Shown here: in pieces, positions 1 to 64,000 of the stretch
Layout of the letters: every line of letters begins with the position of its first letter
Position numbering within the stretch: position 1 is the stretch's first letter
Source: a virus
Reading direction: 5' to 3' (one strand)
Length of the DNA: 64,000 nt
Virus record (IMG/VR): IMGVR_UViG_3300025929_000015
Location: 35,377 to 99,376 of that record
Made by a program: the position numbers and the translations under genes
The notes under the pieces: model-generated
Told to the model about the DNA's origin: nothing
The model's database searches: none
Seen by the model: only the letters and a program-made list of their open reading frames with translations

Positions 1-2
1 AC

Positions 3-344
3 AGCTTCGCCGTCGGCATGTCGGCTACGCACCAGATCAGTCACACGAAGGGCGGGGTGCTGTCGGCGCAGGGCCTGTGGTTCGAGGGCAGTACCAACTG
101 GTCGGCGTCGGGAGAGGGTACCGGCATCAAGCTCGACCCAAGGGCCGTTCCGGCGCCTGGTTTCCGGTCTCAGAACAATACACTGCTGGTCAGCGCTAAC
201 GCGGTCAACCTGATCCAGTTTTCCGACCGACTTGACGTGGAGCACTTGATCGCGATTCAGCAGCAGGCGGCGAGGGCGGCGAAAGAGGTCGCGGCGGCTA
301 AGTTACCGGCTACGATAGCACCACCGTGGTGCTATCGTAGTGTA
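3..344 (+). CDS. C-terminal part of a phospholipase D-like (HKD-family) protein, truncated by the window edge; no stop before the Arc-like gene
   Basis: Frame from base 3 reads SHTKGGVL...EGSTNWS...QNNTLLV, resembling the PLD HxK...GSxNW...NxE/T motif (the canonical D is not evident). Confidence 0.55.
310..340. promoter_or_regulatory. Perfect 15-bp inverted repeat (putative operator) overlapping a -10 box
   Basis: CTACGATAGCACCAC-C-GTGGTGCTATCGTAG; TATCGT at 333-338 lies 6 nt before the ATG at 345. Confidence 0.75.
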
Positions 345-587
345 ATGAGTGACGACGAAACGCGCATGACGCTCCGATTGCCTGCCCGCATGCGTGAGCA
401 GCTAGGGGCAACTGCTTCACAGAATCGCCGTAGTGTCCACGCTCAGGTGCTCATCTACATCGAGCTGGGCCTGGCTATCGGCGACACCCGCGTTGAGCTG
501 GAGCTGGCGGCATTGCACAATCCCGCGATCCGGGCAGCGGTGAAAGAAGCGAAGTCAGGCGGGGGAGCCGGTCCCCGCCCGCGATGA
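345..587 (+). CDS. Arc-like ribbon-helix-helix DNA-binding protein
   Basis: RMTLRLPARMREQLGATASQNRRSVHAQVLIYIE matches the Arc/Mnt pattern. Confidence 0.8.
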   Translation: MSDDETRMTLRLPARMREQLGATASQNRRSVHAQVLIYIELGLAIGDTRVELELAALHNPAIRAAVKEAKSGGGAGPRPR

Positions 588-1075
588 GCACGCCGGAAGC
601 TCGCAGGAGAGCCCAGCAAGCGTTCCACGCGCGGAACCCAGGGTACCGGGCTGCACTGATGAAGAGGTACCGGGAGCGTAATCCTGAGAAGGCGCGCGAA
701 TCTACCGCAAAGTATGCAGCCAAGCCGGAAGTGAAGGCGGCCAAAGCGATCCGGATGAAGGCGTGGCGTGGAGCCAATCCTGAACGATCACGCCAGTACG
801 TGCGGGATTATCAGCGACGCCGCCGGTCGACGGTGGTGGGTGACATCCGTGAAATCGAAGCATGGATGCGGGTACTCGAATGCGATCCCTGCGTGTACTG
901 CGGCGGCCCTGGCGGCGAGATTGATCACATCGTGGCCCTGGCCAGAGGCGGGAATCATTCTGTGGACAACCTGACGGGTGCGTGTAAGTCGTGTAATAGC
1001 AGTAAGCAGACGGCAGGACTCCTGCGCTTTATGCTCCGGCAGGCCCAGAATAATAAGCCCGCGGCCGCCACGTAA
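584..1075 (+). CDS. HNH endonuclease
   Basis: CVYCG...DHIVALARGG.HSVDNL..ACKSCNSSK. Confidence 0.92.
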   Translation: MSTPEARRRAQQAFHARNPGYRAALMKRYRERNPEKARESTAKYAAKPEVKAAKAIRMKAWRGANPERSRQYVRDYQRRRRSTVVGDIREIEAWMRVLECDPCVYCGGPGGEIDHIVALARGGNHSVDNLTGACKSCNSSKQTAGLLRFMLRQAQNNKPAAAT

Positions 1076-1128
1076 CGGCTGACTCCGCGCGCACCCGCGC
1101 GCACTTCCGCACCATCTCTGGAGGCCCC

Positions 1129-2028
1129 GTGCCCACGTTCACCGTCGACTACGAGCGGATCCCCGAGCTGCCCGGCGCGGGCCGGCTCGGCCGCCACTAC
1201 CACCGCGACTCGCGCGCCGCCGCCTACCGGCACCGGCGTACCGCCCGGTCCGTCGCCGACGTCGCGTGGTTCCGGCACACGCCGGTCCTGGATCAGGGCC
1301 AGCTCGGCAGCTGCACCGGAAATGCGGAGACGGGGGCGCTGGGCTGCGACCCGCTGTTCGGCGCGCTGCCCGCCGGGTACCCGGCGCTGGACGAGGCGCT
1401 GGCGGTCAGCATCTACTCCGACGCGGAGAAGATCGACGGCGGGGCCGGCTACCCGCCCGAGGACCAGGGGTCGTCTGGCCAGTCAGTGTGCAAGGTGGCG
1501 CAGAACCGGGGGCTGATCTCCGGCTACACCTGGTGCCAGGACCTGGCCGACATGCTGGACGCGCTGCAGGCGGGCCCGGTGATCATCGGCATCAACTGGT
1601 ATACCAGCTTCGACTCCCCGGACAGCGCCGGGATCGTCCAGCTGCCGCCCGGCGCGACCGTCCGCGGCGGCCACGAGGTCCTGGTCCGGCAGCTGGACAC
1701 GGCCGGGAAGCTGATCTGGTGCGACAACTCGTGGGGGCCGTCGTTCGGGCTGGCGGGCCGGTTCGCGCTGCCGTACGCGGTGATGACCCGGCTGTTCGCC
1801 GAGCAGGGCGACTGCGCGGCCCCCCAGCCCGCCTCCGCCCCGGCCCCCGTCCCCGTCCCGGTGCCCGTCCCGGTGCCGGTTCCGGTACCGGGCCCGCACA
1901 TCGACGACGCGGACCGGGCGCTCGCCGGGGCGATCCCCGCCGGCTGGCTGACCGGGTCGCACACCGGCGGCAACAAGCGCGTCGCCGCCGCGGTCCGCAC
2001 CTGGGAACGGGCCAAGGGGCTCCTGTAA
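1129..2028 (+). CDS. Papain-like (C1) cysteine peptidase with a Pro/Val linker and small C-terminal domain
   Basis: DQGQLGSCTG (catalytic Cys), GGHEV (His), DNSWG (Asn). Confidence 0.85.
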   Translation: MPTFTVDYERIPELPGAGRLGRHYHRDSRAAAYRHRRTARSVADVAWFRHTPVLDQGQLGSCTGNAETGALGCDPLFGALPAGYPALDEALAVSIYSDAEKIDGGAGYPPEDQGSSGQSVCKVAQNRGLISGYTWCQDLADMLDALQAGPVIIGINWYTSFDSPDSAGIVQLPPGATVRGGHEVLVRQLDTAGKLIWCDNSWGPSFGLAGRFALPYAVMTRLFAEQGDCAAPQPASAPAPVPVPVPVPVPVPVPGPHIDDADRALAGAIPAGWLTGSHTGGNKRVAAAVRTWERAKGLL

Positions 2029-2212
2029 ATCCGGCCCGCCCCCGGCTGAATCACCGGCCGGGCGGTGGGATTCCTGGTCACGCCGTCACGGTGATGAACT
2101 CGTTACTTTCGCCGTGAATCACCGGGCGCGCAAAGAATCGGGGTGATTCACGCGGCGGGACGCCGATCAGGTCTACTGTCCGTCTGGTACCCAACCAGAC
2201 AAGGACAGCACA

Positions 2213-3142
2213 ATGAGATACACGCGATGGCCGGCCCTGCTGGCTGTCACTACCTCGGGCCTGCTGGCGTCCGCCCTGGCGGTCCCCTCCCCCGCGCACG
2301 CGCAGGTAAACACGCCGGTGACGGTCGCCACTGCGGTCGCGACCGACCCGGGCCTGCTGCCGGTGACGGCAGCGCTTGGTACGCTGACCGCAGCGGAGCC
2401 GGGACGTACCTCCGGCACGGCATCCACCCGGCAGGCCCCGGCTCCGCGGTCCTGGACCGTGCGGCCCGGTCAGACCCTGTCCGCGATCGCCGCCGCCGCG
2501 TACGGGAACGCGCAGCTATGGCCTGCCCTGTGGTGGGTGAACAAGGCGGCGGTGAAGAACCCGGACCTGATCCTGGCGGGCCAGGTGCTGCACCTGTCCG
2601 CGTGGCACCCGCAGGCCGCGTGGCTGTACCGGGCGGGCAAGGCCGCCGACGGCCCGCCCGGTGCGGGCCGCCAGGCGGTCCACCGGGCCATCCGGCGCGC
2701 GGTCCGGACCGGCGACGGCCGGATCTGGGGCGTCACCTACGGGTACCCCAACTACTGCGGCGACGGCGACGGGGACGGCTGGGACGTGTCCTGCGGCCGC
2801 GCCGCCGCCCGGCATGCTGCCGGTGGCGCTGTAGCGCGCCCTGCGCGGCGCGCCGCCGTGACCTATGCCGGGTCCGGGGTCTACTCCTACGGGGCGCTGG
2901 AGGCGCTGTGGATCTCCGCCGGGGGGCCTGCCTGGGCAGCGTCCGCCGCGGCGGCCGTCGCCGAGTGCGAATCCGGCGGGCGGGTTGACGCCCACAACCC
3001 CTCGGGGGCGACCGGGCTGTGGCAGATCCTGGGCTCGGTTGTAGCCGGGAACCTGGACAACCCGTACGTCAACGCGCTCAACGCCGTGGCCAAGTTCAAG
3101 GCCAGCGGTGACTCCTGGGCGCAATGGGTCTGCAAGCCGTGA
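2213..3142 (+). CDS. Secreted LysM + lytic transglycosylase (Rpf/SLT-like) protein
   Basis: Signal peptide ending AHA; LysM WTVRPGQTLSAIA...NPDLILAGQVL; AECESGG...NPSGATGLWQI. Confidence 0.85.
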   Translation: MRYTRWPALLAVTTSGLLASALAVPSPAHAQVNTPVTVATAVATDPGLLPVTAALGTLTAAEPGRTSGTASTRQAPAPRSWTVRPGQTLSAIAAAAYGNAQLWPALWWVNKAAVKNPDLILAGQVLHLSAWHPQAAWLYRAGKAADGPPGAGRQAVHRAIRRAVRTGDGRIWGVTYGYPNYCGDGDGDGWDVSCGRAAARHAAGGAVARPARRAAVTYAGSGVYSYGALEALWISAGGPAWAASAAAAVAECESGGRVDAHNPSGATGLWQILGSVVAGNLDNPYVNALNAVAKFKASGDSWAQWVCKP

Positions 3143-3591
3143 GGGCCCGCGTGCTGCCCGTGCTGGGCGTGCTGGCGTGCTTCGTGATCGCGCTGCTCGC
3201 CGTCACTGCGCGGCCGGCGGCCGCGTCAGAGTCGCTGGGCAACCGGATGCTGGACTGGGCCGAGGCCCACGCCTACGGGCACTGGTACGGCTGGGGCGGC
3301 ACCGGACCGGCCGTCTTCGACTGCTCGGGACTGGTCTTCGCGGCCGCCCGGGCAGATGGGGTCGCCCTGCCGCGGACCACGTACGGCATGCTGGCCGGCT
3401 CCTCTCACCTGTACCGCATCCCCCTGTCGCAGGCGCGGCGGGGGGATCTCCTTTTTTACGGGTCCGGCCACGTCGAGTTCGACACCGCCTGGTACCACAC
3501 CAGCTTCGGCGCGCACGCCAGCGGCCAGCGGGTGGGGTGGATCCAGTGGTCGTCCGGGTGGGCGCCGACGATGGCGATGCGGCTCCGCTAG
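3139..3591 (+). CDS. Secreted NlpC/P60 cell-wall peptidase
   Basis: Signal peptide; YGWGGTGP..FDCSGLV...GDLLFYGSGHV; GTGA overlap with the upstream stop. Confidence 0.9.
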   Translation: MRARVLPVLGVLACFVIALLAVTARPAAASESLGNRMLDWAEAHAYGHWYGWGGTGPAVFDCSGLVFAAARADGVALPRTTYGMLAGSSHLYRIPLSQARRGDLLFYGSGHVEFDTAWYHTSFGAHASGQRVGWIQWSSGWAPTMAMRLR

Positions 3592-3604
3592 CGAAAGGAT
3601 CACC

Positions 3605-4879
3605 ATGACCAAGTTCCGCGCCGCGGCGATCATCGCGGCGATCACGCTGCTCGCGCCGGCCGGCGCGGCGGCCATAACGGGCCCCGCCCTGGCGGGCGCC
3701 CCGTACTCGTGCGACACCACGTCCCTGTCCGGGTCGTGCGGACCCTACACGTCCAACCCGGCCGTCCAGCTGGGCACCGCCGAGACGGCTAACGTCGTGC
3801 AGGACGCCTGGAACGCCGGGTACTCCGGCGGCACGATCAACAGCCAGGAGCTGCTGGCCAACAGCACTTCGGACTGGCAGATCAAGGCGAACGTGACTGG
3901 CGACGGGGCCGTCATGACCGGGCCGGAGGCCCAGGTCACCCCGGAGAACTGGACCGGTACCACTAACCTGCCGGTGCCGGTCGCGGACTACAGCTCCATC
4001 GCCAGCAGCTGGGACATCTCGATGCCCAGCCCGGGCGCGAGCGACGACTACGAGGCCGCCTACGACATCTGGCTGGCCGATGCTACCCAGCGGCAGTGGA
4101 CCAATGACCAGGAGATCATGGTCTGGACGGACAACCACGGCCAGCAGCCGGCCGGCACCGACACCGGGAAGACCTGGACGGATGCCTCCACCGGCGCCGT
4201 CTACGAGATCTGGGTCCGCACCGGCACGTCCACGCTCGGACCTGATTCCACCGTGTCGTTCGCGGCGAAGGCCAACAGCGTCACCGGCAGTGTGGACCTG
4301 CTCGCCCTGTTCAGGTTCCTGCAGGCCAACGGCTACTCCACCGGGTCCGTGGGCATCGACCAGGTCAACTTCGGTTTCGAGCTGTGCAACACCAGCGGGC
4401 AGGCCGAGGACTTCACGGTCAATAACTTCACGCTCACCGCGGCCGGTGACGGGCTGAACGGCGCCCCGGGCGGCGGCACCGGCGGAGGTGGCGGAGGTGG
4501 CGGCGGAGGCGGCGGCTCTGCGCAGGCCCCGGTGGTCACCACGGGCGCTGCCAGCGGGGTGACCAGCTCGGCGGCGACGCTGGCCGGGTCGGTCAACCCG
4601 GAGGGCGCGGATACGTCCTACCGGTTCGACTACGGGACCACCAGCTCCTACGGCAGCTCCACCGCAGCCGTCGATGCGGGCAGCGGCACCGCCGCGGTGG
4701 CGGTGTCCGCGAAACTGGCCGGACTGCTCCCGTCCGCCACCTACCACTACCGGCTGGAGGCCACCAGCGCGAACGGGACCAGCGACGGCGCGGACCGGGT
4801 GTTCACCACGGCCCGCAAGCACCGGCACGCGGCCCGGGCCCGGGTGCGCCCGGCGGGTCCGCCGTGGTTCCGCTGGTAA
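3605..4879 (+). CDS. Secreted GH12 endoglucanase with Gly linker and FN3-like domain
   Basis: Signal peptide; YEAAYDIW, QEIMVW, NFGFELC motifs; poly-Gly linker; LLPSATYHYRL FN3-like motif. Confidence 0.82.
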   Translation: MTKFRAAAIIAAITLLAPAGAAAITGPALAGAPYSCDTTSLSGSCGPYTSNPAVQLGTAETANVVQDAWNAGYSGGTINSQELLANSTSDWQIKANVTGDGAVMTGPEAQVTPENWTGTTNLPVPVADYSSIASSWDISMPSPGASDDYEAAYDIWLADATQRQWTNDQEIMVWTDNHGQQPAGTDTGKTWTDASTGAVYEIWVRTGTSTLGPDSTVSFAAKANSVTGSVDLLALFRFLQANGYSTGSVGIDQVNFGFELCNTSGQAEDFTVNNFTLTAAGDGLNGAPGGGTGGGGGGGGGGGGSAQAPVVTTGAASGVTSSAATLAGSVNPEGADTSYRFDYGTTSSYGSSTAAVDAGSGTAAVAVSAKLAGLLPSATYHYRLEATSANGTSDGADRVFTTARKHRHAARARVRPAGPPWFRW

Positions 4880-4946
4880 CCTGGAGCTGACACAATCAGC
4901 GTCCGGTTTGCCGGGCCTGGTGTGACGTTTCAGGTGATGACAGCCA

Positions 4947-4985
4947 GCACAGCCCCGGGCACCCGTCCATTGCCCGGGGCTGTGC
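4947..4985. terminator. Hairpin between convergent genes
   Basis: GCACAGCCCCGGGCA / TGCCCGGGGCTGTGC 15-bp stem. Confidence 0.7.
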
Positions 4986-5048
4986 CATCCGGGGCCGGCC
5001 GCCGGCACTATGGGCCGGTTCCCCGGCCGTAGCCATTCTGGGCCGGCC

Positions 5049-5222
5049 TCACCGACGGGGCGGGCGGGCTTTCTCCTGGAACTCGACCCGGTCGACGCGA
5101 CGCTGGGGGGCGGGCGACAGCCAGGTCTGCATCGCCACTTCCAGGTCGACCCACTCGCCCTTGACCCCGTCGTCGTAGACGAACCGGACCTCGATCCGGC
5201 TGGCGGGCAGGCTCATGGCCAT
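5049..5222 (-). CDS. Small hypothetical protein
   Basis: TGATG coupling with the GH5 stop; GC3-biased codons. Confidence 0.55.
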   Translation of the reverse strand: MAMSLPASRIEVRFVYDDGVKGEWVDLEVAMQTWLSPAPQRRVDRVEFQEKARPPRR

Positions 5223-6334
5223 CAGATGATGTCCTGGAGCAGCGCGATCATCTCGGCGTTGGTGCCTTTCCAGTCCTGGCCGCACATCAGCCCGAATCCT
5301 TCCCGGTTCCCGTCCGGGGCCTTGAGCACGCCGGTGCCGGGCTCGGTGCCGCGGACCGTCTGGGCGGACAGCGACCACCAGCACCAGCTGACCCCGCGGG
5401 CGCCGGCCCAGGCCAGGAAGTTCGCCATCCAGCCGCTGGTCATCGCCGCGCGGCTGGCCAGGTCCTGGCCGAACTCCCCGACCCAGACCGGCGCGGTCCC
5501 GGACAGCCGCAGGTAGCCGCCCTGGCGGTCCATCTGGTCGAAGTAGGCGGACGTCGCCTGCCCGCCCGGGTGGAACCAGGAGTAGTCGTGCAGGGACGCG
5601 ACCACCCCGGGACCGGTGACCGGGTGCGCGGCCCAGCCGGTCAGGTCGGTGGCGTAGGACAGGCCCTCGCAGAACACCAGGCAGCCGGGGGCGGTGAACC
5701 GGATCCGGTCGGCGGTGGCCTGGTACATCCGCCGGAAGTCGGTGGCGGGGTTGCCGTCTCCCCAGGTCGGGTGCACGGTGACCCCGCCGATCACCGCGCT
5801 GCGCGGCTCGTTGCGCAGGTCGTAGCCGACCCGCGGGTTGGCGCCGAACGCGGCGGCGACCGTGTCCCAGCAGGCGGTGAACACCGCGGCGGGCCAGTTG
5901 TCGTTATGCCACAAGCCGTTGACGTCGGCGTCGCTGCAGCACCAGCCCGGGTAGGACAGGTGGTTGTTGACGATGACGTACAGCCCGGCGGCGGTCATGT
6001 CGGCGACCAGCGCCTGCATCAGCTGCCACGGGGTCAGCCCGGCCAGGTCGGGGTTGGCCGCGACGCGGGCCAGCGGGACCGGGCTGGTGAACGGGGTGCC
6101 GTCGCGGTTGAGCAGGGTGCCGGTGGCGAACGGGAACCGGACGTGATTCATCCCCCAGCTCACGATCCGGCCGATGATCTCACTGCGCGGCAGCTTGTCC
6201 AGGCCCGCGGCGACACGGTTGTCCTGGTGCGCGCCGGGCCAGTTCACTCCGCACAGCCGGTACGGCTGCCCGTCGGCGCCGGTGATGGCGGCGCCGGAGA
6301 CGGCCAGCGGGAACGCGCTCGCGGGGATGATCAT
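5222..6334 (-). CDS. GH5 glycoside hydrolase (endoglucanase-like), no signal peptide
   Basis: GVNWPG, NHVRFPF, GYDLRNEP (acid/base), SLHDY, WVGEFG (nucleophile). Confidence 0.92.
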   Translation of the reverse strand: MIIPASAFPLAVSGAAITGADGQPYRLCGVNWPGAHQDNRVAAGLDKLPRSEIIGRIVSWGMNHVRFPFATGTLLNRDGTPFTSPVPLARVAANPDLAGLTPWQLMQALVADMTAAGLYVIVNNHLSYPGWCCSDADVNGLWHNDNWPAAVFTACWDTVAAAFGANPRVGYDLRNEPRSAVIGGVTVHPTWGDGNPATDFRRMYQATADRIRFTAPGCLVFCEGLSYATDLTGWAAHPVTGPGVVASLHDYSWFHPGGQATSAYFDQMDRQGGYLRLSGTAPVWVGEFGQDLASRAAMTSGWMANFLAWAGARGVSWCWWSLSAQTVRGTEPGTGVLKAPDGNREGFGLMCGQDWKGTNAEMIALLQDII

Positions 6335-6399
6335 GACTCCTCCGTCTGCGCCGCCAGCCGCCGGGAGACGCCGCACGGCCCGGCGGCTGCCGGCTCGCT

Positions 6400-6426
6400 T
6401 ATCGTATCACGCTGTCCAAGTGTCAC
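6400..6426 (-). promoter_or_regulatory. Putative promoter for the GH5 gene
   Basis: Minus strand TGATACGAT extended -10 at 6401-6409. Confidence 0.45.
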
Positions 6427-6569
6427 TGCACGATCCTCGCGCCGCACCGGCGGCACCGCCACACCTCGTAGGTGACCCCGCTCTTGGTCACCGTGCCGAC
6501 TTTGGCCAGCTTCCTGCGCGGGTGCGGGCATTCTTCCTGCGCGGGCGGGGGCTTTTTCTTCTTCGGCAT
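6423..6569 (-). CDS. 48-aa basic zinc-finger microprotein
   Basis: Manual translation MPKKKKPPPAQEECPHP...WRCRRCGARIVQ. Confidence 0.65.
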   Translation of the reverse strand: MPKKKKPPPAQEECPHPRRKLAKVGTVTKSGVTYEVWRCRRCGARIVQ

Positions 6570-6582
6570 CAGCGTTCCTGCG

Positions 6583-7104
6583 CTAGGGGATGCGGACCAA
6601 GGTGGCGGTGCCGCAGCCGCCGCGGACCGGCGCGGTGATCGCGGTGACCGAACCGGTCAGGCTGCTGTACCGCACGCAGATGGTGAAGCTGCGCACCGGG
6701 CCGGGCGGGCCGGTGCGGCCGGGTGCCCCGGCCGGGCCGGGCAGCCCGCGCGCGACCAGCCCGCCGTTCGCGGCGGCCAGCAGGCCCGCGACCGCGCCGG
6801 CCAGCAGCAGTGTCACCACGACCAGCGCGGTCACCGCGACCGTGGCGTAAGAGTTCCGCGGTGGCAGCCGGTAGCGCGGCTCGTCGTCGTCGTCATAGGC
6901 GGCGGGCAGCAGGGCGTGCAGCCCGGACGGGGGAGTGGTGTCCATGGCGACCGTGTTCTCGGCAGGGGGGTCTTTCTTCATCCGGTCCAGGATGCGGACC
7001 ACGGTGGCCTGGCTGGTCTGGACTTCCCCGGCGATCCGCCGGGTGGACCAGCCCAAGCGATGGTAAGACCAGACCAGGCCGTCAATGGGTGTCGGTGATG
7101 TCAC
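6583..7104 (-). CDS. HTH + transmembrane + short collagen-like protein
   Basis: GWSTRRIAGEVQTSQATVVRIL HTH; hydrophobic segment; GxP repeats. Confidence 0.65.
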   Translation of the reverse strand: MTSPTPIDGLVWSYHRLGWSTRRIAGEVQTSQATVVRILDRMKKDPPAENTVAMDTTPPSGLHALLPAAYDDDDEPRYRLPPRNSYATVAVTALVVVTLLLAGAVAGLLAAANGGLVARGLPGPAGAPGRTGPPGPVRSFTICVRYSSLTGSVTAITAPVRGGCGTATLVRIP

Positions 7105-7106
7105 GT

Positions 7107-7592
7107 TCAGCCTCCGGGCTGATCGTCCCCCGCGAGGCCGGGCGCGCCGCTAGCTCCATGGTGTCCGTCATCGCCTTGGGCGCGCCCGGCCCCGGTATCG
7201 GCGTAGAGGTCCTCCACGCCGATCATGGCCCGGCCGCGCCGGGTCAGCTCCGTATTGAGGGTATCGATGAGGATCCGCAAGGTGGAGATCTTGGGGCGGA
7301 GCCGGTCCCCGTTCTCGATCTTGGCGATGGCGTCGCGGGAGATCCCGACGTGCCGGGGGAGCGCCACGCCCGCGTCGTGCAGCGTGGCGGTCAGCTGGGC
7401 TTCGCTCATCGTGGCGGAGCCGCCGATGTCGTTGGCGGCGGCGAGCTGGCGCAGCTCGGTGAGGCGGGTGAGCGCGGACAGGTCGATGCGCTCGAGCAGG
7501 GCCGCCTCACGCAGCGCCTTCAGCTTGTGCCGGTCGATGGCGATGCCGATGCCGGGCCGCCGGACGGGGGGTGCGGGGGGGGAGCGCTTCAT
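7107..7592 (-). CDS. XRE-family HTH regulator with an internal insertion
   Basis: KLKALREAA...GISRDAIAKIENGDR.RPKISTLRIL. Confidence 0.75.
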   Translation of the reverse strand: MKRSPPAPPVRRPGIGIAIDRHKLKALREAALLERIDLSALTRLTELRQLAAANDIGGSATMSEAQLTATLHDAGVALPRHVGISRDAIAKIENGDRLRPKISTLRILIDTLNTELTRRGRAMIGVEDLYADTGAGRAQGDDGHHGASGAPGLAGDDQPGG

Positions 7593-7694
7593 AGAAGTCC
7601 ATGATACCGAATAGGACGGCATGAGCACCCGCCAGTGCAGTTGCCACCGTCTCAGACGCAGTGATACACTAAAAGCTCCTCTGTTCCAGGAGGG

Positions 7695-7961
7695 ATGATG
7701 AGCACCCTGACCCTGACCCCCATGCTGAAGTTCCGCGTGCAGGTGGCGCTGCGCCAGAAGCGGATCCGCCGCGCCGACTACACGTCCGCCATGCTCGCCT
7801 TCACCCTGACCGACGGGACCGTGCTGAAACTGACCAGCGAACCCGAGGTCCTCATCGCGCTGCGCTGCCTGACCTCCGCCGCCCACGCGGGCATGACCCC
7901 GTTCGAGGCCCGCGCGGCCGAGCGGTCCGCCACCGCCGAGGCCGGCCCGGCGGCGACATGA
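7695..7961 (+). CDS. Hypothetical protein
   Basis: RBS GGAGG; upstream TTGCCA...TACACT promoter. Confidence 0.65.
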   Translation: MMSTLTLTPMLKFRVQVALRQKRIRRADYTSAMLAFTLTDGTVLKLTSEPEVLIALRCLTSAAHAGMTPFEARAAERSATAEAGPAAT

Positions 7962-8206
7962 CCGCGCCGAAGACGCCGCCCCCGCCCAGCATGCCCACGG
8001 AATCTCCCAAAGTTCCTACGGCGGGGGCGGGCGGGCCGCGGCTGCCCACGTTCGGCAAGCTGCCCCGCCCGTTCGAGCCGAACCTGACCGCGGCGCACGC
8101 CCCGGCGCACTGCCTGTGCACCTGGACCTGGACCCCGGCGCTCGGCGGGCCGGACCGGCCGTTCGCGATGAAGTTCAGGAACAGGGCCTGCCCGGTCCGG
8201 CACTAG
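7958..8206 (+). CDS. Hypothetical protein (Cys/His motif)
   Basis: ATGA overlap; HCLCTW...CPVRH. Confidence 0.55.
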   Translation: MTAPKTPPPPSMPTESPKVPTAGAGGPRLPTFGKLPRPFEPNLTAAHAPAHCLCTWTWTPALGGPDRPFAMKFRNRACPVRH

Positions 8207-8355
8207 CTGGGGAACCGGCGGGTGACGTGTCCTTCCCCGCCGCATTCGGTGCACCGGGCCTTGACCCCCCATTTGGTGGGATGCGGCACCCACCCTCTAT
8301 CGCACCGGGCCGGGCAGCGGATCACCCGGGTCACGCCCTTTTTCGCCCTGGCCAT
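8203..8355 (-). CDS. 50-aa zinc-finger microprotein, probably leaderless
   Basis: MARAKKG...CPARCDRG...CTECGGEG; TACACT 5 nt upstream of the ATG. Confidence 0.65.
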   Translation of the reverse strand: MARAKKGVTRVIRCPARCDRGWVPHPTKWGVKARCTECGGEGHVTRRFPS

Positions 8356-8366
8356 CCCTCAGTGTA

Positions 8367-8684
8367 TCATGGCGTATCTGGCTGCCAGATCTCGACGCTG
8401 CCGTCCTCCCGCAGCAAGATGGGCCCGGCCGGCCACACCGCATGCTGGACCGGGACCAGCGCCGGGTCGGCGGAGCGCAGCACCACCCAGCCCTGCGCGC
8501 CGGCCTGCTCCGGGTGGGCGTGGCACCAGCGGTGGCAGGACGCGCACAGCGTCACCCGGTTCGCCGCCGACTCATCACTGCCGCCCGACCGCGGCATCCG
8601 GTGGTGGATGTGCAGGTCCGCGGTGCTGGCACAGCGGGCGCACTTGAACCCGTCCCGTTCCCGGATTTCCGCGTCGGTCAGCAT
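8367..8684 (-). CDS. HNH endonuclease
   Basis: ERDGFKCARC...HIHHRMPRSGG...NRVTLCASCHRWCH. Confidence 0.9.
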   Translation of the reverse strand: MLTDAEIRERDGFKCARCASTADLHIHHRMPRSGGSDESAANRVTLCASCHRWCHAHPEQAGAQGWVVLRSADPALVPVQHAVWPAGPILLREDGSVEIWQPDTP

Positions 8685-9094
8685 TCCGCGCTACCGCCGG
8701 ATCCCGCCCGCAGGACCCTGGCCCGCGCCTTGGCGAACGCAGCCGACACAACCTCCCATGTCCGGTCCGTGTCCTTCGTCAGGTGCTGGATGGCGCAGAT
8801 CCCGGCCGACACGGTGTCGCCCAGCTCGCCGAGCAGCTCGTCCAGCGTGCCGCAGGCGCCCTTGCGGAGGTTCTCCCCGGTGTACTTGCTGAGGGCAGCC
8901 CAGACCTCTCCGGATTCCTCGCAGACCTTCGTGACCCTCGCCCAGTCTGCGGCGAGCGGCTGAGCCAGGAACTCCGGTGCGGCGTTCGCGTCAAGGTGCG
9001 CATCCACGATCTCGGCGACCTCGAGCAGGCCGGCCAGCGTCATGGCGGCGGTCTCGGTGGCGCTCACTAGTTCGTTCCCTCCTGGAGTCAGCAC
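8678..9094 (-). CDS. MazG-like nucleotide pyrophosphohydrolase
   Basis: KVCEESGEV...GENLRK...ELLGELGD. Confidence 0.75.
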   Translation of the reverse strand: MLTPGGNELVSATETAAMTLAGLLEVAEIVDAHLDANAAPEFLAQPLAADWARVTKVCEESGEVWAALSKYTGENLRKGACGTLDELLGELGDTVSAGICAIQHLTKDTDRTWEVVSAAFAKARARVLRAGSGGSAEC

Positions 9095-9447
9095 TCATAT
9101 CTCCGCACCGGGATCCCCGCCTGCCGGGCCGCCTGCGCGCAGTGCGACGCGCCGCGCGAGCCGTCCCGGATGAACGCCAGGCACACATCCGCACCTAGCT
9201 TCACCATCAGGCTGTTACGGCGGAACCCGGCACCTCGTCCGGTAGCCCAGTCGGCGGGATGCCGTTCCACCGTCCAGCCCATCCGGCGGCCGATGCGGTC
9301 CGCGATCTCATCCGCACCGCGCGGGCAGGCGCCGTGCGCGATGACGAACTCCTCCCCCGGCGCGGTCACCGCGAACGCCTCACGCAGCGCGGTGCGGATC
9401 ACCGCCTCGTCGTCCCAGGTCCGCGACCCGGTCACCAGTACTCTCAC
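9088..9447 (-). CDS. SLOG-family protein (YspA/DUF2493-like)
   Basis: RVLVTGSRTW...HGACPRGAD...AGFRRNSLM...GASH. Confidence 0.85.
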   Translation of the reverse strand: MRVLVTGSRTWDDEAVIRTALREAFAVTAPGEEFVIAHGACPRGADEIADRIGRRMGWTVERHPADWATGRGAGFRRNSLMVKLGADVCLAFIRDGSRGASHCAQAARQAGIPVRRYEC

Positions 9448-9683
9448 CGCCGCGGCCAGCCGCACGACCGCGGATCCCACCAGCAGGTCCATTCCTGCCC
9501 GCACACCGCGCAGCGGTACCCGGCGCGCACGCTGCCCCGGTCGTCACTGACGCGGTACGGGTAGGTGGCCGGGTAGTCGCCGGGGAAGTGCTCCTGGCAG
9601 GCGTCTCCCAGCCCGGCCAGCAGCGCATCCAGCCGGTTGTTGCCGTAGGCGAAGCCCGCCGGGGCGGGCATCTGGTCAGTCAT
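9444..9683 (-). CDS. Hypothetical zinc-ribbon protein
   Basis: Coupled ORF; YRCAVCGQEWTCWW. Confidence 0.6.
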   Translation of the reverse strand: MTDQMPAPAGFAYGNNRLDALLAGLGDACQEHFPGDYPATYPYRVSDDRGSVRAGYRCAVCGQEWTCWWDPRSCGWPRR

Positions 9684-11286
9684 CGCGTCCTCCGTACAGG
9701 GTGCGGTCCCAGGTCTGGTGGCCGTTCACGGCATCTTTGACTACCCAGGGGAAATCGGACGGACGGGTGCCCCAGGTCAGCTCCCGCGGCCAGTCGTACT
9801 CATCCCGCGGCCCGCGCCACGCATCCACCCGTACGTCCCGTTTCTTCGCCGGGTCCGGCTTGAAGATGCCGTAACCGAAATCAGGCCATCCCATGAACAA
9901 GCTCGAACCGCGGGGGCGCAACGTCCGCGGCGTGCCGTGCGGCGAATGCGCCTCCACGATCAGCGCCGGCTCGCAGATCTCCAGCGCCAGGTCCAGCACG
10001 TGCACGATAGCGCGGGCGGCCAGCTCCTCATTCGCGTCGATGGCGTGCAGCTTGTACAGCGGCCCGACCACCAGCAGGTCCGGCCGGTAGGCGCTGACCC
10101 GCTCGAAGACGAACTCGGCGTCCTCGCCGGACAGCAGGTTCATCCCGCCGGGACGGTGCACGATCCGGAACCCGCCCGGGGGCAGCGGGCGGTGCTGCAG
10201 CTCGCACGCCCGGACCAGCTCGCGGAACTTGCGCCGGGACCGCTTCACCCGGTTCTCGCAGTCCAGGAACAGCACCCGCTGCGGCGGCAGGTGGTTGAGC
10301 TTGAACGGGTGCAGGCCCGCCGCCGCGGCCACCGCGATCTGCCGGGTCACGGTCGTCTTGCCCAGCCCCTCCTCCCCGGTCCAGATCAGCCGGTCGCCCC
10401 GCTCGAGCAGGTCCTTGATCACCCAGTTGTCCGGGGGGTCGGGCTGGGTGACGAACGCCAGCAGGTCCATCGCCAGCTCCGGCTCGCGGTCGGCGTCCTG
10501 CTCGCTGGTCACCTCCAGCTCCGCCAGCGTGCGCCCCGCGCCCAGGTGGTCCGAGACGTCCTTGCCGACCGCGGGCTCGCGGATCTCCGCCGCCGCGGCC
10601 ACCCCGTCCAGGCTCCGCGCGATCGCACGGGCGTGCTGGCGGCCGGGCTTGTCCGCGTCGGCGACGATCACCACGATCGCGTCACGCAGGCACTCGGAGT
10701 ACTCCGGGCGCCACTTGCCCGCCCCGCCCGGGTTGCAGGTCGCCACCACCCCGGCGCGTTCCAGCGCGTGCACGTCCTTCTCGCCCTCGGCCACCCAGAT
10801 CAGCTCGCCCGCGTCGATCGCGGGCCGCAGCCGGGGCAGCCGGTACAGCACCCGCCGGGTGTCCCCCAGCCGCCAGCGCCACCCGCTGGCCGCCAGCGGG
10901 TCCGGCACCCGGACCGGGAACTGCTTCTTGCCGCCAGGTGGGGGCGGCACCCGCAGCACCTGGTACAGCACCGTGCCCTGCTCGTCGGCGTAGGAGTACA
11001 CCTCGGTGGCCGTCCCGTACGGCGTCCACAGCTCCCGGTCCGCCGGCGCCGCGGCGTCCCGGTCGGCGCTGATGTCGGCCAGCGTCAGCCCGACCGCGGC
11101 CAGCACGCCGGCCGTGTCGCAGCCGGCCCGGCAGATCATCACCACGGGCTGGTCCAGGCCGGGCTTGATGTCCAGGCTGGGGGTGGTGTCCTCGTGCGCC
11201 GGGCAGCGTGCCATCCAGTAGCCGTGCTGCGGGCGCACGTCCTCCAGCCGCTGCAGCACACGGTCCAGGATCTCCTGGCCCTCCAT
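9676..11286 (-). CDS. DNA primase-helicase (zinc finger + TOPRIM + RecA-like AAA_25)
   Basis: ARCPAHED...CRAGC; WVAEGEKD, ADADKPG; Walker A GEEGLGKT. Confidence 0.9.
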   Translation of the reverse strand: MEGQEILDRVLQRLEDVRPQHGYWMARCPAHEDTTPSLDIKPGLDQPVVMICRAGCDTAGVLAAVGLTLADISADRDAAAPADRELWTPYGTATEVYSYADEQGTVLYQVLRVPPPPGGKKQFPVRVPDPLAASGWRWRLGDTRRVLYRLPRLRPAIDAGELIWVAEGEKDVHALERAGVVATCNPGGAGKWRPEYSECLRDAIVVIVADADKPGRQHARAIARSLDGVAAAAEIREPAVGKDVSDHLGAGRTLAELEVTSEQDADREPELAMDLLAFVTQPDPPDNWVIKDLLERGDRLIWTGEEGLGKTTVTRQIAVAAAAGLHPFKLNHLPPQRVLFLDCENRVKRSRRKFRELVRACELQHRPLPPGGFRIVHRPGGMNLLSGEDAEFVFERVSAYRPDLLVVGPLYKLHAIDANEELAARAIVHVLDLALEICEPALIVEAHSPHGTPRTLRPRGSSLFMGWPDFGYGIFKPDPAKKRDVRVDAWRGPRDEYDWPRELTWGTRPSDFPWVVKDAVNGHQTWDRTLYGGRDD

Positions 11287-12443
11287 CAGTCCCACAACCC
11301 GGACCGCGGTACGAGCGGGTCGGCGGCGGAGGTGCCCGGGCGCCGCCGGGCGGCTGCCTGCAGGACCACGTATTTCTCGCGCAGCTTGCTCATCGACAAG
11401 ATGTTCGGACGCCAGAACTCATCGTCCTGGCACCAGTCGATCGCGGCATGGACCCGGTCCTCGCAGAGCCCGTCGATGTCCAGCAGGTAGCGGGCGGACT
11501 GCCGCCACAGCTTGCCGATGTGCGGTCGCCGGCCGCTCTGCTGCTCGATCCGGTCCGCGAGGTGCTGGCAGAGCCGGTCCACGTCGGGCCGCACCCCGGG
11601 CTCATCCCGGCCGCCGTCAGCCAGCTCGCCGAGTTGCTCAGTGGTGATCTTGCCGTCCGCCAGCTCGGCTAGATGATCCTTGGTGGACCGGCGCGCCACC
11701 GTCGCCGTCACCCCGTGCGCCGTCGCCCACGTCACCCACACGGCCTTGGTGGCGCTCACCGCGGGACGCCGAACCGGATCATCATCACCGTCCGAACCGT
11801 TGACTTTCGGTTCGGACGAAGAACAAGAACTACGTAGTAGTTCTTGTAGGTCTTTAGGTGAGGTGAGGTGAGGTGAGGTGTTAGGCATAAAACGAGCATT
11901 GCTTGCAGCATGGATTTGCTGGGACGATGCAGCACTGATAGTTGAACTTTCAGTTACTTCCGGCTCCTCGGCATGCTGAAGAGCCGTCATTTCATGCGAC
12001 CCGTTTCTGAGCATCGTTTGAGCATTGCTCGCAGCATCGATTTGCTGGGACGATGTGCCGGGAGCATTGCTCGGGGCATCGGTTTCCTGGGACGATGCGT
12101 CCCACCGCTTGCGTGCGGCCCGGACCGCCCGGTCGGAACGACTGGCCCACCGGCCGAGCTGCTGCCAGTGCGCGAAGTCGTGGATGATCCACCCGTCCCC
12201 GGTGGCCTGCCACAGCCCGACGGCCACGAGCAGCCGGGCCAGCTCGGCGCTGCCGCCCAGCCGCCGGGGCAGCGACGCGGGGATGTGCCCCGCCTCGTCG
12301 GGCACGTGCGGGTCGGCGTGCCGCTTGGCCCAGCCGAGCGCCAGCGCCCACAGCCCGATGGCGGCCAGCCCGCCGTCATGCTCCAGCAGGGCCAGCACCT
12401 TGGGGTGATCGTAGAACTGGTCATCGACCAGCGCCCAGGTCAT
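11286..12443 (-). CDS. Phage replication initiator
   Basis: WALVDDQFYDHPKV N-terminus; WIIHDF; C-terminal WCQDDEFWRPNILSMSKLREKY; adjacent to the primase. Confidence 0.85.
   Translation of the reverse strand: MTWALVDDQFYDHPKVLALLEHDGGLAAIGLWALALGWAKRHADPHVPDEAGHIPASLPRRLGGSAELARLLVAVGLWQATGDGWIIHDFAHWQQLGRWASRSDRAVRAARKRWDASSQETDAPSNAPGTSSQQIDAASNAQTMLRNGSHEMTALQHAEEPEVTESSTISAASSQQIHAASNARFMPNTSPHLTSPKDLQELLRSSCSSSEPKVNGSDGDDDPVRRPAVSATKAVWVTWATAHGVTATVARRSTKDHLAELADGKITTEQLGELADGGRDEPGVRPDVDRLCQHLADRIEQQSGRRPHIGKLWRQSARYLLDIDGLCEDRVHAAIDWCQDDEFWRPNILSMSKLREKYVVLQAAARRRPGTSAADPLVPRSGLWD
11894..12097. repeat. Three 36-bp iteron-like repeats (putative origin)
   Basis: GAGCATTGCTYGSRGCATSGRTTTSCTGGGACGATG at 11894, 12020 and 12062. 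Confidence 0.8.
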
Positions 12444-12449
12444 GGCCGC

Positions 12450-12758
12450 CTACTCGCCGTCGTAGTCCGGCGCGAAGACCCAGCAGCCCTCGCGGTGGGC
12501 CGGGTGCAGCGGGCAGGGATTGCGGTGGTACCAGTCCACGTCGCCTGGGCGCACGGCCTCGATGAGCCCGCGCTCGAAGTCCGCGACGAACACGGCCTCC
12601 AGCTCCGACCGGGGGTCGCGCCAGCTGACGGCATCAAGATGGGTCGCGATGGGCGTGCTGCTGGTGCACCCGGGGTGCTTTACAGCCCCCGGGCTGGTCG
12701 TTATCATGTGGCTTGACAGCGATCCCCCGCTGCCCCGGGGACGTGTGTCTCTTGACAT
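12450..12758 (-). CDS. Hypothetical protein
   Basis: Purine-rich RBS; first gene of the replication operon. Confidence 0.6.
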   Translation of the reverse strand: MSRDTRPRGSGGSLSSHMITTSPGAVKHPGCTSSTPIATHLDAVSWRDPRSELEAVFVADFERGLIEAVRPGDVDWYHRNPCPLHPAHREGCWVFAPDYDGE

Positions 12759-13378
12759 GAAGATTTCCCTTCTCTCATGTCAAACGGTGCGGGTGCCGGC
12801 TTGTCCTTTCCCCGGCATCCGAGGGGAGAGGGGACGGGCAGCTGGCTTGTCCCCTCAACCTACGGCCGCCCCCTGGGGACCACAATCCCCGGGGGGCGGG
12901 TTTTTTGTTACCCCCCCGGACCCATAGACAGGACCGATATGTTGGGCACCCCGCCGGAACGCGACGCCGCGACCTTGCGCGCCGCCGCGTGGATCCTGCA
13001 CCGCCGGGCGGGGTGCCGACCCCGGCTGGGCCTGCGCGTCGTCATCACGGTGCTGCGCCAGTCCGCGCGGCGGATCGAAGCCGAGAATAAGTCCCCGGAC
13101 CGATTGAAGAGATTGATCAGTTGACCGTTCAATCACCGGCCCGGGCGGCCTACGCCGCGGCCCGCACGCGCGCCCGGCGGTCCGCCGACCCCCAGCGGAT
13201 CACCGGCGGGCCGGCCGCGCTGGCCGCGGTCGCGGCGATGACACGGCGCTGCCGCTGCGGCCACATGGTCCTGCTGCACGAGATCACCCCGCGCGGGGTC
13301 CGCAGCTGGTGCAGCTACGCCAGCCAGGCCGGGCGCTGCCCCTGTACCGCCTGCGAGATCGCGGCGTACAGTGAGGCG

Positions 13379-13498
13379 GTGCCCAAGAAGCCGCGCGACC
13401 TGGAGCTGCAGAAGAAGTCCTGCCCGACCTGCAAGGGAAGCGGCCTGTACCGGGGCGGTGTGTGCCCGGACTGCGAGGGGGACGGGGACCGGAAGTAA
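13379..13498 (+). CDS. DnaJ-type zinc-finger microprotein
   Basis: CPTCKGSG...CPDCEGDG; TACAGT 6 nt upstream of the GTG. Confidence 0.65.
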   Translation: MPKKPRDLELQKKSCPTCKGSGLYRGGVCPDCEGDGDRK

Positions 13499-13523
13499 CG
13501 GTGTCCGTGATACGGTAACGGAC

Positions 13524-13850
13524 ATGAGCTGCATCCATGCACGCGGCGGCTGGCTGCTGTACTCCGGCCAGCTCGGCGTGATCGCCGCGGACGTCCTGGA
13601 CGCGGACATGTCCATGCGCTCCCGTAGCCTGGACGTGACCAGCATCGTGAGCCCGGTGCGCCAGCTGGTCTACGGCCCGCCCGACATCACCTTCACCGCC
13701 CAGCTAGGGCGGAAAATCGACTGGAACCAGGCAGCCGCAGCCGGGGAGCCCCCGGACCTGAACGCGCTCCTGGCGCTGGCCCGCCGCCACCCGGACGAAT
13801 ACCAGCGCTGGCACGAGGCCGAGACGGTCCTGAAAGCGCTCGGCGGATGA
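13524..13850 (+). CDS. Hypothetical protein
   Basis: TGATACGGT -10 upstream; ATGA coupling downstream. Confidence 0.6.
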   Translation: MSCIHARGGWLLYSGQLGVIAADVLDADMSMRSRSLDVTSIVSPVRQLVYGPPDITFTAQLGRKIDWNQAAAAGEPPDLNALLALARRHPDEYQRWHEAETVLKALGG

Positions 13851-14245
13851 CCCCGGAATCGCCCTGGTGGGAGACCGGCCCGGCCGAGATCACCCCTACC
13901 GCCGACGGGACCACCCTGGACTGCGGCGGCGACCGCCAGACCTGGGGCTGCGGCTGCCCGGCCTGCCTGCCCCGGCAGCACCCGCTGGACCTGATGGCCC
14001 GGGTCAGCGCCGCCCAGCTGGCCCAGTGGGCGCAAGCCCGGGCGAAACTGAGCGCCCAGCCGCGCACCCGCGGATCGTGCTACTGCGGCCAGCCCGGGCG
14101 GCTGTACGCCGGCGGGTTCCGCTGCGACACCCACGTCCGCCAGGCCCCCGGGCCGCTGTCAGCAGCCACCCGGGACGCCATCGGCAGCTACGTCCGGGAG
14201 CACGGGACCACACCGTGGCCGCGGAAACAGAAAAAGGACTCATGA
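13847..14245 (+). CDS. Hypothetical Cys-rich protein
   Basis: CYCGQPGRLYAGGFRCDTH. Confidence 0.6.
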   Translation: MTPESPWWETGPAEITPTADGTTLDCGGDRQTWGCGCPACLPRQHPLDLMARVSAAQLAQWAQARAKLSAQPRTRGSCYCGQPGRLYAGGFRCDTHVRQAPGPLSAATRDAIGSYVREHGTTPWPRKQKKDS

Positions 14246-14460
14246 ATGCAATAGCGGAATGGCTCGCCACCGAGGAAGGACTGCACTGGGCACTGCACCA
14301 CTTCTACGACGCCACCGAGTTCCACCCCCTCATCGAGATCATCGACGAAGACTGCTACACCGGCGACCACCCGGACCTCCCCGCCCAGACCATTTTCGAC
14401 CACCTCCGCGAACGGCCCCCGTGGCAGGACCTGACCTGGACTCCTGATGAGCCGCCGTGA
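14242..14460 (+). CDS. Hypothetical acidic protein
   Basis: RBS AAGGA, ATGA overlap, MNAIAEWL... Confidence 0.55.
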   Translation: MNAIAEWLATEEGLHWALHHFYDATEFHPLIEIIDEDCYTGDHPDLPAQTIFDHLRERPPWQDLTWTPDEPP

Positions 14461-14487
14461 TAGGTTATACTGAGTGTGTTACTACGC

Positions 14488-14562
14488 CGCGGGGTCGCCT
14501 AGCTCGGTATGGCATTGGGCTCATAACCCAAAATAACGCGGGTTCGAATCCCGCCCCCGCTT
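14488..14562 (+). tRNA. tRNA-Met(CAT), initiator type, CCA not encoded
   Basis: CGCGGGG/CCCCGCT acceptor with 1:72 mismatch; TTGGG-CTCATAA-CCCAA anticodon arm with three G:C pairs; GGTTCGAATCC T arm; TATACT upstream. Confidence 0.92.
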
Positions 14563-14564
14563 CT

Positions 14565-14948
14565 ATGATGAGCGTTGAGTGGCACCGCGAATACCAGCGC
14601 AACCGCCGTATCGAGCGGCTGGCACTAGCGCGCGAGCGCCTCGGCGGTCGGTGCGTGCGGTGCGGTGCGACCGAGGACCTGGATTTCGACCACATCGATG
14701 CGGGGACCAAGGTACGGAACATCTCCGAGGCAACCAACTGGGCACTGGCCAGGTTCTTGGAAGAAGTAGACAAATGCCAGCTCCTGTGCCGACACCATCA
14801 CCACGAGAAGTCAGCCGAGGCCGGGGATGTCAGGATCGTAGAGCACGGCGGTGGCGTCAAAGGCAAGCACAACTGCCCGTGCACTCTATGTAAGACTGCA
14901 CGTCGGGAGAATATGCGGCAGCGCCGGGCGCGGGCGGCCTCGGTCTAG
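14565..14948 (+). CDS. HNH homing-type endonuclease
   Basis: LGGRCVRCG...LDFDHID...EVDKCQLLCRHHH. Confidence 0.88.
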   Translation: MMSVEWHREYQRNRRIERLALARERLGGRCVRCGATEDLDFDHIDAGTKVRNISEATNWALARFLEEVDKCQLLCRHHHHEKSAEAGDVRIVEHGGGVKGKHNCPCTLCKTARRENMRQRRARAASV

Positions 14949-14954
14949 TACACG

Positions 14955-15290
14955 TCACAGCTTCCTGGTGATCGCCCGGAGCTGGCGGGCGACGTGCGCC
15001 CGCCCGCGCTCGGTGTCCAGGTCGGCCTCGATCACGGCGTCGGCGACCTTGCGCAGCCGGGCGGGGATCACTGCCCCGGGCTGCACGATCAAGATGATCG
15101 GCTTGTCCAGCATCAGCGCCATGCCCAGCTCGACGGCGTATTTCACGTCGAAATTACCGCCGTCGGGGTACAGGCTGGCCACGTACGCCGACTCCGCCAT
15201 CGCCTGGACGGTGTGCTCCCGCTGGTGCTGCACGAACCGGTCCCATTCGGCCCGCTCCGACGGGGACAGGCCCTCCACCCAGTCGCTCAC
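14955..15290 (-). CDS. Hypothetical protein (nucleoside deoxyribosyltransferase/TIR-like fold possible)
   Basis: AVELGMALMLDKPIILI. Confidence 0.55.
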   Translation of the reverse strand: MSDWVEGLSPSERAEWDRFVQHQREHTVQAMAESAYVASLYPDGGNFDVKYAVELGMALMLDKPIILIVQPGAVIPARLRKVADAVIEADLDTERGRAHVARQLRAITRKL

Positions 15291-15763
15291 AGCTCCTCCT
15301 GTCCCGTGTCCCCGGGCCGGCCGCCGTACCCGGTGCCCCGGCCGTGCTGCTGCTCGGCGGCGGCCAGGAAATCGTAAAGTTCCCGGTTCTGCACGTACAT
15401 CTTCCGGCCTTCAAACATCATGCCAGGGGCGACCTTGCGGAGGGTTTCCGGGTCGTCCACCCACCAGGCTCCGACGGGTTCGATGCCATCGGGGATGGGG
15501 CCGAGGTCTTCCTTCACGGTCACGGTGCCGTACGGGGGGCCATTGTCCCAGTCGTCTTCGGTGAACAGGTACAGCGAGCCGAATTTCTCCCGGATCCCGA
15601 TGAACCCGCCGTTCCCGTCATAGACCCCGTAGGGCAGGTTCCGCGAAACGATCCGGTACAGGTGCCCCCTGATCAGGGTGAATTCTTTATTGCGCGGCCC
15701 GTTATCCGGCTTGAGTTTTTCCTGTGCTTCGGCGATCCGCTGTTCCAGTGGTTTGCTGTCCAT
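15287..15763 (-). CDS. Hypothetical phage protein
   Basis: Coupled ORF, lower GC. Confidence 0.7.
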   Translation of the reverse strand: MDSKPLEQRIAEAQEKLKPDNGPRNKEFTLIRGHLYRIVSRNLPYGVYDGNGGFIGIREKFGSLYLFTEDDWDNGPPYGTVTVKEDLGPIPDGIEPVGAWWVDDPETLRKVAPGMMFEGRKMYVQNRELYDFLAAAEQQHGRGTGYGGRPGDTGQEEL

Positions 15764-16747
15764 TTATTCACCCTCTTTCGGTGCTACCAATTCCAACTTG
15801 ACGCTCTCACCCTCGCGCAGCGGCGGCCGGGCCCCAGCCCGGGCATAGTCTTCGCGGACCTGTTCAGTGTCCAGGGACCGGCGACTGGAGACGGTCCAGC
15901 GCAAGACGTACGGGAAGTTCTCAAGCTGGACCTCGCCGCGTCCGCTGGTGTTGGGCCGCAGCGCGTCCAGCGCCCCCTTGGCCAGGGCTTCCTCGGCTTC
16001 GGCCTGCTTCTTGGCCTCCCGCGCGGCCGCCAGCCGCTTGGCCCATCCGGCCGCGTCCTGGTCCTCGACCAGCAGGACCGACCGCTCGTCCCGGTCGATC
16101 ACATGGCCTTCCCAGCAGGTGCCCGAGAACGGGCAGTTCCGGCATTGCGCCGAGTCGGGGGCGAAGTCGCGGGCCAGCCATTCCAGCGGGGTTTCGCGGA
16201 CCTGCTCCAGCCACTGCATCGCCTCGGTGACGGCGGCGTAGTCGAACGGCCCGGACCACATCCACGTGTTCCCGGAGTCGCGGACCAGGTAGTCCAGCTG
16301 GACCTGCTCCACGTCCAGGCCGCGGACGATCAGCGCCGCCGCATAGACTTGCACCTGCCAGAGGTGGCGGCGCGGCGGGCCGTTCAGCCGGTAGTTCGCC
16401 ACCTGCATGTCGTAGCCGACGGTCTTGACGTCCCGCAGCACCGGCCGGACGTACAGGTCGGGGTGGCCGAGCACCCCGCCGAACTGCACTTCCTCGTTGA
16501 TCACCGAGTCGGCGGGGATCAGGCCCTCGTCCCGCATCCGCAGCAGCGCCCGGTCCACCGCGTCGTGCACGGCGGTGCCGATCACCGCCTGCACGCTACC
16601 GCTGGGCTTCTCCGGCGGATACCCGTGGACGGTGTAGCCCGCCCGGCGCCGGCACCCACCGAGGTCCGATACGCCGAGGGCGCGCTGGCGGCTCCGCGGC
16701 CGTTCCCAGTCGGCCTTGAGTAGCAACTCCGCAGTAGACGGAATCAT
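15764..16747 (-). CDS. PD-(D/E)XK exonuclease (RecB/Cas4-like)
   Basis: GCRRR...GTAVH...GHPDL...DVKT...QVQVY...CRNCPFSGTC. Confidence 0.88.
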   Translation of the reverse strand: MIPSTAELLLKADWERPRSRQRALGVSDLGGCRRRAGYTVHGYPPEKPSGSVQAVIGTAVHDAVDRALLRMRDEGLIPADSVINEEVQFGGVLGHPDLYVRPVLRDVKTVGYDMQVANYRLNGPPRRHLWQVQVYAAALIVRGLDVEQVQLDYLVRDSGNTWMWSGPFDYAAVTEAMQWLEQVRETPLEWLARDFAPDSAQCRNCPFSGTCWEGHVIDRDERSVLLVEDQDAAGWAKRLAAAREAKKQAEAEEALAKGALDALRPNTSGRGEVQLENFPYVLRWTVSSRRSLDTEQVREDYARAGARPPLREGESVKLELVAPKEGE

Positions 16748-16934
16748 GGGGCACTCCGGCCGCGCTCCCCATGGGCAGCGCCGTGAGATCCATGAGCCGG
16801 AGTGCCCCACGCGGCACCCCGTCCGTGTGATCTATGGGCCGGGCCGTAGCGTGCATGGGACGGGGACCCGCAGGCGGCACCCCGGCCGTACCCGCACTGG
16901 ATACCGTATCTCAGATGGGCCGGGGTGCCGCGGC

Positions 16935-17198
16935 TCACCAGTGGCGCGCTTTCGGGTGCCGCCGCGGCTTGACCGGGGCGGGCGGCTTGGCGTCCATGTC
17001 CGGGTACTTGTACCAGCGCAGCGTGCCGTTCTCGTTCTTCTTGTGCGGGCAGGCGACCGGGCCGGCCTCGAACTGGATCATCCCGCACCACGGGCAGCAC
17101 CACAGGGTGCAGTGCCCGGCGCGGCAGTACCGCCGGACGGGCTCGGCGTCCCCCCGGTCCTCGCACAGGCACGACTTGCAGTCCTTCAGCTTGGTCAC
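16935..17198 (-). CDS. Cys-rich small protein
   Basis: CKSCLC...CRAGHCTLWCCPWCG. Confidence 0.6.
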   Translation of the reverse strand: MTKLKDCKSCLCEDRGDAEPVRRYCRAGHCTLWCCPWCGMIQFEAGPVACPHKKNENGTLRWYKYPDMDAKPPAPVKPRRHPKARHW

Positions 17199-17215
17199 GT
17201 CTTACCTCCCGCAGT

Positions 17216-17458
17216 TCAGGACAGCGCGGCCCGGCGCCGGCGTTCCTCGTCGACCTCGGCCATGGCGAGGTCCAGCATCATGGCGACGTGCCGCAGGTCC
17301 TCGGTGGAGGTGATCAGCCGCCCGCCGGGGTCGCCGCCTTCTTCGCGTACCGCGACCACCACCGCGAACCCGATGGTGCGCTCGCGCGGGACCCCGCTCA
17401 GCGCGGCCAGCACTTCGGCGAGCGGCTCCAGGTCGTCTTCACGTTTCCTCATCAGCAT
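17216..17458 (-). CDS. Hypothetical protein
   Basis: In-operon ORF. Confidence 0.55.
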   Translation of the reverse strand: MLMRKREDDLEPLAEVLAALSGVPRERTIGFAVVVAVREEGGDPGGRLITSTEDLRHVAMMLDLAMAEVDEERRRRAALS

Positions 17459-18608
17459 CCTGCCCGGGTTCCTCGATGGTTTTCAGGTAGCGGTCCAGCG
17501 CCTGGCGGCGGGCCCCGGAGGAGGCGTGCCCGCCTGCCACCCGGGTCACCGTATCGTGGATGATGAACACCTCACCTTTGGACAGCTCGTTCATGCCGGA
17601 CAGCTCGCGGTGGGCCAGCACGGCGCACAACCGGACCTGGGCGGGGCCGCTGACCCCGCAGCGGCGCAGCAGTTCGTGCAGCTCGGGCAGCCCCGGCGGC
17701 TCAGCGCGGACCGTCCCGGCCGTTTCACCTGTGGTCGCCGTTTCGACGTTGGGCCGGGACGACCCGCTGACCTCGTAGTCCGCCGAAGCCGCCGTCTCTG
17801 ATGTGGGTTCCGTAGTCGTCATGGGCGGCCCCGGCGGGACCGCCGCCCCCGCCGTAGCTGGTTTGGGTTCCGTCGCCTCTGTGGGCGGGGGCGGATGCTC
17901 GGTGCCGGCGGCGTGCTGGCGGTCCAGCTGGGCCAGCTTGTCGCGCACGTCCTGCACGCCCGGCGCGGGCTGGGGGGCGGGGACGACCTCGGCCAGGACG
18001 GTGCTGCCGTCGTTGCCGTCCCCGATCCCGGCCAGGTCAAATCCAAAGATCAACTCAGGGCAGCCGCGGGCGGCGCCGCGGGCGACCGCCCGCCATTGGA
18101 GCATGTCTTTCCGGTAGCTCTCCCAGGGCAGGGGCTGGCCGCTGCTGGACCGGGCGACGAGCTTGCCGTCGTGCCTCTTGACCAGGCCCGCGGCCTGCGC
18201 GTCCTGCACGGTAAACCGGCCGGTGTATTTAATCTTGAATTCCTCGTCTTTGCGAGTGATCACAAACTCGCAGGAATCCTCGGACTCGACGAAGTCGTAC
18301 CTATGGCCGGCGGCGCGGATCCGGGCCAGCAGCAGCGCGCCGCGCAGGCCCGGCTGGCCAGACGGCAGCACGTAGATGCCCCGGATCGCCTGGATCCAGC
18401 TCAAGCCCAGCTCCCGGCCCAGCAGCATGGTAATGAGGCAGTTCTGCGGCGAGCCGCGGAGCGCCTGCGGGACCATGGACGACTGGGCCAGCATGGTGGC
18501 CAGCCGGAACGCCTGGTCCAGGTCGGACAGCGGGTCGTTCAGATCGACGGCAATCCGCTGCTGCTCCGTCCGGGCGAGCGCCGTGCCCGGCTCGTCAGGC
18601 TGCGTCAT
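17439..18608 (-). CDS. RecT-like single-strand annealing protein
   Basis: LAQSSMVPQALRGSPQNC...GRELGL...IYV...GQP...MLQWRA; next to the exonuclease. Confidence 0.8.
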   Translation of the reverse strand: MTQPDEPGTALARTEQQRIAVDLNDPLSDLDQAFRLATMLAQSSMVPQALRGSPQNCLITMLLGRELGLSWIQAIRGIYVLPSGQPGLRGALLLARIRAAGHRYDFVESEDSCEFVITRKDEEFKIKYTGRFTVQDAQAAGLVKRHDGKLVARSSSGQPLPWESYRKDMLQWRAVARGAARGCPELIFGFDLAGIGDGNDGSTVLAEVVPAPQPAPGVQDVRDKLAQLDRQHAAGTEHPPPPTEATEPKPATAGAAVPPGPPMTTTEPTSETAASADYEVSGSSRPNVETATTGETAGTVRAEPPGLPELHELLRRCGVSGPAQVRLCAVLAHRELSGMNELSKGEVFIIHDTVTRVAGGHASSGARRQALDRYLKTIEEPGQDADEET

Positions 18609-18775
18609 GGTGTTCCTCCCGTGGGCGGGGAGGTGCCGTAGGTAGCATGGGTGAAACCGCTACGGCCCTGGGCACCTCCGCACGTCCATTGTACCCTGGT
18701 TGTCTCTGGCTGTCTTCCATGCTAGCGTGGGGGTACGACAAAACGGAGCGTGGGTACGGCAAAACGGGAGCCCGC

Positions 18776-19453
18776 ATGACCATCAGCCTGATGTACGACG
18801 CCACCCATGACAACATCGGCCACCTGCCGCCGCACGCCACCTACGCGGGCTACACCACCGGCAGCGGCGGCATCGCCTGGACCGCGGCGGACTGGAAGAA
18901 GTTCCCCGACGCGGTGCGGATCGACCAGGACGCCAGCGCCGCCGACCCGTCCGCCGACATCCTGGACGTGGAGAACGGCGCGGCCACCCCGGCGGAATGC
19001 CCCGGCTGGGCCCGGCGGGCGCTGGCCAGCTTCGCCAGCGCCGCCCGGCCCGGGCAGCGTTCCCCCGCCATCTACGCCGGCGCCGCCGCCATCACCACCG
19101 TGGCCAACGCGCTGACCGCGGGCGGCGTCACGTCCGGTGTCGGGCTGTGGGTGGCGAACTGGAACCTGACCGACTCGGAGGCGGTCGCGGCCGTGACCGC
19201 GGCGTCCGGGCCGTTCCCGGTCATCGCGGTGCAGTTCCGCAACGCCGGCCCGTACGATATCAGCGTGGTATCGACCAGCTGGCTGACCCGCCGGTCGGCG
19301 CCGCCGGTGACCGCGCACGTCCCGCCCGGGCAGTGGCTGGACCCTGCCGCGTGGACGTGGCAGACGGCGCGGCTGTCCGGCACCGGGCTGGACGGGAACA
19401 CGCACGAGTGGGATTACCACCCCGGCACGGGGCAGTGGTCGCGGGCCACGTAG
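18776..19453 (+). CDS. GH25-like muramidase / endolysin-like protein
   Basis: MYD...AGY...ILDVENG...PAIY...LWVANW...AVQF...YDIS. Confidence 0.65.
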   Translation: MTISLMYDATHDNIGHLPPHATYAGYTTGSGGIAWTAADWKKFPDAVRIDQDASAADPSADILDVENGAATPAECPGWARRALASFASAARPGQRSPAIYAGAAAITTVANALTAGGVTSGVGLWVANWNLTDSEAVAAVTAASGPFPVIAVQFRNAGPYDISVVSTSWLTRRSAPPVTAHVPPGQWLDPAAWTWQTARLSGTGLDGNTHEWDYHPGTGQWSRAT

Positions 19454-19455
19454 GC

Positions 19456-19722
19456 ATGCCCGCGCCCGCCCCGGAAGTAGTGCTGGCCCGCTGCGCGGTC
19501 TGCCGGTTCCGGATGGACCCGGTGCTGCCGCTGCACGGGTACCGCACCCACCCGTGCTGCCAGCCCGGCGAGGTATCCCCGCGCTGGGAACCCGGCGACA
19601 CCCCGCTGCGCGGGCCCAAGAGGAAAACGGCCCACCGGGCCCAAAGAGCCAACGGCCCGCCGCCCACAACGGGTACGGAACCAGCCAGGGTGATAACGGC
19701 GGCGGGTACAGTAGCGGGATGA
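19456..19722 (+). CDS. Hypothetical protein
   Basis: CAVC...THPCC. Confidence 0.5.
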   Translation: MPAPAPEVVLARCAVCRFRMDPVLPLHGYRTHPCCQPGEVSPRWEPGDTPLRGPKRKTAHRAQRANGPPPTTGTEPARVITAAGTVAG

Positions 19723-19777
19723 CAGGCAGCCCCGGCCCAGGGACCAACCCCACAAAGATGACGGCCGGGGCTGCCTG

Positions 19778-20896
19778 ATGCGTGACCTGGCGGAGGCGTG
19801 CGAGGAGCTGCTCACCCAGCTCCAGGTGTTCGACCTCGGCGCGGCTGACGACGACCGGGCCGACGCGGGCCTGGTCACGGTAACGTGCCTGATCGCCGAG
19901 GCGGACACCGACCCGGGGCTGCGCCGCTCCGGGCTGCTGGAATCCCGTCCGCCGTGGAACGCCAACGTGGCCGGCGCCTACCTGTCCGCCCACCAGCTGG
20001 TGCGCCGCCTGGAGGCGTCGCTGCGGCTGGCGGTGGCCGGGCACCCGGGCCGGGCGCGCGGCGGGTCGGATGCGAATACCGCCGAGGCCATCCGGGCGAT
20101 CGCCCGGATGGCCACCGCGGCCAGCGTGATCCCCACCGCCGAGCCGGTCTCCCGGTCCGACCCGGACGGGCGCAAGCTGACCGTGGCGGAACTGGCCGCG
20201 ATCGTGCTGGACCGCGCGATCCGCGTCATCGGCCAGCTGCCCGCCATCGACGAGTTCCCCAAGTGGGAGAAGATCCGGGCCGGCCCGGACGGGCTGCCGC
20301 CGCGCTGCCCGAACTGCGGTACGTTCTCGCTGCGGGTCGCGGTGCAGTCCGGGGTGGTGGTGTGCGTGCTGCCGTCCTGCGCCGACCTGGACGGGAACAG
20401 TCCCCCGCAGGCGCACCTGGACGTCTCGCGGCTGGACGGCAGCCCGGCGCTGGTGTGGCGGGACGGCACCGTGCAGTGCCCGCCGGCCGCGTTACGGCAG
20501 GTCCCGGAGCGGGATCCAGCCGTCTGGGTAGTCACCCCGGCTGATGGCCTGGGCCAGGCAGATGGCCGCGAACGGCCTGTACCCGCGCGCCCGGCCCGTG
20601 ACTACCGCCAGGGCCTCGTCCGGATCTTCGTCCAGTTCCAGGAGAGGGTCTTTCATGAGTTCTCGAATTCGATGTCGTCGATCATGTTCTGCCTTTCCCT
20701 TTCGTCACGGATTACCTCCCCAGAGTTTCCTGCTGAGCACAGGAACGCATTCCTTGCAGACCTGGAACTGGCACCACCATTTCAATTTCTTCCCGCAGTT
20801 CAGGCATCGCCCGGTCATTTCCTGCGCCGCCGTGCGGCGATACCCCTGGCGATCATCCGTAGCTTCTCCTCGAAGCAGGGTGTACACAGGCCATGA
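19778..20896 (+). CDS. Zinc-ribbon protein of the type often found before late genes in actinophages; 3' extension overlaps opposite-strand genes
   Basis: SRPPWNA...RCPNCGTFSLRV...VCVLPSC; codon bias decays after about 20490. Confidence 0.6.
   Translation: MRDLAEACEELLTQLQVFDLGAADDDRADAGLVTVTCLIAEADTDPGLRRSGLLESRPPWNANVAGAYLSAHQLVRRLEASLRLAVAGHPGRARGGSDANTAEAIRAIARMATAASVIPTAEPVSRSDPDGRKLTVAELAAIVLDRAIRVIGQLPAIDEFPKWEKIRAGPDGLPPRCPNCGTFSLRVAVQSGVVVCVLPSCADLDGNSPPQAHLDVSRLDGSPALVWRDGTVQCPPAALRQVPERDPAVWVVTPADGLGQADGRERPVPARPARDYRQGLVRIFVQFQERVFHEFSNSMSSIMFCLSLSSRITSPEFPAEHRNAFLADLELAPPFQFLPAVQASPGHFLRRRAAIPLAIIRSFSSKQGVHRP
20705..20818 (-). CDS. Zinc-finger microprotein
   Basis: MTGRCLNCGKKLKWWCQFQVCKEC. 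Confidence 0.6.
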   Translation of the reverse strand: MTGRCLNCGKKLKWWCQFQVCKECVPVLSRKLWGGNP

Positions 20897-20970
20897 TTGC
20901 GGTTGGCCACCTGAGGCGTGATCTCGTTCTCGCATCCTGCGGTCTTGCACTGCACCGTGCCCTTGCCCAT
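20815..20970 (-). CDS. Zinc-finger microprotein
   Basis: RBS AGGAG; CKTAGC...CTPC. Confidence 0.6.
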   Translation of the reverse strand: MGKGTVQCKTAGCENEITPQVANRNHGLCTPCFEEKLRMIARGIAARRRRK

Positions 20971-21343
20971 GATTTCTCCTAATTTCCTTCCCGCTGCCGC
21001 CGTATCTCGGCGAGACCTTCCGGGGTGAGCAGCCAGCCGACGCACCGGCCCGTGCGGTTGCTGAGGTACCAGTCGCGGTGGCATCTGCCGCAGTGCTGGG
21101 CGGTAAGCCACCGCCCTTCATGTGCGGCATACGTGAGCGTGAAGAGGTCGAGAGGGCAGAGCCCGACCTGGAGGGCGCCGCCCCACAAGATCCAGTTGGC
21201 CTCACCGAGCGTCATGTACTCCGTCATCTGACCTCTTTTCCTTTCATGCGTCACCCGGCCCCCGAGGCCCTGCTCAAGCCCACCTGCGAACGTGGTTCCC
21301 GGCTGCCCGGAACCGTAGGTTTGAGCAGGACCTCCGCGGTCAG

Positions 21344-21514
21344 CTACTTCTTCTTGGCCTTGGTCTTGCGGTACCTGTTCAGGTCCCTATTCGCCTGGAC
21401 CAGCGCGGCGGTAAGCCCGAAGTGGTCCGGATCTCCCCGCCTGAGCTGTCTCAGCGCATCTGCTATGTCGTTGCAGATGTCAATGAGCCGCTGCTCTTCC
21501 TGGTCTGCGGCCAT
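21344..21514 (-). CDS. Small helical protein
   Basis: MAADQEEQRLIDIC...KTKAKKK. Confidence 0.55.
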   Translation of the reverse strand: MAADQEEQRLIDICNDIADALRQLRRGDPDHFGLTAALVQANRDLNRYRKTKAKKK

Positions 21515-21879
21515 CGTTACGGTTCGATCGGGCCGCAGAACGGCTGGGTCATGTGCGGGGCGATCAGCCGGCAGGCCAGCACGTGGTGGCCGGGCCGGCA
21601 GTGCGGCCGGAGCGGGTTCGCACGGTAGGCGGCGACTGCCCAGCGGATGATCGTGGTCATGGTTTTCCTTCTTCCTTCTCGGTGAATGACCGGGAATACT
21701 GGTCGTCGGGAGTGTAGGACGGGTAGTATTTCGCGTCGATCCAGGGATGCGTGCCCGGGTCGGGCACGAAGACGACCAGGCCGAACCACGGGGTCCGCAG
21801 GTACAGTGAGCAGTTCCCGTACTCGTCCCCGCCGTGCCCGGCGTACCAGCCGGTGGACGGGCCCTCCAGCAGGAGCCGC

Positions 21880-22412
21880 CTACCGAGGCTTCGCATGGCC
21901 GTCCCCTTTCGCTCGCCGGATCCTGGCCTTGGCGGCCAGGAACCGGACCGTATCGGCGAAACGGCCGCCTACCTGGATCTCACCCGAGGCGCTGAAGTAC
22001 TCGGCGATCTCGCCTGGGCGGTCCCGCCGCTTCTCGCAGGCCCACAGCCGGCCGTCGATATCAGCACACACGGCGACGGCGATCTCGATCCGGTCCGGCC
22101 GCAGGCTGGGCCGCGGTCCGGGGCCTTCCGCGGCCCACCCTTCGATCTGGAGGAGATACGCGTACGGCGGTTCGCCCGGGTGCTCCTCCAGGTGCTGCCC
22201 GGCCAGCCCGGCCAGCATCATCGGGTACTGGTCCGGATCGACCGCCGGGTCGATGCCGGCCAGTACCCGGCAGCTGACTTGCTGGCCGTCCCAGCCCAGG
22301 ATCATGAACTGGTGCAGCGAATCCCACTGGTCGTGCTGCTCGATGACGCCGCGGGTGTAGGCGGCCATGACTTCTTCCGGCGCGGATTTCTTGATCTGTT
22401 CGTTCTCATCCA
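21880..22412 (-). CDS. Hypothetical protein
   Basis: Long ORF with strong codon bias. Confidence 0.65.
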
Positions 22413-22516
22413 TAGATCTCACCGATCGGTCGGTGTCTCCTTTTCTCGTTGTGGTCCGTTCCGGTTTCGCACTTTCGCACTGCTCTCCTTTCCGTCTTGG
22501 GTATACGCTGAGGTTC

Positions 22517-23089
22517 ATGAATGTGGATGTCAGCCAGCTCCAGCCCGGCGTCTTCGGCGTCTCGCATGGCGGCGGCCTGGCCGGAGAGCTTATCCGCCAC
22601 GCGACTGGCTCCTGGGCCGGGCACGCGTTCCTCTACCTCGGCGGCGGGCGGCTGGTCCAGGGCCAGCCGCCCGCCGCCGCGCTCGCGCCCGCGGACAGCC
22701 ACGGCGACGCGATCTGGGCCTGGCGGATGTGGGACCAGCTGCGCGCCGTGACCGGCTGGACCGCGGACCAGGTGACCGCCGCGCAGCGGCGGGTGGTGGC
22801 CCGCGGACACGCCCTGACCGGCTGCCGGTACGACTTCGAGGCGTACGCGGGCTTTTCCCTGGAAGTGCTCAAGCTAGTCAACGCCGGCCAGCTCGACCCG
22901 GTGTTCAGCAGCGACAGCTACCGGGTATGCAGCGCACTGGTGGACGACGCGGAGGTCTTCGGCGGGGTGCCGATGACCTACGTGCCCGCCGACGGGCCGG
23001 GCGTGGCCCCGGGCGGGGCGATGATCGCCGCCAACCTGGTCGCGCCCGGCATGCTGCTCGGACTGGCCGAACGCAGTGAGTGGATCTAG
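22517..23089 (+). CDS. Permuted papain-like amidase (YaeF/YiiX, C92)
   Basis: LIRHATGSWAGHAFLYLG...GCRYDF...VCSALV (His before Cys). Confidence 0.8.
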   Translation: MNVDVSQLQPGVFGVSHGGGLAGELIRHATGSWAGHAFLYLGGGRLVQGQPPAAALAPADSHGDAIWAWRMWDQLRAVTGWTADQVTAAQRRVVARGHALTGCRYDFEAYAGFSLEVLKLVNAGQLDPVFSSDSYRVCSALVDDAEVFGGVPMTYVPADGPGVAPGGAMIAANLVAPGMLLGLAERSEWI

Positions 23090-23235
23090 CCGTCAGCCTC
23101 CGGCCGGCCGATGTTGTAGCCGGCCTCAGCTTCGGCGGCCCAGGCTTCCAGCTCCGCCTCGGTGATCACCTTTCCGGTCTTCGTGACCGGCGGATGGCAG
23201 ATCAGGCAGCCGGGATCGCCGCATTCCTTCCTCAC
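23086..23235 (-). CDS. 49-aa protein resembling an actinobacterial antitoxin N-terminus
   Basis: TKTGKVITEAELEAWAAEAEAGYNIG; GTGA coupling. Confidence 0.55.
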   Translation of the reverse strand: MRKECGDPGCLICHPPVTKTGKVITEAELEAWAAEAEAGYNIGRPEADG

Positions 23236-23720
23236 GTGCTGATCCCCGCCGCGCGGGCCCGCGCCTCGGTGGCGGCCGCCTTGGCATCGGCGAACTGCCG
23301 CGCTTCGGTGAACTCCTTCCGCGCCTTCTCGGCGTCCTCGCGGGCCCGGGTCAGCCGGGACAGCTCAGCGCGGTCTGCGTCGCTCAGCCGGGGCATCGCC
23401 CCGTCCAGGCGGTACCAGGCTTCCTGCGTGCGCTTGCCGGTGTCCTTCCATAGCACCAGCGCGTTGCCGCTGCCCGCGTGGAACCCGGTGATCACCGCAT
23501 CGCGGCCGTCCCGGGTGGTGACGGGCAGCTCGAACCGCACGTCCTTGAACTCGCGGGCCTTGTTCTCCAGCCCGTAGAAGCTGGGATCGGACAGCTCCTG
23601 GCCGTCACCCAGGTCCACCCGGAATTTCACCCTGTTGATGTAGTCACTGCTGTTCTCGGCCAGCTCGACCGGGTAGTCCCGGCCGAGCACCGACACGGTC
23701 AGGCCGGTGTACCTGTTCAT
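23232..23720 (-). CDS. Hypothetical protein
   Basis: ATGA-coupled ORF. Confidence 0.65.
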   Translation of the reverse strand: MNRYTGLTVSVLGRDYPVELAENSSDYINRVKFRVDLGDGQELSDPSFYGLENKAREFKDVRFELPVTTRDGRDAVITGFHAGSGNALVLWKDTGKRTQEAWYRLDGAMPRLSDADRAELSRLTRAREDAEKARKEFTEARQFADAKAAATEARARAAGIST

Positions 23721-23961
23721 TTCTCTCCTCTCGTTGTTTCGCTGACGTCGCCATCGGCCCATTCGATCCGGACGCTGACGGGCCGCCCGGCGTTGATGTC
23801 GCCTTTGCTGGGGACATGCAGCGCCCCCGGGCCGGTGACGACGGTGCGCCAGCATTCGTCCCCCGTCCCGGCATCGGCCAGGATCACGGTAAACGGGAAG
23901 CAGCTGGCGGGCAGGTCGTGAAACGGGATGCTGCCCACTGGCGTCCTCCTTCCTGCTTGCT

Positions 23962-24021
23962 TCCTGGCAAGCAGAACAACGCCCGGACCCCAGGGGTCCG
24001 GGCGTGTTCCTCCTGGCAGGA
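23962..24021 (-). repeat. Family-A intergenic hairpin element, copy 1
   Basis: TCCTGCCAGG...stem-loop...CTGCTTGCCAGGA. Confidence 0.85.
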
Positions 24022-24023
24022 TG

Positions 24024-25130
24024 CTACGGCTGGGTGTAGCTGAACGCAGGCAGCGGCACGGCCACTGCCGGGTCCCCGGGCGGTGGCGCCCCGTTGGGGC
24101 ACCACAGGTTGACGATCACCTGCTGCTTGCCGGTGGCGGGGACGGCGACCGTGCCGCTGAACTGGTTCCCGCCGTACAGCTGGGTGTAGCTGTACTTCTG
24201 CCCCTGGACGGCGGTCACCTCGGCCAGCACGGTCCCGTCCGCGGCGGACAGCCGCCATCGCAGGGAGCCGGGCAGCCAGGTGAACTCGGCGGTCAGGCTG
24301 CCATGCCCCGCCGGGATGGCGAACTGGCTGCCCGGTACCAGCACGTGCCCGGGCGGGGTGCCCTGCACCGAGCTGAGCTGGTCGGCGTAGTAGCCGAACT
24401 GGACGAACGCCGGGGCGCCGGCGATAGTCCCGGCCGAGTAGAACTCGATGTCGATTTCCTTCTGCCCGCCGGGGCCGCCCTTGCTGGCTGCCCAGTAGGT
24501 GAACAGTCCCAGGCACAGCCCGGGCGGCAGTGCGGTCAGGTCGGCGCCGATGCTCCACCGGTAGGTGCCGTACCCCCAGGTCGAGGCGTTCGCCGCGATC
24601 CCCTGGTCACCCCGGGCGGAGTCCGCCTCCGCCCCGGCATACAAGCCGGGTGACAGCTGCGCGGCGTGCAGCGTCAGGACCTGACCCAGCGCGTCCACGG
24701 TCACGTTGGCCGCCTTAGGCTGGCCGGGCGCGGTGCCCCAGTCCTCCAGCTCCCACAGGTGATTGCCCCAGGACACCGCGTTCCCCGCCTGGGAGGCAGG
24801 CGGCTCGGCCCCGCCGTAGCCGGAGACGATGGCCTTGCCGGCTGACGGGGCGGCCCCGGCCAGCAGCGCGGTGCCGTTGGCGTTGGACTGCAGCGCGTAC
24901 GACCCGCCCTGGTCATCGGTCAGCGCCACCACCGCGGCCGGGGTCCCGGACGGGGTCACCGTGTAGCTGGTGGTCGCGGTGGCGATCTCCCCGGTCGCCG
25001 GGTCCTGCGCGGTCCCGGTCAGGTTGACAGTGAACACCGCCGCCCGGTCCGCGTAGTTCGCCGTCACCTTCACCGCCTCCCCCGGGGCGTAATTCGTCTT
25101 GTCGGTGGACAGGGACAGGCTCAGGGTCAT
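24024..25130 (-). CDS. GH16-like glycoside hydrolase with N-terminal Ig-like domain
   Basis: GYGTY...GLFTY...EIDIEF catalytic motif. Confidence 0.75.
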   Translation of the reverse strand: MTLSLSLSTDKTNYAPGEAVKVTANYADRAAVFTVNLTGTAQDPATGEIATATTSYTVTPSGTPAAVVALTDDQGGSYALQSNANGTALLAGAAPSAGKAIVSGYGGAEPPASQAGNAVSWGNHLWELEDWGTAPGQPKAANVTVDALGQVLTLHAAQLSPGLYAGAEADSARGDQGIAANASTWGYGTYRWSIGADLTALPPGLCLGLFTYWAASKGGPGGQKEIDIEFYSAGTIAGAPAFVQFGYYADQLSSVQGTPPGHVLVPGSQFAIPAGHGSLTAEFTWLPGSLRWRLSAADGTVLAEVTAVQGQKYSYTQLYGGNQFSGTVAVPATGKQQVIVNLWCPNGAPPPGDPAVAVPLPAFSYTQP

Positions 25131-25273
25131 GGTCGACGCCTCCTTCGCGGGGTCAGCCGGACCCGGGGCCGCAGCCGGGTGGCCGCAAGTACCGCGTAGA
25201 CCAGGGTCACCCCGCTGATCACGTACGTGCCCAGGAAATGGTACATGGGCATGTACCAGCCGTAATTCTGCAT
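25127..25273 (-). CDS. Single-TM small protein
   Basis: Hydrophobic core followed by an Arg-rich tail; ATGA-coupled to GH16. Confidence 0.6.
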   Translation of the reverse strand: MQNYGWYMPMYHFLGTYVISGVTLVYAVLAATRLRPRVRLTPRRRRRP

Positions 25274-25290
25274 GATATTTCCCCCTCGGG

Positions 25291-26409
25291 TCAGATGGAC
25301 GTACCGGCACCCCAGCTGGAGCTGCGCTTGCGCAGCATCCGGTACAGCGCGCGGATGTAAACGAACTGGCGGGCGACCGAGTAGAACAGGTCGGGGACGA
25401 TCAGCAGCGTCGCCACGATGGCGACGATCCCGGCCTTGCGCGCCTGCCAGGTCTGCTCGATGATGATGAACAGCAGGCACAGCGCGTACAGCTTCGCGTT
25501 CAGCGGGTTGATGCCCTGCCAGCCGAACAGCGCGAACGACCAGGACAGGTAGAACGCGGTCAGCGGCAGCGCCAGCATCCCCAGGTAGGTGGCGGACTGC
25601 CGGACGATCATCCCGCGCGTCTCGTGCCCCCACCCGTACCGGACCAGCTCGGCCAGCGTGCCGTGCTGCCAGCGCAGCCGCTGGCTCACCCAGTCCCGGA
25701 CGGTCTCCATCACGTCGGTCAGCACCCGGCAATTCCCCGGCGCCAGCACCGGGATCCGCAGCCGTTTCAGCGCCAAGGTCAGCTCGTAGTCCTCGACCAG
25801 GCTGTGCACGTCGTACACCTGGCCGTCCGGGCGGGTCGCGGCCACCGCCCACAGCACGCACACCCGCATCCCCCACCCGGTGCCGGACAGCACGTCGGCC
25901 CGCGGGCGGCGGTTCTGGTGCTGGGCGAACCGGGCGAACTCGGCCCGCTGCAGCGCGCCGAGCAGGCCGCCGCCGGGGCGGCCGTGGAACGTCGCGCCGA
26001 CGCTGCCGTAGCCTTTCTCCAGCCACCGGATCGTGTTGGCGATGAAGTCGGGGTCCGGCACGGAGTCCGCGTCGAACCCCATCACGATGTCGGTGTCATC
26101 CAGCCGGGGCAAGATGTGCGCCAGCCCGATGTTCAGGTTGCCGGCCTTGCGGTGCGGGTTGACCGCCGTCTGGGTGATGCTCACCCCGTACGGCGCGACC
26201 TCGGCTGCGATCCGGTTGGCCAGCTCGCGGTCGGCTGTGTTGTCGAGCAGGACATACAGCTCGTCCGGGGGCCTGGTCTGGCCGAGCACCGCCTCCACGG
26301 TCCGGCTGATCGTCCCGGTCTCGTTGTGGGTGGGGATCACGACGACCACCCGGTCGGCCGGGTCGGTCAGCAGCGGACCGAAATCCCTTCCTCGTCTTGA
26401 ATGGTTCAA
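25291..26409 (-). CDS. Processive GT2 glycosyltransferase (cellulose/PNAG synthase-like)
   Basis: IPTHNE, KAGNLN, DADS, VEDYELT, QRLRW motifs; C-terminal TM helices. Confidence 0.9.
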   Translation of the reverse strand: MNHSRRGRDFGPLLTDPADRVVVVIPTHNETGTISRTVEAVLGQTRPPDELYVLLDNTADRELANRIAAEVAPYGVSITQTAVNPHRKAGNLNIGLAHILPRLDDTDIVMGFDADSVPDPDFIANTIRWLEKGYGSVGATFHGRPGGGLLGALQRAEFARFAQHQNRRPRADVLSGTGWGMRVCVLWAVAATRPDGQVYDVHSLVEDYELTLALKRLRIPVLAPGNCRVLTDVMETVRDWVSQRLRWQHGTLAELVRYGWGHETRGMIVRQSATYLGMLALPLTAFYLSWSFALFGWQGINPLNAKLYALCLLFIIIEQTWQARKAGIVAIVATLLIVPDLFYSVARQFVYIRALYRMLRKRSSSWGAGTSI

Positions 26410-26563
26410 AATTTCTCCTTTCGCAGCGGAACGTGGCCGTTCCCCGCGGCGCCCGCCCGCAAGCGGGCGCCACGGCCAGCGGCCTCAACCCAGGTGTCAC
26501 CAAAGCAGGAACACTATTTTTCCCCGCCTGCCCCGCGGGGGCCAGCCCTGACTTCGGTGACCT

Positions 26564-27160
26564 TTACGGCTGACCCGACGATTCCTCCTGCCCTTTCAGG
26601 TAGCGCAGCGCCCGGTGCTCATCCCAGCCGAACGTCTCGTGCAGCCCGGCGGCCAGCATCTCCTGGTATGCCGGGGCGGGCGCCAGCGGTTCGACGTCGG
26701 CCATCCGCCACGGCGCGCCGAACGTGACCACCGGGTGCCCGCGGAGCCTGCCCACGCAGCTGACGGTCTCGTAATGGCCGGGCCCGGCGGACAGCTGTGC
26801 CCCCGGGGTGAGCGGCAGGTCCCAGTCCGTCCCGGGGACCTGCTTCATCTCCTGGGCCATGATGTCACAGAGCTGTGCCGGGGCGATCAGCCAGGCCCGG
26901 GCCGCGGTGATGCCGGCTGCGTGAGGGTCATACAGGGCCCGGCCGCCGCCCCAGAACGCCGACCGGGTGGCGAAGTACATCCGGCCGGGCAGCCAGGCAG
27001 CCGTCGTGTCGACCGGATCGGCCGGGTCGCGGGCCCCGTGGTGGACCCGGCCGGTCTCGGCCAGCACACCGCCGTGCAGGTAGTACCGGAACCGGCGCCA
27101 GGTCATGTTCGACCCGTAGGCCGCATACCAGACCAGGCTCGTGTCCTTTCCTGTTCCCAT
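26564..27160 (-). CDS. Gamma-glutamylcyclotransferase-fold protein
   Basis: VWYAAYGSNM...QLCDIMAQEM...APAPAYQEML. Confidence 0.72.
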   Translation of the reverse strand: MGTGKDTSLVWYAAYGSNMTWRRFRYYLHGGVLAETGRVHHGARDPADPVDTTAAWLPGRMYFATRSAFWGGGRALYDPHAAGITAARAWLIAPAQLCDIMAQEMKQVPGTDWDLPLTPGAQLSAGPGHYETVSCVGRLRGHPVVTFGAPWRMADVEPLAPAPAYQEMLAAGLHETFGWDEHRALRYLKGQEESSGQP

Positions 27161-27349
27161 GGTTAACTCCTTTTCTCCGCTGCCGCGCTTGCGCCGTTTC
27201 TCGGCGGTATCAGCGCACCTGTCGCTGCAGAACCTGCTGCGCGCCAGCACTGCGAAATATGGCTTCCCGCAGCACTCGCATCTCTTCTCGATAAGTTTCT
27301 TACGGCGGGTATATGTCGCGCCTTTCTGAGGCCCGCGTTTTCCCATGGG

Positions 27350-27583
27350 TCACCAGCTCCCTAGATACTTCCGGCACTTCGGGCAGCGGTACAGCGTCGT
27401 GCCGTTCTTGTTTTTCTTTATTGGCCGGGGATTGTGCGGCGGGCAGCGCTCGCTGTAGTTCTTGGCCGGCCGGGGGACCGGAGCCGGGTTCGGCCGACGC
27501 CTCTTACTCGCCTTAGAACACGTGGGATCGTGCGGATCGCCGCCCTTAGCCCCGCATTCCGCGCACGGCGGCTTCTTCGGCAT
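27350..27583 (-). CDS. Basic double zinc-finger microprotein
   Basis: CAECG...HDPTC; CPPH...CPKC. Confidence 0.65.
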   Translation of the reverse strand: MPKKPPCAECGAKGGDPHDPTCSKASKRRRPNPAPVPRPAKNYSERCPPHNPRPIKKNKNGTTLYRCPKCRKYLGSW

Positions 27584-27661
27584 CGCGCTAACGCCGCGAA
27601 TTGAATACGTCCGCCCAGTAATCGGCGGTCATGACGTTATCCATGTTTCCTTCCTTCTTTC

Positions 27662-28111
27662 TCACAGCGGGATGTGGCCTTTCGGCCAGCCATCCTCGCG
27701 GATTTTCCCGTCCGCCAGCATGGCCAGGTGCTCCAGTGTGCCCGGTTCGTACCGGCGGACCGGCGCGGTGGTCCGGGCGATCTGCCGGGCCACCCGCCGG
27801 GCGAACCGGGCCTTGCGCCAGGCCGCCCGGGCGGCGGCGGTCTTGACCCGTCCGGTCAGCGGCGTGTAGACGTAGGCGTCTTCGATGTGCACCCCGGACA
27901 CGGTGCCGTCCCCGTCGAACCAGACCTCGCCGGTCAGCTCGTGCCGGGCGACCGTCAGCGCGGACAGGTCCACCTTGCACTGCCCGTCCGGCCAGAAGTC
28001 GACGTCGGTGCCGTCGGCCAGGTGCACGGTGAGCCGCACGGCCGGCCGGCGTCTCATGGCCGGCTCAGCTGTCTGCCGCAGCGGCAGCAGCATCCATCTC
28101 GGTCCGGTCAT
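27662..28111 (-). CDS. Hypothetical protein
   Basis: Coupled ORF. Confidence 0.6.
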   Translation of the reverse strand: MTGPRWMLLPLRQTAEPAMRRRPAVRLTVHLADGTDVDFWPDGQCKVDLSALTVARHELTGEVWFDGDGTVSGVHIEDAYVYTPLTGRVKTAAARAAWRKARFARRVARQIARTTAPVRRYEPGTLEHLAMLADGKIREDGWPKGHIPL

Positions 28112-28404
28112 CGCACTGCCCGGCCGGCGATCCGGTCCCGGCTGGTCCAGCCGTTGACGTGCCCGTGGTTGTTGGAGATCTGCACCCGCTGCCCGTCGAT
28201 CGCGGTGATCTTATGCAGGTAGATGCGGCCGCGGACGCGGGCCAGCACGATGTCCCCGGCTTCGAGCGTGTCATCGTCGCGCAGCCGCCGGATGGTCACC
28301 CGCTCCCGGTCGCAGATCAGCGGTTCCATGGAGTGGCCGCGCGGCCGGATCGTGACCTGCTCCGCACCGTCACGGAGCTGGTGATAAGCCCAGGTCTCGG
28401 TCAC
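28108..28404 (-). CDS. Peptidase S24/S26-like protein
   Basis: RGHSMEP...GDIVLARV...LHKI. Confidence 0.75.
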   Translation of the reverse strand: MTETWAYHQLRDGAEQVTIRPRGHSMEPLICDRERVTIRRLRDDDTLEAGDIVLARVRGRIYLHKITAIDGQRVQISNNHGHVNGWTSRDRIAGRAVR

Positions 28405-29362
28405 CGTTCCTCCCTTGCACGAATACCTTCAGGGTCCGCTGGTCGTCCTGTAGCTGCACCTGCACCTCCAGGTGATACCGGACATACACCCGCCCGTCTT
28501 CGTCGATGACCTCGAACCTGGTGACCTGATCGAACATGGCGCTCAGATCGATGCTGTTGCTCACCTGTTCTCCTCCTTCTCTTCCAGCAGGTACGGCGTC
28601 CGTGGCCGGGCGGACGATGATTTCCAGCCCGCACGCCGCGGCCAGCCGTTCCAGGTTCTCCGGCGAGGTGGCGTGCGAGCCGTGCAGGAAGGTGTAAGCC
28701 GCGGACAGCGAGAACCCGCCCGCCTGGGACAGCTCCAGCACCGTGACCTCCCCGGCGGTGAACTGCCGGCGTGCCTCGTTGACCAGTGCCGTGAACCAGC
28801 GCGCCCGCCCCGCGGGCAGCGGTTCCCAGCCCGATTTGACGCGGGTGAACCGCCCCTGGTCGCGGGCGATGAGCCGGACCATCTCTGCGGAGATGCCGAA
28901 GACAGCGCCGATCGAACGCAGGCTGCACCCGGCAGCGCGCAGCTCGCGGATGGCCTGTCCGCGCTGCGACGCAGGCGTTGACCGGCTGTACTGCCGCGCC
29001 GCCGCGTCCAGCACCGCCTGCGTCCTGGCCTCGCGCTCCGCCCGCTCCGCCCGCTTCCTGGCCCGCTCCGCGGGCTCCCGTTCCCTGCGGTCCAGGTCCG
29101 CGAGCCCGGCGCCGGTGGCGAACCACCGGTACTGGGGCGTGTTCTTGTAGTAGACCGACGGCTCCGTGCCGGCCGAGCGTCGCACCAGGCCGCGGCGTTC
29201 CATCCGGGTCAGGATGGAATTGCAGCGGCTGGCCCGCCTGCTGATGTCATCGGGATAGCTGAACAGGCGGGCGACCGCGCCGGCCGCCAGGCCGCCGTCG
29301 CCCGCGGCGGCCAGCGCTCTCAGGATCTCGTCTGCCGACGGGCTGCCGGGTTCTCTCTGCAT
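28370..29362 (-). CDS. Multi-HTH DNA-binding protein (in-frame internal start near 28564)
   Basis: wHTH-like N-terminus; GCSLRSIGAVFGISAEMVRLI; XRE-like third domain. Confidence 0.7.
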   Translation of the reverse strand: MQREPGSPSADEILRALAAAGDGGLAAGAVARLFSYPDDISRRASRCNSILTRMERRGLVRRSAGTEPSVYYKNTPQYRWFATGAGLADLDRREREPAERARKRAERAEREARTQAVLDAAARQYSRSTPASQRGQAIRELRAAGCSLRSIGAVFGISAEMVRLIARDQGRFTRVKSGWEPLPAGRARWFTALVNEARRQFTAGEVTVLELSQAGGFSLSAAYTFLHGSHATSPENLERLAAACGLEIIVRPATDAVPAGREGGEQVSNSIDLSAMFDQVTRFEVIDEDGRVYVRYHLEVQVQLQDDQRTLKVFVQGRNGDRDLGLSPAP

Positions 29363-29401
29363 GAATTCCTCCGTTCTTTTTTTGCGTCTACGCTGGACCT
29401 G

Positions 29402-29650
29402 ATGCGTGAGAACAGGCTGTCGCTGACCCTGCCGGAACTGGCGTCCGTGCTGGACCCGCCGGTGACCGCGGCGCAGCTTCAGCACCTGGTCACCGCGCTG
29501 CGGCTGCACCCGTGCGGGTACCGGCGCAACGGCCAGCCCGGACGGCCGCTACCCCGCTATGATGCTGAGACCATGATGCGTATACATGGTGCCGTGGCGC
29601 CCTGGCTGGCCGTGTGCGGGACCCTGGCCGCGGTCACCGGGTCGGCCTGA
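29402..29650 (+). CDS. Small HTH-like protein
   Basis: LTLPELASVL...GRPLPRYD. Confidence 0.6.
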   Translation: MRENRLSLTLPELASVLDPPVTAAQLQHLVTALRLHPCGYRRNGQPGRPLPRYDAETMMRIHGAVAPWLAVCGTLAAVTGSA

Positions 29651-30218
29651 AGATGCGCTCGGCGATCGCGAGGAGCGTGGCTCTCTTGCCGGACCCGGGT
29701 TCGCCCAGGCCGGTCGCGATGTCGTTCAGGCCCGCGCCGTACCCGTAGTCGTAGGTGCAGGCCCAGTGCGTGCCGTCCGGTTCGGTCATGGTGGCCTCGT
29801 AATGCCCCGAAGCCGAATGGGCGTCGTCGGTGAACGTGAACAGGTACTCCCCGGACCCGAAATCGTGCCGGACCTCGAAGTGGTCATACTCGAACTCCAG
29901 CTCCGGCGGCGCGCCGGTGAGTTCCCGGGGTGCGTACTCCTGCGGAGCCGCGGCGCCGTCCGGCCAGAAATAGATCCGGCTGGAGCCCAGCCCCTGCTTG
30001 TAGCAGCCGACCCGGACCGGGCCGTCGCCCAGCACGCCGTGGTGGCTGTGCTGCCACCACGCCTCGGTGCCGCGCTCGCGGTTCTTGATCAGGTTCGCGA
30101 AGATCCGCACCCCGCTGGGCAGCCCGGCCTCGTCGGTGTCGAAGACCCCGACGTCTTCCTTATCCGGGCGGCGCTTCCCGTTGCAGTAGGTAAACGCGCC
30201 GTAGTCTGAGTACGCCAT
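29634..30218 (-). CDS. Hypothetical protein
   Basis: Strong codon bias. Confidence 0.7.
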   Translation of the reverse strand: MAYSDYGAFTYCNGKRRPDKEDVGVFDTDEAGLPSGVRIFANLIKNRERGTEAWWQHSHHGVLGDGPVRVGCYKQGLGSSRIYFWPDGAAAPQEYAPRELTGAPPELEFEYDHFEVRHDFGSGEYLFTFTDDAHSASGHYEATMTEPDGTHWACTYDYGYGAGLNDIATGLGEPGSGKRATLLAIAERIFRPTR

Positions 30219-30645
30219 TGCCTATGCTCGCTCCCCGAAGCAGAACGTGATCTCGCCCGAGGGCGAGACTTCGATCGCGTCGCCGGGCAGCAGCGGCACG
30301 CCGGCGACAGACAGGTGCCAGCCGTCCGCCTCAATCCGGACGTCATAGGGCGGCCGGCCGTGCTCGTGCGGGATGCGTGCCATCTGGATGACAGCCAGGT
30401 TCTTGCCGTCCCAGGGGGCGGTCCGGACCGGTTCCGTGCGTTCGGCGGTGCTCATGCGCCCGTCCATTCCCAGTGGCCGACGTCAAGGCCGTCCGAGCCG
30501 GTGACCCGGCCGCCGGTGTCGTCGTCTTCTTCGTCCAGGCCGGCGGTGAGAACGGCCCGCACGTTGTGCAGGGTCAGCGCGCCGGCGGTGGTGTCCCGGT
30601 CGATGACCAGCCGCAGCATGAATGTGCCTTTCATGTCCCTTCCTT

Positions 30646-31209
30646 TCATGTCCCTTCCTCCTCCTTATCTGCCGTGACCTTCTTGGCCCCGGCGTCCCGG
30701 GAAACAGCCTCCCGCATCAGGGAGGGCACCTCCCAGCCCAGCGCGTGAAGCCGCCGGATCGCTGCCAGCGCGGCCCCGGACCCCTGGCCGGAGAGGCGGG
30801 TCGAGGCCAGCGACATCGCCAGCGCCCACTCCCACGGTTCTCCTTTCGTGACCAGGCGGCCCTGGAGGTTCCACAGCACGACCGCGCAGGACGCCCCGGC
30901 GACCGCCCACCGCGTGACCTGCGGGAGGTTCTCGAAGAACCGGGTGTGGATATGCGGCTCGGGGCAGTGCTCGATACAGCCCCTCCGGTCCCATTCCTCG
31001 GGCCGCTTCGGGGCGTTCATGGGCTCGGCGCTGCTTCCGGTCAGGGCGCACAGCTTGTCCGTGACCTGACTCAGCGAGGTCTCCACGTAGACCGAGACCT
31101 GCACGCTGCCCCGGGCGCGCGTCTTGTTCTTATGCCGGACGACATGCCCGTGCATGTCCAGGACTCCCGCCGTCCAGCCCAGGTCTGCTTCGGTTATCAC
31201 CTGGCTCAT
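30646..31209 (-). CDS. LAGLIDADG-like protein with Cys/His insert
   Basis: ADLGWTAGVLDMHGHV resembles the LAGLIDADG helix; CIEHCPEPHIH. Confidence 0.6.
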   Translation of the reverse strand: MSQVITEADLGWTAGVLDMHGHVVRHKNKTRARGSVQVSVYVETSLSQVTDKLCALTGSSAEPMNAPKRPEEWDRRGCIEHCPEPHIHTRFFENLPQVTRWAVAGASCAVVLWNLQGRLVTKGEPWEWALAMSLASTRLSGQGSGAALAAIRRLHALGWEVPSLMREAVSRDAGAKKVTADKEEEGT

Positions 31210-31634
31210 GGCGAATGCGTCGTGGCCGGCGGCGTCACCCCGGGGATGCTCGGCGTGCCCGCAACGGCGGGCTGGCCCTGGGCCAGCGCGAACGTCACGA
31301 CACCGGCGGCCCACGCGTGCAGCGCCGGGCCGTGCGCGTCGGCCAGGGTGAACGTCCGCACCGCGAAGTTCACGACCCCGGCGCCGTCGGGGAACGTGGC
31401 CTGCACCGCGCTCATCATCGACGTGATCGGGTGCGACGGCCGGAAGTCCTTCTGGAAGCTGGCGAGCAGCTCGCCTTCCAGCCGCTGCTTGTCCGCCCGG
31501 TAGGCGGGGTCCGCGGTCAGCGCGCTGACCGCGGACCGGGCCGGGTGCGCGGTCGCGCCTGGCGCGGAGGCGCACCCGGCCGCCAGCAGTACCGTGGCTG
31601 CTGCCATGGCGGCCAGCATGTCCTGCTTGTTCAT
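31206..31634 (-). CDS. Lipoprotein
   Basis: Lipobox LLAAGC. Confidence 0.7.
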   Translation of the reverse strand: MNKQDMLAAMAAATVLLAAGCASAPGATAHPARSAVSALTADPAYRADKQRLEGELLASFQKDFRPSHPITSMMSAVQATFPDGAGVVNFAVRTFTLADAHGPALHAWAAGVVTFALAQGQPAVAGTPSIPGVTPPATTHSP

Positions 31635-31801
31635 TTCACGGTTCCTTTCCCTTTTGCGGAACTAGCTGTTCGCGCTTTGTCGCAGGATTCGGTGTGGTGA
31701 CCCGTCAGCTCGCAGGCCATGCAGCACCACCACTTTTTACGGAACCTCCCCTTGACGACCGTGTATGTGCCTTTCCGGCCGCAGCCCGCACATTTCCTCA
31801 T
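31631..31801 (-). CDS. WWCC zinc-finger microprotein
   Basis: RKCAGCGRKG...KWWCCMACELTGHHTESCD. Confidence 0.7.
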   Translation of the reverse strand: MRKCAGCGRKGTYTVVKGRFRKKWWCCMACELTGHHTESCDKARTASSAKGKGTVK

Positions 31802-31929
31802 TGTCCGTTCCTCCGGTCGCAGGCGTAGGTGTGGCGGCCCGACAGCTCGCAGGTCAGGCAGCACCACCATTTCCCGGCCTGCTTGTACCAGCCTTTCCGG
31901 CCGCAGCTGTTGCACTTCCTGAAGGTCAT
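31798..31929 (-). CDS. WWCC zinc-finger microprotein (tandem paralog)
   Basis: RKCNSCGRKG...KWWCCLTCELSGRHTYACD. Confidence 0.7.
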   Translation of the reverse strand: MTFRKCNSCGRKGWYKQAGKWWCCLTCELSGRHTYACDRRNGQ

Positions 31930-31968
31930 CTGCCTCCTCCCTTAGCCGGGCAATTCGTTTTACCTGCC

Positions 31969-32026
31969 TCCTGGCAAGCAGGCCCCGCCCGGGGCGATGA
32001 GCCCGGGCGGGACCTTCCTGGCAGGA
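31969..32026 (-). repeat. Family-A element, copy 2
   Basis: Same conserved ends. Confidence 0.85.
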
Positions 32027-32027
32027 A

Positions 32028-32267
32028 TCAGCTGCGGCGCCGCCCGCGTATCTCGGCGACGGCGTCCTGTGCACCGGTCTGGTAGATCAGCTCCACGGCG
32101 AAGCCGAGCAGGGAGACGGGCTCTTCGGCGGCGGCCTGCTGCGAGACGTAATCGCGCAGCCGTTCGCTGACCACCTCGAGCAGGACCGGGACGGCTTCGG
32201 AGTCGAACGGCTCGTCCGAGGGGGGCAGCGCGATGACGTCCTCGCGGGTGACCTCTTTGGTCGTCAT
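32028..32267 (-). CDS. Hypothetical protein
   Basis: RBS AAGGAG. Confidence 0.65.
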   Translation of the reverse strand: MTTKEVTREDVIALPPSDEPFDSEAVPVLLEVVSERLRDYVSQQAAAEEPVSLLGFAVELIYQTGAQDAVAEIRGRRRS

Positions 32268-32278
32268 GACGTTTCTCC

Positions 32279-33850
32279 TTACTGCCCGTTGCTCGCGGGC
32301 TTCTTGGCGAAGGTGATGTCGTATCCGTCGTCGCCGGACACCATCTTCCCCTGGGTGGCGCCGAGGGCGATGGAGACCAGCTCGGTGATCCGGGCTTCCA
32401 TCGTGGTGACATCGTGGTCGCCGTGCTGGGCGTTGTCCATCAGGTCCAGGTGGGCCTTCATGCCGAACGCGGCGTCGACCAGGTCTGCCGTGCTGATCGC
32501 GGCGGGCTGCCCGGCGTTCCTGGTGATCGAGTACCGGACGGCCCGCATGGCGGCCTCGGCGGCGAACGCGGGCAGGAAGCCCTCGTACGCCGCGGCGACC
32601 CGCACCCAGTCGATGTCCTCAGCGAGGAGGTCCCCGACGAGGACCTTGACCAGCCGCTCGTAGCCGTCCGCGTCCAGGTCCCCGACCGGGACCACCGCGT
32701 CGAGACGGCCCGGCCGGATGACCGACTTATCGAGCCTGTCTGCGAAGTTCGACGTGAACCCCGCCATCACCTCGGCTCCCTTGGCCTGGATGTTATCCAG
32801 GGTGTCCAGCACCTTGGCGATGGCCTTGCGTCCCTCGACCGCGGAGATGCCCGCGGACGCGATCACGTCCAGGTCCTCGACCCACACCACGGCCGGTGCG
32901 TACATCCGCGCCGTGATCATCGCGCCGAACGGGTCGTCGCCCGCCCGGACGAGAATGAAGGTCCACCCGTTTTCCTGCGCGATCTGCGCGGTCCGCAGCC
33001 CGGCCAGGGTCTTGCCGGTGCCGTTGGGGCCTTCGAGCAGCACGGCGCGCTTCAGCGGGATCCCCGCGTCACGCAGCGCCTCGGTGTACCGCATCGGCGC
33101 CCACAGGTTCACGTCCAGCTGCTCGAACACCTCCGGGCGGTAGATGATCTTCGCCGGGTCGATCCCCGACGTGTCCACGAACTGCGGCTCCTCGGGGTGC
33201 GCGGTGATCGCCCGCCCCTTGTAGATGGACCCGTTGACCAGCTCGTCGTCGATGACGGCGAAGAATCCCTCGATCCGCGCCTGGTGCTTCTTGGGTGCGG
33301 TCACGGAGATCTGGAAGACGGTCCCGTACTCGTCCGTCTGGGTGGCGCCGAGGACGAACGTCGCGTCCAGCAGCGAGAAGTTGACCTCCCCCCACGGAAC
33401 CTGGAGGGTCTGCCCGCCCGGGCCGGCCGGAATCGACCGGTACTGCGGCGGCTGCTTGCCGAAGAACATCGAGAACGTGGCCTTGCCGATCCCCGTGGTG
33501 CCGAAGACCCGCTTCATCGCCCGGTTGAACGCCGCCGCGCCATCCAGCGGCTTGAAGTTGAAGCGCCGGACGAACTGGAACTCGGCGTTCTGCTGGCCGT
33601 CCCAGTCGGTGAGGAACGCGACGACCTCGCCGATGTTCCCTTCCATCTGCGCGGGCAGGATGAACTGGGTTCCCGTGAAGATCAGGCTGTCCTCGGTGAC
33701 GTTCTGGCTGCCGAGCGCGTCCAGCTTCGCGAGCAGCTCGGCGGTGACCCGCTCCTGCTCGGTCGGCGGGCGGTTCGCCTTCGCGAGGGCACGCTCAGCT
33801 GCGCGGTCCATCGACGACGTGCCGGTGGCGCGCTTCCTGGTTGTAGCCAT
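32279..33850 (-). CDS. AAA+ ATPase (classical clade)
   Basis: LLEGPNGTGKT, VWVEDLD, TSN...LDKSVIRPGRLD. Confidence 0.9.
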   Translation of the reverse strand: MATTRKRATGTSSMDRAAERALAKANRPPTEQERVTAELLAKLDALGSQNVTEDSLIFTGTQFILPAQMEGNIGEVVAFLTDWDGQQNAEFQFVRRFNFKPLDGAAAFNRAMKRVFGTTGIGKATFSMFFGKQPPQYRSIPAGPGGQTLQVPWGEVNFSLLDATFVLGATQTDEYGTVFQISVTAPKKHQARIEGFFAVIDDELVNGSIYKGRAITAHPEEPQFVDTSGIDPAKIIYRPEVFEQLDVNLWAPMRYTEALRDAGIPLKRAVLLEGPNGTGKTLAGLRTAQIAQENGWTFILVRAGDDPFGAMITARMYAPAVVWVEDLDVIASAGISAVEGRKAIAKVLDTLDNIQAKGAEVMAGFTSNFADRLDKSVIRPGRLDAVVPVGDLDADGYERLVKVLVGDLLAEDIDWVRVAAAYEGFLPAFAAEAAMRAVRYSITRNAGQPAAISTADLVDAAFGMKAHLDLMDNAQHGDHDVTTMEARITELVSIALGATQGKMVSGDDGYDITFAKKPASNGQ

Positions 33851-33879
33851 TGGTTTCCTTTCCTTGCGTGGTGCCTGCC

Positions 33880-33937
33880 TCCTGGCAAGCAGAAAACCGC
33901 CCGGCCCTAAAGGCCGGGCGGCATCTGCCGGTCAGGA
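33880..33937 (-). repeat. Family-A element, copy 3
   Basis: Same conserved ends. Confidence 0.8.
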
Positions 33938-33953
33938 TCCCGGCGTCACCCTC

Positions 33954-34736
33954 CTACTTCCTGCCGAGCACCGCCACGGCCATGTCCTCGGCGATCTCGG
34001 CCGAGCTGGTGACCGAGTCGAACGAGTACACGCGCACGTTGGGATGCTGCTCGGCGACCTGGTTGTACAGCGCGAGCGTCTTGTCGTGGTCCTCGCCGTA
34101 GCCGAACACGGCGACGAACCACTCCTCCTGCGGCCACTCACTGCGGTGGTCCTCGGCCAGCCGCCGCCCGAACTCCTCGTAGTCCGCGATGGCCCCGTCG
34201 GTCCACACCGTCCGGGCCCGCTTCGGCCGCTCGGTCACCGGGCGGTCCCCGAACTCGGACAGGTAGTGCTGGTCCAGGTAGCGGACCGCGCCCATGATCC
34301 GGGTCCCGCCGTAGGGCAGCGGCACCTCCTGGCCGTTCTCGTCGGTGACGCGGATGGCGGCGACCTTGCGCTCCATGTTGGTGGAGTTCAGGTCCCCGTC
34401 ATCGTCGCCCCGGCCGATCTTGACCAGGTGGTGGTTGAAGAACGCGCTGTAGATCCCGCCCTTCTCGTCGGACCCGCCGGCCTGCTCACCGGCCGCCTGG
34501 GAATCCATCCCCTCGGCGGCGGCGGTGAACTGGCGGAACGCCTCCATCTGCACCGACCAGGTGGTCGGCGCGCCGGGCTCGGGCGACGAGCTGCCGTCCC
34601 AGCCCTCGGAGGAGGAGCCGTCGATCAGGGCGTCCGGCTCGACCTGGTCGGTCTCGGCGAAGACCGGCTCGATCCGGTTGCGCGGCGTCCGGCTCGGACC
34701 GCCGGTGGCCGGCTCGGTGCGCTCGATGATACGCAT
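33954..34736 (-). CDS. von Willebrand factor A (vWA) domain protein
   Basis: IDGSSS MIDAS, GGT, VWTDG, FGYG. Confidence 0.75.
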   Translation of the reverse strand: MRIIERTEPATGGPSRTPRNRIEPVFAETDQVEPDALIDGSSSEGWDGSSSPEPGAPTTWSVQMEAFRQFTAAAEGMDSQAAGEQAGGSDEKGGIYSAFFNHHLVKIGRGDDDGDLNSTNMERKVAAIRVTDENGQEVPLPYGGTRIMGAVRYLDQHYLSEFGDRPVTERPKRARTVWTDGAIADYEEFGRRLAEDHRSEWPQEEWFVAVFGYGEDHDKTLALYNQVAEQHPNVRVYSFDSVTSSAEIAEDMAVAVLGRK

Positions 34737-34829
34737 GATTTTCCCTTCCGCCTGAGTAGCCTTTACCCAGACTGCACCCCGCACCGGGATTCCCCCCCGG
34801 TGCGGGATACACGCCAGGTACGCGGCGTC

Positions 34830-35036
34830 TTACAGGTTGAATGCCTTGAAGAGCTGGCTGAGCAGGCTGCCGGCCCAGCGGAGCACGTCAGCGAACCCGT
34901 CGGCGACCGCCGCCATGGACGTCAGCTTGGCGTGCTGGTTGACCGCACCGACGGCGGCCAGCACCAGCAGGACGCCGAGGATCATCAAGGTGATGGAGAT
35001 GACCTTGACGAACCCGGCCATCATGGCGGAGAACAC
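34830..35036 (-). CDS. Small membrane protein
   Basis: TM helix plus amphipathic helix; RBS. Confidence 0.6.
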   Translation of the reverse strand: MFSAMMAGFVKVISITLMILGVLLVLAAVGAVNQHAKLTSMAAVADGFADVLRWAGSLLSQLFKAFNL

Positions 35037-35051
35037 GCCTGCCTCCTTTCC

Positions 35052-35309
35052 TTACTCATCCGACGACTTGCGCCGCCAGACCGGGCCGGTCCGGACCGGG
35101 CCGCCGCTGCCGTCGTCCATCCGCGCCGCCAGGCGTAGCTCCTTCCTGGACAGCCGGGCCGGGGGCTTGACTTGGCCGGATTCCATCTTCTTGCGCAGCT
35201 CCTCCTTCGACGCTGCGTCCTTCGCGGCTGCTTTAGCCGTGCGCGTCTTGGCCGCCTGGAACTTCGCCTTCTGCTTATCTGCCCTGCTCGGCTTCGGCGC
35301 TTTTGCCAT
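35052..35309 (-). CDS. Lys/Ala-rich basic protein
   Basis: RBS AAGGAG; histone-like composition. Confidence 0.6.
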   Translation of the reverse strand: MAKAPKPSRADKQKAKFQAAKTRTAKAAAKDAASKEELRKKMESGQVKPPARLSRKELRLAARMDDGSGGPVRTGPVWRRKSSDE

Positions 35310-35537
35310 TGCTGGTCTCCTTTCCGTGCTGGTGGAACTCAAGGGTGCAGCCGGCCCACCACAGCCCGTCCGGGTCATGATGGACCAGATGCTCAGCCAG
35401 GACCAGGTCGCAGCCCAGGCCGTGCGCGGCGCTGACCGCGCGGCACGGGCCCGCGTCCCGGTTCCGCGGCCGGACGGTGAGCCCCTGCTCCATCTCGGCG
35501 AGCGTACGCCGCTCGCCCGCCGACAGGGGGCCGCTCA

Positions 35538-35942
35538 TCAGTCCTCGCCCTCGAACGTATCGCCGTACTCCCTGGAGGTGGCGTCGGCCGCGTACTGGCT
35601 GGACATCCGCAGCCACTGCCGCTTCCAGTCCCAGTCGTCCATGACGTACCGGGCGAAGTTGGGCTCGCTCAGGGTGAACGTGTCGCCGGTGTCCATCTCC
35701 AGCATCTTGATGGTCCGGTCGTAGTCCCGGGTGTGGTCCTCGGGCCGGCTGAGCAGGATGCGGATCTCCGGGGTGCGGCCCGCTTCGAGGTCCTCGAGCT
35801 TGTTTTCCAGCAGCTCGGCGGCCCGTTCCCGGTAGCCGTGCAGGGCCGCCTCGAAGACGCCCCGGTGCCGGTCCCGGTTCTGCCGGAGGATCGCGATCAG
35901 CTCATCTTTCCGGACCGTCGTTTCCATGACCCTTCTTTCCAT
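35538..35942 (-). CDS. Hypothetical phage protein
   Basis: PEDHTRDYDRTIKMLEM...YVMDDWDWK. Confidence 0.7.
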   Translation of the reverse strand: MERRVMETTVRKDELIAILRQNRDRHRGVFEAALHGYRERAAELLENKLEDLEAGRTPEIRILLSRPEDHTRDYDRTIKMLEMDTGDTFTLSEPNFARYVMDDWDWKRQWLRMSSQYAADATSREYGDTFEGED

Positions 35943-36355
35943 GACCTTTCTCGCTTCCGTTTCGTGTCCCCGCACGGGGGCCGGGTGTCTCATGCCCGTT
36001 GGCGCCGCGCCGGCGGAGCCGGTCTTTCTCCGCCGTGATCAGCACCGAGCGTTTCGCCGCGGACTTCCGCCGTTTCCTTTCCTGCCAGAACCACCTGATG
36101 GCCATTTGTCCCCCTTTCCGGGTTCGGCCTTGATGACCGGCGAGGTGGTGATCCGCCGGTATTCGGCCGCGGGGTCGAGCGGATCGGCGATGATGACCAG
36201 GGACATGCTAGACAGCACGAACACCTGGCGGTAGCCGCCGCCGCACGTCCGGGCCCGGCCGCTCAGGCCGCCGGCCTCCAGCCGCCGCCAGGTGCGGGCC
36301 GCAGTGTCGATCGCGTAGACCGAACCGGTCGCGGTCGTCAGGAGGAGCTTCACCG

Positions 36356-36709
36356 CTACCCTCCTTCGCCCCAGCGGGCCGCGGCCTTCTCCAGCACCGC
36401 CCGGACGTCACCGAAGTGCGTGTCCTCGTGGTCGTTGAACCAGATGACCGCGACCTTGCAAGAAGACGGGCACATGACCCCGGCGGCCCGGGCCCGGTCG
36501 GGAAACTGCTCGCGGATGACCTGGGCGAGCAGCCGGAGGTACGGGTCGCTGTCCAGGTCGATCTCTTCACCGCTGAAATTGACCTGACCGGCGGCGCGCA
36601 GCCGGGCGGCGGTCAGGCAGACACGCGGTCCGGCCGCGTAGGCGTTCTTGCACCACCGGCGGTCGCTGGACAAGATGGCGAGCATCTCCTGCGCGACATC
36701 CTGCTTCAT
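36356..36709 (-). CDS. DUF6197-like protein
   Basis: WCKNAY...CLTAA...WFND...DVRAVLEKAA. Confidence 0.6.
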   Translation of the reverse strand: MKQDVAQEMLAILSSDRRWCKNAYAAGPRVCLTAARLRAAGQVNFSGEEIDLDSDPYLRLLAQVIREQFPDRARAAGVMCPSSCKVAVIWFNDHEDTHFGDVRAVLEKAAARWGEGG

Positions 36710-36827
36710 GGCTTTCTCCTTCCCGGAGCATCTGCTGTGACGCTCCCCGCAGCGCCGGGCGGTCAGCCCGGCGCCACGGCCAGCGGCCAGCAGGCCGGGG
36801 ACGTGGCGCACGTCCCCGGCCCGGGAC

Positions 36828-37322
36828 TCACAGCGCGCGCCGCTGACGGTCCCGCGCGACCCGCTCCCGCCTCCGGTCGGGCTGCTGGTCATCCCAGCAG
36901 ACGAACCCGGTGATCAGCGCGATGACGCTGACCACCGTGCCCACGATGCCCAGGACGAGGAACCAGGCGCACAGCACGTTGGACAGCGTGTCATGGTAAT
37001 GCGCCAGCGCCGTCGCCGGCACGACCGCGGTCAGCAGGCTCACCGTCAGCGTGAGCGTCCCAGCCGGGACGAAATTCCGCGGCACTCCCCAGTCGATGCG
37101 GCCCTCGTCCGCCGTGTCCGCCAGGTCCGGCAGCCCGCGCAGCGCGAGCACCCGGCGCAGCACCTGCCGGGTCTGCGCCTGGCCGATCTCCCCGGCCAGC
37201 ACGTTACGTTCGTCCGTGCTGGTGATGTAGCCGGCCCGGACCAGCTCATCCAGGTGCTCCTGGTATCTTTCCCGGTCCGCGTGGCACGCGCGGGGCTCAC
37301 CGGCCCGCTCGATGCTGGTCAT
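36828..37322 (-). CDS. DUF1707 (SHOCT-like) membrane protein
   Basis: RACHADRE...L...AGYI; two TM helices. Confidence 0.65.
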   Translation of the reverse strand: MTSIERAGEPRACHADRERYQEHLDELVRAGYITSTDERNVLAGEIGQAQTRQVLRRVLALRGLPDLADTADEGRIDWGVPRNFVPAGTLTLTVSLLTAVVPATALAHYHDTLSNVLCAWFLVLGIVGTVVSVIALITGFVCWDDQQPDRRRERVARDRQRRAL

Positions 37323-37630
37323 GCGGGTACCACCTCGCCTTCGGGGTTGAACAGGTGACAGTGCCCGCGCAGCGCACCGTCCGCAGCGAACTTGCGGCAC
37401 GGGTCGCACAGCAGGTCTTCCTCGGTGATCTCGTTCGCGCACCGGACCTGGCAGTCGTCACCGCAGCTACGGCACTGGCATTTCCCTTCGGTGTCGCCGT
37501 CGTCTGCGTGCAGCGCGATGATGCGGAGCCCGACCACCCCCCAGGTGCGTACTACCTCTTGCTTCTCTTCGGTGAGGGACATCTGTGTTCCTTTCCTTGG
37601 CGGGGCGGCCCCGCAGGGCCGCCCCGGTTT

Positions 37631-38164
37631 TCAGGCCGCGTTGGCTACCTGGCGGAACCCGGGCTCGTCGGTGACCAGATGCAGCATCTGCGCGAGGTGC
37701 GCATCCGCGAGCGGCAGCCCGCCCGGCGGGTGGCAGCAGAACGACGCCAGCCGGACCTCCCCGGTCTCCGGCATCAGGTCGACGTTGCCGGCCTGGCTGC
37801 GCCGGCGGATCCGGTACCGGCCGCCCGCCGAACCGCGCACCTCGAAGTAGCCCCGCCCGGTGTAGCTGGCGGCTTGCTCCTCGGTGAGCAGTTCCAGCAG
37901 CAGCGCCTCCGCCCGCGCGCCGGCCTGGTGCCGCTCGGCCCGCCGCTCCTGTTCCCTGCGCTGGGCTTCGTGCTGGGCTTCGACGGCCTGCGCATACGTA
38001 CGTTCCGTCTGCTCGTTCCATGCCTCCCACGTGGTGGTGAGGTACGCGCCGGTGCCGGTGCTAGTGCTGTACGTGCTGTTCCAGCCGGCCCAGATCGTGG
38101 TTGTGGCCGTCGAGGCCGTCATGATTGTGCCCGTCGATGAGGACGGGACCCAGATGTTCGGCAT
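37631..38164 (-). CDS. Hypothetical phage protein
   Basis: YFEVRGS.GGRYRI...CCHP...LPLAD.HLAQMLHL..DE..F..AN. Confidence 0.7.
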   Translation of the reverse strand: MPNIWVPSSSTGTIMTASTATTTIWAGWNSTYSTSTGTGAYLTTTWEAWNEQTERTYAQAVEAQHEAQRREQERRAERHQAGARAEALLLELLTEEQAASYTGRGYFEVRGSAGGRYRIRRRSQAGNVDLMPETGEVRLASFCCHPPGGLPLADAHLAQMLHLVTDEPGFRQVANAA

Positions 38165-38362
38165 TTCTTCCCAGCCTTCAGTTCGCGTTCAATGCGGTCG
38201 TATGCCTTGCGCAGCTCGCGCTTAATCCGGTCATCGAACCTGCGCATTTCCTCCTCGATTTTGGGATCGGGATCGGGCATTTCCTCATACCTCCTTCCGT
38301 CCCGGGGATGCCCCGGGCCGGAGCCCCGCACGGTGCAAGCACCGTACGGGACCCTGGCCCGC

Positions 38363-38590
38363 TCAGCCGCCGGCGTTCGGCCGGACCAAGATGATCCGTT
38401 CCGCATCGGGATCGAAGGTGCGGATCTGGTCGCCCTGGTCACCCATCTTCCCGGTCGCGCGGTACGCCAGGTACCCCTTCCCGGTCAGGTCATCGAACGT
38501 CCGCCGGGCGGCGGCCACCTCGTCCGGGAACGCGGCATCCCACATGATCCGCTGATCACCTTCCCTGTCTAGGGTGTGCATCTGCCCCAT
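38363..38590 (-). CDS. 75-aa protein ending in Gly-Gly
   Basis: RBS AAGGAG; C-terminus ERIILVRPNAGG-stop. Confidence 0.75.
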   Translation of the reverse strand: MGQMHTLDREGDQRIMWDAAFPDEVAAARRTFDDLTGKGYLAYRATGKMGDQGDQIRTFDPDAERIILVRPNAGG

Positions 38591-38609
38591 TTTTTCTCCT
38601 TTCCTTTTC

Positions 38610-38816
38610 TTAATCCGGGCTTGCCGCCCGGAGGCGGGCGATGAAAGCCCGCCAGGCCCCGTCCGGGACCCGGAGGACGGTGCCGTCCCCCAGCGTGCTG
38701 TCCCGGATCTCGACGCCCGGGGCCACCTCGACGCACTGCCCGTTGTGACTGCTGTGCGAGGACTTCCGCCATTCCAGGCAGTTGGTTTTGCTGCTGTAAC
38801 TGGACTTAACCCACAT
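38610..38816 (-). CDS. DUF397 protein
   Basis: WRKSSHS...GQCVEVA...IRDS...W.AF. Confidence 0.88.
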   Translation of the reverse strand: MWVKSSYSSKTNCLEWRKSSHSSHNGQCVEVAPGVEIRDSTLGDGTVLRVPDGAWRAFIARLRAASPD

Positions 38817-38818
38817 GG

Positions 38819-38971
38819 CTAATCCACCGCGCCCGGCTGGATGGCGGACAGGAACTTGCCGGCGTAGAACGGCTCGGTATTGACCTTGCCGGTGCCCGAG
38901 CAGTCCAGCGCGTTCCCCTGGCTGTAGGCGCTGGACCCGTTCCAGCCGAAGCTGTTTCCGTTGGAGAGCAT
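38819..38971 (-). CDS. 50-aa Gly/Ser/Asn-rich peptide
   Basis: Manual translation MLSNGNSFGWNGSSAYSQGNALDC... Confidence 0.5.
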   Translation of the reverse strand: MLSNGNSFGWNGSSAYSQGNALDCSGTGKVNTEPFYAGKFLSAIQPGAVD

Positions 38972-40112
38972 TCTTTTCCCTTTCTTCCTGGGTTAAGAAT
39001 TTTCCCGGCACTGCTTACAGGTCAGCTGATTCCTTCTCCCTCCTTTCCCGGCAGCGCCGCGCGGAGCAGGTACTCCCCGCGGTAACCGCCGTGATCGTCC
39101 TGCATCTGCCAGACGACCGCAGGCAGGTGCTCGAAGCAGGCTGCCCGGGCCTTCCGCCAGTCCTCCCCCCGCCCGTCCGGGATCTTGACGTAGAAACCGA
39201 TAGGATCCGGGCAGCGCAGGTCCGGCCGGGCCCGCCCGCCCTTGGTGTACTGGTACGCGCAGTAGTCTTGCGCGGTCGGCGGGCCGTAGTAAAGCTCCGG
39301 CGCCGGCCCCGGCGGCAGGCATTCCGCCAGCTCGTACACCGCCCAGGCGTCCGCCCGGATCAGCGTTCCGCCTGGTCCGGGGATCTTCCCGGTCTTGTTC
39401 CTGGCGTCAGCCTCGCGGTGCGCCGCCGCCAGGCCCGCCGGGCCCGTGAACACCACCGGGGTCCCCTCGTACAGATCCACGGCCAGCTCGTCCCAGCTGG
39501 CGCCGACGACGTACCGCTCAGCCATTTTCCTCACCTTCCCGGTGCCGGTCCGCGAACGCCTTCCAGATCGCCGCGACCCCGTCCTCGACGTCGTCGCACT
39601 CGACCGAGACCCGCAGCCAGCGTTTCTCCTTGTGATCCGGGTGCCAGGTCTCGGCCGTGACCCTGGACCACATGTCGTTGTGGATGCCGGTGATCTCCGC
39701 GCCGTAATCCCAGTTCAGCGAGACTACGACGTGCGTGAGCAGGTTGGCGTCCGTCGCCGTCTCGGCGCTGCCGCGCTCGTTCAGGCGGCGCATTACTTCC
39801 TGGCGCAGCCGCCCGGCCTGCTCTTTCCCCTCCGGGGAGCACCGGCAGATCATGTCCAACCGCACCACTGCGACCTTCACACGCCCTCCCAGCACGGCGG
39901 ATCGGCGTGGGCGTTCCACGCGATCAGGTTGCCGTTCGCGTCTTCGAGGAACAGCCGCGCACCGGCGGGGTCCTCGTGCAGCGCGTACGCCTTGGCCTCC
40001 TCCTCGGGCAGCGCGCCGGTCAGCTTCGTCCCGGCCGCGTCGTCCCAGACTTCGTAGAACTTGTCCATATATGCTCCTTCCGTAGGCGACCGCAGGAGGT
40101 GGTGTCGTGACA

Positions 40113-40460
40113 ATGGGCCGCGGGGGTTTCCGCTGGAAGAAACTCTGCCAGCTGGTATACGCCGAGTGGGGCCCTACCTGTCACGTTTTACGCCTGCTAC
40201 CACGGCATCCCCGGCGGCCTGCTGACCGGCCAGGTCGACCACGTGATCGCGGTGTGCGAACGCCCTGATCTGCGGTTCGACCTGGGCAACCTGCGCCCGA
40301 TACATGGCGGCAAGCACCGGTGCCCGGTGTGCGGGTGGACCTGTAATCAGGTCCGCGCAGCGAGACCCCTGGAATATGCCCGGCGTAAGGTTCTTACTCC
40401 CGCTCCGGGGTTCCCTGGTTCCCCCCCGGAGTCGAAACCTCCTGAGCACGGCCGGCCGTG
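40113..40460 (+). pseudogene. HNH endonuclease with a single-base frameshift at GTTTTAC (40185-40191)
   Basis: MGRGGFRWKKL...TCHV then, in the shifted frame, YACYH...VDHVI...DLGNLRPIH...CPVC...CN. Confidence 0.75.
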
Positions 40461-40461
40461 G

Positions 40462-40584
40462 TTACGTCTTGCCGATCTTACGTTCCTTCACGCAGGAGCA
40501 GTCGTAGACTCTGCCGTCCGGGTTGCGGCATTCGCCGGTCCCGTGGCAGATGGAGCAGTTCGGGTCGCCGTTATTTCGTGGCAT
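40462..40584 (-). CDS. Zinc-finger microprotein
   Basis: RBS AAGGAG; CSICHGTG...CSC. Confidence 0.65.
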   Translation of the reverse strand: MPRNNGDPNCSICHGTGECRNPDGRVYDCSCVKERKIGKT

Positions 40585-41121
40585 GATTCTCCTTACCGGC
40601 CGGTTCCCCCCCGGAGCCGAAACTTCCGGGAGCACGGTCGTCGACCGTGGACATGACCAGCATCAGCCGCAGCTCACCGGGAGTACGGCTGGCGAGCATT
40701 GCCATCCCGAGCAGTACGGCCTCGTCCTCGCTGTCCGCATCGCGCAGCACCCGGGTCAGCTCTGCGACATAATCCCGGGCGGTCGTCCTGTTCACGGCTG
40801 TCCTGTTCATCCTTCCTCCTCACGGTGGTAGCAGCCGCTTCCACAGCGGCATCTTGCGGCGCAGCCGCCGCATGACAGCCCGGTTGAGCTGCTGCCACAC
40901 CTGCGGGGTGATCAGCACGGGGCCCGTGAGCGGGCCCCTGTTGTGGTGTTCCTGGTATTCAACCCAGACGCCCGGTTCCCTGGCCTGGCCTTCCGGGTAG
41001 AAGACCGGGCCGACCCGGACGCACAGCGCCTGCGGGTCATCCCCCGCCTCGACGGCGTGAACTTCCGGGCTCAGTCCGTCATCATCTAGGTAGCACTCGC
41101 TCATATCTTCACCGTCGTCGC

Positions 41122-41359
41122 TCAAGGCGCGTCCGCGCAGGGCGTGCGGCCGTGCTTGGCTTCGTCGCACACCTGCGGGCACGGCGGGTGGCCGTGCACG
41201 GCCCGGACGCACCGCTTGGGCCCGAGGTTCTCGAACCGGTCCCCGGCCTCGGCGACCAGGCCGAGGCGGGCGCCGCTGCCCGAGTTCGCCCGGTGCCAGC
41301 CTGGTGTACTCATCGGTGCAGCAGATCAGCCGCACCCGGTCACCGACCTCGGTGCTCAC
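41122..41359 (-). pseudogene. DUF4314-like gene with internal deletion/frameshift
   Basis: GDRVRLI..TDEYTRLAPGELG in one frame, SGARLGLV...DRFE in another; the central part is missing. Confidence 0.6.
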
Positions 41360-41627
41360 CTGCCCCGGCCCCTTTCCTGCTTCGGGTTGTAGCTACCTGC
41401 GAACGGCCAACCGCTCCGCTTCGGCTCCGGTTCCTGCTTCGCACCGTTCTTCTTCGCAGCCCTGGCCGCCTGCCTTGCTGCTTGCTGCTGGCGGACGAGA
41501 CGCGCCGCCGCCGCTTTCTGCTTCCTGGTCGGCACGGACGTGCGTGCGTTCTTCGCCCCGCAGTCCTCTATGGGAGGGCACTTAGGCCGGTTGTCCCACG
41601 TGATCTGGTTCCGCGCGAACAGTCCCA

Positions 41628-41756
41628 TCATTCCTCCTTTTTCATCCTGTCATTACATTTCCTGCTATGCGCCATTCTGTTCTTGCACTGAATGCAGCAC
41701 CACCATTCGCCATCCCGCTCGATGGTGGCGATCCGGCCGCACCTGCATAGCGTCAT
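41628..41756 (-). CDS. WWCC zinc-finger microprotein (third copy)
   Basis: LCRCGR...GEWWCCIQC...HSRKCND. Confidence 0.65.
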   Translation of the reverse strand: MTLCRCGRIATIERDGEWWCCIQCKNRMAHSRKCNDRMKKEE

Positions 41757-42133
41757 GTGCCGCCAGCCTCCTGTCCCGGTTCCCAGATCCGCCACCGGTC
41801 CCGGTCCTGCGGGGCTGCCAGGACGCGCTGGTCGCGGTACATGACCAGCTGCACGGCGTACCGGTCCAGGTCGGTCAGCAGCAGCCACGGATTGGCCTTA
41901 TCCGGGGTGAACCCCTCGATCTGCACCTGCGTGCCCGGGGTATCTTCCGGCGCGCCCGGGGCGCGCAGCCACACCGCCGGGCTGGAGTTCACACCCCAGA
42001 TCTCGGGCTGCTTTTCCCGCGTCCCGATCTCGAGCACGCAGCAGTTCTCGTCGGCGTGCAGGATATCGACGTGGTGAACGGTGACGCTGCCCGGGGTCAC
42101 GATTACCCGCAGTCGCAGTTCGCGCATTTGCAT
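41753..42133 (-). CDS. Hypothetical protein
   Basis: RBS and ATGA coupling. Confidence 0.6.
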   Translation of the reverse strand: MQMRELRLRVIVTPGSVTVHHVDILHADENCCVLEIGTREKQPEIWGVNSSPAVWLRAPGAPEDTPGTQVQIEGFTPDKANPWLLLTDLDRYAVQLVMYRDQRVLAAPQDRDRWRIWEPGQEAGGT

Positions 42134-42462
42134 GGCATTTTCCTTCCTGTCACGATGTCTACCCTCCGGTAGCAGGGCCGGGGACACCGGCAGGGCTGGT
42201 TCCACTTCGCGCAGCATTTCGGCCCGCTGCTGCCCCGGCGCAGATCCCGGCGTGGCTTCTTCCTCATGCGCAGCACGCCTGGCAGTCATTGCAGATCCGC
42301 TGCTCGTCCCACTCCCGGTGCGACATGACCCGCGCGCACATCGGGCAGACGTGCGGGGAATCCTCACAGCACTCATTCATGGCACTCCTTTGCCATCAAA
42401 CCGGGTCGTTCCCCGTGGCGCCCGCACGCAGGGCGCGGGCGCCACGGCCAGCGGCCCGGGAT

Positions 42463-43044
42463 TTACTGCCGGACGGTCAGCGGCCCGCTGGCGGTGAGCA
42501 CCGAGACCGCGCTGCCGGCCACCGGCTGGGCGGTGCGGCTGGTGTCGCACTGGCCGTTCTTGCGCGGCACGGTAAACCGCGTGTCCGCGGTCAGCGTGCC
42601 ATGCCCGGTGGCCCCGGCGAACCGGCCGGTGCTGCGCGCCCCGTCGACCACGTAGACGGCGCGGATCGGGACCCTGAACAGGCAGCCGGCGCCGGCCCGC
42701 TGGGGCTGGGCATTCAGCCCGGACACCGTCGCGGTCAGCACCAGGTTCCCGGCGCTGGTCCTGAACACGCCGACCTGATGGGTGCTGTTGCTGTCCGGCG
42801 GGGTGAACGTCCCGGTCGCGGCGACCGGACCGGTGAATGTCAGCGGGTAGGTGGGCGGCCGGTTCGCCACGACCGCGGCGCCGCGTACCGTCCCGGAGAA
42901 CCGCTCGGTCCCGGACACGGTGGCCGGCCGGGTCGAGGCCGGGTGGCTGGTCACCGTGCCGGTGGCGCTGCTGGAGCCCGAGCTGCACCCGGCCAGCGCG
43001 GCGGCGGCCGCCACGGCGGCCAGTCCTGTGATCGTCCGGTTCAT
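42463..43044 (-). CDS. Lipoprotein, beta-rich
   Basis: Lipobox ALAGC. Confidence 0.75.
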   Translation of the reverse strand: MNRTITGLAAVAAAAALAGCSSGSSSATGTVTSHPASTRPATVSGTERFSGTVRGAAVVANRPPTYPLTFTGPVAATGTFTPPDSNSTHQVGVFRTSAGNLVLTATVSGLNAQPQRAGAGCLFRVPIRAVYVVDGARSTGRFAGATGHGTLTADTRFTVPRKNGQCDTSRTAQPVAGSAVSVLTASGPLTVRQ

Positions 43045-43051
43045 GTCTCTC

Positions 43052-43396
43052 CTATTCATTGGAATCCTCGCCATTCACGGCGATGGAGTCGTGCTTACTT
43101 TCCGGCAGCTCGCGCTTTTGCAGCTTCCAGATCTTGTTGTAGTCGGGCGCCGGCCGGTCCGCTATCTTCCGCAGCGCCTTCTCGTGCAGCCCGTAGATGA
43201 TGACCAGGTTCGTCATGCACAGGGCGAACGCGACCCACATCACCGCGTAGGATCCGGTCACGGAGCCGACGGTGAAGACAAGCAGCCAGACCGCCATGAT
43301 GACTGTCCCGGTCAGTATCCGGCGGCCTTCCCGCCGCCGCCGGATCTCCGCGATCTCCGGCGGGGTCCTATCCTTCTTGCTCACCTTCTTGCTCAA
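43052..43396 (-). CDS. Two-TM membrane protein
   Basis: Two hydrophobic helices. Confidence 0.65.
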   Translation of the reverse strand: MSKKVSKKDRTPPEIAEIRRRREGRRILTGTVIMAVWLLVFTVGSVTGSYAVMWVAFALCMTNLVIIYGLHEKALRKIADRPAPDYNKIWKLQKRELPESKHDSIAVNGEDSNE

Positions 43397-43733
43397 GACA
43401 GGTCCCGGGTCCCGGACCAGACGTAGACCTCGCCGTTCCGTTCGATGACGAACTCGAACCCGGTGGCGGTGTCGTGCCCCAGCATCGCCATCTGCGCCGG
43501 GTCGGTCTTGCCCCGGTTGAACGCGGTCATCAGCTCGGCGCCGATGCCGGCGATGACGGCCTGCTTTTGCCGGTCCGCCCGCTCGCCGTCGGCGCGTCGT
43601 CGCGCCGCCGCCGGGGATTCATTCTCGCTCATGCCCTTATCCTTTCCCGTGATCCCGGGGTTGCCCCGGGCCGGGGCCCCGCACGACCGGCCTGGTGACC
43701 GTTCGTGCGAGACGCTGGCCCGCTCAACCCTTT

Positions 43734-44291
43734 TTACCCGGCGTGAATCTGGCGCGGCCCGTCCGCCGTGCCTGCCTGGCGGGCGCGGCGCGCGTCGGCC
43801 CGCTGGGCAGCCTCGGCGCCGTACCGCGACCGGATCTCCCCGAGCGGCAGCAGCCGGCGCCGGGCGTGCTCGCCCGCCCGGCGGGCACTCCGGGAGATCT
43901 GCCGGGCCTGTGCCGCGCTGGCCAGCGCGACCTGGGCGTGCCCGTGGCGCTGCAGCTGGCGGCCCAGCTCTTCCAGTGCCCGGCCGACGGCCAGGCTGGC
44001 GGCGATGTCCGGGTCATGGGGATCACCCGGCTGGCGTTTCGCCGTGCCCTGCGCGGTGAAGGTGCGGTCCGCGAGGGTCAGGGCCGCCTCGGCGACCGCC
44101 GCGTGACGCCCGTCGAGCAGCTCGATCCGGGCTGCCCGGAAGATGACGCCTGTCATGTTCTCGTCCTTTCCGCCCAGCGCGGTCGCGATGGCCTCGCGAA
44201 CGCGCCGTTGCAGTTCTCTCAGTTCCCGTTCGGCGCTGCGCACGGCCTGCTCGCCGCGCGCTCGCCGGATTCCCTTCACGTCCACGGTCAC
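43734..44291 (-). CDS. DUF1876 (dsRBD-fold) domain protein
   Basis: GTAKRQPGDPHDPDIAASLAVGRALEELGRQL. Confidence 0.75.
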   Translation of the reverse strand: MTVDVKGIRRARGEQAVRSAERELRELQRRVREAIATALGGKDENMTGVIFRAARIELLDGRHAAVAEAALTLADRTFTAQGTAKRQPGDPHDPDIAASLAVGRALEELGRQLQRHGHAQVALASAAQARQISRSARRAGEHARRRLLPLGEIRSRYGAEAAQRADARRARQAGTADGPRQIHAG

Positions 44292-45435
44292 GTCCCTTCT
44301 CCGTTCCTGAGCTGATGCTGCCCGTCCGGGGCGGACGGGCAGTTGGGGTCCTGGATCAGGACCCCGTTCTCGCCGTCGCGCATCGCGTACAGCCCGGCGC
44401 GCGGGCCGCGGAACAGCCGCAGCGACGCGCCGCAGTACGCGCATTTGCGCTCCCGCCCGCGCAGGTTCAGCTCCCGCACCGTCTTGATCAGCTCGGGCAC
44501 GTCCTGTTCCACCAGCCGGCGCAGGTCCGCGGCCCGCTGGTTGCGGAGCACGCCCGGGGTGGCCGGGATGGCGGCCGCGCGCCGGGACCCCGCGCCGTTC
44601 AGCCATTCCGCGATCCGGTCCAGCCGGTTCGCTATCTTGTCCAGGTGCCTGCCTCTCACCTTTCCTTCTCTCTGATTCCAGGGTCAGGACAGCGTTTCCA
44701 GTTCCGCGCTGTCCGCGTCGGACAGCATCGTGCCGCCCTCGTTCAGGTACTCGAAGTCGCAGTCGCCGCAGCAGCACCAGCAGCTGCACCGGTCGTGCCC
44801 GGGGTCGTACAGCTGGCGCAGCTCGTGCAGCCGTTGCGCCAGGTCCGCGACCGTCATGTCATCAGCGCCCACGGTCACCACTTCTCCGTCATCTAGCGCT
44901 TGTTCCAGCTGGCTCACCTCGCGCGGCGTCAGCTGCATGCCCGGCTCCTCGTTTACGTTCACCATTTCTCCATGTCGTCCAGGCCGGGCAGGTTCGCCCG
45001 GTGCCCGCCGCGCCGCGCGGCCCGCAGCCCGGCGGAGGTGTCACCGCGCAGTTCCGCCATGCAGTCCGCTTCGCGGCCATGACGGTAACGCAGCACCGTG
45101 CCGGGGACCATTTCCTCCTCCTGATCTGGCGTGATCTGCCCGCTGCAGGTCAGGCACTTGTGGATGTGATGCTTCGCTGTCACGGGATCACAGCCTGTCG
45201 GTCCTGATGGTTGGTGATGTTCCGGCTCCGGCTTCTCCCCTCGGGGAGCGGCTCGCCCGGGCCGGAACTGGCGACGCTGACCGCGATCTGCTCCGCTTCG
45301 GCGGCACTGTCCGCATCGAAATGGCCGGTGAACCGGAGCAGGTCACCGTACCCCTCCATGTAGGTGATGTGCTCGCTGCCGACCTCTTCGTGGGCGCCCA
45401 GCGAGACCGACGCCACGTACAAGTCACCGGTCTCC

Positions 45436-46008
45436 TCATCGAGCAGCCCGGTCACCGTGTAAATCCGCATCGGATTCCTCTCTTCCGGTCGCGGCCCGCA
45501 CGAACGCGTCAGCTTCGTCCTCGGTCAGATCCGGGATGACCGGATTGCCGTCCAGCACGACGGGCCGCTTGGGCAGCTCGATGTCCCCGGTCTGCAGCCA
45601 CTTGGTGTAGACACGCTCGAACCAGGTCGGCCAGTACCGGGCGCCGCTCGGCGTCTCGTACACCGGCCGGTCCGGCGGGGTCAGCGCGCGGATATGGTAC
45701 TGGTCCGCGAATTTCTTCATGTCCCGCCGGTACCGGCGGGACTCGGTCTTGGTCCCCATGGGGAGGACCGGGGCAGGACGCGGTTCGCTGGCCCGCGGCG
45801 AGCCGGGCTGCGCGGCGGCGAGCATCATCTCCACCGGCCCGCTGCACAGCTCCAGGTTCTTATCGGACAGGTCCAGCATCCCTTCCCGCACCGGCCCGCC
45901 GTCCACCTGCCAGGTGATCCGCACCACGTGCCCGCCCCCGGGCGCGAGCACGGTCTCGGTCTTGTCCTGGGCGTAGTCCAGGTCATCGATCCGCTGCATG
46001 ATCCGCAT
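45436..46008 (-). CDS. Lsr2-like nucleoid-associated protein
   Basis: IDDLD...V.ITW...LDLSDKN dimerisation motif; divergent C-terminal domain. Confidence 0.6.
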   Translation of the reverse strand: MRIMQRIDDLDYAQDKTETVLAPGGGHVVRITWQVDGGPVREGMLDLSDKNLELCSGPVEMMLAAAQPGSPRASEPRPAPVLPMGTKTESRRYRRDMKKFADQYHIRALTPPDRPVYETPSGARYWPTWFERVYTKWLQTGDIELPKRPVVLDGNPVIPDLTEDEADAFVRAATGREESDADLHGDRAAR

Positions 46009-46414
46009 GTCTTCTCACCTCTCCTTCGTATTTCGCGGTGACATCCGCGACCTGCTGGTACAGCGCCGGCCGCGGCTGCTGGGCGTCGAAGACCTCCAGG
46101 TACATCCGGGCCACGGCAGTCAGCACAGCCAGCTCACGGCGGGTGATCGCTACCCGGTCCTCGCGGCCCTGCGGCGCCAGCCGGCCGGCCGCTGTCATCT
46201 CCTGCCTCAGCTGGTCCACGTCACCGACGCGGAACTTGAGCCAGCCGGTCCCGTGGTTACGCCGGACGGGGACCAGCAGGCCAGCGGCGGCCCAGTTCCG
46301 GACCGTGTTCTCGTGCACGCCCAGCCACCGCGCGGTATCCCGCACGCCGAGCAGCTCCTCGTTCACGGTGCGGGCTTCCTGGACCGCAGCCGCAGCCACA
46401 CGATGTGCAGCCAC
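45983..46414 (-). CDS. Excisionase/MerR-like HTH protein
   Basis: TARWLGVHENTVRNWAAAGLL. Confidence 0.8.
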   Translation of the reverse strand: MAAHRVAAAAVQEARTVNEELLGVRDTARWLGVHENTVRNWAAAGLLVPVRRNHGTGWLKFRVGDVDQLRQEMTAAGRLAPQGREDRVAITRRELAVLTAVARMYLEVFDAQQPRPALYQQVADVTAKYEGEVRRHADHAADR

Positions 46415-46898
46415 ACAAACGGCGCGGCCAGTGCCACCCGGGCACGCACCCGCCAGCTCTCCTCGCGGGCCAGCTCACGGGCAGTCTTCAGCTCGCTGAT
46501 CTTCATGACTGACACCTCCTTTGCCGTGTCACGGCAGCACCGTCACGGTCCTGGTCACGGTTTCCTCCACCTGGACCTTGCGGTACCGGCAGCCCTGGCC
46601 CGGATGGGCGCGAACTGGCGCTGGAACACCTCTTCCAGCTCCTCGCGCGTGTCGAAGCTGCACCCGGTCAGGTACATCCACGTGTCCGGGGCTTCGGTCA
46701 CCGCACCCTGCACCCAGTACGCGGCGACGGTCTCACTGGCCGCCAGCGCCACGGCGAACATCTCCTTGACCTCCGCGTACCCGTCGTAGAACTGGCCGTT
46801 CTCCGCGTCGTACGCGCCCCAGGGCGCGTCTTCCTTCAGGACCTGGAATGCGTCCCGCATCTGGTGCATCGCCGCCATGAAGCGGTCCTCGCCGCCGG

Positions 46899-47144
46899 TC
46901 ACGGCACGCCGCCTTCCCTGATCTTCCTGCCCGGCTTGACCTCGCCGAGGTGCAAGATGTGGTAGATCGTCACGCTGCTGACGCCCAGCTCGGCGCCCAG
47001 GGTGCGCAGCGTGGCACCGGGCGCCGCGTACAGCTGCCGGGTGATCTCCTGGCGCTCGGCGGCCAGCACCGCGATCCGCTGCTGGTGCGCGCGGATCTCC
47101 GTGCTGACCTGCTTCCACCGGTCCGCCAGCTCGCCGTGGTTCAC
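46899..47144 (-). CDS. HTH protein
   Basis: ATLRTLGAELGVSSVTIYHIL. Confidence 0.7.
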   Translation of the reverse strand: MNHGELADRWKQVSTEIRAHQQRIAVLAAERQEITRQLYAAPGATLRTLGAELGVSSVTIYHILHLGEVKPGRKIREGGVP

Positions 47145-47524
47145 GGCACACCGGTTTCCGCGCCCGCCGGGAACAGCTTCGCCAGGTTCCGCTGCATGTT
47201 CTCCATGTAGGCGTCACCCTGGGTGAACTTCAGCGTGAGCTTCACCCAGTCGGGCGGGTCGATGTAGTTCCAGTTGCAGCGCACCACCCGGCGTTCCGGC
47301 ATCGGCTTCCACCGGGTCTTGCCGCAGCGGCGGCACACGTCCATCAGCCGCCACAGGTCCGCCGCCTCGTCGACCAGCTCGACGTACACCCCGCGCGGGA
47401 GCTTCTTGCCGTCCTCGACGTCCTCCGACGGCCAGTCGTGATGCACCCGGCAGGTGAGCTGCCGCCCAGGTACCTCCCGGATGTCCGCGGTGACGACCTT
47501 CTTCGCCGGCCTGCGTCTGGCCAT
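47141..47524 (-). CDS. Hypothetical zinc-binding protein
   Basis: CRVHHDW...CRRCG...Y.DP. Confidence 0.65.
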   Translation of the reverse strand: MARRRPAKKVVTADIREVPGRQLTCRVHHDWPSEDVEDGKKLPRGVYVELVDEAADLWRLMDVCRRCGKTRWKPMPERRVVRCNWNYIDPPDWVKLTLKFTQGDAYMENMQRNLAKLFPAGAETGVP

Positions 47525-47602
47525 GGTTTCCTCCTCTCGTTGGCGGTTCCCACCCGCACGCAGGACCCGCGCCCTGCGTGCGAGTGCCAGCCGCCACCGG
47601 CA

Positions 47603-48469
47603 CTACCCTGGTACGTCGATGCCGCTGTCGCGGAGCAGCTGCTCCAGCAGCTTGACCCGGTCGGACAGCAGCTCGATCTGGTCGGACAGGTCCGCGGTCA
47701 GCACCTTCTCCCAGCACTGCCCGCAGGCGACGTTGCCGATCCGGCGGCGCCTCGTGTGCCCCATCCGGTCACACCGGTCCTCGGCGGTCTGCGCGAGGGG
47801 GTGGGTGCGGGCCAGCCAGTCCGGCTCCCACATCGGGGCCATCGGCTTCTGCCCCTTCCGGGCGCGCGTGTCCTTCCGGACCCGGCGGAGCAGCCGCCGC
47901 GCCTCCGAGACCGGGATCTCTTTGTTAGCGACCCTCTGCTGCGCTTTCGGTGCCAGCTCCAGCAGCAGCAGGTGGTTCGTCACGGTCGAGGTGGACAGCC
48001 CGGTCTGCTCGGCGATCTGCGCCCCGGTCAGCCCGAACTCATCCCGCAGCCGCCCGAACGCCCAGGCTTTCTCCATCGGGTTCAGGTCCTCGCGGTGGAT
48101 GTTCACCACGATGCCGGTCAGGATGCTCCGCATGATCAGGTTCTGGCCGGGCAGCGACGGGCTGACCACCGACGGGACACCCGTGGTCCACTCCCGCATG
48201 GCCAGGAACCGCCGCGTGCCGTCCTCGAGGACGTAATGCTGGTCCTCCGACCCGCAGACCCGGCCGTCGTCCAGGAGGGCCGGGCAGGGCCGCGGCAGGG
48301 GGATGATCAGGATCGGCTGTTTCAGCCCCTGCTGCCGGATCGATTTCGTCAGCTCGGCCAGGTCGCGGGGCTCTTTGCGCGGGTTGTCCGGGTTCAGGTG
48401 GATACGGTCCGGGGCGATCAGCTGCCGCCACGGCAGCCGCCCGGTGATCTCCTCATTCACGGCGGTCAT
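47603..48469 (-). CDS. ParB/Spo0J-like protein
   Basis: NPDNPR...SIRQQGLKQPI...DGTRRF...NIHREDLNPMEKA...HTH. Confidence 0.9.
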   Translation of the reverse strand: MTAVNEEITGRLPWRQLIAPDRIHLNPDNPRKEPRDLAELTKSIRQQGLKQPILIIPLPRPCPALLDDGRVCGSEDQHYVLEDGTRRFLAMREWTTGVPSVVSPSLPGQNLIMRSILTGIVVNIHREDLNPMEKAWAFGRLRDEFGLTGAQIAEQTGLSTSTVTNHLLLLELAPKAQQRVANKEIPVSEARRLLRRVRKDTRARKGQKPMAPMWEPDWLARTHPLAQTAEDRCDRMGHTRRRRIGNVACGQCWEKVLTADLSDQIELLSDRVKLLEQLLRDSGIDVPG

Positions 48470-48976
48470 TGCTTGTCATCTCCTCCTCCGTTCGTGCGGC
48501 CGGACCGGAACCGCAGGCTGAAGCTGTAGTAGACCGCGGCCATCGCCAGGTACACGGCTAGCGCGATCCACCACCCCCACCAGACGTCCCGGACGATGGC
48601 GGTGACCAGGATCGCCGCGCCCACCGCGTACACCGCCCAGGCCGATGCGGTCCGCATCCGGACCTCGCTCCGCGGCACCCAGACGGTCCTGCGGGTGACC
48701 TTTCACGGTTCCCCCCCGTAGTGCGATTGGTCGCGCTGCCAAGACGTGTCCTCCAGTGCCGCGGCGTGCGACGCCGCCCGGTGGTGTTCGTGGCTGGGCA
48801 CGCTGATCACGTGCCGGGCACGGGTCACAGTCACCCACCACACCCCGTTCGTGATCGGCTCGCCGCAGCCCCGGCAGGCAGTCGCCGGCCCGCCGCGGAA
48901 CTGCGGCGGATCCGACTGGTAGCACGCCGGGCAGTTCAGCGCCTCGTCATGGACGTGTTTCATGAATTCCCTTCCA

Positions 48977-49060
48977 TCAGACGCAGGTGCAGGTACGGAA
49001 CGGGCACTGCGGCTTGTGGCACTTGCCGCATTTGCCGCATTTCTTATGGGGGCATTTCAC
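48977..49060 (-). CDS. 27-aa metallothionein-like peptide
   Basis: RBS GAGGAGG; MKCPHKKCGKCGKCHKPQCPFRTCTCV. Confidence 0.55.
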   Translation of the reverse strand: MKCPHKKCGKCGKCHKPQCPFRTCTCV

Positions 49061-49204
49061 CGTTCCTCCTCGATTTTCTTCAGGACCCACTGCCGGGCGT
49101 ACCGCAGCGCGATCAGCCCGGCGATGCAGCCGGCTATGACCAGGAATCTCACCGGCCTCCTTTTCAGTGCACGGCTAGCGCGATGCCGCGGCGTGTATGT
49201 GATC

Positions 49205-49507
49205 TCAGGCATGAGCGCTCCTTCTCATGTAGCCGCTCGCGGTCCGGCGGAAGCCGTGCCGCTCATACCAGGCGGTGAGCTGGTCGTAGTCAAGCCCGTC
49301 CGACGGGCTGACCTCCAGCTGGAGGGTAATGCCCTCCGCGTCGGCGTCGGCTAGGATCCGGCGCAGCAGCCTGCCGCCGATACCCTGACCGCGGCCAGCT
49401 CTCACCGGTACGTTGATGCGGGTAATCGTCCAGTTTCCCGTCAGCTCACCCGGCGCCACGAGGTCCGCGATGGCATTGGCCGCGGCGTCGACGTAGCACG
49501 TATTCAC
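49205..49507 (-). CDS. GNAT acetyltransferase
   Basis: RGQGIGGRLL...WYERHGF. Confidence 0.85.
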   Translation of the reverse strand: MNTCYVDAAANAIADLVAPGELTGNWTITRINVPVRAGRGQGIGGRLLRRILADADAEGITLQLEVSPSDGLDYDQLTAWYERHGFRRTASGYMRRSAHA

Positions 49508-49742
49508 GAGTCCTTCTTCCGGGTGCCGCGGTCGTACGTGGCGACCGGGACCGCGTAGTCCTGCTCATGGACCATGTCATTGACCTGCCAGATGGTCAGC
49601 TCGCACGCCCAGGCCCGGGACAGCACGATGGCCGCGTCGGTCGCCAGGGCCAGCGAGACCGCGTCATCGTCCGGGGTGCCCACGCACGGCCCGGCCACGA
49701 CCACCCGGTGCTCGCTGCCCCGGCGCCGCACCTCGTACTCGA

Positions 49743-50531
49743 TCACGCGGCCGTCCCTTCCTCCCTCTTGGCTTTCGCCGCCTCGATGCTGGCCTTGAGC
49801 ACCTCGCCGATGTCGGCGACCGCAGCGGCCTGCGCCGGGGTCGGCTCGGGTGGCGGACTCCCGGCCAGCTTGGCCTGGATCAGCTTCTCGACCGCCTCCC
49901 CGTACTTCGAGGTGTACGCGCCGGGGTCCCACGGCCCGGACAGCGTGTCGATCAGCTGCGCGGCCAGCAGCCGCTCTTTGTCGGTCACTGCCACCTCCTC
50001 GCGGAGGAACTTGAACGCAGGCTCGCGGATGTCCGCCGGCCAGGCCAGCTGCTGCAGTATCAGCATCTTGCGGTGCGCCCGGATCACCACCAGGCAATCC
50101 TTGGACCGCATCGCGAACCGGGCGATCCCGACCTTGCCGCTGGCCTTGATCTGCTGGCGCAGCAGCGTGTACGCCTTCAGGCCCACCGGGTCCGGCTCGA
50201 TGTAGTACGCCTTGCCGAGCCCGGACAGGTCGATCTCCCCGGCGTGCACGAACAGCTCGATGGCGATCACCTTGGCCCCGGGCAGCGGCAGGGACTCCAG
50301 CTCCTCGTCAGTCAGCACGAACATCTGGTCTCCGACTTCCTTGCCCTTGCCGATGTCGGCATACGGGACCTCTTCGCCGTCGATGCTGCAGTAGCGCCGG
50401 AGCTGGATCCGCCCGCCGTCCTTCTTGTGCACCTGGCGGAAGGCGTACTCGTCATCGCCGGTGATCCGGTAGAGCTTCACGGGCGTCACCAGCAGCCCGA
50501 CAGCCAATGCACCGTTCCACGTGCTTCTCAT
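49743..50531 (-). CDS. ku: Ku DNA end-binding protein
   Basis: MRSTWNGAL..GL...PVKLY...QVHKKDGGRI...GEEVPYADI.KG...YY..P. Confidence 0.93.
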   Translation of the reverse strand: MRSTWNGALAVGLLVTPVKLYRITGDDEYAFRQVHKKDGGRIQLRRYCSIDGEEVPYADIGKGKEVGDQMFVLTDEELESLPLPGAKVIAIELFVHAGEIDLSGLGKAYYIEPDPVGLKAYTLLRQQIKASGKVGIARFAMRSKDCLVVIRAHRKMLILQQLAWPADIREPAFKFLREEVAVTDKERLLAAQLIDTLSGPWDPGAYTSKYGEAVEKLIQAKLAGSPPPEPTPAQAAAVADIGEVLKASIEAAKAKREEGTAA

Positions 50532-50823
50532 CCCTTGTCGTCCTTTCGTGTATCTTACCCACGCCTTCTGGCGCACATGGCAGGCCCGCGGTGGTCACTC
50601 ACCGCGGGCCTGCCATCAACGTCAGCTCAGCTGCCATCTGCCAGGATGCCGGGCCGGGCCACTCCCGCTGGGCACCGCCCGCCAGCTCGCAGCCGGTGTG
50701 CCCGAACACGACCGGGTCGTACGCGCAGCCGCACGGGCGGTTCCCGTTCCGCAGCCGGTCGGCTTCAGCGCGCGCCCGGCTGCGGACCGGGCCCGGGATT
50801 CTTAGTCTTCGCACCTCTGTTCC

Positions 50824-51729
50824 TCATAGCTCTCCGCGACCCTGCTCCGGGGTCATCGGCACCCGGGCCAGCGCCGGCGGGGCACCCGCGTTGAGCGCCT
50901 GCCGGAGCAGTGCCGCCATCGTGTAGCCCGGGTCATCGGCGAACGCCCGGTCCAGCGCCACGTTGGCCAGCGCCCCGTTGCCGGCCTGCCAGGCGCAGAA
51001 CGCCAGCAGCGACGCCGGCGCCGCCACGTACCCCGGGGGCGCCAGCCGGGTCAGGTCCGTCCACAGCCGCAGGTGCGCCCTGGAGTACTCGGGGTCCATC
51101 CGGGCCCACGCGTCATCCCGCACCCGGATGTCCCGCAGCGCGGCCAGGACCAGCGCGGCGTTGCCGTCGGTGAGCGACGCGCCGCCGCGGTACACGGCGA
51201 TCGCGGAGACCGGAGCCAGCGCCACGCCCGGCGCCGGCACGGCCCGGCGGACCGCCTCCTGCATCGCCTGCGCCCGCTCCCCGCAGACCGGGGCGACCTG
51301 CGCGGTCAGGGCCGCCCGGTCGGCCAGCACCGGGATCCCGATGTCCGCCGGCTGGAACGGCGTCCCCTCCGCCGGGCAGCACCGCTCGTCGGTGCAGATG
51401 CAGGACCAGTAGCGGTTCCCTTCGATCCGCAAGATCTCGGCCATGTTCACGTCCGCCAGCGCCGCGATGGCCGGCTGCGCCTCCTGCCCGGTGCCGTAGA
51501 TGATCGCGACGGCCTCCGCGGCCTCCGCGTTGACCATCGCCATCGCCGCGTGCACGAGCTGCTCACGCGCCTCCTCGCCCGTACCGGGCAGGTCGTACCG
51601 CAGCGTGAGCGCCACCTTCCCCTCGTCGCTGACTCCCACGAACACCAGGCTGTGCTGCGGGGTGAAGCCGATCAGGTTCGGCACGTGAGCCGCCAGCGCC
51701 GCCGGCGAATCGATGACCACCTTTTTCAT
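50824..51729 (-). CDS. DUF4192 protein
   Basis: VPNLIGFTPQHSLV...RVRD...AWQAGNGALANVALDRA...PGY. Confidence 0.88.
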   Translation of the reverse strand: MKKVVIDSPAALAAHVPNLIGFTPQHSLVFVGVSDEGKVALTLRYDLPGTGEEAREQLVHAAMAMVNAEAAEAVAIIYGTGQEAQPAIAALADVNMAEILRIEGNRYWSCICTDERCCPAEGTPFQPADIGIPVLADRAALTAQVAPVCGERAQAMQEAVRRAVPAPGVALAPVSAIAVYRGGASLTDGNAALVLAALRDIRVRDDAWARMDPEYSRAHLRLWTDLTRLAPPGYVAAPASLLAFCAWQAGNGALANVALDRAFADDPGYTMAALLRQALNAGAPPALARVPMTPEQGRGEL

Positions 51730-51763
51730 GGCTCTTCCTTTCTCCCGGGAACGACATCTTGCC

Positions 51764-51822
51764 TCCTGGCAAGAGGAAACGCCCGCACCGGAGCACGGTG
51801 CGGGCGTAACCTCACGGCAGGA
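51764..51822 (-). repeat. Family-A element, copy 4
   Basis: Same conserved ends. Confidence 0.8.
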
Positions 51823-51839
51823 TTCAGTCCTTTCGCGGA

Positions 51840-53231
51840 TCAGTCCAGTGTCGCGGCCAGCATGGCGGTGCGCGGGCCGAGCCGGAACATCGCGGCCCTT
51901 TTCTCCTCGTTCGCGGTGATGCCCGCCTGCCCGTCCTGTTCGTCGAACTCAAGACCGGCGGCCGGGCCGACCTGGTAGTACTCGCCGCACTGCCGGGCGG
52001 CGGACCGGCCGCCGGCCTTGAAATTGGGGAGGGGATTCCCGGACTGGACGATCAGGGGATTCCCGGACTGGACGATCAGGTCGGGCGGCGGATCCCACCC
52101 GGTGCACAGCACTGCATGGTCGTAGTACCGGCCGTTGACCAGCACCCCACCGCCGGGCAGCGCGACCGGGGTCCCCTTCTCCGGGATCACGGTGAGGTCA
52201 TGGAACTGGATGCCCGCGGGCAGGTGCGACGCCAGCCGCAGGTACCGGCTCTGCATCTCCCCCAGCCACCGGCCGCGGGTGTCGGGCAGCTTAGGTGCGT
52301 ACAGGTCCACCCGCGGGAACCCGGCGCCGCCGCGCCTCATGCGCGGGCCGATGCCCAGCAGCGCCTCCGCGGCGCACAGCGCCGATTTCCCGTCGCCGAG
52401 GACCGCGACCCGCTGCATCTGGCCGAACGCGAAATCCTGGTCCGCCTGGCGCATCGCCTGCGCCCAGGTGAGGATCGTCTTCCCGTCAGCCCCGGCCGCG
52501 CCGCGTTCGGTGCCGAACCCGCGCGCGTCGATCACCCGCCCGGCCAGCAGGGACCGGCCGTCTCCCAGGGTGACCCTCATCGCCGGCTGACCGGTTCCGC
52601 TGAACCGCTGGCCGGTTACCCGGACCGAGGCTGCGGACGCCCCGGTGATCACCCGGGCGTGCAGCATCAGCGCCGCCCGGATCACGAACCGCGGCACCGT
52701 GTTGTCCGGCAGCTCCCGCCCGCTGATCTGCGCGCACTGCACCGGCGCCCCGGGCAGCCAGTTCGGCGCGTTCGGCTCGCCGTCCGCCCACGGGACCCCG
52801 GGCATCCCCCCGGTGTCCTCGCTGTTGAGGTAGAACGACGGGTTCCGGGTCACCGCGAAGACCCCGCCGGGTATCTTGGACGTTTCCAGCGCCCACGGCT
52901 TGGGCTTGCCCCTCAGATGCCGGATCGCGCAGTACGTGGCGCAGTGGTAGCCCGACCCGATCACGAACTCGTCGACCTGGCGCCCGTCCAGCGCCGCGGA
53001 GAGGTTGAGGTTTGACAGGTTCGCGAACAGCACCCCGAGCCGGGTATCGAACCGGGTGTACGCGACGGGGTTCATCGCGATCCCGGCGAGCTGCGCGGCC
53101 AGGACCGCGTCGGCGTCCCCGCCGGACGCGCGGGCCTGCTTAGCTAGCAGGTCCGCCTCGTATCCTTCCGGGGATCTGATGATCTCCGCGATTTCCGCGG
53201 CCATCGCCGGTGGTAGTACGTCGGCTGTCAT
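51840..53231 (-). CDS. FAD/NAD(P)-dependent oxidoreductase (flavin monooxygenase-like)
   Basis: VIGSG...E...GG; IDARGFG; VAVLGDGKSA; VLCTGW. Confidence 0.78.
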   Translation of the reverse strand: MTADVLPPAMAAEIAEIIRSPEGYEADLLAKQARASGGDADAVLAAQLAGIAMNPVAYTRFDTRLGVLFANLSNLNLSAALDGRQVDEFVIGSGYHCATYCAIRHLRGKPKPWALETSKIPGGVFAVTRNPSFYLNSEDTGGMPGVPWADGEPNAPNWLPGAPVQCAQISGRELPDNTVPRFVIRAALMLHARVITGASAASVRVTGQRFSGTGQPAMRVTLGDGRSLLAGRVIDARGFGTERGAAGADGKTILTWAQAMRQADQDFAFGQMQRVAVLGDGKSALCAAEALLGIGPRMRRGGAGFPRVDLYAPKLPDTRGRWLGEMQSRYLRLASHLPAGIQFHDLTVIPEKGTPVALPGGGVLVNGRYYDHAVLCTGWDPPPDLIVQSGNPLIVQSGNPLPNFKAGGRSAARQCGEYYQVGPAAGLEFDEQDGQAGITANEEKRAAMFRLGPRTAMLAATLD

Positions 53232-53305
53232 GACAGTGTCCTTTCTCTGGGTTCACGTGAAACCACGGCCGCCCCGCCCCCGCAGGGGCCGGGGCGGCCT
53301 GCCGG

Positions 53306-53440
53306 TCAGATGTCGCTGACCTGGTGCTTACTCACGACCGGCGCGGAGCTGAACCCCAGCGGGGCCGGCCTCCGGGCCAGGAACGGGTCGAGCGTCTCGA
53401 CGTCGGGACTGGGCTTGGCGCCGTTCGGGTTGTCGTACAA
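53306..53440 (-). CDS. 44-aa peptide
   Basis: RBS GGAAGGA with TTG start. Confidence 0.5.
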   Translation of the reverse strand: MYDNPNGAKPSPDVETLDPFLARRPAPLGFSSAPVVSKHQVSDI

Positions 53441-53470
53441 CGGGTTTCCTTCCCTCGGGTTGCGCCTGCC

Positions 53471-53530
53471 TCCTGGCAAGCAGAGCGCGCCCGGGCCCCC
53501 GCGGGACCGGGCGCGCTCCTCCTGGCAGGA
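53471..53530 (-). repeat. Family-A element, copy 5
   Basis: Same conserved ends. Confidence 0.85.
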
Positions 53531-54237
53531 TCTCTCAGGCACCGCCGTCACAGTGCCTGACCTCAGGACAGTTACGCCTGCGCATGGACGCACCCCCTCG
53601 TTTCACTCACCCGTCCGCGTCGGACGACGCCGGCCGGTCCGGGTAGGGTGCCTGCCCGCACAGCGGGGCGATCTGCCCGCCCGCGCCGAGCTGCTGCAGG
53701 CTGGCCGCCACCGCCGCGCAGCTGAACGGCCGCGGCGCGGCCCGCACCGGGTGATACCCCGCGGCCAGGGCGCAGTACAGTACCACGCCCAGCGCGGGTA
53801 TGATCACCCACATCCAGATCCGGAACAGCCGGACCCGGCTGACGCGGGCCGCGGCGGCCCGGTCGTTCCGCGCCCATTGCGCGGCGATCTCCCGCGGATC
53901 GGTCATGGGCTATCACCTTCATGCTCCTCGGCCCACAGCCGGGCCGCGAACGCGGTGACCGCGTCGTAGACCGCTTCAGGGTCGGCGTCGTGCGACTGGA
54001 CCAGGTCCAGGCCGAGGCTCCGCAGCAGCGCCCCGGTCAGCGCGACCGCGCTCGGCGCCGCCCGCGCGAACGTGCGCAGCACCGCCTCGTACCGTTCCGG
54101 GTCCATCCCGCCGGGCGGGTCGCTGAACTCCAGGTGCCGCAACCCGCCCCGGTCCCGGTCCTGGGCCTGGACCGTGGCCGCCAGGGCCTGCTCGACGTGC
54201 TCTCCGGGATCACCGGACAGCCACTTGCCAGCCATCG

Positions 54238-54645
54238 TCAGCCTCCTGCCAATCTCCGAATCTCCGCGTCCATGTCGTCCTTCGCGGACGCCTCCTGGGC
54301 CGCGTGGTATTCCGCGACCGCGGCCATGATGTCCTCCAGGTTCTCCGGCATGTCCTTCGCGATATACTGGCGGCGGTAGTGCTCCTTCTCGATCACGTGC
54401 TCCCGCAGTTCCTGCGGTGTCTTAGCCCGGTAGATGCTGTACGCGTCGATCGCGTCGGCCTTCAGTTCCTGGGCCAGCTTCGCCCACGCCACCATGTGGC
54501 CGGTCGGGCGCACCACGTTGTCGTCCCATCGCACGATCGAGCGGCGCCGGTCCTCGGGACCCAGCGCGCTGATCCGCCGGGTGATCTCCTCCTCGCCCAG
54601 GCACGCTGCGACGTAGACCCGTTCCTGCTCATATGTTGCTGCCAT
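54238..54645 (-). CDS. Hypothetical protein
   Basis: RBS and codon bias. Confidence 0.65.
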   Translation of the reverse strand: MAATYEQERVYVAACLGEEEITRRISALGPEDRRRSIVRWDDNVVRPTGHMVAWAKLAQELKADAIDAYSIYRAKTPQELREHVIEKEHYRRQYIAKDMPENLEDIMAAVAEYHAAQEASAKDDMDAEIRRLAGG

Positions 54646-54735
54646 TGCCGTTTCCCTTTCCGCCTGGCCACAGTCTGGCTTGGCCGTGACTCAGCGGCCC
54701 GGCCGGGGCCTGCCTTCCCCGGCCGGGCCGCTCAA

Positions 54736-55182
54736 TCACGCGATGAGGGATTCGGGCTGTTCGCCGATGATCTGCAGGATCACCTCGTCGACCTCGGTAC
54801 GGCCGGATGCCATCGCGGGGGCGATGAGCGGTGGCTGCAAGATGTTGAGCTGCGGCGGGTCCTGCTTCACGACACCTTCGGCGGCGTCGAACAGGGCCGT
54901 CCGCACCGTGAGGTTGTGCCCCCACCACGGGCTCCTCGTGACCGCGTCCGTCTTGTTCATCATGTCGATGAGGCCGCGCAGCCACGGCAGGAACTCGGCG
55001 GTGATCGGGAACCGGTGCTTACGGCCGGTGGTGCAGTCCAGTACCACCAGGTCGTCGGCATTGTTGCAGATATCGGCCTGGGTGATCGCGCTGGCCCACA
55101 CGGCGTGGTGGCCGCTGAACAGCGGGTACACGCCGACCTGGATCCCGCCGCCCACGGCGATTTTGCAGGGTCTGGCACTCAT
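54736..55182 (-). CDS. Hypothetical protein
   Basis: RBS AAGGAG. Confidence 0.65.
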   Translation of the reverse strand: MSARPCKIAVGGGIQVGVYPLFSGHHAVWASAITQADICNNADDLVVLDCTTGRKHRFPITAEFLPWLRGLIDMMNKTDAVTRSPWWGHNLTVRTALFDAAEGVVKQDPPQLNILQPPLIAPAMASGRTEVDEVILQIIGEQPESLIA

Positions 55183-55206
55183 GGCGTTCTCCTTTCCGTG
55201 CCTGCC

Positions 55207-55267
55207 TCGCTGGCAAGCAGAACGCGCCCGGACCTGTTGCAGTCCGGGCGCGTTCTCCCTGGCAGGA
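55207..55267 (-). repeat. Family-A element, copy 6
   Basis: Same conserved ends. Confidence 0.85.
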
Positions 55268-55268
55268 T

Positions 55269-55796
55269 TCAGCTCGCCTTCCGCCACGTGATCAGGTTCG
55301 CGTCGCTGTGCACCCGGCTGCACCGCAGGCAGTACAAGTCCCGCGTCGTGCTGCGCGCCCGGTGGAAGACATGCCCGGCCGGGCATGTCCCGGTCCACGG
55401 CAGCGGGGCGTGAACCTCGCCGTTCTCACCCCACAGCCGGGATGGCGCGATGCCCAGCCGGATGCAGTGATGCTGCCACAGCGGGCCATGCCCGTCATCC
55501 GGGGCGCGGGCGTGCGCGATCTCATGCAAGATGACCAGCCGCTGCTGCTGTTCTGTCCACAGCGACATCAGCGGCCCGGACAGCGTGATCGTACCGGGCT
55601 GGCCATTCCACCGCTTCGTGCTCCGGTTGGTGGGGAACGTGACCGAACCGGCTTCCTTGACCGCCCGGCCGATCTGCAGCGTCCAGTCCGCGAGACCGTG
55701 CTCGGCCATCAGCGCGACCGCCAGGTCATGCGCCCGCTCGATCGCGAACGGGTCACCTTTCGCGTTCAGCGCCCATTTCAGCCACGCGTACTCCAC
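55269..55796 (-). CDS. SprT-like zinc metalloprotease
   Basis: ILHEIAH...HGPLW...CPAGH...CLRC. Confidence 0.85.
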   Translation of the reverse strand: MEYAWLKWALNAKGDPFAIERAHDLAVALMAEHGLADWTLQIGRAVKEAGSVTFPTNRSTKRWNGQPGTITLSGPLMSLWTEQQQRLVILHEIAHARAPDDGHGPLWQHHCIRLGIAPSRLWGENGEVHAPLPWTGTCPAGHVFHRARSTTRDLYCLRCSRVHSDANLITWRKAS

Positions 55797-56679
55797 GATC
55801 TTTCACCTCCTCCTCGTATTTCATAAAAAGCACGAGTCACCCCTCCTCGGGATTGCCATCGGGAACGGAATTAGCCGCGTCGATGCAGCGGGCCAGCTGG
55901 TCCGCCTCGTTGACAGAGCACTCAAACCCGCGGTTCTTCACCAGGTTCGTGACCTGCACCCGGTCCAGCTCACGGTCCAGCGCGATACTCCACCGCCCGT
56001 TACTGACCTTGACCATCACTCCTCCAGGTCATCAATCAGGTGGATCATGTAGTGCGCCTGGTAGCCGACGTGCTCAGCGCCGTGGCAGTTCCACGTCCGG
56101 TGACCGCACCGCGGGCACTTCAGGAACAGCAGGCGCTCCACCGGAGCGGGAATCCGCTCCAGCAGCAACCGCTGCCACTCCCCGGGCCCCATCGCGGCAA
56201 TGCAATCCGGGCACGTCACCCGCGTCAGGACCGGGGTCGCCGCGTAGCATGTGCCGTCGAACCCGCACAACGGCCGGTACGTCCCCGGCGTCAGGTAATG
56301 GCGGCTGACGGTTACGTGATGCGCCTGGTCCGGGGATTCCCGGCATGTCATGTCACTGTCGCCGGTCATCAGGACACCGGTGACGAAATCCTCGCAGAGC
56401 GGCCGCCCGCAGTAGGCACAGGTCATGCCGCCACCTCCTCCCACGGTTTCGGGCAGATCACCGCGACCATCTTGTGGTGCCCGGCCGCCGCGCACGCGCA
56501 CTTCGACTCCCCGTACGGGTTCTCATCGGTCCGCGGCACGAAACCGCGCCACGCCCCGCGGCAGCGGCCATGCACGTCATAGCAGACGCCCGCCGGACGG
56601 ACCGGCCCGGGCCCGCAGAAACCGCAGGTCCACGCCTCGTCGTGCCGCGGCGCCACCGCGGGCACCGCGCGCCGCGCGG

Positions 56680-56904
56680 TCATGGCCGCACCGGCTCACC
56701 GGTGACATGCCAGTGCCACGCGTCACGCGGACCGCTGCGCTCGCGGCGCACCGCGCCGGTACCGAGCCCGTAGCGCAGCACCAGCTGCGCCCGGTACCGG
56801 TTGGCGTTGATCGCCACGGCAACCTCGCTGATCGTCGCACCCGGATGATGCGCTAGCCATGCCATCGCCAGCGCGTACCGGCCTGGTTCCATAACCTCAG
56901 TCAT
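56680..56904 (-). CDS. Winged-helix protein
   Basis: HPGATISEVAVAI...G.VRR. Confidence 0.6.
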   Translation of the reverse strand: MTEVMEPGRYALAMAWLAHHPGATISEVAVAINANRYRAQLVLRYGLGTGAVRRERSGPRDAWHWHVTGEPVRP

Positions 56905-57828
56905 CTCAATCCCTCCTTATCTGTCTCTGGGCATGCGAAAGCACCCCGGGCCCTGGTGGACCCGGGGTGCTTTCGTACAGCCAGGACTAGGGCCGTACCC
57001 CGGAGCCGGGCGCAGCGTGGGGAAGTGCGGGAGCCCCGCGAAAGGCTCAACCGCTTCTGCGCCCGCATTCCCTCGCTCCGGGGTACGGCCGGTCTTCACG
57101 GCTTCCTGATGATATGGATATCCGTGACCAGCGGGACGCTGATGAGGACGTTCGCTGACCTCGGGTCCCGGTTGATGACCTGCGCGACGGCCTCACTCCC
57201 GGCGCTGGCCGGGTCTTGAGCGACCACGGCGGTTGTCACGGTGATGGTGACTTCGTACTCAGTCATCGCAGCCACGGATTCTCGTCGTCGTCGTCTTCGT
57301 ACTCGTTCGCCAGCAGCTCCTCCAGGACCTTCTCGAACGCGATCTCCCGCAGCGCCAGCCGGTCCTGCGGGCCCAGCCGGTCCGTGTAACTGGTAGCGCC
57401 GCCGAGCGGTAGCTCCACGTTCACGACCTGGACCGCGCGGGCCACCTCGTGGCGCAGCTCGGCGACCGTACGCCGCGCGGTCACCGGTCCCCCCGGGCCC
57501 AGCGCTCCACGGAGTACAGCCACGCCCGCCGGGACCGCTTCACCCGGGAGATCCACGCCTTGAGATCCTCCAGCTCCTTGCAGAACTGCTCGTACGTCAG
57601 TTCGGTGTCCTTCCATTCCTTGCTGCCGTACTGCGGCTTACCGGCCATGGCAGGTCTCCTCTCCAGCCGCGGATGCACGCACCCGCGAAACTTCCCAGCA
57701 CGGACGGCGGGACCACAGGTCCCACCAGATCACCGACAGCGAGCCGAACTGCACGCCCCAGCGGTGGATCTTGAGCCTGCGGCCCCACCCGTTCAGGTGC
57801 GCCACGTAGCGGTACGGGGGCAGCATGG

Positions 57829-58161
57829 TCAGCACGCGGCGATCTGCGCGTAGGTGACCGCGTTATCGATGCACGCCACGTACAAGTCCGAGGCGCTGGG
57901 CTGCGCCGCCAGCAGCACGGCCACCACGGCCACCGCGGCCGCGATGAACACGTACCCCAGCGCGCACGCCCACGTCGCCACCGCGGACGGCTCCAGGCCG
58001 CGCCGCCTGGCCTGCCCCCGGGACACGTGCCCCAGGATCACCCCGAGCGGGGGGAACACGAACACGCTGATGATCCCGCCGACCGCAGCCGCGTCGGCGT
58101 CCGCCCGGGTCACGGGCGGCGAACCGGAGCCGGTAACCCCGGCCATGTCGTTGACTGTCAT
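57829..58161 (-). CDS. DUF4190-like membrane protein
   Basis: PLGVILGHVS...AR. Confidence 0.7.
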   Translation of the reverse strand: MTVNDMAGVTGSGSPPVTRADADAAAVGGIISVFVFPPLGVILGHVSRGQARRRGLEPSAVATWACALGYVFIAAAVAVVAVLLAAQPSASDLYVACIDNAVTYAQIAAC

Positions 58162-58189
58162 GATGATTCCCATCTGTCTCTGCCTGTCC

Positions 58190-58292
58190 TCCTGGCAAGC
58201 AGAACGCACCCGGCCGCCGTATGGCCCATGGGATCCCCGGGGACGGAATCCGCTATGGGTATGGGCGGCCGGGTGCGCTCTTCCCGGCAGGA
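58190..58292 (-). repeat. Family-A element, copy 7 (expanded loop)
   Basis: Same ends; about 43 extra nt in the distal part. Confidence 0.8.
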
Positions 58293-58493
58293 TTACTTGA
58301 TGACGCAGACCTGCGTCTGGTTCCGGTACCGGATGTTGAGCTGCACGTCGGCGGGCTTGTCGTCCTTGTTGACATACCCGCCGGCGCCGATGCCCACGGT
58401 CAGGAACTCCTTGCCCTCCACCCACGCGGCCAGGACTTCCTTCTTGGATTTGTAGTCACGCCCGTACGCCGGGACCGCGCTGATGAACATCAT
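58293..58493 (-). CDS. Hypothetical phage protein
   Basis: PAYGRDYKSKKEVLAAW..GKEF. Confidence 0.7.
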   Translation of the reverse strand: MMFISAVPAYGRDYKSKKEVLAAWVEGKEFLTVGIGAGGYVNKDDKPADVQLNIRYRNQTQVCVIK

Positions 58494-58650
58494 TCCCTCC
58501 TTGCTGCGCCACGCTGGCACACAACACCGCCGCCCGCATGCGGGCGGCGGTGCAATGCGTCGCGGTGCTAGGTTCGCGCTAGTTCATTCGTGAACGGGCA
58601 GCAGCGCCCGCGCCCCGCCCGGCGCACCGGGCGGGGCCGCGGGCCCGCTG

Positions 58651-58902
58651 CTACCTCTTGCTGGCACCCTGCCCGTCGGCGGACAGGTCCGCCGCCATGT
58701 GCGCGGTGGTCAGGTTGTCCAGCATGGTGGCCACGGTCTTCCAGATCGGGGCCTGGCTGGTGCCCTCGGCGGCGTCGGCGAACTTGAGCGCGGCGATGAT
58801 CTCCGGCAGCTGCTTGACGTCGTTGACGGACTCCAGCGTCCTGGTGAGCGCGCCCAGCAGGATGTGCGCGGGGCGGGTCTTCTCGCTGTTGGTCTCGGAC
58901 AT
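58651..58902 (-). CDS. Hypothetical protein
   Basis: RBS AAGGAG. Confidence 0.65.
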   Translation of the reverse strand: MSETNSEKTRPAHILLGALTRTLESVNDVKQLPEIIAALKFADAAEGTSQAPIWKTVATMLDNLTTAHMAADLSADGQGASKR

Positions 58903-60444
58903 GGTGACTCCTTTGTTGGCCGGGTCCGTTGGGAAACCTTGTTTTCCCTGGACACGCCAGCAGCCCCAGACCTGCGGGTCTGGGGCTGCTGGTGAATCGA
59001 GGGCTAGGATCAGCCTTACGTCAGGAATCCGCGCTCACGCAGTCGCGCCTCATAAGGAGCCGCGGGGTAATCACCAGATCAGTCGCTCCGCGCACTCAGC
59101 GCAGGCATAGAAGACCTCTCCCTCTCCCTCAGGGTCCGGGAGCGTGACGGTCGGTTCGGCCCCGCACCTGCATACGAGTGCGGATTCGACCAGCACACCG
59201 ACGTAGCGTACGTCTTCCACCATGTGCTCTATGGTGTCGATTCGGATGAGCGGATGAAGTTCACTCATAGGATCAGCCTTTCTGGACCGTGACCGGAATC
59301 CCTTCCTCCGACGAGATACGCAAGGACAGTTCGCTGCCCTGCGCGATCCATCCGTCGAGCGTGAGCGTGTCCCAGTCGGGATAGTCCACAGTGAGCGTGT
59401 ATCCGCCAGCCTCACGGATCACGAAGCCCGCCTCGTCCAGCGCCGCGATCAGCTCCGCCGCCGTCTCCTCCGGGTCACAGCAATGCTGCGCCCGCTTCCA
59501 GTACGCGGTCAGCGCCGCGCGGACCCTCTCGTCCATGATTGCCTTCCTGGCCTGCCGATGCGGCAGAACCGCGGCGCGCCCCACACTGAGTTGGGGCGCC
59601 CCGCCGCTTGCCGCAGCGAGATCTTGCACAAACGGGCCGGACCCCGGGGCACGCACGGCGGCCACGGTCCGACCGCCCGCGGAAACCGTGTTGGGCCGGC
59701 CCCGGGGTCCGGCGGCTCATCGCATCTTGTGCAGGATGCAGGCCAAGATGACAGCGATACTAGCCAGGCTCACCGCGCAGCTGGCGACGCAGGCCGCGAT
59801 GAGGTCCAGCGCGCCGGTCACGACAGCTTCCAGAACTTGAAGCCGTCCCGCCTCAGCCTAGGTGCGCACTGAGTCGCGTGATGCGCGCACAACCGGATCT
59901 CCTGCCGTCCCCGCATCTCCCGCACCGCCACGCACACCGCGGTCTCCGCCCCGGACGCCGCGCCGTCACAGCCCCGCAGGAAACGGCTCTCCGCTTCCCG
60001 GGATGTCTCGTAAACCTGGGTCCTTTCCATCACGTCACCTCCTGGCAATCCGCGCCGCACCGGCGGCACGTGCGATGGTCAATCGTCCACGCCATCACGA
60101 TGACGACGTGGGAATCGTGCACGGCATCCTTGCCGCACACCGACGCACCGGGAATCCCGGTGCACGTCTCGTTCAGCTCCCCGTACCCGGTCCGCTCGGG
60201 GTCGCGGCGCAGGAACGCGCCGCACCCGCAGCGCGGGTAGAACGGGTCCCCCGGGAACGGCAGCTCCTGCTCCTCGGGCCACGCTGGCGGCCACGTCATG
60301 ACACCGCCACGACCTTCAGGACCATCCACACGACGTGGAGGAGAACCGCGCACAGGATGTACCCCGTGGCGACCATCCGCAGGCTATGCGGCCAGGACCC
60401 GGGCAGGATCCCGTACACCGCCCAGATCACCCGCTCGAGGTGCC

Positions 60445-60891
60445 TCATGACGCCACCTGTCCTTCCGCGGCAGCGCGGCGCCGCAGCTCCGCGCTGATCA
60501 TCCGCACATACCAGCGGTCCGCCGCGACCTGCGCCGTAACTTCCGCCGGGGGCACCCGCTGCGCCCGCTGCGCCTGCGCGTACTCCGGGCGCAGCCGGAA
60601 CTGGTGCAGTGCCAGCCGGGTCCGCAGCTCCTGGATATCCAGCGTGGCATGCTCCCGCCACAGCTGCACCCGGATCAGCGCCACCTTGTGCGCTTGCTTG
60701 CGCGCGTTCTCGTACTGAATCGACGCGGACCGCTGCTGCATCGCCGCGATCCCCGCCGCGCGCCGCACCGCCTTGTCGAAATCGGACCGCGCCTTACGGA
60801 CCTGCGCATCCCGGCGCTGCGCCGCGTCGGCCAGGTTATACACCACCGCGTCATTCATCGCCGCCACCTCCCAATTCGTTTCGTCGTTCAC
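60445..60891 (-). CDS. Hypothetical helical protein
   Basis: Coupled ORF. Confidence 0.6.
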   Translation of the reverse strand: MNDETNWEVAAMNDAVVYNLADAAQRRDAQVRKARSDFDKAVRRAAGIAAMQQRSASIQYENARKQAHKVALIRVQLWREHATLDIQELRTRLALHQFRLRPEYAQAQRAQRVPPAEVTAQVAADRWYVRMISAELRRRAAAEGQVAS

Positions 60892-60943
60892 GGATACTTG
60901 GCACCGTGCCCGCGTGCGATCTTCCGCCCGCGGGCACGGTTAG

Positions 60944-61007
60944 CGGCGCTGGCCGGAATCGAACCGGCACGGGCTATCATCCGCTGGCACACCAGACCAG
61001 CAGCGCC
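60944..61007 (-). ncRNA. tRNA-like mini element
   Basis: GGCGCTG/CAGCGCC acceptor; GCCGG-TTCGATT-CCGGC T arm; reduced D and anticodon arms. Confidence 0.65.
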
Positions 61008-61261
61008 ACGGTCCCGCCCACGCGGGACATTCACCTCAGGGTTTCTCCGGCTTTTCCTTCGCGGCCGCGGCCTTACGCTCCGCCTGCTGCCGGGCCAGCT
61101 CCTCCGCGGCGGCCCTGCGGGCGTCGTTGTCGAGCTGCACCATTTTCCCGGCCGCGGCCCGGGCCCGGCTGTCCGCAGCGACCGCCTTGGTATTCTTGCC
61201 GCTGGCCGCGCTGGTCTTAGGCTCTTTCTTGGGCTCTTTCTTCCGTGCCACCGGCTCTCCT

Positions 61262-61510
61262 CTACTGTCCGTAGTCCGGGTCCAGCACCCATGCGCCGTT
61301 CGCGCACACGTACACCCCGGTGTCATACCGTTCGGCGTCGCCATCCGGCACGGACCTGTACGCCCCGCCGTTCAGCGGCGCGATGCACGACGCCGGGATC
61401 ACCGGGCCATGATGGCCCGCGTCCGCGACCGCCGCACCCGCGCCCGCACCCGCGGACGCGATGATCAGCGCCGCACCCGCAACAGCGGCGCACCGCGCGT
61501 ATTTCCGCAT
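61262..61510 (-). CDS. Small secreted protein
   Basis: Signal peptide; two Cys in the mature part. Confidence 0.6.
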   Translation of the reverse strand: MRKYARCAAVAGAALIIASAGAGAGAAVADAGHHGPVIPASCIAPLNGGAYRSVPDGDAERYDTGVYVCANGAWVLDPDYGQ

Positions 61511-62598
61511 TGCCCTGCCTCCTCGGATTCTGGGCGGCGCCGCCTAGTGACGGTCAGCGGCGCCTGTTTGCCCCGTGCCTCTCGGGTCACCACGGGGGAT
61601 GCGGAAAGCGTGACCTTACGGTCACCTCCGCTACTGGCAAGTCGGCCAGCACCGGGTCGCCACGTGCGAGACGTGACGCCCGGAACCGGGAAACTACGGA
61701 TTACGAGCACGGCAGGCAGATCCCCGGCCCGCCGCACCTCGCAGGATCATGCACGACGCGCCGCCTAGCGTTAGGCGGCGGCGGCGGGACATGCAAGACC
61801 AGGTTGATTAGCGCACCCGCGCCGCGATGCGCACACGAATCATCGACGCTGACACAGCAGCGGCGGCGGTACGGAAACTCACGCTCGACGGGATCACGTT
61901 TGTCGTGACGATCGGTCCGGCTCACCGGAAACCATCTCCTCTCGGGTCATCATTTAGCGCACACCAGCAGGGACACCCGGTGAGCGCGCACGAACGGCAC
62001 TCGGGACAGTGCGCGTCACGGCCACCGCCGCAGTTGCGGCAGTGGCCGGTGCTCAGGTTCATGGACATGCCAGGATGGCGGACACGCGACGACGCGATAC
62101 GCGCAGCGCGATGTCCCCGCACGGCCGGACAGACACGACGTCACACATCGGACCCGGACCCGGTCCCTGTGTACGCATACCCGCGACGGTGGATCAATTC
62201 CGCCGTAATCAGTGCCAGCGCACGACGCGTCATGCGACGTGATTCCGCACGGAATCACAATCCAGCGTGCGAGCTAGCTCGCCATACCGTGACACTAGCT
62301 GACCAACTGACATATCAGGGAACATCGGAACACACCTCCATCGGGAATGTGGAACGCTGGCCACATGCCAGCGAACGGGAATCACGCGCTGGCCAGGATT
62401 GGCCAGCGTTTCGGATCACGCCATATCGCGCTTGCACGCTGGCCAGGATCAAACGGCAACGCTGGCCAGCGTGCGAACGGGACATGCGAAAAATCCCCGT
62501 CCCTGGCCAGCGTGCCAGGGACGGGGATTCCGCGACGCAAAGCATCCCCCATCACTGTCCAGTGCTGGCCAGCGATGGGGGATGCTTTGCCGTAGGGA

Positions 62599-63042
62599 CT
62601 ACGCCACGGGGAGCGTAGGTGTCATGTTGGCGATGATTCCGCCGATTACTTCAAAGTCACGTGCTGTGGTGATGTTCGCACCCTTGGCAGCCGTGTCAGC
62701 TAGGCCGACCATTTGCAGGATGGCGGCGCGGAATTTCGCGTCGTCATCAGCGAACGCTGCGTCGGCTGACACCATGTACTTGACCATGGTGGCCACGAAC
62801 TGATGAGGCGCGTTTGGCTTCTCACCATGAAGGAGCTTGTCGGCCGCGCGCTGGCGTGCAGCCTCTTCCCTCTTGGCCTTCTTGGCAGCCTCGACGATCG
62901 CTGTCGCTTGTGCGAGCATCTCCTCGTCATTCATGTTGCCGTTCAGCGTAACGGTACCGTTGTTGTCGTTTTCCTTGACGTTGGCGTCTGTCGCCATGAT
63001 GATCACTCCGTTTGATCGGATTCGTTCGTTGGCAGTTGCCAA
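62599..63042 (-). CDS. Hypothetical protein (probably early)
   Basis: Long ORF; alternative start after GGAG at about 62997. Confidence 0.7.
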   Translation of the reverse strand: MATANERIRSNGVIIMATDANVKENDNNGTVTLNGNMNDEEMLAQATAIVEAAKKAKREEAARQRAADKLLHGEKPNAPHQFVATMVKYMVSADAAFADDDAKFRAAILQMVGLADTAAKGANITTARDFEVIGGIIANMTPTLPVA

Positions 63043-63263
63043 CGTGGGGAATCACGTAACAGGTACGTGACGTGAATCCCCATGTCGGAAGCTACTAGGC
63101 GGAAAGGTGAGTGTGAGCAATCATGACCACTTCACCCAATCTGGGAAATCGATGTGGACGGCTGGTGATGGCACGCTACGGTGGATCATCGGTCGCTTGC
63201 TGCCAGCAAGCGCGTCATGTGGCCCAACGTTGCGCATCACGCTACGGGGTTGGTCGTGCTCAT

Positions 63264-63611
63264 CTAGATCGACGTAGACGGATGGGCGGACACCTTCCCG
63301 TATACCCTTTTCGGCATACAACGCGCCCATTGCCGTGACTGATGGGTGCTAAACGGACGTTGTTCGATCATCCGCGCCCATGCCTGCCATGAGAAGAAAG
63401 CATGTTCCTCTGCGCGCCACACACGGTAGGGACGGTAACACCTGTGCGTCTGATGTGGGGTTGGCTTGTCTCCGAACCGTGCCACTACGTCGACGCATCC
63501 GCACGGGGTTGGAACCTTGTCCCTGGCCACCAGACGCGCTAGCGCGTCCGATATGCCGTATGCCTCTGTGTCGACGTCGCGCTCCACGCGCGTGTCGTCT
63601 GATGTGTCCAC
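63264..63611 (-). CDS. Hypothetical protein, first gene of the leftward unit
   Basis: RBS GGGAGG; TGATACGAT -10 at about 63646-63655. Confidence 0.55.
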   Translation of the reverse strand: MDTSDDTRVERDVDTEAYGISDALARLVARDKVPTPCGCVDVVARFGDKPTPHQTHRCYRPYRVWRAEEHAFFSWQAWARMIEQRPFSTHQSRQWARCMPKRVYGKVSAHPSTSI

Positions 63612-64000
63612 TTTCCACCTCCCGTTTCGCTCTCTGAACTACTCCAATCGTATCATGCCGTCCGTTGCCGTCCGTTTTGGCTGGTCACAGAGGTGCCTAC
63701 TCGTTAGGTCGGCTAACGATACAACGCTCTGACCAGGCACTATGCCTATTCATCCGAGCAGCGCTAGACAATGGTGACACAGTGACGCATGTGAGAGTGA
63801 CAACCATCTCACCTTTGGGCCACACATGTCTCACCTCCAGGCCAGGCACATGCACGACAGTTGCCGACCCTGGCAGACACTGACCATGGTGCTAGGCCCC
63901 TCCACCATCCGTGCCCATGGTCAACCACAGCCATGGTCACTCAACCATGGTCGACCACTAGGTGACGCTCCGTCACCAGCTGGCGAGGCCGGCCGTCACA

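Follow-up and report, generated by a model that had tools for sequence, protein, structure and literature searches.

Eight copies of a conserved hairpin element, all on the minus strand and running in the same direction as the genes, lie in the final 64 kb of a 99-kb IMG/VR phage contig with a GC content of about 70%; this 64-kb stretch is the DNA studied here and is referred to as the window. We consider it about evenly probable (roughly 0.5) that the element is a sense-strand hairpin that punctuates the transcript as a leaky terminator, a 3′ stabiliser, or an RNase III-type site, with flanks that double as microhomology for module exchange. The hairpin family itself is new, although the kind of element is already known. 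Expression of the long, promoter-poor accessory-gene blocks of actinophages is little understood, and the family provides a directly testable handle on it, with attenuation, RNase III processing, message stabilisation, and translational coupling as the options at stake.

Copies in the window and their placement between genes

The elements are located in a long co-directional stretch of non-structural genes on the minus strand (about 21–61.5 kb), and the first 35 kb of the contig contain no copy. An earlier note, made by reading the sequence, had listed seven minus-strand copies with lengths of 58–61 nt and, in one case, 103 nt; all seven were present at the coordinates given, with these lengths. 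A covariance model recovered them at 61–84 bits and added an eighth, diverged copy that had been missed (56914–56993; 24 bits, E about 1e-3). With up to two mismatches allowed, seven matches to the 15-mer CTGCTTGCCAGGAGG were found, always on the minus strand, against 0.24 expected, and none of 100 shuffles reached this count. Six of the seven matches were listed hairpin copies, and the seventh (60038–60052) was a ribosome-binding site that has TTGCCAGGAGG in common with the elements and lacks the hairpin. Copy e6 carries more than two mismatches to the 15-mer and so falls outside this count.

Copy e1 (23962–24021; dG −49.1 kcal/mol, z −6.2; 82 bits) begins 2 nt past the TAG of a 368-aa gene, with the GTG start of the next gene about 23 nt beyond the hairpin, and an alternative hairpin of 8 bp can form within its 3′ half. 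Copy e2 (31969–32026; 84 bits) begins 1 nt past the TGA of a 79-aa gene that follows an AAA-ATPase gene and has a positional counterpart in a related genome (G002 L080:13993–14078), while e3 (33880–33937) lies immediately upstream of the AAA-ATPase gene (32279–33850). Copies e4 (51764–51822; z −7.0) and e5 (53471–53530; 83.6 bits) flank a 463-aa gene (51840–53231) whose product has a predicted FAD/NAD(P)-binding-like fold, with e4 between this gene and a DUF4192 gene (50824–51729) and e5 upstream of it. Copy e6 (55207–55267; 84.2 bits) begins 1 nt past the TGA of a 175-aa gene and has a one-base insertion in its 3′ arm (CCAGCGAGG). The diverged copy e8 (56914–56993; dG −50.5 kcal/mol; 24.3 bits, E 0.0011) directly follows a TAG and has the architecture of the other copies, and e7 (58190–58292; dG −71.5 kcal/mol, z −6.7; 70.9 bits) directly follows a TAA, keeps the conserved base, and reaches 103 nt owing to an extra apical insert in the upper stem.

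All copies shared one orientation, as had been claimed, and it is that of the genes. The accompanying claim that they usually start within a few nucleotides of a stop codon was borne out for five of the eight copies in the window and, family-wide, for 19 of 29 scorable copies (≤5 nt); it did not apply to e3 and e4, which lie 16–17 nt from the called stop, or to e5, which lies further away. In many copies, the upstream gene ends on the TGA within the conserved CTGA(A/T)TCCTG. Beyond the hairpin there are usually 13–38 nt to the next start codon, which has a ribosome-binding site of its own.

Fold, covariation, and distribution of the family

Each copy forms a single long hairpin of 25–30 bp, with dG values of −45 to −71 kcal/mol and z-scores of −4 to −7, and lengths across the family range from 58 to 105 nt. 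The lower stem is near-invariant and consists of UCCUG/CAGGA, a C.C mismatch, CAGG/CUUG, and an R.G mismatch, whereas the GC-rich upper stem (11–18 bp) covaries freely provided that pairing is kept. The 3′ arm is U-rich (..UUCUGCUUG), the aligned copies end in TCCTGCCAGG and CTTGCCAGGA, and large inserts are tolerated at the apex (e7 and G003:11208) while the base stays fixed. The copies bore out the consensus given in the first reading, its conserved mismatches (two in number), the direct repeat TGCCAGG, and the complementarity between CCTGCC and GGCAGG.

In an alignment that was fitted to the covariance model and in which many copies are kin by descent, 94.8% of the cells at paired positions were paired, compared with 83.2% in shuffles and 37–58% in slid controls, and ten pairs had changed on both sides against 5.6 expected (0/500 shuffles). 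RNAalifold independently gave the same fold, and the covarying stems that had been proposed showed compensatory change beyond that in shuffles. At the positional orthologues e3/g4 and e2/g3, pairing has been kept by compensatory changes, the neighbouring gene being about 77% identical. The sense-strand fold was the more stable in 39/41 copies, and the variable stem held 47 G.U pairs against 2 A.C mismatches; because the fold favours the sense strand in this way, we read the hairpin as RNA. The earlier note had offered either an RNA element (translational control, antitermination, or processing) or a recombination signal; the former is supported in its level of action by the compensatory changes, the sense-strand bias, the co-orientation with genes, and the placement just after stop codons.

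The invariant lower stem and its mismatches, which would be superfluous in a hairpin serving simply for termination or stability, point to a sequence-specific partner, which may be a protein, an RNase, or an alternative pairing. In two copies (G002 g4 and L122:2387), both C's of the C.C mismatch have changed in parallel to U.U, a change that simple helix stability does not explain.

A search with the covariance model yielded 41 distinct copies, 1–8 per contig, on ten viral and soil contigs, all co-oriented with genes. The element had no match in Rfam, cultured phages, plasmids, or GTDB species genomes. Apart from a tRNA, nothing in Rfam reached the gathering score, and the sub-threshold matches were chance microRNA hairpins; 185,579 bacterial species genomes gave only five isolated matches, in unrelated taxa and at about chance expectation. 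The family is confined to one clade of uncultured high-GC soil phages and, with no Rfam, phage, or plasmid match, is undescribed, as had been suspected from the sequence.

Proposed transcript punctuation and competing readings

To the host RNA polymerase, the upper stem and the U-rich arm would together be a pause site or a weak and leaky intrinsic terminator. Intrinsic terminators have a U-tract of 7–9 nt right after the stem; in the elements, U made up on average 0.42 of the 11 nt that follow the upper stem, compared with a background of 0.16. Three of the eight copies (e1, e3, and e4) passed a simple terminator scan and were the only terminator-like sites with a 12-bp stem in the 40-kb block, and the U-tract was poor in several copies (e2 and e5). 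Since canonical strong terminators with 6–7 U exist elsewhere in the same phage, the weaker element tails look deliberately weak. Actinobacterial RNA polymerase with NusG uses imperfect U-tracts (Czyz et al. 2014, PMC3993855), and the elements resemble actinobacterial intrinsic terminators in having a GC-rich stem of 11–18 bp followed by a U-enriched stretch just past stop codons, but they also have an invariant, sequence-specific lower stem and tail that such terminators lack. A TANNNT −10 box spaced for sigma-70 or PafBC was found in 0/40 copies, promoter-like sites were not enriched in the block, and no promoter followed any copy. Transcription of the downstream genes must therefore pass through the elements, and if these terminated strongly, about 40 kb of genes would be silent.

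Once the RNA has been released or processed, the 5′ motif would pair with the U-rich arm to give a nearly blunt hairpin of 25–30 bp, which may block 3′ exonucleases and would be long enough to serve as a substrate for host RNase III. As in RNase III-type sites, the elements place double-stranded RNA of at least about two helical turns (25–30 bp) in intercistronic positions between co-directional genes. No RNase III or sigma factor gene was found in three phage genomes, so the host RNase III would be needed. As the early region of phage T7 exemplifies, the polycistronic RNA could thus be cut or graded into segments of unequal abundance and stability; termination, cleavage, and stabilisation are presumed effects of the hairpin. 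Phage T7 has a set of RNase III processing sites (R0.3, R0.5, R1, R1.1, R1.3, and others) with an asymmetric internal loop. Like the elements, these are mutually similar intergenic hairpins of ~60 nt on a long polycistronic transcript, mostly near its promoter-proximal end, with a helix of RNase III length and conserved non-Watson-Crick positions in the lower stem, and the hairpin left by cleavage would protect the mRNA upstream of it from decay. The elements differ in having two 1×1 mismatches in a continuous helix instead of the asymmetric loop, a terminator-like U-rich 3′ arm, and a position abutting stop codons, and their cleavage is something that we only infer.

A translation-coupled RNA switch, which we hold to be unlikely, would have the ribosome that ends at the stop codon unzip the 5′ motif; the freed 3′ arm (CUGCUUGCC) would refold with the tail (GGCARGCAG) into a small hairpin whose loop shows the Shine-Dalgarno look-alike AGGA(GG), and initiation or 30S capture at the next gene would be tied to translation of the previous one. 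The 5′ motif lies ≤5 nt after the stop codon in most copies, the alternative hairpin (7–9 bp) is predicted in nearly all copies with dG values of −8 to −17 kcal/mol, and it pairs in 76% of cells compared with 25–49% in slid controls. With the 5′ motif blocked, the fold loses only about 7 kcal/mol and retains the upper stem and the alternative hairpin, isolated compensatory variants occur in e4 (CCUCUUGCC/GGCAAGAUG) and at G003:11988 (CUCACC/GGUGAG), and in two copies (L127:3910 and G003:11988) the next gene has the AGGAGG of the 3′ arm as its actual ribosome-binding site; a segment that pairs with two partners would also explain the frozen sequence. However, the alternative helix showed no covariation beyond shuffles (2 double-change pairs against 2.4 expected), most next genes have their own unsequestered ribosome-binding site 10–25 nt further on, and the long hairpin was the minimum-free-energy fold in 31/40 copies. 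We regard as quite unlikely an RNA module in which a specific partner (a phage protein, a host RNase, or a ribosome contact) would read the invariant lower stem and its mismatches and couple the translation stop to a 3′-arm refolding that decides for each gene between cutting, stabilising, and reading on, the same module joining the cassettes of a promoter-less system within a soil actinophage clade. The 3′ palindrome (CTGCTTGCC-AGGA-GGCAAGCAG), which is conserved in sequence without covariation, could also be a protein-bound DNA site, namely an operator or ‘stoperator’ through which a ParB-like protein or a phage repressor would block or organise transcription, with the hairpin as an adjacent terminator. 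The phage has a ParB/HTH protein gene (47603–48469), and oriented repressor sites scattered between genes are found in actinophages, as the stoperators of L5 and the conserved inverted repeats of phiC31. Such a site is nonetheless very unlikely: the palindrome never occurred apart from the hairpin (six of ten matches were inside elements, and the other four were attributable to chance, with 3.8 expected), the 5′ motif and the covarying stem are left unexplained, and the G.U strand bias speaks for RNA.

Two further readings draw on the resemblance of the elements to REPs and attC sites, with which they share imperfect palindromes with conserved ends and mismatches, a variable centre, a position after ORFs, and a single orientation, but from which they differ in lacking RAYT, IntI, and the GTAG or attC core motifs (the 5′ end reads TCCTG where REPs have the hallmark GTAG) and in being limited to one phage clade with 1–8 copies per contig. 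More doubtful still than a DNA site is a selfish REP- or MITE-like mobile hairpin spreading between intergenic sites with little function for the phage. Element-only matches, upper stem included, were 75–86% identical in unrelated gene contexts, the after-stop placement resembles that of bacterial REPs, and conserved ends around a variable centre would fit. On the other hand, neither a Y1/RAYT transposase (PF01797) nor another recombinase was found in the phage genomes examined, the family is missing from the bacterial species genomes bar the five chance-level matches, and the single orientation, conserved positions, and compensatory evolution of orthologues indicate long-term purifying selection at fixed sites instead of recent spread. 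Highly improbable, finally, is that the hairpin folds from single-stranded DNA and serves as the recombination site of a site-specific cassette system, integron-like or other. The architecture is attC-like (58–105 nt, conserved ends and mismatches, variable centre, 3′ of the ORF, co-oriented), and inter-element units are reshuffled with breakpoints at element edges; yet the folding strand is the mRNA-sense strand, and no tyrosine recombinase, serine recombinase, or Y1/HUH transposase was found in three phage genomes (one 97% complete), where the controls were positive. PF00589, the family of IntI-type tyrosine recombinases, was absent from G000, G002 (97% complete), and G003, with the control found in 14/14 genomes. 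The attC core sites RYYYAAC and GTTRRRY were absent from the element sequences, in agreement with the earlier note, and with neither IntI nor attC cores an integron was rejected, the attC resemblance being architectural only.

Exchange of modules at the elements

Element-bounded units occurred in different order between contigs. In six to seven classes of junction, homology blocks between relatives began or ended no more than about 6 nt from an element edge; this adjacency is partly expected by chance, as boundary breakpoints are common in phages and an element occurs here every 1–2 genes. No excision joints were found at elements in contigs from four other samples. The suggestion that the elements make genes exchangeable cassettes is borne out for the synteny breakpoints and is not supported for a dedicated recombination system, for which recombinase, attC cores, and excision joints were all lacking.

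For the punctuating hairpin that we favour, the 13–20 nt conserved flanks act at the DNA level as identity islands between otherwise unrelated genes, at which related phages have gained, lost, and exchanged modules, probably by ordinary recombination. The PeSLs (promoter-early stem-loops) of T4-type phages combine a stem-loop with a strong early promoter of the sigma-70 type (Arbiol et al. 2010, PMC2839356; Comeau et al. 2014, PMC4122927). PeSLs are likewise short, conserved intergenic stem-loop motifs repeated many times among non-essential genes in one orientation, and they sit at insertion, deletion, and replacement boundaries between related phages that exchange DNA without a dedicated recombinase (PMC2839356, PMC4122927). 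The present elements, in contrast, have no promoter, their conserved part is the hairpin base, their structure evolves through compensatory change on the RNA-sense strand, and both sequence and host clade (here a high-GC actinophage) are unrelated. By this analogy, ordinary recombination at a conserved regulatory motif explains the exchange better than a dedicated cassette system. On the evidence of this family, the PeSL principle is tied neither to promoters nor to T4-like phages, and a conserved regulatory motif can double as an exchange joint. In related metagenomic phages, unit boundaries can be located with the covariance model, and in high-GC expression constructs the hairpins might serve as insulators or stabilisers.

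Individual junctions were visible in the comparisons. Copy e3 is chimeric and joined inside the 5′ motif, the sequence left of this motif resembling contig L127 and its upper stem and everything to the right resembling L119, L123, and G002. L119 contains an extra element-ORF-element unit, and the GC3 of this ORF is 0.62.

The hairpin family and its distribution

All seven intergenic hairpin copies listed in the earlier note were found on the minus strand, at 23962-24021 (e1), 31969-32026 (e2), 33880-33937 (e3), 51764-51822 (e4), 53471-53530 (e5), 55207-55267 (e6), and 58190-58292 (e7). A search with the 15-mer CTGCTTGCCAGGAGG, allowing up to two mismatches, gave seven occurrences where 0.24 were expected, every one on the minus strand; one of these, at 60038, is a ribosome-binding site that has the motif in common and nothing more. 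The covariance model built from the seven listed copies recovered all of its inputs plus a diverged eighth copy at 56914-56993 (e8), while the first 35 kb of the genome contained none. Each copy folds as a single long hairpin, with a ΔG of -45 to -71 kcal/mol and z-scores of -4 to -7 relative to shuffled sequences.

From its base upward, the lower stem consists of UCCUG/CAGGA pairs, a C.C mismatch, and CAGG/CUUG pairs that include a conserved G.U, above which lies an R.G mismatch that a "GCGCA" sub-family closes to C-G. Both C's of the C.C mismatch have turned to U in parallel in two copies (g4 of the related phage G002 and L122:2387). The upper stem (11–18 bp, GC-rich) varies in sequence, as does the loop, and big apical inserts are tolerated, giving total lengths of 103 nt in e7 and 97 nt in the copy at G003:11208. 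Conservation reaches upstream as far as CTGA(A/T)TCCTG, whose TGA in many cases terminates the preceding gene; the element starts within 5 nt past a stop codon in 19 of 29 scorable copies, and the downstream gene, which has a ribosome-binding site of its own, usually begins 13–38 nt beyond the hairpin. The TGCCAGG direct repeat noticed earlier is present and arises because TCCTGCCAGGA is itself nearly palindromic.

The earlier note had proposed a covariance-model search of Rfam and actinophages; searched for by covariance model and by sequence, the family was found in uncultured relatives. Rfam gave no family match at either the gathering or the E-value threshold, and blastn with one element gave no match in cultured phages and insignificant GC-rich matches in plasmids. 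Searching 185,579 bacterial and archaeal GTDB species genomes with the motif pattern returned five single matches in unrelated taxa, approximately the chance number; these apart, the family is absent from the genomes searched. In IMG/VR, the exact 15-mer occurred in 46 contigs, with two (overlapping) matches in only one, and the full gapped motif was also present in only three of the 46, namely the related ones; the others look like chance matches. A 22-base gapped pattern outperformed the exact 15-mer as a query, and the element was found in the phages G002 (119 kb, 97% complete, 5 copies; G001 is a near-duplicate) and G003 (104 kb, 6 copies) and in seven more soil-metagenome contigs, giving 41 distinct copies once duplicates were removed. 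These relatives carry several copies each, without exception in gene orientation, and within each genome the copies are grouped in a few kb near one contig end, with small genes around them.

Selection on the fold and the strand

Covariation was evaluated in a model-guided alignment of 31 copies; because the model shaped the alignment and many copies are kin, the resulting figures overstate independence. Paired cells made up 94.8%, compared with 83.2% in column shuffles, both-side changes occurred in ten pairs versus 5.6 expected (0/500 shuffles), and pairing fell to 37–58% when the partner was slid by 1–3 columns. RNAalifold independently predicted the same fold. The copies e3 and e2, which flank the AAA-ATPase gene, have counterparts at the same positions in G002, where the gene is approximately 77% identical; despite sequence differences between their upper stems and those of the G002 orthologues, pairing is kept. 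In 39 of 41 copies, the mRNA-sense strand gave the more stable fold of the two strands, and the variable upper stem contained 47 G.U pairs versus 2 A.C mismatches. From this strand bias and G.U excess, the element is read as probably acting at the RNA level, although the fold may instead form in the non-template DNA strand.

The 3' arm, CUGCUUGCC, has a second complementary partner in the tail, GGCARGCAG; pairing of the two would create a 7–9 bp hairpin whose loop exposes AGGA, part of a Shine-Dalgarno look-alike. If one segment has to pair with two partners, it is not free to drift, which would be one reason for its frozen sequence. A rival model built on this second helix is a translation-coupled switch, in which the alternative 3' hairpin would form after ribosome termination. 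Its pairing is present in 76% of cells versus 25–49% in slid controls, isolated compensatory variants occur in e4 and G003:11988, and masking the 5' motif, the effect expected of a terminating ribosome, has a cost of only about 7 kcal/mol; however, the alternative helix shows no covariation beyond shuffles, and when the tail is folded along with the element, 31 of 40 copies keep the long hairpin as their minimum-energy structure. The 3' palindrome could also serve, as double-stranded DNA, as an operator, but no stand-alone copy away from the hairpin was found, which lends this idea no added support.

Possible termination and processing, and rejected readings

In favour of a terminator, the stretch past the GC-rich upper stem is 42% U, compared with 16% T genome-wide on that strand, and the "GCGCA" sub-family carries UUUU directly 3' of the stem, even where pairing is poor. 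Across the 40-kb block, only e1, e3, and e4 qualify as strong terminator-like hairpins; e3 carries UUUU, and tails are poor in several copies, e2 among them. Imperfect U-tracts are used by mycobacterial RNA polymerase acting with NusG (PMC3993855). Termination at the element would place the 3' end within UUCUGCUU. The weak U-tails are not a general trait of this phage, since canonical strong intrinsic terminators, with 13–14 bp stems followed by 6–7 T and no conserved flanks, occur on the plus strand at 12866-12899 and 3418-3447. Studies of phiC31 reportedly describe terminators without poly-U tails and conserved inverted repeats.

Promoters are absent downstream of the elements, and efficient termination would therefore silence all that follows; this, the poor tails, and the canonical terminators elsewhere weigh against a strong terminator. 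The lower stem is frozen, its mismatches are conserved, and apical inserts are tolerated, features that fit an agent recognising the base of a long RNA duplex. The arrangement resembles the T7 early region, in which mutually similar RNase III hairpins part cistrons and stabilise upstream messages. A Pfam search of the phage genes found neither RNase III nor sigma-70 region 2; the search for a T7-type RNA polymerase gave no match, but its positive control was silent too, so this is no evidence of absence. Our best reading, drawn from sequence features, is that the element acts as a leaky terminator or pause site, whose completed 25–30 bp hairpin would protect 3' ends and may be cut by host RNase III.

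Several other readings were rejected. A terminator-promoter cassette was dismissed because in 0/40 copies does a -10 box lie at the spacing of sigma-70 or PafBC promoters from the TTGCCA hexamer, and because promoter-like sites are not enriched in the leftward block, being enriched elsewhere in the window. The same count disposes of TTGCCA as a -35 element and of a PafBC/RecA-NDp-like motif. A sigma-54-like GG-N10-GC on the opposite strand is in the wrong orientation, and Actinobacteria are not known to have sigma-54. The SECIS-like or stop-codon-readthrough reading was rejected on the grounds that loops and distances vary and that open frames across the element are expected at 70% GC.

Module exchange and genome setting

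Gene families between elements are shuffled in order among contigs. With E for the element, G002, L119, L121, and L123 share the arrangement [AAA-ATPase + 79-aa gene] E [167-aa gene] E [FAD-like gene + 160-aa gene] E, and G003 has E [AAA] E [FAD-like] E; in the window, the AAA unit lies 18 kb from the FAD-like unit, and elements still bracket both. The expectation that gene-module breakpoints in relatives coincide with the elements was borne out at the nucleotide level, where, in six to seven junction classes, the start or end of a long homology block falls within approximately 6 nt of an element edge. The gene upstream of the AAA-ATPase element differs in each of four genomes, and e3 is chimeric, its upstream gene and sequence to the 5' motif being L127-like and its upper stem and downstream gene resembling L119, L123, and G002. 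An extra single-ORF unit with two flanking elements (L119:8047-8640, plus strand; ~186 aa, GC3 0.62 vs ~0.85 in neighbours), absent from G002, L121, and L126, looks like a recent cassette acquisition. In L127 (5818-7168, minus strand), a stretch made up of the element and the downstream gene's first 120 nt is duplicated within one contig (E-F49 ... E-F49), which suggests tandem duplication of element-gene units. Promoter-early stem-loops (PeSLs) of T4-type phages show the same exchange-boundary pattern (PMC2839356, PMC4122927).

Phage mosaic joints favour gene boundaries anyway, and where elements recur at every one or two genes, part of this adjacency is expected by chance. Contigs from four rhizosphere DNA runs compared with 46000-64000 were near-identical strains, and among the joints listed, whose sides were short, none lay at an element. 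A look-up of RNA runs covering 50500-58500 listed none. The cassette-recombination signal proposed earlier, understood as an integron or other dedicated system, was not upheld: a Pfam search whose positive controls matched found no tyrosine recombinase, serine recombinase, or Y1 transposase in the window's phage, G002, or G003, and attC core sites were absent from the element ends. Given the lack of a recombinase, module exchange is most economically explained by ordinary recombination between conserved flanks; circles or deletions recombined at the motif would join inside TCCTGCCAGG or CTTGCCAGG. Between the two options of the earlier note, the RNA-level element stands, with the addition that it also marks exchange points, and the integron-like system falls; the note's observation is thereby confirmed and its interpretation partly supported. 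The family is undescribed and combines known kinds, a terminator or processing hairpin and a PeSL-like joint.

The parent IMG/VR viral contig, of which the window forms the final 64 kb, is 99,376 bp long, ~83% complete, and ~70% GC. Its structural genes are upstream, on the plus strand; the leftward block runs on the minus strand from ~61.5 kb to ~21 kb of the window with ~100 small, tightly packed genes. This block is headed by ~0.9 kb of apparently non-coding sequence with a lower GC content (61500-62400, minus strand), in which no consensus promoter was found. A megablast search of phages with 30000-36000 as query found nothing, and the nearest proteins to the AAA-ATPase, from Mycobacteroides prophages and Gordonia phages, are only 36–38% identical; the phage appears to have no close cultured relative. 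Besides the AAA-ATPase, the identifiable genes of the block include a family-2 glycosyltransferase and the closely spaced ParB-like (47603-48469), Ku-like (49743-50531), and DUF4192 (50824-51729) genes, all on the minus strand. Integrases of any class were not found in three related genomes, and together with this gene trio, their absence may point to an extrachromosomal lifestyle (plasmid-like or linear).

The 463-aa gene at 51840-53231 (minus strand) is element-bracketed in every related contig. Its product had no match in Pfam or PHROG, and ESM Atlas placed it, by features and structure, among FAD/NAD(P)-binding pyridine-nucleotide-disulfide oxidoreductase-like proteins, some from giant viruses; it thus resembles an FAD/NAD(P)-binding oxidoreductase and neither a nuclease nor a recombinase, a likeness offered as a lead only. 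A single tRNA gene, tRNA-Met (CAT), lies at 14488-14563 on the plus strand.
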